From Candidatus Saccharimonas sp. (GTDB lineage Bacteria > Patescibacteriota > Saccharimonadia > Saccharimonadales > Saccharimonadaceae), in NCBI GenBank assembly GCA_015256915.3, contig CP076101.2, positions 30,001-62,000 of the forward strand: 32,000 nt of DNA. The letters run 5' to 3'. The notes under the pieces were generated by a model, which searched no databases, had not been told where the DNA came from, and was given only the letters and a program-made list of their open reading frames with translations. Below are positions 1 through 32,000 of this stretch, piece by piece. The position numbers were made by a program, and so were the translations under genes. How positions within the stretch are numbered: the first letter of the stretch is position 1; the number at the start of each line of letters is the position of its first letter.

Positions 1-117
1 AAATTAAAATTATCTAACATTTTCCACCCTTCCGAAAAAATAATCTTGATTATGCTTTAATTCTATGATACAATATAATTAATAAAAAGTAAAGTCAATT
101 AAATATAAAGGTGGGTT

Positions 118-579
118 ATGGAAATTGATATGAATCAAACAAGTAAAATGCCAGTTAGCGATGATCCAGAACTCGCTAAGATTCTTTCTGGTGTTAGCGG
201 TTCTTCAGATGATTCTGATGACAATCAAAGTACTGATGAACTCCAATATGAAGATTTAAACCAAGTTGAGGTTCCAGTTGCTGAAGAAGCTCAACCGATT
301 GTTGAACAAACTCAGCCAACTGTAATGCCAAGTTTTGGTGGTTTAGATTTAGATACGATTAAAGGCTATGCTCTTGAAGATTTACGACCATTAGTTAATA
401 AATTAACCGTTTCTAATGAAGAAAAATTTGATATTTATCTTTTACTTCTCCGTTCAAGTGATGATGATACCTTAATTGAACCGGCTTACAATGCTGCTCG
501 AATGATTGAAGATGAAGCAAAGCGTGCAAATGCACTTCTCAATGTGATTAAAGAAATTGATTACTTTAAATCAAAATAA
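118..579 (+). CDS. hypothetical acidic (D/E/S-rich) protein, 153 aa
   Basis: Complete ORF. AAGGTGGG Shine-Dalgarno-like element lies just upstream of ATG 118. Stem-loop plus T-run follows at 588-625. No motif recognised. Confidence 0.6.
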   Translation: MEIDMNQTSKMPVSDDPELAKILSGVSGSSDDSDDNQSTDELQYEDLNQVEVPVAEEAQPIVEQTQPTVMPSFGGLDLDTIKGYALEDLRPLVNKLTVSNEEKFDIYLLLLRSSDDDTLIEPAYNAARMIEDEAKRANALLNVIKEIDYFKSK

Positions 580-587
580 TTATAAAG

Positions 588-625
588 ACTGCGATAGATT
601 TTAAACTCTCGCAGTTTTTTATTTT
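588..625 (+). terminator. rho-independent terminator
   Basis: Stem ACTGCGA (588-594) pairs with TCGCAGT (609-615). It is followed by TTTTTTATTTT. Confidence 0.7.
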
Positions 626-670
626 ATAAAATTTTAAATTGCACTCAGTTTTTTTATAAAATTATCTGTA

Positions 671-712
671 AATTAATAAAAATAGGCCCTAAGTTCAGAG
701 CCTATTTTGCTT
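671..712. terminator. bidirectional stem-loop terminator between convergent genes
   Basis: 9-bp stem AAAATAGGC (679-687) pairs with GCCTATTTT (700-708). T-runs follow on both strands. Confidence 0.65.
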
Positions 713-720
713 TTTCAAAA

Positions 721-3132
721 TTAGATTTTTTTCGAATTTCTCTTCAATTTTTTAGCGAAGAATGCAATTATTGGTGTGAAAATTACAGTAACCAAACCAA
801 TTAAAACTAATATAGTATTGCTGTCTTGTTGGTTTTGCTTTTCGCGTAAATATCCAGTTTCTGGAGAATTTAAATGTTGCTTTGCAATTTCCTCATCACG
901 TTTTTTGATAGCTTCTGAAAGTTTGTCTACTTCAATTTGAGCTTCTTTTTGCTTGATAGAATTTTTAATTTCTTGCAATTTTTCGCTTAACTCTTGGCGT
1001 TTTTTCTCATCTTTAACTTTCGAAATTAAATTCTCAATATTTTCAATATCAACAGCTGGAAGCTCATTTTTCTTCGTTTTGTTATCTTCAATGATTTTTT
1101 CAATTTCTTTTAGCTTATCTTCAGATGATTTTTGGCGCTCACTTTCTGCTTTTTTAGCTTTTTCAATAGCCGATTTCAAATCTTCTTCTGCTTTTTTAAT
1201 TTCTTCAAAAGTTGGATTATCTTCTTTTTGAACTTCTTTAGCTTTATCTGCTTCAGTTTTAACTTCATCTTTCAGCCATTTTTGTGAATCTTCGAAATCT
1301 TTAATTTGTGAATTTAAGGCTGTTTTATCAGCTCGTAAACCGTTCAAAGCGCTTTCAAGTTCATTAATTGCTTCTAATATTTCACTCTCTGAAGCAAGAT
1401 CTTCGGTTGAATTTTTTATCGCCTCGGCAGTTTTAAGTTGGCTTGAAATATTTAAGTTTGACGCTGCATCTACAACTTCTTGCAACTGTGCTAAAGTTTC
1501 CTTAGAAAAATTATTAAGATTTTTTAAATTAGCAATTTTGTCTAAAGTTTGCTCCAACTTTTTGGTATTTTTATTATAGCGTTCAGCAATTTTCTCTAGC
1601 TCTTTAAGATTTGCTTGTTTTGCTACAGGGTCAAGAATTTTATCATTTTCATTCATGACATCTTTAAAATCGGTTATATATTCAATCATTTTCTTTAATT
1701 CGTTAATTGCATTTGAAATATCAGTTTTGCGCTCATTTTCTAGAGCTACGATTTCGGCAATTTTATTGTTTAAAGAATCTGCTGCGTTTTTAACGTCATC
1801 GTTGGTTATTCCTAAAGGCTGCGTTTCAGTACGCTTAACCTCAGTTAATAAATTAGCAGGGATTGCATTTTTAATATAATCTGGCTGTTTTTCGAAATTT
1901 TCAAGAGCTTTTTTAGCTGGCTCACGAGAAGCGAAAGCAGTTAAAAGCCTAAATTGAGCGGTCGTGGTATTTCCGTATTTATTTGTAGCCTTAACTGTAA
2001 CCAAATAGTCACCATTTATTTGATTTTCTTTATTGCTGAATACTTCTTCGGCATCAGTTGTGAAAGAAGTAATATCTGATGTTGGACTACTTGTTGTAAA
2101 GAAATTTCCACCAGCTTGCGGATTATAACTCTTCTTGAAAGATTCTATTATAGTATCATTAATTGTAGAATTATCCTGTCTTGGTTTTTCCCAAACTAAC
2201 GGAGTATCTTCTTTTAATGAAATCCTTTTGCCATTAAAGTTGAAATATATATCTGGTTTTTCTTCTGAATTTACGTCAATATCTTCAACTGAAGCAAAGC
2301 TTATACTATAATCCAAGTTAAACTTATTTCCATTTGGCAGAGTGTCATTTTTTTCTGGAATATTAAAACTGTGATTACCTTTTAAGATTGGTTTAATAAT
2401 TTTAACATATCCACCATCTTGTTTCGGATTTCCGTTTATATCAACATTAATGAAGTTTTCATTTTCTTCGATCGGCATAATTGTGCCATCAAAATTGATA
2501 AAAGGGTTCTTAAAAATTCTCTGACCTTTTTGGACTTTAATTGCTATATTTGATCGAATTCCCCAAACTCCAGCATATGGAAGCTCGCTAAGGAATGAAA
2601 AATCAGTAACATGAGTATCATGAATCCAAATTAATCTAACTTGTTTCCAATTTTTTGCAGCCGACATATCTGAAATGTTTAATGAACTTAAGTAAGCTGT
2701 TCTAACTTTAGTTAGTGTAGAAGCTGCAGAGATATCCTTTAAGCTACTTATTCCGGCAATATGAATTGTCTCAAGATTTGTAAAATATTGAATTCCTTCA
2801 AGATTTTCAAAATTGCGATAAGGAATATCTGGCCAAAATGTAGTCATTTTTTTAGCCTCACCAACTGTAATTGGGCTATCGAGATTTCGAGAAGTTTCAG
2901 TTTTCATTAAAACTGAATTTAATGCACGCTTAAAATTCGCATCTGTAAATTTAATTTCATAACTATCTGGAGCGTTGCTTGGATCAACGGGGTTCACCGC
3001 TGAAGTATAAGCTGATACTTTCGAAAAAATATTTTGTTTGTTGATAATTTGTGTTCCATAGTACCCTCCACCGAGTACTAGAACTGCTACCGTCATTGCG
3101 GGTAATAAGATTCTATTATTTTTTACTTTCAT
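721..3132 (-). CDS. cell-surface protein: N-terminal signal/anchor, internalin-like leucine-rich repeats, beta-rich middle, long coiled-coil stalk, C-terminal sortase-type sorting signal
   Basis: 803-aa ORF. N-terminal hydrophobic LLPAMTVAVLVLGGG. About 22-residue LRR periodicity (LEGIQYFTNLETIHIAGISSLKDISAASTLTKVRTAYLSSLNISDMSAA, nt ~2565-2850). K/E-rich heptad region (nt ~855-1935). C-terminus is SPETG (853-867), then a hydrophobic helix, then KKLKRNSKKI. Confidence 0.8.
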   Translation of the reverse strand: MKVKNNRILLPAMTVAVLVLGGGYYGTQIINKQNIFSKVSAYTSAVNPVDPSNAPDSYEIKFTDANFKRALNSVLMKTETSRNLDSPITVGEAKKMTTFWPDIPYRNFENLEGIQYFTNLETIHIAGISSLKDISAASTLTKVRTAYLSSLNISDMSAAKNWKQVRLIWIHDTHVTDFSFLSELPYAGVWGIRSNIAIKVQKGQRIFKNPFINFDGTIMPIEENENFINVDINGNPKQDGGYVKIIKPILKGNHSFNIPEKNDTLPNGNKFNLDYSISFASVEDIDVNSEEKPDIYFNFNGKRISLKEDTPLVWEKPRQDNSTINDTIIESFKKSYNPQAGGNFFTTSSPTSDITSFTTDAEEVFSNKENQINGDYLVTVKATNKYGNTTTAQFRLLTAFASREPAKKALENFEKQPDYIKNAIPANLLTEVKRTETQPLGITNDDVKNAADSLNNKIAEIVALENERKTDISNAINELKKMIEYITDFKDVMNENDKILDPVAKQANLKELEKIAERYNKNTKKLEQTLDKIANLKNLNNFSKETLAQLQEVVDAASNLNISSQLKTAEAIKNSTEDLASESEILEAINELESALNGLRADKTALNSQIKDFEDSQKWLKDEVKTEADKAKEVQKEDNPTFEEIKKAEEDLKSAIEKAKKAESERQKSSEDKLKEIEKIIEDNKTKKNELPAVDIENIENLISKVKDEKKRQELSEKLQEIKNSIKQKEAQIEVDKLSEAIKKRDEEIAKQHLNSPETGYLREKQNQQDSNTILVLIGLVTVIFTPIIAFFAKKLKRNSKKI

Positions 3133-3240
3133 TTAATCTTTCCTTGAATATATTTATGCTTATTCTATTTTATTAAATAATTGCAAAAAAATCAATATTA
3201 TGCTAAAATTAAAAATACTTTTCAAAAAGGGGTGAATATA

Positions 3241-3561
3241 ATGAAGAAGGTACCTTTAAGGTTTGGTAAAAACGATTTGTTTTTCTGGATTGCTGCCACT
3301 CTTTGCACTGAAAGAGTTACAGAGCCAGAGAAATCTTATCTACTTAGTGATAGCTCTAATTTTGAGGAATTGATTCTTGAAATTATTGTCAATGAGCCTA
3401 CTGGAGTTTTTCGTAGAAAGAGTTTCTTTTTTGAATTAAATGATTATAATCTTAAAGAAGCTCGAATTGCGTTTCGTAGTGGTGAAATTGCGAATTGGTA
3501 TATCCGTAAAATTACGGTTTCAGACGCTCAATTAAACTCACAAATTAACCAAACCCTTTAA
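3241..3561 (+). CDS. hypothetical protein, 106 aa
   Basis: The ORF track begins at 3181 with TTG (a non-ATG start). I prefer ATG 3241, which is preceded by AAAGGGGTGA. No motif recognised. Confidence 0.55.
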   Translation: MKKVPLRFGKNDLFFWIAATLCTERVTEPEKSYLLSDSSNFEELILEIIVNEPTGVFRRKSFFFELNDYNLKEARIAFRSGEIANWYIRKITVSDAQLNSQINQTL

Positions 3562-3590
3562 TAAAAATCAAAAGATTGATTTTTATTTTT

Positions 3591-3626
3591 AAAAACTAAA
3601 ATCGCCCAGATATGAGCGATTTTTTG
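3591..3626. terminator. bidirectional stem-loop terminator
   Basis: Stem AATCGC (3600-3605) pairs with GCGATT (3616-3621), followed by TTTTT. An A-run upstream gives a U-run for the minus-strand murE transcript. Confidence 0.6.
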
Positions 3627-4937
3627 CTATTTTTTGAAGATTTCTTTTGTGATTTTTTGCACAATCTCTGTGTCATTCCAAGGTGTTTTTTTGCCGTCAA
3701 TTACGCGGTAAACTTCATGCCCTAAACCTGTAATTAACACAATATCTCCCTTTCCTGCAATTTGTAAAGCTTTTCGAATTGCTTCTTCGCGATCTGGAAT
3801 TTCTTGAATATTTGCTGGCAATTTTTCACCTTTTTTCGAAATTCCCGCAATAATTTCTTCACGAATTTGCTTAGCGTCTTCGGTGTAATTTTCTTCATCG
3901 GTAATAATAATTCGGTTGGCTAAATCTTGAGCGATTTTTCCCATAATTGGGCGTTTTTCACGATCACGGTCACCGCAAGCACCAAAAACCAAAATCGTGC
4001 GCGATTTAGTGATTTTTTTTGAAGCTTTAAGAAGTTTTTCAAGCGCGTCTGGCGTATGGGCGTAATCTACAACCACGTCAAAAGGTAAATTCGAAACAGC
4101 ATATTCAAACCTTCCTGAAACTCCTTCAAGATTAGCGATTCCCTCTTGAATATCTTCTAGCGAGATTCCCAAAAGATAAGCGCCGGCCGCCGCCGCAGTC
4201 ATGTTGTAAACATTAAATTCGCCTGGTAGATTTGTGGCGATTTCAAGTGTAACATTATTATCAATTCGCAAATTAGCTTCGCTTCCCTTTTTGTAAAGTT
4301 TGAAATTTTCAATTTTGACTTCTGCAGAATCACTTTCGCCATAAGTTATTTTTTGCTCGCCAGCCTCAAATTTATTGAAAAATTCGAAATAAGCATCATC
4401 AGTATTTAAAACAATAAATCGTGGTTGCATTTCGAAAAGTTTTGCTTTAGCGTTAGCGTAGTTTTCCATTGTTTTATGGTAATCAAGATGATCTTGCGTA
4501 AGATTGGTCATAATTGCCATCTCAATAGGAACTCCAGCAAATTTGTATTGATCAAGCGCGTGCGAAGTTGCCTCAATTAACGCAAATTCAACACCAGCTT
4601 TTTTTGCATCAGAGAAAAATTTTTGTAATTTCGAAACTGTTGCGGTTGTAGAATTGGTGTCATTCACTGTTTGAATACCCGCAATCTCAATATTTGCGGT
4701 TGAAAACATCGCAGTTTTATACCCAGCTTCTTTTAAGATTTCATTAAGAAAATTAACAGTGGTGGTTTTACCGTTCGTACCTGTTACAGCAATCACTCGC
4801 AAGTCGCGCGCTGGGTTGCCATAACGCGTGGCGATAACTTTTGCACGAGATTTTCGATAAGTTTTTTCAAGCCCAGAAATTGCCGTTTTTGGCAGAATTT
4901 TGCGAGCTGTTTTTGCTAAATTGTTCTTAATGCTCAT
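3627..4937 (-). CDS. murE: Mur ligase, MurE-type (UDP-MurNAc-tripeptide synthetase) with a very short N-terminal region
   Basis: P-loop VTGTNGKTTT. DYAHTPDALEKLL and FGACGDRDREKRPIMG are typical MurE C-terminal signatures. Start moved to ATG 4937 (MSIKNN...) because a TATAAT box lies 6 nt upstream. The track's 39-aa extension is hydrophobic junk that overlaps the promoter. Confidence 0.85.
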   Translation of the reverse strand: MSIKNNLAKTARKILPKTAISGLEKTYRKSRAKVIATRYGNPARDLRVIAVTGTNGKTTTVNFLNEILKEAGYKTAMFSTANIEIAGIQTVNDTNSTTATVSKLQKFFSDAKKAGVEFALIEATSHALDQYKFAGVPIEMAIMTNLTQDHLDYHKTMENYANAKAKLFEMQPRFIVLNTDDAYFEFFNKFEAGEQKITYGESDSAEVKIENFKLYKKGSEANLRIDNNVTLEIATNLPGEFNVYNMTAAAAGAYLLGISLEDIQEGIANLEGVSGRFEYAVSNLPFDVVVDYAHTPDALEKLLKASKKITKSRTILVFGACGDRDREKRPIMGKIAQDLANRIIITDEENYTEDAKQIREEIIAGISKKGEKLPANIQEIPDREEAIRKALQIAGKGDIVLITGLGHEVYRVIDGKKTPWNDTEIVQKITKEIFKK

Positions 4938-4943
4938 AGTTAA

Positions 4944-4972
4944 ATTATAGCACATCTCGCCCAGCAGTCCAA
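4944..4972 (-). promoter_or_regulatory. sigma70-type promoter TTGGAC-N17-TGcTATAAT, 6 nt before the murE ATG (leaderless layout)
   Basis: On the minus strand, -35 TTGGAC is at 4967-4972 and -10 TATAAT is at 4944-4949, with a TG at the extended -10 position. Confidence 0.55.
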
Positions 4973-5442
4973 ATCTGCATTCTATCATTAGAGCCAGTAT
5001 CTGAATCGCAAAACTCAGAGATATAATATCGCCAAAAAGAACGATAAACAACATACAGCCTAAAGTCAGACTGTATTTCTGAAAATGAGGTGTTTTGGAA
5101 GATTTTTAATCTCAATAGTTTAGAAAAATGGTTGGTGGGGTAAAATTGGGGGTATGGTTAATGAAGAATCTTGGGTTCTTAATTTTGTAAGTTTGAAATT
5201 TTCTTTACTGTGTTTGCAGTATAGATTTCGAGGGCTTGGTTATTGTTAGTTTAATATTAGTTAAAGACTAGCAAAGATATAGAAATAAACAGTAAGTCGC
5301 CTGACTATTTGTAATGTGTTTAGCAATTTGTCGGGTAGAGTTGCCCATTCTTAAAACACCTGAAGCGAATGACGGTGCGAATAAGCATAATTTTTATACA
5401 TTCCCAGACTTGCTACGAAATTTATCCCTACATCTTAGTTGA

Positions 5443-8400
5443 TCAACCATTTCGTTTGCTATAAACCCTATAAAATGAGTCCTCCTCATGATAAGAACTT
5501 ATCTTGCCCTCGCTTTTTAGATACTCTAAAATCCCTTCATTTACTTCAGTTATTGTTAATTTAGGGTTTTTACTTTTACTAATATTGCTCATCAAATTAT
5601 TGTATATTTCTAAAAGCCGAACTTTTTGAAGTTGTTCATTTAATTCTAAGGCAGTAAAATTCGATAGCTGTTTACTTAATAAGATTTGACGACTCTCGAT
5701 ATCTATATCGTCTATAGAAATTATCTTTTTTAATAGCGAAGTGTCTACCGTAATTTCACCACTTAGAATATCATCAATATGGGTTTGCGAAATATTTTCA
5801 ATAATTTTCTGAACCTCCTTACTGAAGTCAGAATAATTAGACACAATATATTCTAAATCATCCTCATCGAAACGATTTTTTAAAATATGACCTTGTAGTT
5901 TAGCACTGTACGCTTTATTTTGGATGCTGATATTAGTTTTAAAGCAATCCACTATAGAAATCGCATCTTCGATAGTAATATTCTCATCTAATACCTGAAG
6001 AGCCTCTTCTTCATTATAAACATTTATATCTGTAAATTCCTGAATATAACTATCTATATACTCTAAAATATAAATATTTACTTGATTTGGGTATCTTTCT
6101 CGCAAACTTTTCAGTACATCAACACTAAATTCAGAAGATACAGATCTAGTTTTTATAAGAATATTAATCTTACTTTCATCAATATCTTTATCGGGGAGTG
6201 ATGTAAGCTCCCGCCCGATTACCGATAATATATTTCTATAATGTTCATCCTTCAACTTATTGCACATAGCCGTTTTCCTAAAGAACAGTCTTTGTTGCTC
6301 TTCTGAGTATTTATCAAAAATTGTTTTTTCAAAACGTATGTTCAACTTCGAATTAACAAAATCGAGAAGCAATTCGTTCCATTCCTCGTATTCATTGAAT
6401 GAATCCATTAAATTTTGAGTATTGCAGATAATTTTATTGAACTTAAACGCGGCGTCAATCATCGGCATTGTTTCAAGGAGTGTTACGTTAAGTATTTCAT
6501 CTGAAAGACATTTCATATAGTCAATTCGGGTCTCTTCAACTACCTCTTTATTGTTTAATATCTCATAGACATCAGGTAACTTATCATTAATCGAATTGCC
6601 AGAAAACCGAATAATTTGTTTAACATAATCTTCAATATTTTCTTGGATATACTCGCTCAGTTCTTTAAATAACTTAGTTATACTAATTGGTTGATTTTTA
6701 ACCTGTTCCTCAGTAATTGAAGAATCTAGATAACTTATAAGATTAGTAATATTTGCCATATTTATTGCATACAGATTGTGATCATACACATATTGGCTCA
6801 TTGATCCATGAGACCCATTGAAGTCAAAATCAGTAATTTTAACATTCAACTTTGACAAATTAGCTTGAATTTGCGAGTTATCTACCTTTAATGGGTCGCT
6901 AAAATTATCAAAACTTTCCTGAATTGATTTCCAATTCTCCTCAATAAAAATTACTAAAACATCTACTAGTTTAGAGTCAAGAGTATAGAGACTCAAGTTG
7001 GTCAGCGATAACAACAAGTTAGTAATATAGACTTTATCCCTATTCAAAATATTATCTGATAACAGTAAAATTCTCAGTGTTTTCTTATCAGACTTCAAAA
7101 GTTCTACAATTAAAGAAATTCGATAATCTATTTCAATTGTTTCATTTTGTAAGTATCTATTTAAAAATTCATAACGTTCCTCTACTATATACGAATTAAT
7201 ACGTTCTTGAATTTTACCTTCAGTCAAAGTATATTTCAATAAATCATAGTTCAGGATTGAAGCGTGATTAAAATCTGAATCATCCAATCGGTCGTAAACC
7301 TCAGAAATTTCAGTTAGCGAATAATCTTCTTCTAAAATATTATCTCCCTGAACTGCAATAAGAAATTCTTTATCTTCCTTTTTTAGTGTATTCGGATAAA
7401 AATAAGTAATATAATCCGAATATCCCTTATCTATATAACCGTTCTGAATCAAGAAAAAAATCATAGAAAGCTTTTCATCAGATTTTAGATATCCAAATTC
7501 TGCTTGAGAGCATATATCGTCAAAACTGGAACGCTCTAAGAGATGTGCAATTTTTTCTGAAGAAACCTCAGATAATTCTTTACGAAATGAAATGAGTTCG
7601 TCATTTAGTGAATTGATTTTTTCCCTGTCTTCTAGTTTTTTTAGTCGATTTTGAAACTCTTCATCGTTCGGAAAAATATTATCAAAGTTCTCTATTTGAT
7701 CATAGTTATAGCTGTAACCAGATGATGTGGACTTAATTTCAACGCCTTCCTTGAGTAATTCCCTAATAAACTCAATTCTATTTGGGAACTCACTCTCGAG
7801 CTTTCCATCAACCTTAATCGCCTCTCTACCTTCTGGCACTTTTAAAAATATAGAATAAAGCTCTAATTTATTTCTTGAAAATTCTTGTTCAGCCTCCATA
7901 ATTCTACTTTTAAGCGTTGATATTTCTTTATTTAATTTTTCTCTTTTGTGTTTTTTTAGACTAATCTCCTCTTGTAGGAGTTTGTACACTAAACCCGAAT
8001 TCATTTGTAAATATGAAAAGTCTTTTGGAAATATATTCTTATAGACAATCATTGCAAATAATTTTTCATCAACGAGCTGAAGTTTATCAGCCTTCTCCGT
8101 GTCTGATAATGCTGAACGATAAAAGGCAAATTCATTACAAATATTATAAGCAAGACGCATTTCATCCACGTAAATAGAGATTTTTTGAAGAAATTTTTTA
8201 TCTAAGGTGTTTTCGAGATGCATATCTTTCAAAATATCCGTAAAACGCTCTCCAGCATTAGATGAAGTAATTACAGGTATTATAGGAATAACAAAATCAA
8301 AAAACTTCGTACGTTCTCGAGAGATAAACATATCATCTTTGATTAAGTAAATAAATAATAGTTTTTCGCCATTTTTCTTTTTACCATTTACAAGCGTATT

Positions 8401-9237
8401 GATTTCTCGTAGCTTCTCAAAGATTAGATTGGTTTCAAACCTATCAATATCCTCAAAAATAATAACATTAGTTTTACAATTTTCAAACAAATATAATACA
8501 TCATCTAAATACTTGTCAAAATATGAGATATTCGAATTTTGGAAAACTTCTATTTGACCCGAAATTCCCGCACCTTTGAAAGATATATTTCGAAGTAGTT
8601 TTTGATGAAACTGAAGCTTAACTAATTGATATATGATTTTATATAAGATAAATACAGTCACAGCATAAGCCACTAATCGGCTAATTGCTCCAATTACAGT
8701 CACAGCATAAGCCACTAATCGGCTAATTGCTCCAATTCTAGGTAATGGAGGGATAGTAGTAACTAAAGTTGAAGCGATAATATTATAATTAACTAAGAAT
8801 AGTATCATGAAAAGAAGGCCAGCTAACAACGCAGTCCAATATCCAATATTGGTATTGCTTGGATTTTGTTTTGATTTAAAAATAGTCATTGGAATATCAT
8901 TTGGGTCAATTCTATGAAGTAATTGATTTATGACTTTTCCCTCTAGGATATTAACCTGTTCATTGGTAGTTATCGTATTAAACTTATCATCACTCTCGTT
9001 CTCACTTTCATCTTTATTCTCTCGAGTAAAATGAGAAAGCGAGAGATGAATAGGATTAAAAGTCTCATCCTTCGTCTTATATGTTTCAATAAAACTACTT
9101 TTCCCTGCGCCATAATTTCCCGATATAGCAACATTCGTTATATCTTTTTCAGATAAAACAAAACGCATCGCCTTTATCTGTGATTCATCAATTTCTATAT
9201 CATTTTTTGGCGTTAATTTATTAAAAATGTAGGTCAT
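5443..9237 (-). CDS. KAP-family / YobI-like / Tmn-like P-loop NTPase with transmembrane helices inserted in the NTPase domain, plus a ~900-aa uncharacterised helical C-terminal region
   Basis: 1264-aa ORF. Walker A GNYGAGKSS (nt 9097-9120). Walker B-like VIIFEDIDRF about 220 aa later. Hydrophobic helices lie between them (YWTALLAGLLFMILFLV, AISRLVAYAVTV x2, VFILYKIIYQLV). GGAGA lies 5 nt before the ATG. TGA stop. Confidence 0.85.
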   Translation of the reverse strand: MTYIFNKLTPKNDIEIDESQIKAMRFVLSEKDITNVAISGNYGAGKSSFIETYKTKDETFNPIHLSLSHFTRENKDESENESDDKFNTITTNEQVNILEGKVINQLLHRIDPNDIPMTIFKSKQNPSNTNIGYWTALLAGLLFMILFLVNYNIIASTLVTTIPPLPRIGAISRLVAYAVTVIGAISRLVAYAVTVFILYKIIYQLVKLQFHQKLLRNISFKGAGISGQIEVFQNSNISYFDKYLDDVLYLFENCKTNVIIFEDIDRFETNLIFEKLREINTLVNGKKKNGEKLLFIYLIKDDMFISRERTKFFDFVIPIIPVITSSNAGERFTDILKDMHLENTLDKKFLQKISIYVDEMRLAYNICNEFAFYRSALSDTEKADKLQLVDEKLFAMIVYKNIFPKDFSYLQMNSGLVYKLLQEEISLKKHKREKLNKEISTLKSRIMEAEQEFSRNKLELYSIFLKVPEGREAIKVDGKLESEFPNRIEFIRELLKEGVEIKSTSSGYSYNYDQIENFDNIFPNDEEFQNRLKKLEDREKINSLNDELISFRKELSEVSSEKIAHLLERSSFDDICSQAEFGYLKSDEKLSMIFFLIQNGYIDKGYSDYITYFYPNTLKKEDKEFLIAVQGDNILEEDYSLTEISEVYDRLDDSDFNHASILNYDLLKYTLTEGKIQERINSYIVEERYEFLNRYLQNETIEIDYRISLIVELLKSDKKTLRILLLSDNILNRDKVYITNLLLSLTNLSLYTLDSKLVDVLVIFIEENWKSIQESFDNFSDPLKVDNSQIQANLSKLNVKITDFDFNGSHGSMSQYVYDHNLYAINMANITNLISYLDSSITEEQVKNQPISITKLFKELSEYIQENIEDYVKQIIRFSGNSINDKLPDVYEILNNKEVVEETRIDYMKCLSDEILNVTLLETMPMIDAAFKFNKIICNTQNLMDSFNEYEEWNELLLDFVNSKLNIRFEKTIFDKYSEEQQRLFFRKTAMCNKLKDEHYRNILSVIGRELTSLPDKDIDESKINILIKTRSVSSEFSVDVLKSLRERYPNQVNIYILEYIDSYIQEFTDINVYNEEEALQVLDENITIEDAISIVDCFKTNISIQNKAYSAKLQGHILKNRFDEDDLEYIVSNYSDFSKEVQKIIENISQTHIDDILSGEITVDTSLLKKIISIDDIDIESRQILLSKQLSNFTALELNEQLQKVRLLEIYNNLMSNISKSKNPKLTITEVNEGILEYLKSEGKISSYHEEDSFYRVYSKRNG
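8654..8737. repeat. perfect 42-bp tandem duplication (2 copies) inside the NTPase gene
   Basis: 8654-8695 and 8696-8737 are identical (ACAGTCACAGCATAAGCCACTAATCGGCTAATTGCTCCAATT). This encodes IGAISRLVAYAVTV twice, in frame. Confidence 0.95.
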
Positions 9238-9389
9238 AACATTCTCCGTATCCGCACTTATACCCGATACAATACAACCAATTCTCCATCTATATTCCTC
9301 TCAACTTTTTCACCGAAGGAGCTAATAGAATTCATTATCTATGGATATAACTAATGAATAGAACTCTCTTCAGATTTATGTTTAACTAT

Positions 9390-9398
9390 ATTATAGCA
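9390..9398 (-). promoter_or_regulatory. candidate extended -10 promoter TGcTATAAT for the NTPase gene (leader of about 150 nt)
   Basis: The minus strand reads TGCTATAAT. There is no good -35. It is the only strong -10 match between tRNA-Leu and the ATG at 9237. Confidence 0.35.
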
Positions 9399-9670
9399 TA
9401 GTTCAGGGGATTTTTTGAGACAAGAAAACCCCACATAAGGCGGACTAAGACCAGCTACTAAGGAACTGTTCATTAAAAATCTGAAACCGTGCAGTTGACA
9501 TTCCAAATATGCGAGCTAAGCCAATACTGTTCGACAAATCGAACTATATTATCACTTTATCGGCGAAATCTTAAAGGAGTAATCTTAAAAAGCTCGTTCC
9601 ATAATTTAACAGATTAGACTGCTCCGGAAGGGGTGAACCTTATATCACTTTTTCAATATCATAGCAAATT

Positions 9671-9701
9671 ACAAAATAAAAACAGCTTCTCTCGAAGTCT
9701 G
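9671..9701 (-). terminator. terminator after tRNA-Leu
   Basis: On the minus strand, stem CAGaCTTC with loop GAGA pairs with GAAGCTG (one bulged A in the 5' arm). TTTTTATTTT follows. Confidence 0.55.
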
Positions 9702-9719
9702 CTTTTAAAAAATAATTTC

Positions 9720-9804
9720 TGGTACACGAGAAAGGACTTGAACCTTCACGCCAATTGGCACTAGTTCCTAAGACTAGCGTGTCTACCAATTCCACCACTC
9801 GTGC
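9720..9804 (-). tRNA. tRNA-Leu (anticodon TAG), class II, CCA encoded
   Basis: Hand-folded cloverleaf. Acceptor GCACGAG/CTCGTGT. Anticodon stem CTAGT/ACTAG with loop CTTAGGA. Long variable arm GCCAATTGGC. T-arm GAAGG-TTCAAGT-CCTTT. 85 nt. Confidence 0.9.
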
Positions 9805-9818
9805 AAAATTACTTTACT

Positions 9819-9847
9819 ATTTTAACTGATATTTTTCGAAAAGTCAA
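9819..9847 (-). promoter_or_regulatory. promoter TTGACT-N17-TAAAAT upstream of tRNA-Leu
   Basis: Minus strand -35 is at 9842-9847 and -10 at 9819-9824. The tRNA 5' end lies 14 nt downstream of the -10. Confidence 0.5.
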
Positions 9848-9872
9848 GGATTTTTTCAGAAAATAGATTTTT

Positions 9873-9960
9873 TGGCGGAGAGAACAGGATTCGAACCTGC
9901 GAGAGCTTGCACTCAACACGCGTTCCAGGCGTGCGCCTTAAACCACTCGGCCATCTCTCC
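9873..9960 (-). tRNA. tRNA-Ser (anticodon GGA), class II, CCA encoded
   Basis: Acceptor GGAGAGA/TCTCTCC with discriminator G. Anticodon stem CACGC/GCGTG with loop CTGGAAC. Long variable arm. T-arm GCAGG-TTCGAAT-CCTGT. 88 nt. Confidence 0.9.
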
Positions 9961-9968
9961 ATAAAAAT

Positions 9969-9997
9969 ATTTTACTTTATTTTTTCGAAATTTTCAA
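9969..9997 (-). promoter_or_regulatory. promoter TTGAAA-N17-TAAAAT upstream of tRNA-Ser(GGA)
   Basis: Minus strand -35 is at 9992-9997 and -10 at 9969-9974, 8 nt before the tRNA 5' end. It is divergent from the 10022 gene promoter. Confidence 0.5.
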
Positions 9998-10005
9998 TTG
10001 AATCA

Positions 10006-10014
10006 TGATATAAT
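10006..10014 (+). promoter_or_regulatory. extended -10 promoter TGaTATAAT, 7 nt before ATG 10022 (leaderless layout)
   Basis: TG at 10006-10007 and TATAAT at 10009-10014. Confidence 0.5.
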
Positions 10015-10021
10015 TTGAAAT

Positions 10022-10450
10022 ATGGAAGTTAAAAAATATAAGCCAGAAGATATTTACCCAACACCGCAAGAAAAACCAAAAGAAAACCAAGAAAAATCGC
10101 GAGAAGCCCAAAACAATGAATTTATTCTTGAAGAATATAAAGTTATTCGAAAAGGCAAAAGCGAAAATTTTATGCCAATTCAAATTGCCGCAATATTGGG
10201 AATTTTAAGCCTATCTCCAACTTCTTCGCCAGTTCCAATCCTTAACTATGGTTTTAGCTTGCTTTCAGTTGTAGCTATTAGCTATTCACTTAAAACTGCA
10301 AATAAATTCGAAATTGAAACTGGGCGAAAATCAAAAGTTAAAATCTGGGCAGAAATTCTATTAACAATTCAAATTTGCATTTTTATAATGTACTTGATTT
10401 CTGGTATATTTTCTGCCGGAAGAATGTTGAACGGAATTAAATTATTTTAG
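10022..10450 (+). CDS. hypothetical membrane protein, 142 aa (charged N-terminus, about 3 TM helices)
   Basis: Complete ORF. Hydrophobic segments include IQIAAILGILSLSP, FSLLSVVAISY and ILLTIQICIFIMYLISGIF. Confidence 0.65.
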   Translation: MEVKKYKPEDIYPTPQEKPKENQEKSREAQNNEFILEEYKVIRKGKSENFMPIQIAAILGILSLSPTSSPVPILNYGFSLLSVVAISYSLKTANKFEIETGRKSKVKIWAEILLTIQICIFIMYLISGIFSAGRMLNGIKLF

Positions 10451-10521
10451 GATTACATTGTTTTTTAAAAATGTTTATGATAAAATTTAATTGAATTTTA
10501 ATCTAAAAGAGGTATTAATAT

Positions 10522-10785
10522 ATGAAAAAATTCACAAAACCACAAAAACTAAAAGATATTATCATCATTTCATTAGTTGTTTTTAATTTTATCGTGAGCA
10601 TTTTTGCAATCTTTTTGGGAGTTCAATTTTACATTCAAAAAGATGCCCTATCGCATTATTTGGTGCAAGACCTAAATACTGACCAAATAAATTACGAATG
10701 CCACAAAGCACCCTCAGACCAGTGTACGAAAGAATATAACCGAATGGTTGATATTAAGAGACATATCCTTTCTGAAAGATTTTAA
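10522..10785 (+). CDS. hypothetical small membrane-anchored protein, 87 aa
   Basis: AAGAGG Shine-Dalgarno lies upstream of the ATG. There is a single N-terminal TM helix (IIIISLVVFNFIVSIFAIFLGV). Confidence 0.6.
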   Translation: MKKFTKPQKLKDIIIISLVVFNFIVSIFAIFLGVQFYIQKDALSHYLVQDLNTDQINYECHKAPSDQCTKEYNRMVDIKRHILSERF

Positions 10786-10895
10786 TTTTTAAGTTATTTC
10801 TAAGCTACCAAATTATGGTGGCTTTTATTTTTTTTCAAAATTTTAAGATTTTTCTAAGCTGAATGTGTTAAAATATAAATAGAAAAGAGGTAAAT

Positions 10896-12200
10896 ATGAA
10901 AACGAAACTTGTAATCTTTGGCTTAACTGGTGATTTAGGGCGCCGCAAACTTTTGCCTGCGCTCGATTCCCTGCTTGAAAAAAATGAGATTTCACCAGAT
11001 GAACTTGAAGTTGTTGGCGTTTCTCGGCGGCAAATTCAGCCTTTCGAAATTCTTGAAAGTTCGCTCGGGCTTTCGCGCGCAGAAAATTCTAAACTTTTGC
11101 AAATTTTAAGTTTTTTCGAAATGAATTTGGCAGATGAAACAGAATACAAAAAGCTTAAAAAATACCTTCAAGATGAAAATGAAGAATCACAAATTTTACT
11201 GTATCTTTCAGTTCCGCCAGCAAGTGCTGCACAGATTTCAACATTAGCCGGAAAAGCTGGTTTAAATGGTAAAAATGTTAAAATTCTTTTCGAAAAACCT
11301 TTCGGAATTGATCTAAAATCAGCGCAAGAATTTATTTCTCGAACGGCGGAATTTTTTAGTGAAAAGCATATTTTTCGAATCGACCATTATTTAGCAAAAG
11401 AAATGGCACAAAATTTACTAATTTTGCGGCACAAAAACGCATTATTTTCGCAAATTTGGAGCGGAAAATCGATTTCGAAAGTGCAAATTATCGCCAGCGA
11501 ACAGATCGGAATCGAAGGTCGTGGCACTTTTTATGAACAAAGTGGCGCTTTGCGTGATTTTATTCAAAGTCATTTAATTCAGATTTTGGCATTATTTTTG
11601 GCGGATTTTCCAAAGAGCTGGAACGATTTGCCTGAAGCTCGCTTTAAAGCATTAGAACAGATTGAAAAATTACAAAATCCTAAAGAAAATGCAATTCGTG
11701 GTCAATATCAAACCTATCGTGGAGAAGTTGAAAATCCAAAATCTTGCGTTGAAACTTTTGCTAAAATTCGACTATTTTCGAAAGATGAAAATTGGAAAAA
11801 TGTGCCTTTCGAACTAATTTCTGGTAAAAACTTGAGTGAAAAACGCAGCGAAATTCGTATTCATTTGCGCAAAACCGAAGAAAATCAAGCCAATTTAATT
11901 CAAATTTCGCTTGATGATTCGGCGAGTGTAAAAATTGAACTTGCAACGAAAATTCCAGGTTTAAATCGTCGCACAGAAATTCGAAATTTGAGTTTTTCTT
12001 ATGATGAAAATGCTCAGCCTGCCGAAGCTTATGAAAAAGTTTTGGCTGAAGCGATTCGGAATGAAAAAGCGTTTTTTGCTGAGAGCGATGAAATTTTGCG
12101 TGCGTGGGAAATTCTTCAGCCAGCTTTGGATTTTTGGCAAAATTCGAATGAAGAAACTTTGCGATTTTATAAAAAAGGAACAGATTGGAGCGATATTTAA
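10896..12200 (+). CDS. zwf: glucose-6-phosphate 1-dehydrogenase
   Basis: N-terminal dinucleotide motif FGLTGDLGRRKLLPAL. Active-site signature RIDHYLAKE. AAGAGG Shine-Dalgarno upstream. Confidence 0.9.
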   Translation: MKTKLVIFGLTGDLGRRKLLPALDSLLEKNEISPDELEVVGVSRRQIQPFEILESSLGLSRAENSKLLQILSFFEMNLADETEYKKLKKYLQDENEESQILLYLSVPPASAAQISTLAGKAGLNGKNVKILFEKPFGIDLKSAQEFISRTAEFFSEKHIFRIDHYLAKEMAQNLLILRHKNALFSQIWSGKSISKVQIIASEQIGIEGRGTFYEQSGALRDFIQSHLIQILALFLADFPKSWNDLPEARFKALEQIEKLQNPKENAIRGQYQTYRGEVENPKSCVETFAKIRLFSKDENWKNVPFELISGKNLSEKRSEIRIHLRKTEENQANLIQISLDDSASVKIELATKIPGLNRRTEIRNLSFSYDENAQPAEAYEKVLAEAIRNEKAFFAESDEILRAWEILQPALDFWQNSNEETLRFYKKGTDWSDI

Positions 12201-12601
12201 TGCAAGAAAAATCAATTTTTACACGAATTATTGAGGGAGAAATCCCCTGCCACAAGATTTATGAAGACGAAAAAGTTTTCGCAATGCTTGACATTGAGCC
12301 GCTTTCGAACGGCCATGTTTTGGTTATTCCAAAAAAACAAGTTGATTTGCTTTGGGATTTAGAGAAAGATGATTATGATTATCTGTGGCAAATTACTAAA
12401 AAAATTGCCCAGAAAATTCAAGCTGAAATGAAGCCGATCCGTGTGGGTGTTATCGTTGAAGGTTTCGGCGTGCCACATGCGCATATTCACCTTGTTCCGC
12501 TTTATGATAAAAATGTTTTGCAGCTCCACCACGGCTACCCCGCCGAAACTGCTTCTGAAGAATTAACGAAAATTACACAAAAAATTGCTTTCGAAAAATA
12601 A
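12200..12601 (+). CDS. HIT (histidine triad) family hydrolase
   Basis: HAHIHLVP triad (HxHxHxx). The N-terminus IFTRIIEGEIPCHKIYEDE is typical of HinT-like proteins. The start overlaps the zwf stop (TAATG), with GGAG upstream. Confidence 0.85.
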   Translation: MQEKSIFTRIIEGEIPCHKIYEDEKVFAMLDIEPLSNGHVLVIPKKQVDLLWDLEKDDYDYLWQITKKIAQKIQAEMKPIRVGVIVEGFGVPHAHIHLVPLYDKNVLQLHHGYPAETASEELTKITQKIAFEK

Positions 12602-12628
12602 AAAAGCCCCACGATTTTGTGGGGTTTT
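12601..12628. terminator. bidirectional rho-independent terminator
   Basis: AAAAA, then GCCCCAC, loop GATTTT, then GTGGGGT, then TTT. It sits between convergent genes. Confidence 0.75.
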
Positions 12629-12643
12629 GAAGTGAATCTGCTT

Positions 12644-12940
12644 TTAGAGAATGATGATATTGTGTCTTTCACAAAAATCAATTGTGTCTCTAACATGAGC
12701 TTCGAAATATTTGTCGTGCTTGGAAGCGCAGTTGATTGAGTAAGGGCCTGTTTTACCCTTAATTAGGTAATTATCAATGTGGCGTTCCTCGCGATCGAGG
12801 AATGCTTTACGGTCATCTTCTGATGCATCCTTAAAGTCGAGTCCTTCGACAGGTTTTGGCTCTTTATGGTCACATGAACTGAGCATGAGCAAAACTGATC
12901 CGTCTTCTTGAGTCTCAAACTTTTTTAAAACTTTAACCAT
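12644..12940 (-). CDS. hypothetical Cys/His-containing small protein, 98 aa (possibly 151 aa if started at TTG 13099)
   Basis: ATG 12940 is preceded by AGGAGA with 6-nt spacing. The same frame stays open for 53 more codons, up to a TTG that lies next to the promoter. Confidence 0.55.
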   Translation of the reverse strand: MVKVLKKFETQEDGSVLLMLSSCDHKEPKPVEGLDFKDASEDDRKAFLDREERHIDNYLIKGKTGPYSINCASKHDKYFEAHVRDTIDFCERHNIIIL

Positions 12941-13107
12941 ACTGGTTCTCCTGCGTTTAAAGTCCGCCTGACTATAGATTTTTTCGAAACTTTCAGCTTC
13001 GAAAGCTAAGTTTAACTTTTTAAACTCAATTTTCGAAACTGAAAAATCGGCAAAACTAGTCAGATTCACACTTTTGAAATGTCCTCTCACTCCGCGCAAG
13101 TAACTTA

Positions 13108-13136
13108 ATTATATCACAAAAAAATAAAAAAGTCAA
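13108..13136 (-). promoter_or_regulatory. promoter TTGACT-N17-TGaTATAAT
   Basis: Minus strand -35 is at 13131-13136 and -10 at 13108-13113. Confidence 0.55.
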
Positions 13137-13149
13137 GAGTTATAACATA

Positions 13150-13181
13150 AAAAAGAAAAAGCCTTGCTTTTTTGCAAGGCT
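13150..13181 (-). terminator. rho-independent terminator of the 13200-13541 gene
   Basis: 8-bp stem AGCCTTGC/GCAAGGCT with a 6-nt loop. On the minus strand it is followed by TTTTCTTTTTT. Confidence 0.75.
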
Positions 13182-13199
13182 TGAATTGATAGAACTGAG

Positions 13200-13541
13200 C
13201 TATTCAAATATGCACAATGATTGGCAGCCAATAATTTGGCCTTTGTCATTTCTCACCGTTTTACCAGTGATAAATAAATCTCTAGTGGTTCGACCACTTG
13301 ATTTTGCAGCTTTCGCGGTTATAACGCTGACGATGTAAAATACGCGATCACTGGGTTCCGGCAAACCAACTGGCTCACCGAAAGTCATTTTAATGATTGG
13401 AATACCTTCAACCGTTCTAATCTCAACTTCATCTTGAGTAGCTCTCGCTTCTCCATCAGATGGAAAGGTTTTAACTACTTTTCCATCTTTATCGATAATG
13501 TTGATTTCGTGTGGAGTCAAATTATTAATAATAATTTCCAT
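13200..13541 (-). CDS. hypothetical protein, 113 aa
   Basis: Complete ORF with an AGAGAGG Shine-Dalgarno 8 nt upstream, its own promoter and its own terminator. The N-terminal NLTPHEINI motif looks familiar from small conserved proteins, but I cannot name a family. Confidence 0.7.
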   Translation of the reverse strand: MEIIINNLTPHEINIIDKDGKVVKTFPSDGEARATQDEVEIRTVEGIPIIKMTFGEPVGLPEPSDRVFYIVSVITAKAAKSSGRTTRDLFITGKTVRNDKGQIIGCQSLCIFE

Positions 13542-13584
13542 TTTATCTACCTCTCTTTTCGAGATCTTTCTTTATTTTACCAAG

Positions 13585-13645
13585 TTTTACTACTTAGCAA
13601 GAAATCTTTAAAGGATCTTTAAAAACTTATTGCTAAGTAGTAAAA
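13585..13645. repeat. 16-bp perfect inverted repeat with a 29-nt spacer containing two ATCTTTAAA direct repeats
   Basis: TTTTACTACTTAGCAA (13585-13600) pairs with TTGCTAAGTAGTAAAA (13630-13645). The spacer is GAAATCTTTAAAGGATCTTTAAAAACTTA. No U-run follows on either strand. Confidence 0.9.
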
Positions 13646-13723
13646 AGATAATAAAATGGATAACATCTTTTAGCTCAATTCTGATAATGTTCGGTTGTGT
13701 TTTTAATAATCACAACTGTTTTA

Positions 13724-13752
13724 ATTATAGCATAATTACATTGAAAAGTCAA
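13724..13752 (-). promoter_or_regulatory. consensus promoter TTGACT-N17-TGcTATAAT, giving a leader of about 175 nt for the 13541 gene
   Basis: Minus strand -35 is at 13747-13752 and -10 at 13724-13729. Confidence 0.6.
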
Positions 13753-13773
13753 GTCCGAAAAAAGTTAAAAAAA

Positions 13774-13782
13774 TGTTAAAAT
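13774..13782 (+). promoter_or_regulatory. extended -10 promoter TGtTAAAAT, 6 nt before the rlmH ATG (leaderless layout)
   Basis: TG at 13774-13775 and TAAAAT at 13777-13782. Confidence 0.45.
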
Positions 13783-13788
13783 AAGAAT

Positions 13789-14241
13789 ATGAAAATTATT
13801 GCGATTGGTAAAAAACATGAAAAATGGGTTGCAAGCGGAATTGAAATGTTCGAAAAACGATTAAAAAAACCGTTTGAAGTGGAGTGGCAAATTTTAGCGC
13901 ATTCGAATTTTGCCGAAGAAAAAGCGCGCGAAGAAGAAACCCAGCGAATTTTAGCAAAAATTAAACCGAGCGATTTTGTGATTTTACTGGATGAGCGTGG
14001 TAAAAATATTTCTAGCCCAGAGCTCGCCAAAATGCTTTCGAACGGATTTGTGAATTCGCAGAATTTTGTGATTATTATTGGTGGAGCTTTTGGTGTGTCT
14101 GAAGAACTTAGAAAGCGTGCAAATTTTGTTTGGAGCCTTTCGAAATTAGTTTTTCCGCATCAAATTGTGCGCTTAATTTTGGTTGAACAAGTTTATCGTG
14201 CGCAAGAAATTTCTTCTGGCGGAAAATATCACCATGAATAA
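13789..14241 (+). CDS. rlmH: 23S rRNA (pseudouridine1915-N3)-methyltransferase, SPOUT family
   Basis: Length of about 150 aa. IIIGGAFGVSEELRKRA...LSKLVFPHQIVRLILVEQVYRA is the RlmH C-terminal knot region. Confidence 0.85.
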   Translation: MKIIAIGKKHEKWVASGIEMFEKRLKKPFEVEWQILAHSNFAEEKAREEETQRILAKIKPSDFVILLDERGKNISSPELAKMLSNGFVNSQNFVIIIGGAFGVSEELRKRANFVWSLSKLVFPHQIVRLILVEQVYRAQEISSGGKYHHE

Positions 14242-14306
14242 ATTATTTTTTGTGGAAAAAGCTGTGGAAACTCCTTGAACATTCGAAAAAACTCGCCTGA
14301 AAGTAT

Positions 14307-14335
14307 TTGCGAAAAATGGTGAAAAAATATATAAT
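14307..14335 (+). promoter_or_regulatory. promoter TTGCGA-N17-TATAAT, 9 nt before ATG 14345
   Basis: -35 is at 14307-14312 and -10 at 14330-14335. Confidence 0.55.
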
Positions 14336-14344
14336 AGAATTACT

Positions 14345-15145
14345 ATGGCGAAAAATGAAAAAGAGATTGTTAGACTTCGAAATTTGAAAAAGCGTTTTGG
14401 TGTTGGTGATGCTGAGAATTATGCTTTAAATGGTGTGAATTTAAGTATTAAACAGGGCGAATTCATTATAATTATGGGGCCTTCTGGTTGTGGAAAGACC
14501 ACACTTTTAAATACAATTGGTCTTCTTGATCGTGCAACTGAGGGAGATTATGTTCTTGACGGGCAGAACGTTGCACGAATGTCGCGCCGCAACCAAGCTA
14601 AAATTCGAAGTGAAAAAATCGGTTTTATTTTTCAAAATTTTAATTTAATTCCCCGCCTAACTGTAATTGAAAATGTGGCTTTACCACTGGTTTATAAAGG
14701 AATTGGAAAAGTTAAACGGCTCGAAAAAGCTTCAGAAGTTTTAAAGCAATTTCATCTTGGTGAGCGCGAGTTCTATATGCCGTGGCAACTTTCTGGTGGG
14801 CAAACTCAGCGCGTAGCAATTGCGCGGGCGCTCGTGAATAAGCCTTCAATTATCCTTGCTGATGAGCCAACAGGAAATCTTGATTCGAAAAGTTCGCATA
14901 TTATTATGGAAGAGCTTGCTGAAGTTCATGAAAAAGGCAACACAATTATTATGGTAACGCATAATCCAGATTTAATGGCTTATGCAACACGAATTATTAC
15001 AATGTTCGATGGCAAAATTGATACCGATGTTAAGAAAAAACCTGCAAAAAAATCTTCGAAAAAAGATGAAAAGCTAAATACGCTCGATAAAATTGAAAAA
15101 GTTGAAGAAAAAATTGATGAAATTAAAGAAGAATTGGGAGTTTAA
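14345..15145 (+). CDS. ABC transporter ATP-binding protein (MacB/LolD-type) with a Lys/Glu-rich C-terminal tail
   Basis: Walker A GPSGCGKTT, signature LSGGQTQR, Walker B ILADEPT and an H-loop (VTHN). Confidence 0.9.
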   Translation: MAKNEKEIVRLRNLKKRFGVGDAENYALNGVNLSIKQGEFIIIMGPSGCGKTTLLNTIGLLDRATEGDYVLDGQNVARMSRRNQAKIRSEKIGFIFQNFNLIPRLTVIENVALPLVYKGIGKVKRLEKASEVLKQFHLGEREFYMPWQLSGGQTQRVAIARALVNKPSIILADEPTGNLDSKSSHIIMEELAEVHEKGNTIIMVTHNPDLMAYATRIITMFDGKIDTDVKKKPAKKSSKKDEKLNTLDKIEKVEEKIDEIKEELGV

Positions 15146-16378
15146 ATGAGCTTGCGAGTTTTAAAAACTAATATTGAAAATGCATTTGAATCGTTGCAAG
15201 CCAACCGTTTGCGAACTTTTCTTACAATGCTAGGTGTAATGATTGGAATTTCTAGTGTTGTGATAATTTTTTCACTTTCGGGCGGGGTTAGCTCAATGAT
15301 TTCGAATCAAATTATAGCCGAGGGTGAATCTTTGGCTGTGGTTCGACCAAAAGAATTGACCACAAATAATAAAAATGTTATTACAAATTTGGCAACTTCT
15401 CGAAATTTTACACAGAGTTCAATCAAAAATGAAGATTTAGGCTTAATTTCGAAAGTAAAAGATGTTTTAGCTGTAGCACCGCTTGCGAATTTTTCAGCAA
15501 AAGTTAAGGGTGATGGAGATGAAAAATATGCAAATTTGCTAGCAACCAGCCCAAACCTTGACCAAACTGTAGGTTTGAAAGTTCGTGAAGGCCAATTTAT
15601 TGCAGAAAGTGCCAATGCAAACACTGTTGTGATTGGTAATCAAATGGCGATTGATTTGTTTGGTACAACTCAGGCTTTAGGAAAAGAAATCACAATGAAA
15701 GGTGAAAAATTTATTGTGATTGGTGTTTTAGCTCATCAAAGTTCATCAATTAACTTTAGTAATGTTGATTTTAACAATACAGCGATTATTCCATATGTGA
15801 CTGCAAAACGAATTATCGGTGAAAATCTCCAGATTCAGCAAGTGAATATTCGTGTGAAAAGTATTAATAATTTAAATCAAGTTCAGCAAGAAATTGAAAA
15901 AGGAATGTTAAAAAACCACAATGGCGAAAAAGATTTCGAAGTTTTGACTGGTAAAAATATTTCGCATCCATCAGACAAATTTATTGAGCTTTCAACATTT
16001 ATTTTGGCAATTGTGGCGAGTATCTCACTAGTTGTTGGTGGAATTGGCATTATGAATATTATGCTCGTGAATGTAAGTGAGCGAACGAGAGAAATTGGTA
16101 TTCGAAAAGCGCTTGGTGCAAATAATCGGCACATTTTGTTTCAATTTTTAACAGAATCAATGATAATTTCATTAAGTGGCGGATTTTTTGGTTATCTCAT
16201 TGGTTATGCATTTTCTTTTGGAGTGAGTGTATTTCTACCGTTTAGTCCGGTTATTTCTTGGCAAATTGCTGTTTTGGTTTGCGGAATTTCGATGTTGGTT
16301 GGTGTAATCTTTGGCCTTTATCCTGCCTTCCGTGCAGCTCGAAAAGATCCGATCATTAGTTTACGCCAATATTTATAA
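15146..16378 (+). CDS. ABC transporter permease, MacB/FtsX family
   Basis: N-terminal TM helix, then a large extracytoplasmic domain, then C-terminal FtsX-type helices. ERTREIGIRKALGA is the conserved MacB/LolC loop. It abuts the ATPase stop codon. Confidence 0.85.
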   Translation: MSLRVLKTNIENAFESLQANRLRTFLTMLGVMIGISSVVIIFSLSGGVSSMISNQIIAEGESLAVVRPKELTTNNKNVITNLATSRNFTQSSIKNEDLGLISKVKDVLAVAPLANFSAKVKGDGDEKYANLLATSPNLDQTVGLKVREGQFIAESANANTVVIGNQMAIDLFGTTQALGKEITMKGEKFIVIGVLAHQSSSINFSNVDFNNTAIIPYVTAKRIIGENLQIQQVNIRVKSINNLNQVQQEIEKGMLKNHNGEKDFEVLTGKNISHPSDKFIELSTFILAIVASISLVVGGIGIMNIMLVNVSERTREIGIRKALGANNRHILFQFLTESMIISLSGGFFGYLIGYAFSFGVSVFLPFSPVISWQIAVLVCGISMLVGVIFGLYPAFRAARKDPIISLRQYL

Positions 16379-16391
16379 GAATAGACAAAAT

Positions 16392-16419
16392 AAAAAAGTC
16401 GCTTAGAAGGCGACTTTTT
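16392..16419. terminator. bidirectional rho-independent terminator
   Basis: Stem AAGTCGC/GCGACTT with a 7-nt loop. An A-run lies upstream and TTTT downstream. Confidence 0.75.
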
Positions 16420-16430
16420 AGTTTCGAAAA

Positions 16431-16898
16431 TTAAACATTTGTTGGAGGAATACCATTTGCTCCATTTGAGCTACCGCCAAAACCAGTTCCGGCTCCTCCT
16501 AAGAATAAGCTAATAATGAAGTTAATAATTGCATAAGAAAGCATTGCAATAATTAAACCAACGATTGCATAAAGAATTGTATTTTTTGCAGCATCAACCT
16601 TTTTCGAATCGCCGTTTGATAGTATATAGCGTAAACCGCCATAAATTAACATTATAACACTTAAAATTCCAACTGCAAAAAGCATCATATTCACCATTTG
16701 GGTGAAAATTCCAGTGTTGCCTTCACCGAAAAGTTGAGTTGGAACACCTTCGCCACGTCCTTTATCAGCTCCGCCTTGAACGCCACCGCTAAATATTCCA
16801 CCGGTTGCAAAAGCATTTAATGCCAAGAAGGTTGCAGGAAATGTAGAAGCTACAAAACCGCTGATTGAGATTTTCGAAACTTGTTTAAAATTCTTCAT
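16431..16898 (-). CDS. VirB2/TrbC-like (type IV secretion pilin-like) small membrane protein
   Basis: Signal peptide ending in AFA. Two hydrophobic helices are separated by LRYILSNGDSKKVDAAKN. Gly-rich regions flank the two-helix core. Confidence 0.6.
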   Translation of the reverse strand: MKNFKQVSKISISGFVASTFPATFLALNAFATGGIFSGGVQGGADKGRGEGVPTQLFGEGNTGIFTQMVNMMLFAVGILSVIMLIYGGLRYILSNGDSKKVDAAKNTILYAIVGLIIAMLSYAIINFIISLFLGGAGTGFGGSSNGANGIPPTNV

Positions 16899-16907
16899 AA
16901 TGGCTAT

Positions 16908-16936
16908 ATTATAGCAAAAAAAGTGATTTTTGTCAA
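16908..16936 (-). promoter_or_regulatory. consensus promoter TTGACA-N17-TGcTATAAT, 9 nt before ATG 16898
   Basis: Minus strand -35 is at 16931-16936 and -10 at 16908-16913. Confidence 0.65.
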
Positions 16937-16941
16937 TACTC

Positions 16942-16970
16942 TTGTGTTTTTTGGCAAAATTTGATAAAAT
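16942..16970 (+). promoter_or_regulatory. promoter TTGTGT-N17-TGaTAAAAT for tRNA-Ser(GCU)
   Basis: -10 is at 16965-16970, 9 nt before the tRNA 5' end. Confidence 0.5.
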
Positions 16971-16979
16971 AGAAATATT

Positions 16980-17072
16980 GGAGGATTACCCAAGTGGCTG
17001 AAGGGGACGGTTTGCTAAATCGTTAGTCTGGGGAGACCTGGAGCGGGAGTTCGAATCTCCCATCCTCCGCCA
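16980..17072 (+). tRNA. tRNA-Ser (anticodon GCT), class II, CCA encoded
   Basis: Acceptor GGAGGAT/ATCCTCC with discriminator G. Anticodon stem ACGGT/ATCGT with loop TTGCTAA. 21-nt variable arm. T-arm GGGAG-TTCGAAT-CTCCC. 93 nt. Confidence 0.9.
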
Positions 17073-17204
17073 AATAAAAAAGCTTATTATAAAGACTAGC
17101 GATATTTAGTATTCTAAAATATATAAGCTCATATATATTATAAGTAAATTGAAAGATGGTTCGAATGAACTGTCTTTTTATATTTAGCTATTATTTAAAA
17201 GTAT

Positions 17205-17229
17205 GAAAAGCCCCACTATGAGTGAGGCT
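17205..17229 (-). terminator. rho-independent terminator overlapping the stop codon of the 17228-17686 gene
   Basis: On the minus strand, AGCCTCACT, loop CAT, then AGTGGGGCT (8 of 9 pairs), followed by TTTTC. Confidence 0.6.
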
Positions 17230-17686
17230 AAAAGTGTATAAATTCATACTGAGGCCTTCTGGCTTGTGCTTCAGCAGTTTTTCTGCACTCTTCTCTAAGT
17301 TTTTTACAACTAGCAATCTCTTCTTTGAGACCGCTGATGATATCTCCTTCAAGTTCTCTCTCTATATATATTATCAGAGAGTCTGGAATATATAGAGGTT
17401 TAACTTTAACTCCTACATATTCAGATAGAGGCACCCAGCCGTCTACAGGTGTAGATAGATAGCTTTTGTAATATGCTCTATCTATAGTTAGAAAGACATC
17501 GACACTATTGTAAGGGTGAATAAATTTAAATTTTAGCTTTATTTCTTGAGGGATATTCCCTACGATTATACTAAAAATTAAACCACCATCTCCATCCACT
17601 TTTTCAGCCTCAAGAGCTTTTTCAAACTCTTTTTCGGCCTTTTTTTGTAAAAGATTTAGAATTATTTCATTTCTTGCTTTTGTCAT
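17228..17686 (-). CDS. hypothetical protein, 152 aa
   Basis: Complete ORF with its own promoter and terminator. No recognisable motif. Composition differs from the neighbours. Confidence 0.65.
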   Translation of the reverse strand: MTKARNEIILNLLQKKAEKEFEKALEAEKVDGDGGLIFSIIVGNIPQEIKLKFKFIHPYNSVDVFLTIDRAYYKSYLSTPVDGWVPLSEYVGVKVKPLYIPDSLIIYIERELEGDIISGLKEEIASCKKLREECRKTAEAQARRPQYEFIHF

Positions 17687-17766
17687 AATGTACTCTTTTC
17701 TAGTAGTAGATATATGTATTATAATGAAAAGATTTTATAATATTAGTCAATTTCCACTACGCTATA

Positions 17767-17795
17767 ATTATAACATAATAATAGCAATAAGTCAA
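17767..17795 (-). promoter_or_regulatory. promoter TTGACT-N17-TATAAT for the 17686 gene
   Basis: Minus strand -35 is at 17790-17795 and -10 at 17767-17772. Confidence 0.5.
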
Positions 17796-17807
17796 TATAG
17801 AGTTATT

Positions 17808-17846
17808 GTTAAAAATTAAAGATCACTCATATTTTATGAGTGATCT
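17808..17846 (-). terminator. rho-independent terminator of pnp
   Basis: 11-bp perfect stem AGATCACTCAT/ATGAGTGATCT with a 5-nt loop. On the minus strand it is followed by TTAATTTTT. Confidence 0.8.
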
Positions 17847-17857
17847 AGTGGGCAGAA

Positions 17858-19984
17858 TTATTGCTTAACACCTTTCATTGTGAGGTTTAATCTTCCCTTT
17901 TCGTCAATTTTATCTAGTTTAACCCAAATTTCTTGATTTTGTTTTAAAACATCAGTCACTTTTTCAGTTCGCTTTTCAGATATTTGTGAGATATGCAGCA
18001 TTCCGTCAATTCCGGGTAGGATATTTACGAAAGCGCCAAAATCCTTGATCGAAACCACTTTTCCGTGGTAGATTTTACCAACTTCTGGCTCTTCAACCAA
18101 AGATTTAATCCAGTTGAGGGCTTTTTCGATTTGCTCGGCGTTAGGGCTGGCAATTGTGATTAAGCCATCTTCTTTGATGTCGACTTCGGCTCCAGTTTCA
18201 GAAGTGATTTTATTGATTGTTTCACCACCCTTACCAATAATTGCACCAATTTTATCGGGATTGATTTTAATTTTTTCGATTCGTGGTGCATATGGCGAAA
18301 GCTCAGCTTTTGGCTCAGAAATTACGCTCAGCATATGGCGCAGAATATGTTCTCGGCCTTTACGAGAGGTTAAAATTGCTTTTTCAAGAACTGAAACCGG
18401 TAAACCGTGAACTTTCATATCCATTTGTAGTGCGGTAATTCCATTTTTTGAACCTGTACATTTGAAGTCCATATCGCCAGCAAAATCTTCTGCGTCGGCA
18501 ATATCACTTAAAATATAAGGCGTTTCACCGTCCATCATGAGCCCCATTGCAATTCCAGAAACCGCATTTTTTAGTGGCACACCAGCACTCATTAGCGCCA
18601 TACAACTTGAGCAGGTTGCGGCCATTGATGTTGAACCATTCTGGCTCATAATTTCAGTTACGCTACGAATTGCATAAGGGAAATCCTCTTCGCTCGGCAA
18701 AACTGCTTCCAAAGCGCGCTGAGCTAAATACCCGTGGCCGATTTCACGGCGACCAGGGCTACCTAATCGACGCGGTTCACCGACAGTGTAACCAGGAGCG
18801 TTATAGTGATGCATATAACGGCGTTCAATTTCGTTAAATTCCATTGTGTCAACCAGTTGCGAATATGAAAGTGGCGCAAGTGTCACTATATTCATTGCTT
18901 GAGTTACGCCACGAGTAAATAAACTCGAACCGTGCGCGCGTGGCAAAAAGTCGATTTCGCTTGAAAGCGGGCGGATTTCATCTAGAGCTCGCCCATCTGG
19001 TCGCTCACCATCTTCCACAATTCCCTTTCGAACAGCTTTATGAACCGCCAAAGTGAAAGCCTCGTCGTAATCTTTTCGAATTTCTTCATAAACTTCTTCG
19101 CCAAATTTTTCGAGCATTTCTGAGTGGAATTTTTCACGAATTTCGGTAATATTTTGGTTATATTTTGGGTAGGCTTCACGAATCTTGGAGCCGAATTTTC
19201 CTTCTGTCCAGGCTTCAACTTCTTTCGAAATTTCTTCATCTGGCAAAATAAGCTCAAATTTTCTCTCTTCAAAATAACCTGCCTCGATATATTTGGCGCG
19301 AAGTTCATTTTGGAGTTTAATTGCTGGCTGAAAATTCTCAAAAGCCCAAGCGAGCCCTGCAATAATTTCTTCTTCAGGAACTTCATTTGCACCCGCTTCA
19401 ACCATGGTAATTCCGCTTTTGATTCCAGCTACAACTAAATCGAGCGAGGAATTTTCGCGCTCCTCAGTATTTAGAAAGGCTTTAAACTCGCCATTCACTT
19501 TACCGATTCGGAGCCCAGCAACTGGGCCATCAAACGGCACGCCAGCTAGATGAAGTGCGCTTGAGGCTGCAATCATTGCAATCATATCTGGGCGAAATTC
19601 TGGGTCGGCGGAAAGAACAGTTGCGACAATCTGCACTTCCTCGCGATAGCCTTTTGGAAAGAGTGGTCGAATTGGTCGGTCAATCAAGCGCCCAATTAAA
19701 ATTGCATCGTCGCTTGGTCGCCCTTCACGCTTGATGAATCGTGAACCAGAAATTCGTCCGCTGGCATACCATTTTTCTTCATAATCAATTGATAGCGGAA
19801 AATAATCTAAAGCTACTGGTTTTGAGCCCAGCTGAACTGTTCCTAAAACCACAGTTTCACCGTATTTTGCAATCACGCTCGCGGTTGAACGAAAACCAAC
19901 TTTACCAACTTCTAACGTTAATTTTCGCCCCAAAAAATCAGTACTAACCGAAATCACGCTCTTGCCCGTTGGGTTTATAATCAT
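17858..19984 (-). CDS. pnp: polynucleotide phosphorylase / polyribonucleotide nucleotidyltransferase
   Basis: Two RNase PH-like halves plus KH (IGKGGETINKI) and S1 (GKVVSIKDFGAFVNILPGIDGMLHISQIS) domains. Start set at ATG 19984, with GAAGGAGAA upstream. The track's first codon is TTG. Confidence 0.92.
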   Translation of the reverse strand: MIINPTGKSVISVSTDFLGRKLTLEVGKVGFRSTASVIAKYGETVVLGTVQLGSKPVALDYFPLSIDYEEKWYASGRISGSRFIKREGRPSDDAILIGRLIDRPIRPLFPKGYREEVQIVATVLSADPEFRPDMIAMIAASSALHLAGVPFDGPVAGLRIGKVNGEFKAFLNTEERENSSLDLVVAGIKSGITMVEAGANEVPEEEIIAGLAWAFENFQPAIKLQNELRAKYIEAGYFEERKFELILPDEEISKEVEAWTEGKFGSKIREAYPKYNQNITEIREKFHSEMLEKFGEEVYEEIRKDYDEAFTLAVHKAVRKGIVEDGERPDGRALDEIRPLSSEIDFLPRAHGSSLFTRGVTQAMNIVTLAPLSYSQLVDTMEFNEIERRYMHHYNAPGYTVGEPRRLGSPGRREIGHGYLAQRALEAVLPSEEDFPYAIRSVTEIMSQNGSTSMAATCSSCMALMSAGVPLKNAVSGIAMGLMMDGETPYILSDIADAEDFAGDMDFKCTGSKNGITALQMDMKVHGLPVSVLEKAILTSRKGREHILRHMLSVISEPKAELSPYAPRIEKIKINPDKIGAIIGKGGETINKITSETGAEVDIKEDGLITIASPNAEQIEKALNWIKSLVEEPEVGKIYHGKVVSIKDFGAFVNILPGIDGMLHISQISEKRTEKVTDVLKQNQEIWVKLDKIDEKGRLNLTMKGVKQ

Positions 19985-20080
19985 ATTTTCTCCTTCTGCC
20001 AAATGAGTTGCAGGAATCTTCTTCGAAAAGGCTTTCGAAAATAATTTCTACCACACATTCAGCGTTAATTTTACTATTTC

Positions 20081-20109
20081 ATTATAACATTTTTGAGTGA
20101 ATTTAGCAA
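20081..20109 (-). promoter_or_regulatory. promoter TTGCTA-N17-TGtTATAAT for pnp (leader of about 90 nt)
   Basis: Minus strand -35 is at 20104-20109 and -10 at 20081-20086. Confidence 0.5.
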
Positions 20110-20140
20110 AAATAAAACCGCCAAGCATTTAAGCGTGGCG
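20110..20140 (-). terminator. terminator/attenuator between rpsO and pnp
   Basis: On the minus strand, stem CGCCA/TGGCG with a 12-nt loop, followed by GTTTTATTTTT. Confidence 0.5.
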
Positions 20141-20157
20141 ATTTTACGGTTTTGAAA

Positions 20158-20424
20158 TTATTTTCGCAAACCTAATTTAGAAACAACAGCTTTGTAGGCT
20201 TCAAAATCTTTTCGTTCAAGATATTTTAGAAGTTTTTTACGGCGACCAACCATTTGCATCAAACCGCGTCGAGCCATGAAGTCGTGCTTGTTTGATTTAA
20301 GGTGTTCCGTCACTTCTTTGATACGAGCCGTCAAGATTGACACTTGTGCCTGTGGCGAACCAACGTCATTCTTTGAAACCTGAGTCAAAGCGATTGCCTT
20401 CTCTTTATTCTCTTTAGTAATCAT
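20158..20424 (-). CDS. rpsO: 30S ribosomal protein S15
   Basis: 88 aa from ATG 20424. GSPQAQVSILTARIKEVTEHLKSNKHDFMARRGLMQMVGRRKKLLKYL is the S15 signature region. The track's TTG start coincides with the -35 box. Confidence 0.9.
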   Translation of the reverse strand: MITKENKEKAIALTQVSKNDVGSPQAQVSILTARIKEVTEHLKSNKHDFMARRGLMQMVGRRKKLLKYLERKDFEAYKAVVSKLGLRK

Positions 20425-20431
20425 CTTTAAG

Positions 20432-20460
20432 ATTTTATCATTTTTTAAGATTTTAGTCAA
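20432..20460 (-). promoter_or_regulatory. promoter TTGACT-N17-TGaTAAAAT, 7 nt before the rpsO ATG (leaderless layout)
   Basis: Minus strand -35 is at 20455-20460 and -10 at 20432-20437. Confidence 0.6.
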
Positions 20461-20547
20461 GAGTATATTATATTTTAATTACAATTATTTGTAATATAAA
20501 TAATAAAAAGCCCCGCACTAAGTCGGAGCTTATAGGAGCTTATATTT

Positions 20548-21048
20548 TTATTCATCTTTTTGCAACTTCTTTTTGAGCTCTTTGGCGAATTTTTCTAGAA
20601 ACCAGTCTTCGAGTTCGTTATCGATCCAGTATTCTAGTTTTTCTAGATCGCTCCACTCGGATAAGACGCGCACTATAGGATAAGGATAGTATTCTTCCCA
20701 ATCTCCATTCGTGTAATAATGAAATACTTGGTGCGGGAGTAAACAAAGATATTCCTCCCACTGATCTTCATCTAAGTAAATGTTACCTCCTCCTGCTTGC
20801 TGTTTTAAACATATTTCGACTTCAAATTGACCATTTCCAGGGCGTAAGTAGACGAAAACAAACTGACCGAATATTATTTGATTGGAGAATTCGATACAAT
20901 TCGGATTGATAGTGCTTAGAATAATCTTAAGTTTATCCTTTGCGGCTTGAAGAAGAGACTTCTCTTTATCTCTAATTTTTTTGAATTCAATAGCTTTCAG
21001 CCATTCTTTTTTATCTTGGACTTTAATTATACTTTCGAATTGTTTCAT
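20548..21048 (-). CDS. hypothetical W/Y/E-rich protein, 166 aa
   Basis: Complete ORF inserted between rpsO and valS, with its own promoter. No recognisable motif. Confidence 0.65.
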   Translation of the reverse strand: MKQFESIIKVQDKKEWLKAIEFKKIRDKEKSLLQAAKDKLKIILSTINPNCIEFSNQIIFGQFVFVYLRPGNGQFEVEICLKQQAGGGNIYLDEDQWEEYLCLLPHQVFHYYTNGDWEEYYPYPIVRVLSEWSDLEKLEYWIDNELEDWFLEKFAKELKKKLQKDE

Positions 21049-21166
21049 TTTAATGTTCTCTTTCTAATAATTCTCACATTTCAATATTACCGTCGCTAGA
21101 AAGTTTTTGCGCCAGTAATTATTTTTTCCTCCTTATAAGTATTTAAAACATGCGAATTATATACAT

Positions 21167-21195
21167 ATTCTACCATAAATATAATAAAAAGTCAA
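21167..21195 (-). promoter_or_regulatory. promoter TTGACT-N17-TAGAAT for the 21048 gene (leader of about 110 nt)
   Basis: Minus strand -35 is at 21190-21195 and -10 at 21167-21172. Confidence 0.5.
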
Positions 21196-21220
21196 GCAAA
21201 AACCGCCATTTTCTGGCGGT
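21196..21220 (-). terminator. rho-independent terminator of valS
   Basis: On the minus strand, ACCGCCA, loop GAAAA, then TGGCGGT, followed by TTTTTGC. Confidence 0.75.
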
Positions 21221-21227
21221 GATGCTT

Positions 21228-23786
21228 TTATAAAATTTCGAAAGCTTTTTTAACTTTTTCAAGCTCGGCTTTTTTGTTTGAAAATTCTTCACGAGTTTCT
21301 TCAACCAAATATGCTGGCGCTTTTGAAACATAATTTTCGTTCGAAAGGCGTTTTTCAAGTAAATTAATTTCGCTCGAAATTTTATTGATTCGTTCGGCGA
21401 GCTCGGTTTTATATTCAGCCAAAATATTGGTTGGCACATCAAGATAAGCACCTAAACCGCTAGCGGCAAGGCTAAATCCGTGTGGCGCATCTGTTTGAAC
21501 AATTTCTGGCACGCGCGAAAGGTGGCGAATAGTTTCAATATTTTTTGCAATTAGTTCATCTTTTTCAAAAACCAAATTATAGCGTTTTTTGCCAGGTAGT
21601 TCAGCCGTAATCAGGCGAATTTCACCAACTAAATCTTGGATTCGTTCAAATTGAAGTGCTTCGAATTCGTTAAATTTCAAAGATTCGGCTAGTTTTTCGT
21701 TCGCTAAAATTCCCTCAGTCCAAGGCAGAGTTTGCCAGATGGTTTCAGTCACAAATGGTGCAAAAGGATGCGTGATTTTAAGACAAGTTTCAAGAACCCA
21801 GGCAAGAAGTTCAGGATTATCTTGTGTTTTTGAAGCTTCAATATACCAATCGGCAACGGTGCTCCAAATTGTGTGATAAACCGTTTCTGAGGCCTCGGCA
21901 AAACGGTAATTTTGCATATGGCTTTCAATTTCAGCAATTGCTTTATCAAGTTCTCGCACGATCCAGTGGTCCGCTGGCGTGAAAGCTTCAGGCTGTTTTG
22001 TACTCTTAATTTCGCCAACTTTTTCAGAAATGAACCGTGAAATATTCCATAATTTATTACAGAAATTACGGCCAGCGATAACTTTATTTTTCGAAAATGC
22101 CTGATTCTGCCCTGCTGAACGTGAAGCGATAATTCCAAGGCGAAAAGCGTCGGAACCAAACTCGGCAATTACATCCATTGGGTTAATTACATTCCCCTTT
22201 GATTTACTCATTTTTTGGCCATGCTCATCAAGAACCATTCCGTGCAAGTAGACTTCGCGGAATGGAATTTGCCCTGTGCAGTAAATTCCCAACATAATCA
22301 TTCGAGAAATCCAAGGAAAAATCAAATCATGACCAGTTTCCATTACACTATTTGGATAGAATTTCGAAAGCTCACCGCCTTCCAAAAAATCGGTTGTAAT
22401 GAACGGCCATTGACCGCTCGAGAACCAAGTATCAAGCGTATCTTCATCTCGTTTGTATGTCTTGCCGTTAACTTCAATTTGTGATTCATGTACGCGCTCA
22501 TCAAAAATCCAATCAGTTGGATCTTCAATATTTTGAAAAGCCGGAATTGGAATTCCCCAAGGGATTTGACGTGAAATATTCCAGTCGCGAATATTTTTCA
22601 AGTATTCAGCTAAAACATTTTTCTTATTTTCTGGCGTAAATTTAATTTCATTATTCTCAAGAGCTTCAAGGGCTTTTTTAGCTAAAGGCTTAGTTGAAAT
22701 AAACCACTGCTCTTTTACGAGCGGCTGAATTGGTTCTCCAGATTTATAATCGTATCCAACAACATGAGTAATATCTTCTTCTTTAAACAATGCATTGATT
22801 TTTCGAAGATCCTCAAGAATCTTCTTACGCGCCTCTAACACTTCTAAGCCAGCATATTTACCTGCATTTTTGGTCATTTTTCCATCAAATCCAATTACTT
22901 GGATTTTTGGCAAGTTGTGGCGATTACCAACTTCAAAATCATTTGGATCGTGGAATGGTGTAATTTTAACAACGCCAGTTCCAAATTGTGGGTCGGCATA
23001 TTCATCAGCGATAATTTTGATTTCACGATTTATTAAGGGTATGCGGACTTTTTTACCAATCAGATTTTCGTATCTTTCATCTTCTGGATTAACCGCAAGA
23101 GCTGTATCGCCGAGCATTGTTTCAGGGCGAGTTGTTGAAACAAGCATATATTCGCTTGCTCCACCAAATTCATCAAGAACTGGATACGCAATCGTCCAGA
23201 GCTTCCCCTTCTCTTCTTTGTAATCTACCTCAATATCGGCATAAGAAGTTTGATATTTTGTTGAATAATTAACAATGCGCTCACCTCTGTAAATTAAGCC
23301 ATCGTTCCACATTTTTTCGAAAGTTTTATAAACGCGATTAACTACTTTTTCATCTAATGTGAAAGTGAGATTTTTCCAGTCAACACCAGCTCCCAAAGCG
23401 CGCAATTGAAGTTCCATATTTCCGCGTTGACTTGCTACGAAGTCCCAAACATTTTTATAAAGTTCATCACGAGAATAATCTAAACGACTCTTCCCTTCAG
23501 CGTTCAAAAGGCGTTCATAAACAACCCAAGTTTCGAAGCCCGCGTGGTCGGCGCCAGGCAAATAAATTGCATCATAACCCTTCATTTTGTGATAACGCAC
23601 TAAAATATCTTCAACCGCAGCCATTAGTCCGTGGCCGATATGAAGATTTCCATTTGCATTTGGTGGTGGCATTACGATTGAATATTTTGGGCCAACTCCA
23701 CTACTTTCGAAAGCGCCAGATAGCTCCCATAAATTATAAATTTCAGGTTCGTAATTATTCGGTTCGTAAGTCTTTGTAATTTTCAT
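21228..23786 (-). CDS. valS: valine--tRNA ligase
   Basis: HIGH motif PPPNANGNLHIGH, KMSKS motif GQKMSKSKGN, and a ValRS-type C-terminal coiled coil. 852 aa. Confidence 0.95.
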   Translation of the reverse strand: MKITKTYEPNNYEPEIYNLWELSGAFESSGVGPKYSIVMPPPNANGNLHIGHGLMAAVEDILVRYHKMKGYDAIYLPGADHAGFETWVVYERLLNAEGKSRLDYSRDELYKNVWDFVASQRGNMELQLRALGAGVDWKNLTFTLDEKVVNRVYKTFEKMWNDGLIYRGERIVNYSTKYQTSYADIEVDYKEEKGKLWTIAYPVLDEFGGASEYMLVSTTRPETMLGDTALAVNPEDERYENLIGKKVRIPLINREIKIIADEYADPQFGTGVVKITPFHDPNDFEVGNRHNLPKIQVIGFDGKMTKNAGKYAGLEVLEARKKILEDLRKINALFKEEDITHVVGYDYKSGEPIQPLVKEQWFISTKPLAKKALEALENNEIKFTPENKKNVLAEYLKNIRDWNISRQIPWGIPIPAFQNIEDPTDWIFDERVHESQIEVNGKTYKRDEDTLDTWFSSGQWPFITTDFLEGGELSKFYPNSVMETGHDLIFPWISRMIMLGIYCTGQIPFREVYLHGMVLDEHGQKMSKSKGNVINPMDVIAEFGSDAFRLGIIASRSAGQNQAFSKNKVIAGRNFCNKLWNISRFISEKVGEIKSTKQPEAFTPADHWIVRELDKAIAEIESHMQNYRFAEASETVYHTIWSTVADWYIEASKTQDNPELLAWVLETCLKITHPFAPFVTETIWQTLPWTEGILANEKLAESLKFNEFEALQFERIQDLVGEIRLITAELPGKKRYNLVFEKDELIAKNIETIRHLSRVPEIVQTDAPHGFSLAASGLGAYLDVPTNILAEYKTELAERINKISSEINLLEKRLSNENYVSKAPAYLVEETREEFSNKKAELEKVKKAFEIL

Positions 23787-23855
23787 ATTTCCCTTTAAAA
23801 TCGCATTTATTCAACAACATTTCACACGAAAGTTAAACTGTGCGAAATTCTACAT

Positions 23856-23884
23856 TTACAATTATACCACATTCGGTGTATAAT
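23856..23884 (+). promoter_or_regulatory. promoter TTACAA-N17-TATAAT, 6 nt before ATG 23891 (leaderless layout)
   Basis: -35 is at 23856-23861 and -10 at 23879-23884. Confidence 0.5.
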
Positions 23885-23890
23885 ATAAAT

Positions 23891-24991
23891 ATGCTAAAGA
23901 TTATCGAAATTACTGATAAAAAAGAATGGAATGATTTTATTAACGAGCACGGCGGTCACCCTTTGCAACTTTGGGGTTGGGGTGAGTTAAAATCGCAATC
24001 AGCAAATTGGCAAGTTGTGCGAGTTTTTTTGAAAAATGGTGAAGAAAAATATATTGATCGCAAAAAAAATGACCACTCAGATATTGTAGCAGCGGCTCAA
24101 ATTCTGGTTCGAAAGCTCCCTTTTCCGCTTCGTAATTTTGCTTATATTCCGCGCGGTGCTTTGGTGATTTCGAAAAAACCAATCGAGCGAGCCCGCATTT
24201 CGCGTGAAATTGCTCTTTGGGTTTCGAAGAATATCAAACCAAAGCCAGTTTGTTTAACCATGGAACCAGATTGGAATAGCGGTGAATTTGACTTGCGTGA
24301 TGGCTGGAGAAGTTCAAAAAACACAATTTTAATTCCAAGAACCTTAATCCTTGATTTAGCGCAAAATGAAGATGAGTTACTCGCCAAAATGAGCAAAAAA
24401 ACGCGACAATATATTCGAAAAAGTGGTGGAGAAGTACGAGTTAGACAGCTGTTTTCAAAAGAAGAAATTGATCGCGCATTAGAAATTTACACAGAAACCG
24501 CCAAAAGGGCAGGGTTTGCGATCCATTCGAAAAATTATTATCATGAACTTTATAAAAAAATGGGCGAAAATTCACCGATTTTTGGAGCTTTTATTGAAAA
24601 AGAGCAGGGTAAGTCTATAGAAAAAAATAAAAATACTGAAGATTATATAGCGGAAAAGCTTAAAAATCAAGAAATGGTGGCATTTTTATGGTTTGCTCAA
24701 AGTAATGATGTGGCGTTTGAACTTTATGGTGGAGTGACTGAGGCGGGGCAAAAATCACGCGCAAATTATGTTTTGAAGTGGATTGCGATTATTGAAATGA
24801 AAAATCGCGGAGTTAAGCGATATGATTTTAACGGCCTTTTGAACGATGGAATTTCAAAATTTAAAGCTGGTTTTGCAAATCACGAGGATTTATTGGTTGG
24901 CACACTAGATTTTCCGATTTCGAAAACATACTTTATCTGGAATTCATTTTTGCCAACTGCTAAAAAAATTGTTCGAAAATTCAAAAAATAG
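23891..24991 (+). CDS. FemAB-family peptidoglycan interpeptide-bridge aminoacyltransferase (FemX-like)
   Basis: HPLQLWGWGELK, KTRQYIRKS and NYVLKWIAIIEMKNRGVKRYDFNG...ISKFKAGF resemble the FemABX fold signatures. Start moved to ATG 23891 (MLKIIEI...). Confidence 0.7.
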   Translation: MLKIIEITDKKEWNDFINEHGGHPLQLWGWGELKSQSANWQVVRVFLKNGEEKYIDRKKNDHSDIVAAAQILVRKLPFPLRNFAYIPRGALVISKKPIERARISREIALWVSKNIKPKPVCLTMEPDWNSGEFDLRDGWRSSKNTILIPRTLILDLAQNEDELLAKMSKKTRQYIRKSGGEVRVRQLFSKEEIDRALEIYTETAKRAGFAIHSKNYYHELYKKMGENSPIFGAFIEKEQGKSIEKNKNTEDYIAEKLKNQEMVAFLWFAQSNDVAFELYGGVTEAGQKSRANYVLKWIAIIEMKNRGVKRYDFNGLLNDGISKFKAGFANHEDLLVGTLDFPISKTYFIWNSFLPTAKKIVRKFKK

Positions 24992-25074
24992 GGAAGTGAG
25001 AATATAAAAATTCGCTCAAATCGGGCGAATTTTATGTTTTTGAAAATGAAAAAGCCAATAGAGATTTTCGAAAA

Positions 25075-25103
25075 TTGACCAAACTTGTAAAAAGTAGTAA
25101 AAT
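25075..25103 (+). promoter_or_regulatory. promoter TTGACC-N17-TAAAAT, 7 nt before the tsaD ATG (leaderless layout)
   Basis: -35 is at 25075-25080, which is the track's false TTG start. -10 is at 25098-25103. Confidence 0.6.
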
Positions 25104-25110
25104 AGTAGTT

Positions 25111-26199
25111 ATGAAAATCTTAGGAATTGAAAGCACTTGTGATGAAACTGCGGCAGCTGTGGTGGAGTTTGATGCAAATAAAATTTCGCGTGAAAGCTCA
25201 CCAAAGTTAAAACTGCTTTCAAACGTAGTTCATTCACAAATTGATATTCATGCGCAATTTGGCGGGGTAATTCCAGAGGTGGCGGCACGTTCTCATATTG
25301 AATATGCTAACCCTGTTGTGCGAGAAGCGCTTTCGAAAGCAGGGATTTCCTTTAAAGATTTGGACGGAATTGCCGTTTCTTATGCACCTGGTTTGGTGGG
25401 CTCGTTATTAGTTGGCACGCTTACGGCACGAACTTACGCTCGAATTTTTAATAAACCGTTTTACCCAATTCATCATGTTGAGGCTCATGTTTATGCAAAT
25501 TTTCTAAACGAGGAGCCGCCAGAATTTCCATTTTTAGCATTAGTGGTTTCGGGCGGTCATTCACAAATTGTATTATTTAAATCGCACGGAAATTACCAAA
25601 TTTTAGGAGAAACTCAAGATGACGCAGTTGGTGAGGCTTTCGATAAAGTTGCAAAAATCCTTGGCTTACCGTATCCTGGTGGCCCTGCAATTTCAAAAGC
25701 AGCATTAAGTGGTAATTCTTTAAAATATAAATTGCCAAAAGCTCGCTTAAAAGGGAAGTATGATTTTAGTTTTTCGGGATTAAAAACAGCAGTTTTACGT
25801 GCAGTTCAAAAAGAGGTTGGTGTAGATTTTAACTTTCCGTCTTTTAAGTTGGCAGCAAAATTAAATGAACAACAGAAAAATGATTTCGCTGCAAGTTTTC
25901 AAAAAATAGCTGTTGAAACTTTAGTTGATAAGCTTGAGCTTGCGGTTGAAGATTTTTCGCCAACAACTGTTGTGATTGCGGGCGGTGTAGCAGCGAATTC
26001 AGCTTTAAGAGAGGAATTAATTAAGAGAGTTTCGAAAAAACTGCCAAACCCTGTAATTTTCACTCCGCCAGAACTTTGCACTGATAACGCCGCAATGGTG
26101 GCGACTTTGGGCGCTTTTCAAGCTGTGCTGAGCGAACCGCAAAATCCGCTCAAGCTTGAAGTAAAACCGTCGCTTTCGATGAGTGACTCAAATTGGTAA
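25111..26199 (+). CDS. tsaD: tRNA N6-adenosine threonylcarbamoyltransferase (Kae1/TsaD family)
   Basis: MKILGIESTCDETAAAVV N-terminus, HHVEAHVYA metal-binding motif, and GGVAANSALRE. Confidence 0.9.
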   Translation: MKILGIESTCDETAAAVVEFDANKISRESSPKLKLLSNVVHSQIDIHAQFGGVIPEVAARSHIEYANPVVREALSKAGISFKDLDGIAVSYAPGLVGSLLVGTLTARTYARIFNKPFYPIHHVEAHVYANFLNEEPPEFPFLALVVSGGHSQIVLFKSHGNYQILGETQDDAVGEAFDKVAKILGLPYPGGPAISKAALSGNSLKYKLPKARLKGKYDFSFSGLKTAVLRAVQKEVGVDFNFPSFKLAAKLNEQQKNDFAASFQKIAVETLVDKLELAVEDFSPTTVVIAGGVAANSALREELIKRVSKKLPNPVIFTPPELCTDNAAMVATLGAFQAVLSEPQNPLKLEVKPSLSMSDSNW

Positions 26200-26230
26200 A
26201 TAATTTTCAAAAAATGTTAGAAATAAAATA

Positions 26231-26260
26231 ACCCGCAAATTTCTGCGGGTTTTGTTTTTT
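26231..26260. terminator. bidirectional rho-independent terminator
   Basis: ACCCGCA, loop AATTTC, then TGCGGGT, followed by TTTGTTTTTT. An A-rich run lies upstream. Confidence 0.75.
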
Positions 26261-26270
26261 GATGACCTTT

Positions 26271-26621
26271 CTAAAGAAATACACGAATACCCTTAAAGAT
26301 GAACTTTTTATCCATATAGGTATAAATAGAGCTGCCACCGTTTTTGGCAAGTGCTTCCTGATATCCAGCCATATGCGGGTCAAGATAATTTGTATTCTCA
26401 AACTCTTTGACATCGTAAATCTTTTTGAATTTGATGTCTTCATTTTCAAGAAAGTGTTCGATGACACGCACCTTGTAACCATATTCGTCCGTAAGAGGTA
26501 GGAAAACACTAGATTCGCCACTTTTTGCAGCTGCTAGCAAAGTTTCTTTTACCTTTGCTGTGATAGCGTTGCAATCGCGCCCTTCTTGTTTGGTTTCTTC
26601 CAATTCGTCTTTAAATGACAT
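26271..26621 (-). CDS. hypothetical protein, 116 aa; paralog of the upstream gene
   Basis: GGGGGA Shine-Dalgarno 7 nt upstream. It shares its overall layout and the C-terminal FKGIRVFL with the 26637-26969 product. Confidence 0.7.
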   Translation of the reverse strand: MSFKDELEETKQEGRDCNAITAKVKETLLAAAKSGESSVFLPLTDEYGYKVRVIEHFLENEDIKFKKIYDVKEFENTNYLDPHMAGYQEALAKNGGSSIYTYMDKKFIFKGIRVFL

Positions 26622-26636
26622 AATGCATCCCCCTTA

Positions 26637-26969
26637 CTACAAAAATACACGAATTCCCTTAAACCGACGTTTGTTCACAGTGACGGGCTTACTATCATCA
26701 ATATCACTAGCGCCACCCATGTGCGTATCGATGTACGGAAATTGAGTTGTTTGATATGATTCGTAAGCCTTTTCGAAATCAATTCCTTCCTGGGTTAGAA
26801 AATAACGCACAAATTGGGTTTTGCAATCATTCTCATTGTCAAGGTAGATGAGCACGCTTGATCTACCATCCTTGGCGGCCTCGACAAGGATGCCTTCAAC
26901 TTGCTTGGCAATATTTTCATAGGTTAAAGCAGCTTCTTTTTCTGCAGCTAGTCGTTCTTTTAGTGACAT
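26637..26969 (-). CDS. hypothetical protein, 110 aa; paralog of the downstream gene
   Basis: Start set at ATG 26969, preceded by GGAGGA. Ends in FKGIRVFL. Confidence 0.7.
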   Translation of the reverse strand: MSLKERLAAEKEAALTYENIAKQVEGILVEAAKDGRSSVLIYLDNENDCKTQFVRYFLTQEGIDFEKAYESYQTTQFPYIDTHMGGASDIDDSKPVTVNKRRFKGIRVFL

Positions 26970-27018
26970 AACTAAGTCCTCCAAATGTTCTATTTTTACC
27001 AAAAGGTAAATCTTTTAA

Positions 27019-27047
27019 ATTATAGCATTTTTAAGTAGAATTGTCAA
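27019..27047 (-). promoter_or_regulatory. consensus promoter TTGACA-N17-TGcTATAAT for the paralog pair
   Basis: Minus strand -35 is at 27042-27047 and -10 at 27019-27024. Confidence 0.65.
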
Positions 27048-27061
27048 GTTTTTGAAAAAAG

Positions 27062-27090
27062 AAAAATAAAAAACCGCCCAATTTTGAGCG
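27062..27090 (-). terminator. rho-independent terminator of rpsT
   Basis: On the minus strand, stem CGCTCA/TGGGCG (including one G-U pair), followed by GTTTTTTATTTTT. Confidence 0.6.
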
Positions 27091-27110
27091 ATTTTCGAAA
27101 AAGTATCAAA

Positions 27111-27365
27111 TTAAGCAAGTTTTACGCCAGCTTTTTTTGCGGCAGCGGCAAGAGAAGCTTTTCGGCGAGCAGCTGTATTTTTCTTGATAAGACCTTTTTT
27201 AACAGCTTTGTCAAGTTCGCTTTGTGCTTTCGAAAGGCTTTTTGCGCTTGGTTCAGCAACAAAAGCTTTAACTGCACCTTTGATATCTTTTTTAATTCCA
27301 ACGTTGCGTTCGCGTCGTTTTGCGGTTTGTCGCATTCGCTTTACAGCAGATTTAATAATTGGCAT
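27111..27365 (-). CDS. rpsT: 30S ribosomal protein S20
   Basis: MPIIKSAVKRMRQTAKRRERN N-terminus and a basic 84-aa protein. AAGAAGGAA Shine-Dalgarno upstream. Confidence 0.9.
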   Translation of the reverse strand: MPIIKSAVKRMRQTAKRRERNVGIKKDIKGAVKAFVAEPSAKSLSKAQSELDKAVKKGLIKKNTAARRKASLAAAAKKAGVKLA

Positions 27366-27452
27366 TTAATTCCTTCTTTTAGGTTGTTATTTACAATTCA
27401 ACATCAATTATATATTATTTCGAAATAAAAAGCAAGTATTTCAAATAAACTG

Positions 27453-27481
27453 TTGACATTTCATTGCGATTATGCTAATAT
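27453..27481 (+). promoter_or_regulatory. promoter TTGACA-N17-TGcTAATAT
   Basis: -35 is at 27453-27458 and -10 at 27476-27481. The leader to ATG 27522 is about 35 nt. Confidence 0.6.
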
Positions 27482-27521
27482 AGAGCTATAAATTATAAAA
27501 ATAAACAATAGGATTCAATAA

Positions 27522-29735
27522 ATGTCAAAAAATAATGCTCAAGAGCAGATTATCGCAAAATTGAAAGAATCAGAGAGTATTTTGATTGCGGTAAATGATA
27601 ACCCAAGTGTTGATGAGCTTTCTTCAGCATTGGCTTTAACTCTCGCAATTAATAATTCTGGCAAGCATGCGACGGCGGTTTCAAGCGGTAAAATGCCCGA
27701 CGCGCTAGCTTTTTTGCGCCCAGAAAAAACTTTCGAAAATTCTGTAGATTCTTTGCGTGATTTTATTATTGCTTTAAATAAAGAAAAAGCCGATCATCTT
27801 CGTTATAAGCTTGTTGGTGATCATGTGAAAATTTTTATTACGCCATATCGCTCAATTATTTCTGAAAAAGACCTCGAATTTGAACAGGGTGATTTTAACA
27901 TTGATTTTGTGCTAGCTTTAAATGTTGAAAGTCAAGATCGACTCGATGGCGCTTTAGCGGCGCACGGGCGAATTTTTCATGATGCTTCAGTTGCAATTTT
28001 AACCATTGGTGAAAACCAAACGAATCTTAACGGAATCCACTGGTATGCCGAAAACGCCAGCTCTTTGAGTGAAATTTCTGTTCAAATTATTGAATCCCTT
28101 GGAAAGAAAAATCTTACTCAACCAGTCGCAACTGCTCTTTTGACTGGAATTGTTGCTGAAACTGATCGCTTTTCAAATGCAAAAGCTACGGCTGAAGCTA
28201 TGAGCCTTGCAGCAAAACTTATTTCATCTGGCGCCGACCAGCAACTTGTGGTTTCAAAAATCCGTGAAGCTGAAGAAAAAGCGGGTGAATTTGCTGTGCA
28301 AAAAAATGCTAAAATGGAAGAAGCTTTAGAAGAAATTTCGAACGAAAAAGAAAAATCGAGCGAAAAATCTTCTTCAAAGAAAGAGCAAAAGCGTAATGGT
28401 GCATTTGTGATTGCACATGAAGAAGCTAAAAATGAAGCAGAAAAAGCTAATCTTGAAAATTCACAAAATCAAGCCGAAGACGAACTTGAAGAATCTTTAA
28501 ATAAACTAAAAAATATTAATAAACCAGAAAATGCCTTTGCTGAGCTTGAAGAAGTTGAAGCTCCTGAGCAAAATCAAGAACTTGCGCAAGAAAATTCGAA
28601 CGAAGATATTTTCGAAAATCCAAGCGAAAATCTTGAAAATACACAAGTTCAAAATGAAAATTTAGCTGAAGAAAATTCAGCAAAAAATATATCAGAAAGC
28701 CAAGAAACTTTGGCTGAACAAAATATTTCAATCCCAGCTCCCGAAAACACTCAGCCACAAACTTTCGAAACTATTGAACCTCAAACTGCTCAACCAGAAG
28801 TTGCGCCAGCTTTCGAACAACGAAATCCAGCTGAAACTTCTGCCTCTTCAGAATTTAATCAGACTGAAAATACGCAAGGCTTGGTTGAGGCGCCAGTTCA
28901 AAATTATGCACCAGAAATTCCAGTGCCAAGTGTGCCTTTTGAAAATCCAAATGCATTTATTGCAGAAACTCCAGTTCAGGAGCAAGTTTTTGAGCCAGCT
29001 CGCCAAGTTGATATTTCAATCCCAGCTCCTGAAAACACTCAACCACAAACTTTCGAAACTATTGAACCTCAAACTGCTCAACCAGAAGTTGCGCCAGTTT
29101 TCGAACAACAAAATTCAGCCGAAACTTCTGCCACTCAAGAGATTCAAACTCAAAATATTCAGCCAGTGAAAAATCAGGGCGATGAATATTATCACCCAAC
29201 CGAAAATGCTCAAATTGCAAGTGGTTTGATGGGTGCTCAGCCTTATGAGCCAAGTGGAATTTCTCGTGAAGAAAACTCTGTAGCAACTTCAAATCCACAA
29301 AATAATGATTATGTTTTAAGCCATGGTAAAGTTCAAAATGCGATTTATGAAGAGCCACAGGCGAATGAGAATTTTATTCCTGAAACTCAGCCTTATGCTC
29401 AAGCTACACCAATCCAGCCGCTTTCAAATTTTGAATCAAGTAATCCGATTTCGAATGAACAATATGCGCAGACTTTACCGCAAAATAATTTTGAGAATCA
29501 GCAAACTTACTTGACTGAAAATCCTGCGCAAAATTCGAATGATTTTGCAATGCCAATGCCACCAGCTATGCCAGATTTTAGCTCAATGCCAATGCCGCCA
29601 GAAGTTCCAGCTTTTGATTTTATTCCAAATCCAGCGGAACAGCCTGCAATGGGCACTGAAAGTAGCAAAAATAAAGTGATGACCGACCAAATTTACCCTA
29701 ATGATCCTTCACAATTCAGAATTCCAGGAATGTAA
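27522..29735 (+). CDS. DHH-fold (NrnA-like) domain protein with degenerate catalytic motifs and a ~480-aa E/Q/P/N-rich low-complexity C-terminal region
   Basis: The N-terminal ~250 aa align by eye to NrnA motifs I-IV, but with substitutions: PSVD for PDxD, LALN for the motif II Asp, IGEN for DHH, and GIVAETDRF for GIVGDTGRF. There is no GGGH/DHHA1 motif. Confidence 0.75.
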   Translation: MSKNNAQEQIIAKLKESESILIAVNDNPSVDELSSALALTLAINNSGKHATAVSSGKMPDALAFLRPEKTFENSVDSLRDFIIALNKEKADHLRYKLVGDHVKIFITPYRSIISEKDLEFEQGDFNIDFVLALNVESQDRLDGALAAHGRIFHDASVAILTIGENQTNLNGIHWYAENASSLSEISVQIIESLGKKNLTQPVATALLTGIVAETDRFSNAKATAEAMSLAAKLISSGADQQLVVSKIREAEEKAGEFAVQKNAKMEEALEEISNEKEKSSEKSSSKKEQKRNGAFVIAHEEAKNEAEKANLENSQNQAEDELEESLNKLKNINKPENAFAELEEVEAPEQNQELAQENSNEDIFENPSENLENTQVQNENLAEENSAKNISESQETLAEQNISIPAPENTQPQTFETIEPQTAQPEVAPAFEQRNPAETSASSEFNQTENTQGLVEAPVQNYAPEIPVPSVPFENPNAFIAETPVQEQVFEPARQVDISIPAPENTQPQTFETIEPQTAQPEVAPVFEQQNSAETSATQEIQTQNIQPVKNQGDEYYHPTENAQIASGLMGAQPYEPSGISREENSVATSNPQNNDYVLSHGKVQNAIYEEPQANENFIPETQPYAQATPIQPLSNFESSNPISNEQYAQTLPQNNFENQQTYLTENPAQNSNDFAMPMPPAMPDFSSMPMPPEVPAFDFIPNPAEQPAMGTESSKNKVMTDQIYPNDPSQFRIPGM
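28723..28844 (+). repeat. intragenic 122-bp direct repeat, copy 1
   Basis: About 95 percent identical to 29011-29132 (6 mismatches by hand alignment). Encodes ISIPAPENTQPQTFETIEPQTAQPEVAPAFEQRNPAETSA. Confidence 0.9.
29011..29132 (+). repeat. intragenic 122-bp direct repeat, copy 2
   Basis: Lies 288 bp (96 codons, in frame) downstream of copy 1. Encodes ISIPAPENTQPQTFETIEPQTAQPEVAPVFEQQNSAETSA. Confidence 0.9.
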
Positions 29736-29736
29736 A

Positions 29737-30417
29737 ATGGTATTTTTCGAAAATGAAAGTGGGCGAATCTTAATTGATAAGCCCGCTGGAATTACTAGCT
29801 TTGGCGTGGTCGCTAGAATCCGCCGCGTTCTTAAAGATGAATTTGGTAAAAAAGTTAAAGTTGGCCATACTGGCACGCTTGATCCTTTTGCAACGGGGCT
29901 TTTAGTTTTACTTTACGGCAAGGAAACTAAAAATGCAATGAGCCTTACTAAGCTTGATAAAGTTTATGAGGCGGAATTTACACTTGGGCAAATTTCCAGC
30001 ACAGGCGATCCTGAAGGTGAGATTTCGAAATGTGAGAATTTTGAAATTCCAACTTTTGAACATATTGAAAAAGAAATTAAAACTAACTTTTTAGGCAAAA
30101 TTGAACAAACTCCACCAGCTTTTAGTGCAATCAAAATTGATGGTAAGCGTGCTTATGATTTGGCGCGAAAGGGCGAGGATTTTGAAATTCCTAAACGCAC
30201 GGTTAAAGTTTTTAATTTCGAAATTTTAAGTTATGATTTTCCAAAACTAAAAGTTCGCACACATGTTTCAAGTGGAACTTACATTCGTTCGCTGGCAGAA
30301 GATTTAGGTAAGAATTTGGGTTGTGGTGCGTTTTGTTCGCAACTTCGGCGCACAAAAATTGCTGATTTCAACATTTCGAAAGCTAAAAAGCTTGAAGATT
30401 TTGGAATTTTAGATTAG
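29737..30417 (+). CDS. truB: tRNA pseudouridine(55) synthase
   Basis: Catalytic motif GHTGTLDPFATGLL and KPAGITSF near the N-terminus. Start at ATG 29737, 1 nt after the upstream stop, with AGGAA upstream. Confidence 0.9.
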   Translation: MVFFENESGRILIDKPAGITSFGVVARIRRVLKDEFGKKVKVGHTGTLDPFATGLLVLLYGKETKNAMSLTKLDKVYEAEFTLGQISSTGDPEGEISKCENFEIPTFEHIEKEIKTNFLGKIEQTPPAFSAIKIDGKRAYDLARKGEDFEIPKRTVKVFNFEILSYDFPKLKVRTHVSSGTYIRSLAEDLGKNLGCGAFCSQLRRTKIADFNISKAKKLEDFGILD

Positions 30418-30421
30418 TTTT

Positions 30422-30450
30422 TTGCTTATCCTGCCAAAAAATGATATAAT
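30422..30450 (+). promoter_or_regulatory. promoter TTGCTT-N17-TGaTATAAT, 7 nt before the orn ATG (leaderless layout)
   Basis: -35 is at 30422-30427 and -10 at 30445-30450. Confidence 0.55.
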
Positions 30451-30457
30451 TTAAATA

Positions 30458-31006
30458 ATGAAAAACGCAAAAATTCTTTGGATTGATTTAGAAATGACTG
30501 GTCTTGAACCTAAAAAAGACCGAATTTTAGAAGTTGCCGCGATTGCAACAGATTGGGATTTTAATGAAATTGCCACTTTCGAAAGTGCCGTAAAAGTTGA
30601 AAATGAAATTCTCGAAAGCCGAATGGTTGGCGATTTTTGGGATACTTTTAGCGAAACGCGCGATGCTTTAAAAATGCAAAATTCTCATGCTACTAAAAAT
30701 TCACAAGAAGTTGAAGCGGACTTAATTAAATTTGTAGAAGAAAACTTTGCTGAAGAAATTTTGAAAGCCGAGAAAATTCTTTTGGGTGGAAATTCAATTC
30801 ACCAAGATCGCCGATTTATTCGTGCAGAATGGAAAAGACTTGAAAAAATGTTGCATTATCGAATGCTGGATGTTTCGGCGTGGAAAGTTGTGATGAGTGC
30901 TAAATTTAAACGTGTTTTTGCTAAGCCTGAAAATCACCGTGCGTTAGATGATATTCGTGGCTCGATTGAAGAATTGAAATTTTATTTAAAAAAGGTGAAA
31001 AAGTAA
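30458..31006 (+). CDS. orn: oligoribonuclease (DEDDh 3'-5' exonuclease)
   Basis: ILWIDLEMTGLEPKKDRILEVAAI (ExoI), GNSIHQDRRFI (ExoII) and HRALDDI (ExoIII). Confidence 0.9.
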   Translation: MKNAKILWIDLEMTGLEPKKDRILEVAAIATDWDFNEIATFESAVKVENEILESRMVGDFWDTFSETRDALKMQNSHATKNSQEVEADLIKFVEENFAEEILKAEKILLGGNSIHQDRRFIRAEWKRLEKMLHYRMLDVSAWKVVMSAKFKRVFAKPENHRALDDIRGSIEELKFYLKKVKK

Positions 31007-31431
31007 TGGATCAGAGTGAAATTAAAGATTTTTTGCTGAATTTTGATGCGGCAGAAGTTCGGAAAGATGAAGAAAATAAACTTGAAATTTTCGAAGTTAA
31101 TTTTGATAAATTAGAAAAAATTTGGCAAGAAAAAATGGCTGGCGATCTTGGCGATTTTGAACGTGAAACTGGTGAAAAGATTCTTTCGAAAATTACAGAA
31201 GGTGAAGAGCCGAAAGCAATTTTTGCAATCATTCACGATGGTTCAAAACCTTTAAAAGTTGAAATGAAAACAGGCACGCAGCTTGCTAGGATTTTACGTG
31301 AAAAAGAAAGTGTAGTACCTTCGAAGTTGATGAGTGAGCGTGAGTGGAATTTGATTATTGGCCAAGGACAAGTTTCGGCTGAAGAATTGCGAGATTTGCT
31401 TCGCTTGAGTTATCGCTTGGTTTGCGAGTAA
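31006..31431 (+). CDS. MmcQ/YjbR-like protein (tentative)
   Basis: The start overlaps the orn stop (TAATG), with AAGGTGA upstream. The C-terminal W-x-L-x(5-8)-EELRDLLRLSYRLV resembles the YjbR family ending. Confidence 0.6.
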   Translation: MDQSEIKDFLLNFDAAEVRKDEENKLEIFEVNFDKLEKIWQEKMAGDLGDFERETGEKILSKITEGEEPKAIFAIIHDGSKPLKVEMKTGTQLARILREKESVVPSKLMSEREWNLIIGQGQVSAEELRDLLRLSYRLVCE

Positions 31432-31467
31432 AATGTATTTTGTAGTTTATCTTTTAGATAGGAATAG

Positions 31468-31490
31468 CCTTGCAAAAAGCGGGGTTTTTC
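31468..31490 (+). terminator. probable rho-independent terminator
   Basis: CCTTGC, loop AAAAA, then GCGGGG (two G-U pairs), followed by TTTTTC. Confidence 0.45.
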
Positions 31491-31511
31491 TTTGCGAAAA
31501 AAACTTTTTTG

Positions 31512-31520
31512 TGATATAAT
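31512..31520 (+). promoter_or_regulatory. extended -10 promoter TGaTATAAT, 10 nt before ATG 31531
   Basis: TG at 31512-31513 and TATAAT at 31515-31520. Confidence 0.45.
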
Positions 31521-31530
31521 CATAAGTAAT

Positions 31531-32000
31531 ATGAAACCGAATGAAGATTGGAATCAGGGCGGCCAAAATCAAAATTTTGGTACACCAAATAATTATCCTC
31601 AAAATCCTTATCCGCCACAACAAAATTACGGTGGTTTTTCGAATAATTTTGCTCAAAATGGTCAATTCCCAAGCAATCAATTCCCGAATGAACAATTTTC
31701 GAATGGACAAAATCCACAGCAACAATTTGGCGGCCAAAATCAAAATTTTGGCGCACAACAGAATTTTCCGCAATATCCAAATAATTACCAAAATCAACAA
31801 CAATTTCCAGCTCCGCCGAATCAAACTGTTCAAAATCTGCAAGCTGCTCCAAATTTAATGCCAGATCAAAATTATTCGCAAGATACTACAACTGAGAACC
31901 CTTACACAGTTGAGTATCTCAATAAGATTGCACCTAAAAAAGCCGCTCCGTTTTGGACTAAGGGCAAAATTTTAGGTACTTCAGTGTTATTGATCTCGTT
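31531..32000 (+). CDS. Q/N/P-rich low-complexity protein with a following TM segment; 3' end lies outside the window (partial)
   Basis: This is not in the ORF track because it has no stop codon. I translated 31531 onward by hand: MKPNEDWNQGGQNQNFGTPNNYPQNPYPPQQNYGG...PFWTKGKILGTSVLLIS. No stop occurs through 32000. The three track ORFs here are shadow frames. Confidence 0.65.
   Translation, partial: MKPNEDWNQGGQNQNFGTPNNYPQNPYPPQQNYGGFSNNFAQNGQFPSNQFPNEQFSNGQNPQQQFGGQNQNFGAQQNFPQYPNNYQNQQQFPAPPNQTVQNLQAAPNLMPDQNYSQDTTTENPYTVEYLNKIAPKKAAPFWTKGKILGTSVLLIS

Follow-up and report, generated by a model that had tools for sequence, protein, structure and literature searches.

The question raised by this locus is why a single six-base palindrome, TTCGAA, should recur on average about every 315 bp across the stretch of Saccharibacteria DNA that we analyzed in full (32,000 bases, the window). 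An exact count gives 101 sites, where base composition (order 0) predicts 10.9; the original prediction had put these figures at about 100 and about 11, and its count of about 37 sites for positions 9720-17072 is exactly right. TTCGAA is the 5th most frequent hexamer in the window and the 1st by over-representation. Dinucleotide-preserving shuffles (n = 100) yielded 25.0 ± 4.5 sites with a maximum of 39, and order-2 and order-3 Markov models gave expectations of 37 and 53 sites, respectively. The hexamer is thus enriched 9x at order 0, 4.1-4.7x at order 1 and 2.7-2.9x at order 2, and it leads all hexamers by z-score under both order-1 and order-2 models, in the window and in the related sequence L014 (51 kb covered). 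Maximal-order Markov models return an observed/expected ratio (O/E) of only 1.0-1.16, and we discarded them as a test because overlapping sub-words absorb the TTCGAA signal; conditional analysis of the half-sites shows the cooperativity directly.

This analysis demonstrated that the two halves of TTCGAA are found together far above the expectation for independent halves, with the probability of a final A being 0.81 after TTCGA and 0.44, which is background, after VTCGA. All nine classes of one-off variants occur at an O/E of 0.50-1.13, and the near-misses TTTGAA and TTCAAA are hardly depleted (O/E 0.81-0.97). AACGTT (0.36) and ATCGAT (0.37), which are likewise CG palindromes flanked by A and T, fall well below expectation, and palindromes of the CGATCG type are not enriched in the window. 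Outside the core, a 5′ T is present at 69 of the 101 sites and a 3′ A at 66, with at least one of the two at 89, and the octamer TTTCGAAA is enriched 40x at order 0 and about 10x at order 1 (dinucleotide). The full octamer is nevertheless found at only 46 of the 101 sites, and the description of the motif as mostly TTTCGAAA was therefore an overstatement. Past the ±1 flank base frequencies are those of the background, and the array is therefore not a longer repeat element; where the core is kept between genomes at 84% overall identity, the flanking T/A accompanies it in 101 of 106 cases.

The array spans positions 1..32000, without strand assignment, as dispersed sites that start at 731, 1019, 1291, 1891, 3020, 3773, 3835, 4090, 4383, 4431, 4630, 6347, 8531, 8589, 9835, 9890, 9984, 10146, 10307, 11043, 11115, 11289, 11374, 11474, 11777, 11808, 11980, 12143, 12304, 12590, 12701, 12983, 12998, 13032, 13849, 13902, 14037, 14139, 14282, 14376, 14604, 14884, 15055, 15301, 15448, 15935, 16101, 16423, 16603, 16873, 17050, 17160, 19027, 19075, 19224, 20022, 20034, 21034, 21237, 21340, 21660, 22090, 22363, 22802, 23316, 23532, 23706, 24108, 24169, 24223, 24414, 24526, 24919, 24972, 25067, 25332, 26031, 26772, 27094, 27229, 27419, 27732, 28337, 28595, 28611, 28764, 28812, 29052, 29100, 29450, 29534, 29746, 30024, 30217, 30375, 30578, 31090, 31185, 31320, 31638 and 31698. 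The density is 3.2 per kb in the window and about 3.8 per kb in core DNA, where the mean spacing is ~240 bp. We looked for regular spacing and found no significant regularity, the coefficient of variation of short-range spacing being 0.86 compared with 0.98 ± 0.10 for random placement. The densest core segment (9710..17216, no strand), with ~5 sites per kb, aligns with all related species and carries two tRNAs, zwf, HIT, rlmH, an ABC transporter, a T4SS-pilin paralogue and tRNA-Ser, as judged from Pfam matches on the same contigs. It includes the tightest cluster, three sites in 55 bp (12983, 12998 and 13032, within 12983..13037, no strand), which is kept in other species of the lineage and which retrieved the orthologous locus of another species (L148) at 81% nucleotide identity. 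The genes rpsT and a 322-aa gene running off the window, missing from the list of open reading frames, contain sites 27229, 31638 and 31698.

A small number of sites have a local origin. Two, at 9890 and 17050, are supplied by the T-loops of tRNA-Ser(GGA) (9873..9960, minus strand) and tRNA-Ser(GCT) (16980..17072, plus strand), both identified by ARAGORN and Rfam, and hence lie outside the phenomenon. Within a 737-aa gene, an internal duplication of ~150 bp (28723..29157, plus strand; 28723-28872 matching 29011-29157 at 89% identity) carries the pairs 28764/28812 and 29052/29100, so that duplication accounts for two of the four.

The enrichment is driven at the DNA level and not by proteins, codons or dipeptides, as the original prediction had proposed from sites in all three frames and in intergenic DNA. 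For example, the zwf gene (start 10896) has sites at 11043, 11374 and 11474, in frames 0, 1 and 2, and the intergenic sites that were listed all exist to within ±1 base. Within genes we count 86 sites, compared with 30 ± 4.7 under synonymous-codon shuffling and a maximum of 45 in 1000 shuffles (O/E 2.9); for the window as a whole, O/E is 2.7-4.1 under di- and trinucleotide models. By frame, the genes contain 32, 14 and 40 sites where synonymous shuffles predict 14.4, 5.7 and 9.9, and intergenic DNA contains 10 where 2.0-3.4 are expected, i.e., the enrichment is similar across the three reading frames and intergenic DNA and is not confined to one frame. These counts refute the view that TTCGAA is an artefact of composition, codon or dipeptide usage, or a set of repeat-element or tRNA-derived copies: amino-acid order by itself does raise the expectation in genes from 18.7 to 30, and two tRNA T-loops and two duplicated sites are real, but the synonymous shuffles never approach the observed number, intergenic DNA is equally enriched, and the flanks show no conservation past ±1.

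Codon choice follows the motif. The Phe codon TTC is used in 57% of cases when GAA follows and in 21% elsewhere, and TTC-GAG, as opposed to the favored TTC-GAA, occurs 0 times, compared with 9 for TTT-GAG; the Ser codon TCG reaches 58% in the T_AA context, compared with 3-16% in other contexts, and the Arg codon CGA reaches 56% in the TT_A context, compared with 25% elsewhere. Amino acids change as well. At positions conserved in up to 71 outgroups, PNPase carries the site-creating replacements IQQ/IQA/IQK to ISK and VRD/LRD to IRK, and TruB carries LE (40 of 52 outgroups) to FE; several sites that change the amino acid arose by multi-base or transversion changes (e.g., CAR to TCG and TTG to TTC). 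The choice among synonymous codons, and even the protein sequence, is bent toward TTCGAA by a force at the DNA level. Site density and protein conservation were not significantly correlated (rho = -0.32, p = 0.20).

Four patches predicted to be poor in sites are all real, although that at 5055-9719 holds three sites (6347, 8531 and 8589) and not two, and each coincides with a segment that is missing or replaced in related genomes. The largest is an island (4954..9709, no strand; GC 30%) that lies beside tRNA-Leu, encodes a 1264-aa YobI-type ATPase (Pfam PF20693) and has 3 sites in 4.8 kb; the L009 and L014 alignments jump from 4953 to 9710, i.e., the island is strain- or species-variable, and its sites are at chance level. 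The other three segments, also without strand, contain one site each. That at 17217..17857, a 152-aa orphan gene adjoining tRNA-Ser, is unaligned in L008, L010, L011, L014 and L015, with different genes there in other strains; that at 20461..21227, a 166-aa orphan gene, is unaligned in L010, L014 and L015; and that at 26201..26967, two paralogous orphan genes (116 and 121 aa) with no Pfam match, breaks the alignment in L002, L004, L008, L010 and L014. Pooled, the variable patches contain 5 sites in 6.9 kb (4.0-4.7 expected; O/E ~1.2) compared with 96 in 25.1 kb of core (O/E 4.7; Poisson P = 4e-7), which bears out the suggestion that putative foreign DNA lacks the motif. The force that raises TTCGAA is not yet in effect in recently acquired DNA.

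Between species, existing sites survive about twice as often as control palindromes of 33% GC. At ~92% nucleotide identity, 0.83-0.96 of TTCGAA sites are kept compared with 0.47-0.64 of controls, and at 84% identity 0.60-0.65 compared with 0.25-0.32; one-off variants are kept like the average hexamer. Codons within TTCGAA are more conserved than the same codons elsewhere, with a codon-stratified, site-level odds ratio of 0.38 (p = 1e-4), and this holds for the four non-CpG positions alone (0.49, p = 0.026), the central C and G being the most strongly conserved (0.21-0.25). Gains and losses both occur, as far as can be seen with the sister locus L016, which aligns over only 7 kb, and the commonest alternative at sites that differ among related genomes is TTTGAA or TTCAAA. 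Polymorphism and divergence are both somewhat reduced within the motif, and an MK-like contrast with about 30 conspecific strains gave an odds ratio of 0.59 (p = 0.17), a non-significant trend in the direction of selection. Within the species, SNP density is 9.9% at the motif CpG, 13.2% at other CpG and 7.7% at all C/G.

Comparison with related genomes confines the enrichment to one human oral lineage of Saccharibacteria with 35-38% GC, a clade that is probably G6, "Ca. Nanogingivalaceae". An O/E of 4-5 is found in every locus with a PNPase of at least 94% identity, the sister locus L016 has 1.35, and in 66 loci of other Saccharibacteria the median is 0.39 and the pooled value 0.42, sixth lowest of 64 palindromes. 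The enriched clade has the lowest GC among the Saccharibacteria sampled. A purely mutational context effect during drift to low GC, with CpG in T/A tracts mutating more slowly or arising more often and no protein involved, would suit this low GC, the graded T-run and A-run flanks and the lower polymorphism and divergence in the motif, but we consider it very unlikely. Other AT-rich Saccharibacteria have no enrichment (L084, GC 0.36, O/E 0.72; L039, GC 0.39, O/E 0.19), the half-sites are more cooperative than local context predicts, AACGTT and ATCGAT are depleted despite their AT flanks, and SNP density at the motif CpG is near normal.

A scan of JGI metagenomes with the pattern TTTCGAAA N0-30 TTCGAA N0-30 TTTCGAAA returned L148 as the sole match from the lineage; the 120 matches were rejected as further parts of such genomes, being mostly tandem repeats (e.g., L205, L156 and L166) or local clusters in unrelated organisms. 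Matches in IMG/VR were set aside, since they lie on large viral contigs of unrelated origin whose very high CpG and TTCGAA content is mostly a matter of composition and which showed no similarity to the proteins of the window. In the searchable literature library, we found no account of TTCGAA enrichment or HIP-like motifs in Saccharibacteria or other CPR.

The original prediction offered methylation or repair, an uptake tag or a HIP-like function as possible mechanisms; the reading we prefer, at a probability of roughly 45%, is that the whole symmetric TTCGAA is recognized by a Type-II-like methyltransferase or by a reader of its mark, and that genomes rich in marked sites are favored, as a form of conspecific-DNA recognition. 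The complete hexamer would be read by a dimeric or symmetric sequence-specific protein, the likeliest candidate being a Type-II-like TTCGAA DNA methyltransferase (orphan or R-M) or a protein reading its mark; genomes rich in marked TTCGAA would be favored via selection or via biased repair or recombination; and the most plausible pay-off would be the recognition of conspecific DNA in natural transformation, recombination or repair, on the model of the current proposal for methylated HIP1 in cyanobacteria. Our search for DNA methyltransferase and restriction genes in 51 kb (the window and ~10 kb on each side, ~8% of the roughly 660-kb genome) found none. In other strains, a strain-variable island that is cut off at the ends of the locus carries a D12-family gene (L088) or an HTH gene plus a C5 gene (L089), but such variable cargo cannot explain a trait common to species 16% apart.

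The same kind of enzyme could leave the motif as a neutral by-product, with a TTCGAA methyltransferase and Vsr-like or methyl-directed repair converting near-misses, above all TTTGAA and TTCAAA, and restoring damaged sites, by the logic of E. coli Vsr at CCWGG or of Elhai's ratchet, whose model treats HIP abundance as an epiphenomenon of repair (PMC4390886). Such repair would account for the predominance of TTTGAA or TTCAAA at differing sites, for the strong conservation of the central C and G, and for reduced polymorphism and divergence with a non-significant MK-like test. As with E. coli Dcm/Vsr (CCWGG up, CTWGG down), C/T interchange at the C predicted to be methylated dominates site turnover. 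We nonetheless think this explanation unlikely. VSP repair would leave the T-variant depleted and only the methylated C protected, and TTCGAA departs from this expectation: the deamination-type precursors are barely below expectation, the outer non-CpG positions and ±1 flanks, which T:G repair at C would not protect, are conserved, the magnitude is much larger than for Dcm/Vsr, and several sites arose by the multi-base or transversion changes described above. Nor did the inspected ~8% of the genome contain a vsr gene.

Saccharibacteria rely on nucleotides that they scavenge, and natural transformation is known in some, competence having been demonstrated experimentally in members other than this clade. 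This background also suits an uptake signal read directly by the competence machinery with no methylation and spread by molecular drive through preferential uptake and recombination, a role now hypothesized for HIP1 (bioRxiv 10.64898/2026.06.24.733823). Like the Neisseria DUS and the Pasteurellaceae USS, TTCGAA is a short motif of the genome-wide over-represented type with about one copy per kb or more, present in core and lacking in recently acquired DNA, and imposed on coding sequence at some protein cost, and the organism's relatives are competent DNA scavengers. The conservation of every position and of the flanks would fit as well. A classical DUS/USS is however disfavored, because known DUS/USS are asymmetric, 9-12 nt long and enriched hundreds-fold, with near-variants also enriched, whereas TTCGAA is a symmetric 6-8-mer with an O/E of 3-10 and one-off variants at or below expectation. 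In addition, a 6-mer discriminates poorly in AT-rich DNA, and the symmetry argues for a different kind of reader than the dedicated receptor ComP of the DUS. We therefore regard direct uptake as distinctly improbable.

We give little credence to the idea that the sites bind an abundant nucleoid-organizing protein specific to the lineage, as suggested for HIP1, for which Xu et al. argue a role in chromosome structure (PMC5861425). A palindrome conserved as a whole and dispersed over genes and spacers at similar density would suit a dimeric binder, but spacing is irregular at the scale visible here (51 kb), and Pfam searches with ten unannotated proteins of the window found no matches and no candidate reader. 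Such a protein also leaves unexplained the strong avoidance of TTCGAA in other Saccharibacteria, which points to restriction-type enzymes.

The lineage offers a small and tractable system in which to study how such motifs arise and persist. This appears to be an independent HIP case with a different motif in an episymbiont genome of roughly 0.66 Mb, and close relatives bracket the origin of the trait, with the sister lineage near chance level and the wider phylum avoiding TTCGAA; at this genome size, the methyltransferase, repair or competence genes that distinguish enriched from non-enriched genomes must be very few. TTCGAA also gives these genomes a strong compositional signature, useful in binning and in recognizing foreign DNA, and its enrichment predicts a methylation mark that could be read from nanopore data already available, such as the JB001 reads (SRX10387815, from PMC8354532). 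Should it act as methylated HIP1 does, transformation efficiency could rise where genetics is only just possible. A step further, which we put forward tentatively and would not expect to hold in full, is that oral Saccharibacteria resembling clade G6 may use TTCGAA, probably methylated, to tag self DNA for natural transformation or recombination. If true, no earlier uptake or "self" signal would be on record for the Candidate Phyla Radiation, a HIP would have evolved independently outside cyanobacteria, and HIPs in general would be tied to conspecific DNA exchange; methylated TTCGAA sites on constructs would then offer a handle for the genetics of uncultured CPR.

Among known systems, palindromic methylation targets that mark self DNA for transformation are the closest to the reading we prefer. 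In Campylobacter jejuni, CtsM and RAATTY provide methylation-dependent discrimination of self DNA in transformation; the abundance of RAATTY is largely compositional, whereas TTCGAA is enriched at the DNA level. A second such target is methylated HIP1 in Synechococcus PCC 7002, and methylated HIP1 raises transformation up to 100-fold (bioRxiv 10.1101/2024.09.10.611283). Type II palindromes are usually avoided as restriction sites, and this is what the 66 other Saccharibacteria loci show for TTCGAA (O/E 0.42); the enriched clade shows the opposite (4-5x), with a value more than 10-fold higher.

To our knowledge, HIPs have so far been regarded as peculiar to cyanobacteria, and the debate about their function is 30 years old. 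TTCGAA is a known palindromic Type II recognition site, the same site being cut by BstBI and AsuII. It is also the target of the Type II enzyme Bsp119I, which is 5mC-sensitive (PMC8025778). TTCGA*A methylation has been found in nature, in a thermophile MAG. HIP1 (GCGATCGC) likewise coincides with a Type II restriction/methylation target, and HIP1 and the alternate HIPs track cognate methyltransferases (PMC4390886). A further mark of HIP-type elements is a quasi-periodic distribution at the 10-90 kb scale; the spacing given above for TTCGAA concerns short range.

HIP1 proper, whether GCGATCGC or a CGATCG/GATC variant, can be rejected, since the motif is TTCGAA and CGATCG-type palindromes are not enriched. 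TTCGAA differs from HIP1 in occurring in Saccharibacteria/CPR and not in cyanobacteria, in having an AT-rich hexamer as its core where HIP1 is a GC-rich octamer, and in degree, with 3-10x enrichment at 3-4 sites per kb compared with 15-300x at about 1 per kb; unlike HIP1*, its one-off variants show no preferential conservation. HIP1 is conserved both within genes and between them, and its codons change less inside the motif than elsewhere (PMC5861425); tests of the same design gave the same result here, sites outlasting control palindromes and codons being better kept inside the motif. Like HIP1, TTCGAA is a short, over-represented palindrome present in all frames and in non-coding DNA (51 kb here), and like the alternate HIPs (PMC4390886) it is lineage-specific and absent from related lineages. 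The HIP-like label of the original prediction fits in palindromic form, in occurrence in all frames and in non-coding DNA, in conservation between species and in lineage specificity: TTCGAA, which extends less strictly to TTTCGAAA through a flanking T/A, is a highly iterated palindrome confined to one lineage and matches the tested hallmarks of a HIP.

We observe that the TTCGAA palindrome occurs at 101 exact sites in the 32-kb window, in line with the approximately 100 of the original prediction, where 10.9 are expected from base composition, 25.0 ± 4.5 (maximum 39) from dinucleotide-preserving shuffles (n = 100), and 37 and 53 under order-2 and order-3 Markov models, respectively. Among the hexamers of this 35% GC sequence TTCGAA ranks first in over-representation and fifth in frequency, and the flanking DNA is as rich, with 38 sites in the 10 kb upstream and 39 in the 9.4 kb downstream, i.e., 178 sites over 51.3 kb; that this excess is an artefact is highly improbable. 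Our counts confirmed the 37 sites predicted in 9720-17072, the listed intergenic sites, and the three sites in zwf, each in a different reading frame. Two details required correction: the sites are not mostly of the octamer form TTTCGAAA, which is carried by 46 of the 101, and the region 5055-9719 holds three sites rather than two. The sites at 9890 and 17050 are tRNA-Ser T-loops, and nothing more.

For the coding tests, we used 26 ORF-defined genes, identified via Pfam matches recorded on the same contigs, and including a MurE-like ligase, G6PD, HIT, RlmH, a MacB-type ABC pair, PNPase, S15, ValRS, FemAB, TsaD, TruB and Orn, in addition to others. These genes contain 86 sites (32, 14 and 40 in frames 0, 1 and 2), whereas shuffling synonymous codons within each gene (1000 runs) gave 30.0 ± 4.7 sites, with a maximum of 45 and per-frame expectations of 14.4, 5.7 and 9.9. 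True intergenic DNA (3.9 kb, 27.5% GC) shows the same fold-excess as the genes, with 10 sites against 2.0 expected under the order-1 model (P = 4e-5) and 3.4 under the order-2 model (P = 3e-3). Codon choice is context dependent, which is the pattern predicted by a DNA-level signal: Phe is encoded as TTC in 57% of cases before GAA and 21% elsewhere (0 of 9 before GAG), Ser as TCG in 58% with T before and AA after and 3-16% elsewhere, and Arg as CGA in 56% within TT_A and 25% elsewhere. A coding artefact is excluded as the source of the enrichment.

Examination of individual genes showed that zwf and the HIT-family gene, a pair kept in all strains, overlap or abut at 12185-12200 (zwf ends at 12200; the HIT start is called at 12185 or 12200). 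In another species of the lineage (L148 51-338, 81% nucleotide identity), the glucose-6-phosphate dehydrogenase is a 95-aa in-frame remnant, in which ~78 N-terminal residues run directly into the final ~17, so that decay of zwf seems to be under way in some members of the clade. The gene at 27522-29735 contains a ~150-bp internal duplication (28723-28872 and 29011-29157, 89% identity), which brings two TTCGAA pairs and falls in a central low-complexity stretch rich in Q, E and P; of the encoded 737-aa protein, only the N-terminal third is conserved in other Saccharibacteria. A lone T4SS-pilin paralogue (PF18895) is present at 16431-16898, and a locus ~5-10 kb upstream of the window (L087 1-4724) encodes five tandem pilin paralogues adjoining a 901-aa TrbL_3 protein; in cyanobacteria, the abundance of the highly iterated palindrome HIP1 correlates with T4SS proteins (2026 preprint).

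The unit of the signal is the complete palindrome. The base following TTCGA is A in 81% of cases, and that following VTCGA in 44%, i.e., the background for GA_; all nine classes of one-mismatch variants are no commoner than expected, with observed/expected ratios (O/E) of 0.50-1.13; TCGA outside TTCGAA shows no enrichment in the window; and AT-flanked palindromes with a central CG other than TTCGAA are depleted, for example, AACGTT (0.36) and ATCGAT (0.37). The ±1 flanks favour T (68%) and A (65%), against a background of ~40%, and do so independently of each other (46 joint cases vs 45 expected), with base frequencies outside them equal to background. A mobile element as the source of the sites was rejected, since there is no repeat unit longer than the motif. 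Site spacing is near random (CV 0.86 vs 0.98 ± 0.10), and we regard it as very unlikely that the sites form an array for a nucleoid protein.

Motif-cluster scans of metagenomes and IMG/VR recovered no other part of the window genome. Their chief false positives, in metagenomes, were tandem repeats with TTCGAA in the unit (L205 120-1464, L156, L166 and L125), and the L205 unit encodes ...SSFEKLLLT... on one strand. The large "viral" IMG/VR contigs L250, L271, L273 (IMGVR_UViG_3300044959_000303, _000237; 107-111 kb) and L293, which are unrelated to the window and encode repeat-rich proteins, contain 6-9 TTCGAA/kb at a CpG O/E of 1.6-1.9 and 36-40% GC, an excess that is largely compositional (O/E ~2.5, order 1).

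Proteins identical to those of the window occur on 150-290 kb contigs of human oral metagenomes. A PNPase-based scan taking one genome per species yielded 80 loci, nearly all labelled Saccharibacteria. Loci with PNPase identity ≥94% (GC 0.36-0.38) have TTCGAA O/E of 4.0-5.0 (order 1), and this enriched lineage comprises at least three species-level groups, which are ~99%, 92% and 84% identical to the window in nucleotide sequence; from its oral source and 35-38% GC, we infer that it fits clade G6 ('Ca. Nanogingivalaceae'), to which JB001 (CP072208; 662,051 bp, 36.4% GC) belongs (PMC8386444, PMC8354532). Complete genomes of this clade (JB001, JB002 and JB003) are available, as are nanopore reads for JB001 (SRX10387815). 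The next relative, L016 (PNPase 86%, GC 0.42), has O/E of 1.35 (order 1) and 1.0 (order 2), and the 66 Saccharibacteria loci at greater distance (1.28 Mb, PNPase ≤76%) have a median O/E of 0.39 and a pooled count of 190 against 451 expected (0.42), so that only five of the 64 palindromic hexamers are more depleted than TTCGAA. Because relatives are at chance or avoid the hexamer and the enriched group stands at 4.0-5.0, this lineage is shifted from avoidance to enrichment, a >10-fold relative change. AT-richness was rejected as the cause, with O/E of 0.72 and 0.19 in two other loci of GC 0.36 (L084) and 0.39 (L039). Other palindromes avoided in these 66 loci (L017-L086) are GGGCCC (0.16), TTTAAA (0.27), ATGCAT (0.27) and GCATGC (0.28). 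The top hexamers of other clades are ordinary codon-type words, and their sole palindrome signal is a mild, ~2-3x excess of CAATTG in Nanosynbacter (L023, L026, L031, L034 and L036-L038; ~30 vs 11 under order 1, 2.0x under order 2), which could be a weaker analogue or merely Gln-Leu codons.

The TTCGAA-sparse patches, originally predicted to be foreign, are real and correspond to four segments which related genomes lack or have exchanged: 4954-9709, the island of a YobI-type ATPase, adjoining tRNA-Leu; 17217-17857, adjoining tRNA-Ser; 20461-21227; and 26201-26967. Their own composition predicts 4.0-4.7 sites in the four together, and five are present, so foreign DNA is neutral for the motif, showing neither enrichment nor clear avoidance; in the core, i.e., the window outside these patches, we counted 96 where 20.5 (order 1) or 33.5 (order 2) are expected. 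The enrichment belongs to long-resident DNA. Flanked by the MurE-like gene on one side and tRNA-Leu/tRNA-Ser on the other, the region 4954-9709 is a hot spot of integration, occupied in the window strain by a 1264-aa YobI-type P-loop ATPase (PF20693, GC 30%). Just beyond this ATPase, two conspecific strains carry additional genes, a D12-family adenine methyltransferase in one (L088, 19794-20462) and an HTH_17 regulator with a C5 cytosine methyltransferase in the other (L089, 19796-20462), the methyltransferase gene being incomplete at the locus end in each, and a further strain (L090) has the hot spot entirely without the ATPase. Small genes, all orphans that match no Pfam family, occupy strain-variable slots at 17228-17686, 20548-21048, 26271-26621 and 26637-27002, the last two being paralogues with a common C-terminal ...FKGIRVFL; other strains hold other genes in these slots, L106 and L108, for instance, one for a 411-aa protein.

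To score conservation, we asked what share of a motif's occurrences in the window is still intact where a relative aligns; for TTCGAA this share is 0.83-0.96 at ~92% nucleotide identity, vs 0.47-0.64 for control palindromes of 33% GC and 0.64-0.72 for all hexamers, and 0.60-0.65 at 84% identity, vs 0.25-0.32 and 0.38-0.39; one-off variants are conserved about as well as the average hexamer. In a codon-stratified test counting each site once, third positions show less variation inside the motif than in identical codons outside it (Mantel-Haenszel odds ratio 0.38, p = 1e-4), both at the central C and G (0.21-0.25) and at the four outer positions pooled (0.49, p = 0.026), and the flanking T/A is retained in 101 of 106 cases where the core is retained (84% overall identity). 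Sites also turn over: the window and L014, a related genome, have 51 in common, with 28 private to the window and 38 to L014, and the most frequent alternative state at variable sites is TTTGAA or TTCAAA. The motif-encoded peptide departs from the outgroup consensus at seven of the eight sites with outgroup data. Replacements include IQQ/IQA/IQK to ISK, VRD/LRD to IRK and VRR to VRK in PNPase, and LE (40 of 52 outgroups) to FE and ITD to ISK in TruB; AT drift accounts for some of these, but not for CAR to TCG or TTG to TTC. A neutral repair ratchet is the main rival account of this accumulation, and an unlikely one, in that TTTGAA shows hardly any depletion, conservation extends to the outer and flank positions, and some sites were born from multi-base changes that replace amino acids. 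Among ~30 conspecific strains, polymorphism at the motif CpG is near normal (9.9%; other CpG, 13.2%; all C/G, 7.7%), and an MK-like contrast of polymorphism and divergence leans toward selection without being significant; that a mutational context effect alone generates the sites we likewise consider very unlikely.

These results demonstrate a directional, DNA-level force on the complete palindrome, acting in one lineage only, which overrides synonymous and some non-synonymous constraints and is slow enough to leave islands unaffected. The palindrome would be read by a protein that is sequence specific and symmetric. TTCGAA belongs to the classical Type II targets, and BstBI and AsuII share it. 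Bsp119I likewise recognises it (PMC8025778), and at least one MAG from the environment has been reported to carry it in methylated form. Type II enzymes that target the motif, its methylation in a MAG, and its avoidance elsewhere in the phylum together point to restriction-modification-type enzymes circulating in this phylum. Based on this Type II target and the HIP1 precedent, we favour, with a probability of roughly 0.45, a methyltransferase-marked "self" palindrome that selection or drive may maintain. The 51 kb examined contained no gene for a DNA methyltransferase or restriction enzyme; such genes were seen only as variable island cargo in other strains.

In the literature open to search, we found no earlier report of the TTCGAA array, for which HIP1 is the closest precedent. 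Methylated HIP1 raises natural transformation 7- to 100-fold (bioRxiv 10.1101/2024.09.10.611283), on the basis of which HIP1 has been proposed to be an uptake signal (bioRxiv 10.64898/2026.06.24.733823); an uptake sequence independent of methylation is, for TTCGAA, less probable than the repair ratchet and decidedly unlikely. A methyltransferase-marked palindrome would have its parallel in the alternate HIPs of cyanobacteria, which track cognate methyltransferases (PMC4390886). The original prediction of a HIP-like element holds as a description, with HIP1-type conservation and with enrichment in all frames and in intergenic DNA. The TTCGAA array is a highly iterated palindrome outside the cyanobacteria, and its sites and codons are conserved in the same way as those of HIP1 (PMC5861425).

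Follow-up and report, generated by a model that had tools for sequence, protein, structure and literature searches.

How did a solitary gene for a 1264-aa protein come to lie beside a tRNA gene in a tiny symbiotic bacterium, and what does its product do? We addressed these questions for the window, by which we mean the whole stretch of 32,000 nucleotides analyzed here. The gene belongs to a single Candidatus Saccharimonas species (TM7/Patescibacteria) from the gut or mouth, with a genome of approximately 0.64 Mb. Its exact protein record, QWB90995.1, comes from a Candidatus Saccharimonas sp. MAG with a contig of 637,739 bp, which bears out the reduced genome proposed in the first-pass annotation of this DNA.

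A stand-alone gene with its own expression signals

The ORF call and the translation agree on one minus-strand ORF with a TGA stop, which is unique among the 29 tabulated ORFs of the window. The non-coding gaps around it, first put at about 390 and 480 bp, measure 388 bp (5055-5442) and 482 bp (9238-9719). We found no operon partner in the window or next to the homologues from S. suis and S. parasuis, as expected of the stand-alone gene described at first pass. Predicted signals for expression comprise an extended -10, a GGAG ribosome-binding site and a terminator-like hairpin.

5443-9237, minus strand: tmn/yobI-family gene (ORF, Pfam PF20693, PADLOC Tmn PDLC02220, hhalign)
9244-9247, minus strand: GGAG ribosome-binding site, read off the sequence, 6 nt 5' of the tmn ATG
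9295-9428, minus strand: promoter and leader hairpin (extended -10 TGCTATAAT at 9390-9398; hairpin at 9313-9373)
5053-5076, minus strand: terminator-like hairpin downstream of tmn

The block at 9295-9428 shares 79% identity with the S. salivarius plasmid pIKMIN-B501, where it lies upstream of a methyltransferase-helicase-TOPRIM operon.

Family membership and predicted architecture

Judged by its sequence, the ORF encodes a full-length representative of Tmn/YobI, a family of anti-phage systems that each consist of one gene for a membrane-anchored P-loop NTPase. Residues 22-418 match the Pfam YobI-ATPase family (PF20693; E=6.3e-106, 355 bits), and residues 5-1030 match the PADLOC Tmn model PDLC02220 (E=5.5e-72); the C-terminal ~230 residues fall outside the latter profile match. 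An E. coli IncI plasmid protein annotated as “anti-phage transmembrane ATPase” (WP_240089368.1) aligns by BLASTP at 27% identity over 689 aa (E=8e-56) and by hhalign with a probability of 100% (E=1.9e-52, 974 columns). An NCBIfam search with the 1264-aa protein returned no match, and neither did Pfam KAP_NTPase (PF07693) at E<=1. For YobI and Tmn, the HMM matches uphold the initial label of KAP/YobI/Tmn. “KAP” is a loose label because this match is missing and because the 2026 Tmn preprint places the YobI family phylogenetically apart from KAP (PMC13001434).

Walker A had been correctly recognized, although its coordinates are 9094-9120 rather than 9097-9120. Walker B follows 218 aa later, close to the ~220 aa first estimated. 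Residues G40, G45, K46 and S48 of Walker A and E262, D263 and R266 of Walker B are invariant across 63 homologues. The entire protein has only two hydrophobic segments, at residues 129-162 and 168-206. Both fall in the stretch from Walker A to Walker B, where hydropathy and AF2 agree with the first reading of TM helices and put their number at two.

9094-9120, minus strand: Walker A GNYGAGKSS, residues 40-48
8752-8853, minus strand: TM helix 1, residues ~129-162 (Kyte-Doolittle maximum 2.28; AF2 helix 128-161)
8620-8736, minus strand: TM helix 2, residues ~168-206 (hydropathy; AF2 single helix 169-212)
8437-8466, minus strand: Walker B VIIFEDIDRF, residues 258-267
7558-7992, minus strand: proximal arm (AF2: coiled coil 416-451 and 526-560, small alpha/beta domain ~457-520)
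5578-7548, minus strand: distal arm, a long alpha-solenoid, residues ~564-1220 (AF2, all-helical)
5458-5562, minus strand: small C-terminal strand-helix-strand-strand domain, residues ~1226-1260 (DSSP on the AF2 model)

The AF2 model of residues 421-1264 (pLDDT 89.3) comprises a coiled coil and a small alpha/beta domain, then a long solenoid. Foldseek places the N-terminal domain among AAA+/ORC/NSF/RdrA folds, and finds for the distal solenoid weak matches only, to HEAT/ARM proteins (karyopherin, CRM1, Pds5 and beta-catenin). The modeled C-terminal part, for which the first-pass annotation had suggested AF2 and Foldseek, appears to have the published Tmn architecture of coiled-coil arm and alpha-solenoid; the Tmn preprint reports matching fold assignments and arms (PMC13001434). 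Furthermore, the Tmn-25 residues whose mutation abolishes defense (PMC13001434) align to conserved G45/K46, Y249, D263/R266, N284, K311/F312, R361, F490 and F528/R531.

The Tmn anti-phage system was reportedly described by Gao et al. in 2020. The window protein resembles Tmn proteins such as WP_240089368.1 in being encoded by a single gene of ~1270 aa without an operon partner, in having two TM helices between Walker A and Walker B, and in the build of its arms, the proximal one a coiled coil tipped by an alpha/beta domain and the distal one an ARM/HEAT-like solenoid. Defense-essential residues are conserved, and homology extends across ~1000 residues. It differs in its low identity (~23-27%), its 14 additional aa in TM2 and its Patescibacterial host. 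The published Tmn survey covers Pseudomonadota, Bacillota, Bacteroidota and one archaeon, and Patescibacteria/Saccharibacteria go unmentioned (PMC13001434).

The gene sits in a foreign islet

The gene occupies a cargo-only islet inserted into the promoter of murE. The boundaries of the islet are set by comparison with empty sites: at two sister-species loci (L016 and L035), window position 9640 is joined straight to 4952. The islet thus interrupts the murE promoter at its -10 box, and 80 bp separate this point from the upstream tRNA-Leu(UAG).

~4953 to ~9639, strand not applicable: foreign islet, cargo-only, 4.69 kb (the gene, flanked by non-coding DNA of 490 bp and 402 bp)
9640-9647, minus strand: first copy of the direct repeat, TGATATAA, the extended -10 of murE in the ancestral arrangement, now facing into the islet
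4944-4952, minus strand: second copy of the direct repeat, TGCTATAAT, the current murE extended -10
4935-4937, minus strand: start codon of murE, the ancestral one and probably the true one (ATGAGCATTAAG...), 6 nt past the -10 box and kept in all relatives
9720-9804, minus strand: tRNA-Leu(UAG) (tRNA prediction, tag anticodon label)
9873-9960, minus strand: tRNA-Ser(gga) (tRNA prediction)
9710-9727, strand not applicable: 18-bp attachment core aaataatttctggtacac, spanning the tRNA-Leu 3' end, unoccupied in the window

Two earlier statements about these edges need revision. The islet stops short of the 3' end of tRNA-Leu instead of beginning exactly there: its boundary is at ~9639, and positions 9640-9719 (80 bp) belong to the ancestral sequence. 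A flanking repeat, missed at first pass, is also present, with copies of TG[A/C]TATAA at both edges. By sequence comparison, this flanking 8-9-bp duplication, TG[A/C]TATAA(T), regenerates a murE promoter, whose -35-like TGGACT at 4966-4971 is contributed by the islet. For murE, translation almost certainly starts with the ATG at 4937 rather than 5054. In sibling strains, a 5.58-kb mobile element encoding a serine recombinase and a type II restriction-modification (R-M) system occupies the 9710-9727 core, directly beside tmn.

Horizontal acquisition, already proposed at first pass, is supported by distribution, composition and phylogeny, and by the similarity of the promoter and leader at 9295-9428 to the S. 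salivarius plasmid. The gene and islet are missing at seven sister-species loci (L011-L016 and L035) and from 19 metagenomic empty-site contigs, which, with the foreign composition, argues against a core gene at this locus. The GC content of the gene is 0.302, against 0.359 in the remainder of the window. TTCGAA is scarce in the islet, as the first-pass annotation held, although we count three copies rather than two, against 16.8 expected at the host rate (Poisson P ~5e-5, hand calculation); outside the islet there are 98 in 27.3 kb. TTTCGAAA, a hyper-abundant motif of the host clade, occurs 0 times against 7.9 expected.

The window protein is nested inside Streptococcus sequences in an NJ tree, with sister sequences and best matches in S. 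suis (63% identity, P0002) and S. parasuis (62%, P0003). These homologues, named “YobI family P-loop NTPase” or “DNA-binding protein” by NCBI, align over the full length, share 68% nucleotide identity and a GC content of 0.30, and are stand-alone genes in variable contexts. The S. suis homologue has the same low GC between flanks of 0.43. They differ in belonging to another phylum and in being 1241 aa long, without the TM2 duplication. Flank homology between the islet and the S. suis loci was not found. Phylogeny and composition together lead us to infer a Streptococcus-like member of Bacillota as the donor.

Allelic variation

The gene varies within the population at two repeats.

8650-8733, minus strand: 42-bp unit duplicated in tandem, with 98% identity between its two copies, encoding IGAISRLVAYAVTV twice (repeat search)
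7951-7957, minus strand: poly-A7 tract, codons 427-429 (other strains have A8 or A6 and hence frameshift alleles)

The duplication lengthens TM helix 2 by 14 aa and is polymorphic: it is missing from P0126 and P0127, two alleles of 1250 aa, and was found in no Streptococcus homologue. It might impair the protein of the window allele. Compared with the commonest allele, the window allele has eight nonsynonymous changes and one synonymous change; the gene departs from a core-like omega of 0.1 (P ~3e-4, hand binomial), and the adjoining murE has an omega of ~0.07-0.11. Three independent loss-of-function alleles circulate (the A8 frameshift, the A6 frameshift and E1090*); the contigs that carry one of them number at least 16 and come from different samples. 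Intact alleles predominate, P0001 by itself being found on 56 contigs. Amino-acid polymorphisms are concentrated in the proximal arm at residues 469-540. Divergence among alleles is very low (dS ~0.001), and an intact ORF is therefore not yet proof of constraint.

Function and alternative explanations

We consider it probable, from sequence and by analogy, that the locus encodes a Tmn/YobI anti-phage NTPase on a foreign islet from a Streptococcus-like donor, with a mechanism shared by homology. By analogy with E. coli Tmn, the two TM helices would tether the oligomeric NTPase hub to the membrane, and the cytosolic proximal and distal arms would bind a phage early protein. Binding would switch on ATP hydrolysis and the export of ions (Mg2+), and the ensuing collapse of the cytoplasm (plasmolysis) would stall phage replication (PMC13001434). 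The Tmn match, the missing partner gene and the foreign islet support the first reading of a single-gene defense module. “Abortive-infection type” is only partly apt, as plasmolysis by characterized Tmn is reversible in some cases (PMC13001434). This mechanism is established in a gammaproteobacterial clade just ~27% identical to the window protein, and it is uncertain whether the window copy, with its TM2 duplication, defends its own host.

The gene could instead be a recent passenger, Tmn by descent and now unselected, neutral or costly, and decaying, with the TM2 duplication perhaps an in-frame inactivating lesion. The 8:1 ratio of changes, the three disrupted alleles, a duplication inside a functional TM helix unseen in Streptococcus, and the low dS all fit this explanation. 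However, intact alleles prevail, every catalytic and arm residue essential in Tmn-25 is kept, and polymorphism clusters at the proximal-arm tip, the pattern expected under diversifying selection on a sensor. Retention of a 3.8-kb gene in so small a genome with strong deletion bias suggests some benefit, and defense genes that are useful but costly typically show frequent loss-of-function alleles as well. We regard decay without selection as unlikely.

Still less probable is a non-defense membrane role in Mg2+/ion homeostasis or in control of a host-epibiont membrane complex. We know of no established function for B. subtilis YobI, the namesake of the Pfam family found over the N-terminal 400 residues, and TM7 cells rely on membrane contact with their host. 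Tmn itself moves Mg2+ (PMC13001434). Against such a role, the gene is accessory, foreign and limited to one species, loss-of-function alleles occur, a defense-curated PADLOC model matches across 1000 residues, and a mobile R-M element adjoins the gene in sibling strains. We give almost no credence to a KAP-family abortive-infection NTPase that, like PifA of the F plasmid, kills by membrane depolarization and nucleotide leakage. The general logic of membrane-associated signaling P-loop NTPases in phage exclusion fits, and Aravind et al. are said to have made a TM insertion in the P-loop domain the defining trait of KAP in 2004. Nonetheless, the strong YobI-ATPase score contrasts with the missing PF07693 match, and the TM topology is unlike that of KAP/PifA. 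PifA works by depolarization and leakage, neither of which is reported for Tmn, and YobI is phylogenetically separate (PMC13001434).

The Tmn/YobI anti-phage reading thus remains our preferred one. It adds a member to a known family, whose mechanism and architecture have recently been described (PMC13001434). We infer that a TM7 bacterium acquired one large Tmn/YobI-family gene from a Streptococcus-like donor, a clear yet rather ordinary instance of a borrowed defense gene in a tiny symbiotic bacterium.

A stand-alone gene of the YobI/Tmn family

We find that tmn belongs to the YobI/Tmn family. The first-pass annotation had described a 1264-aa ORF between long stretches of non-coding DNA, and this is what we observe, with gaps of 388 bp and 482 bp around the gene.

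Genes at the tmn locus
5443..9237, minus strand: tmn ORF, 1264 aa, TGA stop (ORF and translation)
3627-5054, minus strand: Mur-ligase gene, one neighbor of tmn
9720-9804: tRNA-Leu(tag), on the other side of tmn
9873-9960: tRNA-Ser(gga), on the other side of tmn

The TGA stop is, as claimed, unique to tmn in the window, being used by 0 of the 28 other tabulated ORFs. The gene has no operon partner: it is alone on its islet, and its Streptococcus suis and Streptococcus parasuis homologues also stand alone, in unrelated neighborhoods. Both Walker motifs are present (Walker A, GNYGAGKSS, residues 40-48; Walker B, VIIFEDIDRF, residues 258-267), although the coordinates first assigned to Walker A fell one codon short. 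Residues G45, K46, E262, D263, and R266 are invariant across 63 homologues.

The YobI-ATPase profile (PF20693) in Pfam scores 355.4 bits over residues 22-418 (E=6.3e-106; gathering cut-off, 27; profile positions 3-363 of 363), and the PADLOC Tmn profile (PDLC02220) matches residues 5-1030 (E=5.5e-72; profile positions 26-1076 of 1273). The YobI and Tmn parts of the family assignment first proposed are thus upheld. Its KAP part was dropped, since KAP_NTPase (PF07693) had no match in the Pfam scan even at E<=1 while YobI-ATPase did. An NCBIfam scan of the protein matched nothing, and a PDB sequence search returned zero homologues. Using the N-terminal 446 aa as a tblastn query against PLSDB, we matched 629 plasmids, mostly conjugative Escherichia plasmids, on which the matching gene is annotated as an “anti-phage transmembrane ATPase”. 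The E. coli plasmid protein WP_240089368.1 (1271 aa) is 27% identical over 689 aa (E=8e-56), with a profile-profile (hhalign) probability of 100% (E=1.9e-52; 974 columns; query 5-1017 against 23-1071). An anti-phage role of the Tmn family was reportedly described in 2020.

Tmn is a YobI-family transmembrane NTPase with two TM helices within its P-loop domain and a decameric membrane hub (2026 preprint, PMC13001434). Its proximal arm consists of a coiled coil and a variable alpha/beta domain, its distal arm is an ARM/HEAT-like solenoid, and its activation by the T2 protein RIIB leads to ATP turnover, Mg2+ export, and plasmolysis (PMC13001434). The residues essential for defense by Tmn-25 (G66/K67, Y262, D276/R279, N297, K325/F326, R374, F506, and Y541/R544; PMC13001434) correspond to conserved G45/K46, Y249, D263/R266, N284, K311/F312, R361, F490, and F528/R531 in the tmn protein, a mapping made via the E. 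coli homologue rather than from the Tmn-25 sequence itself, with the numbering inferred to be offset by +2. The tmn gene belongs to an already described family, whose architecture and mechanism are known from the 2026 preprint.

Predicted structure of the tmn protein

The predicted architecture of the tmn protein is that published for Tmn. A 19-residue Kyte-Doolittle scan of the entire protein detected only two hydrophobic segments (129-162 and 168-206), each of which lies between Walker A and Walker B. They match two helices (128-161 and 169-212) that stick out from a Rossmann-type core in the N-terminal AF2 model (pLDDT 74.8). Hydrophobic helices between Walker A and Walker B had been noticed in the first reading; two are found, and they are predicted to be TM helices inserted inside the P-loop domain. 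PDB neighbors of the N-terminal model are ORC/Cdc6, proteasomal Rpt, NSF, and RdrA, in agreement with the reported similarity of Tmn to NSF (PMC13001434).

The remainder of the protein (residues 421-1264) was modeled with AF2 on a 63-sequence alignment, with a mean pLDDT of 89.3. Residues ~424-560 form a long outgoing helix and a returning one, separated by a small domain that contains strands, residues ~564-1220 form ~45 stacked helices, and the C-terminus is a small strand-helix-strand-strand domain. Foldseek matches of this model in the PDB are weak (E>=1e-3) and comprise karyopherins, CRM1, Pds5, CAND1, and beta-catenin, all HEAT/ARM solenoids. The modeling suggested for this region by the first-pass annotation thus yields a HEAT/ARM-like solenoid.

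The islet interrupts the murE promoter

Comparison of the murE/tRNA-Leu junction among relatives, also suggested earlier, shows that tmn is absent from all seven sister-species loci (MurE 89-98% amino-acid identity) and from 19 metagenomic contigs that an empty-site probe picked up. The ancestral gene order is kept in those 19 contigs and in two of the sister-species loci (L016 and L035): tRNA-Leu, a terminator hairpin, a promoter, and then ...AAAAAGTGATATAATTTAAGTATGAGCATTAAG..., the start of murE. All 19 empty-site contigs are from more distant relatives (murE 81-84% nucleotide identity), and a search for same-species genomes without the islet found none.

In the window, the interruption falls inside the extended -10 box of the murE promoter. 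The tRNA side of the junction ends ...GTGATATAA/GG, with TGATATAA at 9647-9640, and the murE side resumes ...GATG/TGCTATAAT/TTAACTATGAGC, where TGCTATAAT occupies 4952-4944 and the ATG lies at 4937. Because these junctions interrupt the ancestral -10 box, we place the islet, 4.69 kb long, at ~4953-9639. The imperfect direct repeat of 8-9 bp on either side of it (TG[A/C]TATAA) is the murE -10 box itself.

These boundaries bear on how the islet was inserted. It had been proposed to begin at the 3' end of tRNA-Leu; instead, its anchor is the murE promoter, and 80 bp separate it from the tRNA. A tRNA-targeted integrative island was dropped as an explanation, given this distance, the lack of a bounding repeat of the tRNA 3' end, and the failure to identify an integrase. 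No integrase gene was identified on 4953-9639, where tmn is the only ORF identified as a gene and the others listed are short (51-56 aa); the earlier statement that no integrase or partner gene was found agrees with this, but its denial of a flanking repeat does not hold. Terminal inverted repeats as a transposon signature were likewise dropped, the only candidate being a weak subterminal 14-nt match that 23 of 500 shuffles also reached.

The conserved murE start, common to all relatives, is the ATG at 4937, and the 475-aa MurE ORF from 5054 is almost certainly an artefactual upstream extension. Because this start lies only 6 nt past the extended -10 box (TGnTATAAT), the sequence suggests that murE mRNA may be leaderless in this clade. 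The regenerated murE promoter takes its -35-like TGGACT (4971-4966) from the islet, as also comes the terminator-like hairpin 3' of tmn (5076-5053). An orphaned copy of the ancestral promoter would now face into the islet, towards tmn.

In the closest sister species (L011-L015), we also observed an inversion, with respect to murE and G6PD, of segment 9710-10785. This segment holds tRNA-Leu, tRNA-Ser, a 142-aa ORF, and the remnant of an 87-aa ORF, and one breakpoint, at 9710, is the edge of a serine-recombinase attachment core. A tie between this inversion and loss of the islet was considered and dropped. Since L011-L015 keep an intact ancestral murE promoter, the shared 4953 boundary reflects only the insertion in the window itself.

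The islet lacks the compositional signature of its host

Outside the islet, TTCGAA occurs 98 times in 27.3 kb (10.6x the mononucleotide expectation), and the palindromic 8-mer TTTCGAAA, of which TTCGAA is the core, occurs 46 times (48x), in all three reading frames and in intergenic DNA. Sister-species loci (L011, L012, L015, L016, and L035) are enriched as well; neither more distant Saccharibacteria nor the Streptococcus loci nor the E. coli plasmid show the enrichment. The islet itself holds three TTCGAA, one more than first counted, and no TTTCGAAA, against 16.8 and 7.9 expected at the host rate (Poisson P ~5e-5 and ~4e-4, respectively, calculated by hand). The foreign composition first noticed for the islet is thus borne out, and this signature, being lineage-specific, argues strongly and independently for a recent arrival of the islet. 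The hyper-abundance of TTTCGAAA could mark an uptake-signal-like or a methylation-related motif.

tmn probably came from a Streptococcus-like donor

The record of the exact protein is QWB90995.1 (“MAG: Candidatus Saccharimonas sp.”), whose contig measures 637,739 bp. Its 90% protein cluster has 87 members, and the representative alone occurs on 56 contigs; for record look-ups, the window allele was represented by P0001, its 99% representative. The next-best protein matches are all from Bacillota: S. suis (63%) and S. parasuis (62%), then many streptococci (42-47%), then Listeria, Enterococcus, and Kurthia (~32%). A rough NJ tree places the TM7 protein within a Streptococcus clade, where its sister is the S. 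suis/S. parasuis pair. The gene has a GC content of 0.302 in TM7; in S. suis and S. parasuis it is 0.302-0.305, and the flanks there have 0.37-0.43.

Nucleotide homology to the S. suis and S. parasuis loci covers the coding sequence only (68%). The islet flanks had no homology in the fetched Saccharibacteria loci, the rest of the window, or the S. suis loci. Within the upstream spacer, a 134-bp block (9295-9428) with the tmn promoter and 5' leader matches DNA of plasmid pIKMIN-B501 at 79% identity (E=4e-20). The plasmid is carried by a Streptococcus salivarius strain from the human mouth, and the matching DNA sits immediately 5' of a methyltransferase/DEAD-box helicase/TOPRIM operon. Because of the tree nesting, the GC content, and the pIKMIN-B501 block, we infer that tmn moved from a Streptococcus-like donor into TM7. 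The original proposal of a horizontally acquired, stand-alone transmembrane NTPase in a reduced genome is supported. A phage collection searched with the islet gave no match, and IMG/VR held only four distant relatives (21-28% identity) and no copies of the leader; there is thus no evidence for a phage vector.

The tmn leader (9313-9373, minus strand) and its pIKMIN-B501 counterpart (L124:6001-6135) share a long bipartite hairpin fold (z=-2.9 and z=-8.1, respectively), with at least one compensatory pair change between them. These are the only two instances found, and the hairpin has no match in Rfam, where a search of 4800-10100 at E<=1 returned just the two tRNAs and chance matches.

Sibling strains carry a mobile restriction-modification element beside tmn

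In seven of ten same-species contigs, an extra 5.58-kb element (e.g., L002:3934-9510) separates tRNA-Leu from tmn. The element is bounded by an 18-bp direct repeat, corresponding to window positions 9710-9727 and overlapping the 3' end of tRNA-Leu; in the window, this attachment site is unoccupied. The element encodes a large serine recombinase, an HTH_17 protein, a C5 DNA methyltransferase, and a PADLOC REase_II match (E=3e-51). Because of the recombinase, the methyltransferase, and the REase_II match, we regard it as a mobile type II R-M unit, separate from the islet. R-M and Tmn together form a small defense cluster in element-bearing strains.

The TTCGAA density of the element is intermediate. 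This suggests that the element has been resident in the lineage for longer than the tmn islet.

tmn alleles indicate a young gene inactivated in a minority of strains

Between the window tmn and 10 contigs carrying P0001, the commonest same-species allele, there are 1-2 synonymous and 8 nonsynonymous sites (dS ~0.001-0.003), with the nonsynonymous count among the P0001 contigs biased to zero by their retrieval through exact protein identity. The adjacent murE has a dS of 0.035-0.166 (omega 0.07-0.11) in the same comparison. The low divergence is consistent with a recent spread of tmn. Low divergence as proof of a sweep was dropped, since the low-SNP tract spans ~5100-10500 and similar tracts lie elsewhere in the window.

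Variation within tmn takes several forms. The tip of the proximal arm (residues 469-540) is where amino-acid polymorphisms of the cluster members are concentrated. A 42-bp tandem duplication (8650-8733) inserts 14 aa, IGAISRLVAYAVTV, into TM2, which is longer by this stretch than in every homologue and is modeled by AF2 as a single continuous 44-residue helix; the duplication is missing from the same-species 1250-aa alleles P0126 and P0127 and from every Streptococcus homologue. Three alleles are disrupted, on long contigs from independent samples: the A7 tract at 7951-7957 is A8 in L113 and A6 in L114, and a G-to-T change creates E1090* in L115 and L116. From the divergence and the disrupted alleles, tmn is thus young in this host, it has not experienced core-like purifying selection, and it is inactivated in a minority of strains.

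The allele pattern fits a costly defense gene under fluctuating selection, and it fits early decay of tmn. A more elaborate scenario strikes us as improbable: that Tmn is an on/off contingency defense, with the A7 tract (7951-7957) and the 42-bp repeat (8650-8733) as slippage switches toggling costly plasmolysis, the tRNA-Leu/murE junction as a nascent Tmn and R-M island, and a Streptococcus-derived promoter/structured-leader cassette common to another defense operon.

SNP density between same-species strains is strongly mosaic, from 0-4 to >200 per 500 bp (window 1-19238 against L001, L004, and L009), which indicates frequent homologous recombination in this TM7 population. Elsewhere in the window, an 803-aa ORF (721-3132, minus strand) is unmatched in Pfam and PADLOC. 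It evolves much faster than its neighbors (amino-acid identity to sister species is 82-85%, while MurE has 95-98%), ranges from 790 to 807 aa among strains, and may be a surface protein.

Implications for Tmn and for Saccharibacteria

The tmn islet leaves knowledge of how Tmn works unchanged, and we consider it useful rather than surprising. What is noteworthy is the host phylum, the clean cross-phylum transfer, the allelic series, the hyper-abundance of TTTCGAAA, and the leader hairpin common to Streptococcus. The natural allelic series (presence or absence of the 14-aa TM2 duplication, arm-tip polymorphisms, two frameshifts, and one nonsense allele) could steer structure-function work on Tmn. 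The islet is a clear and datable case in which a whole single-gene immune system crossed phyla, from a Streptococcus-like donor to a Patescibacterium whose genome is 0.64 Mb. Tmn would thereby gain the Candidate Phyla Radiation in its reported host range, and the islet suggests that even obligate epibionts spend 0.6% of their genome on a phage sensor-effector.
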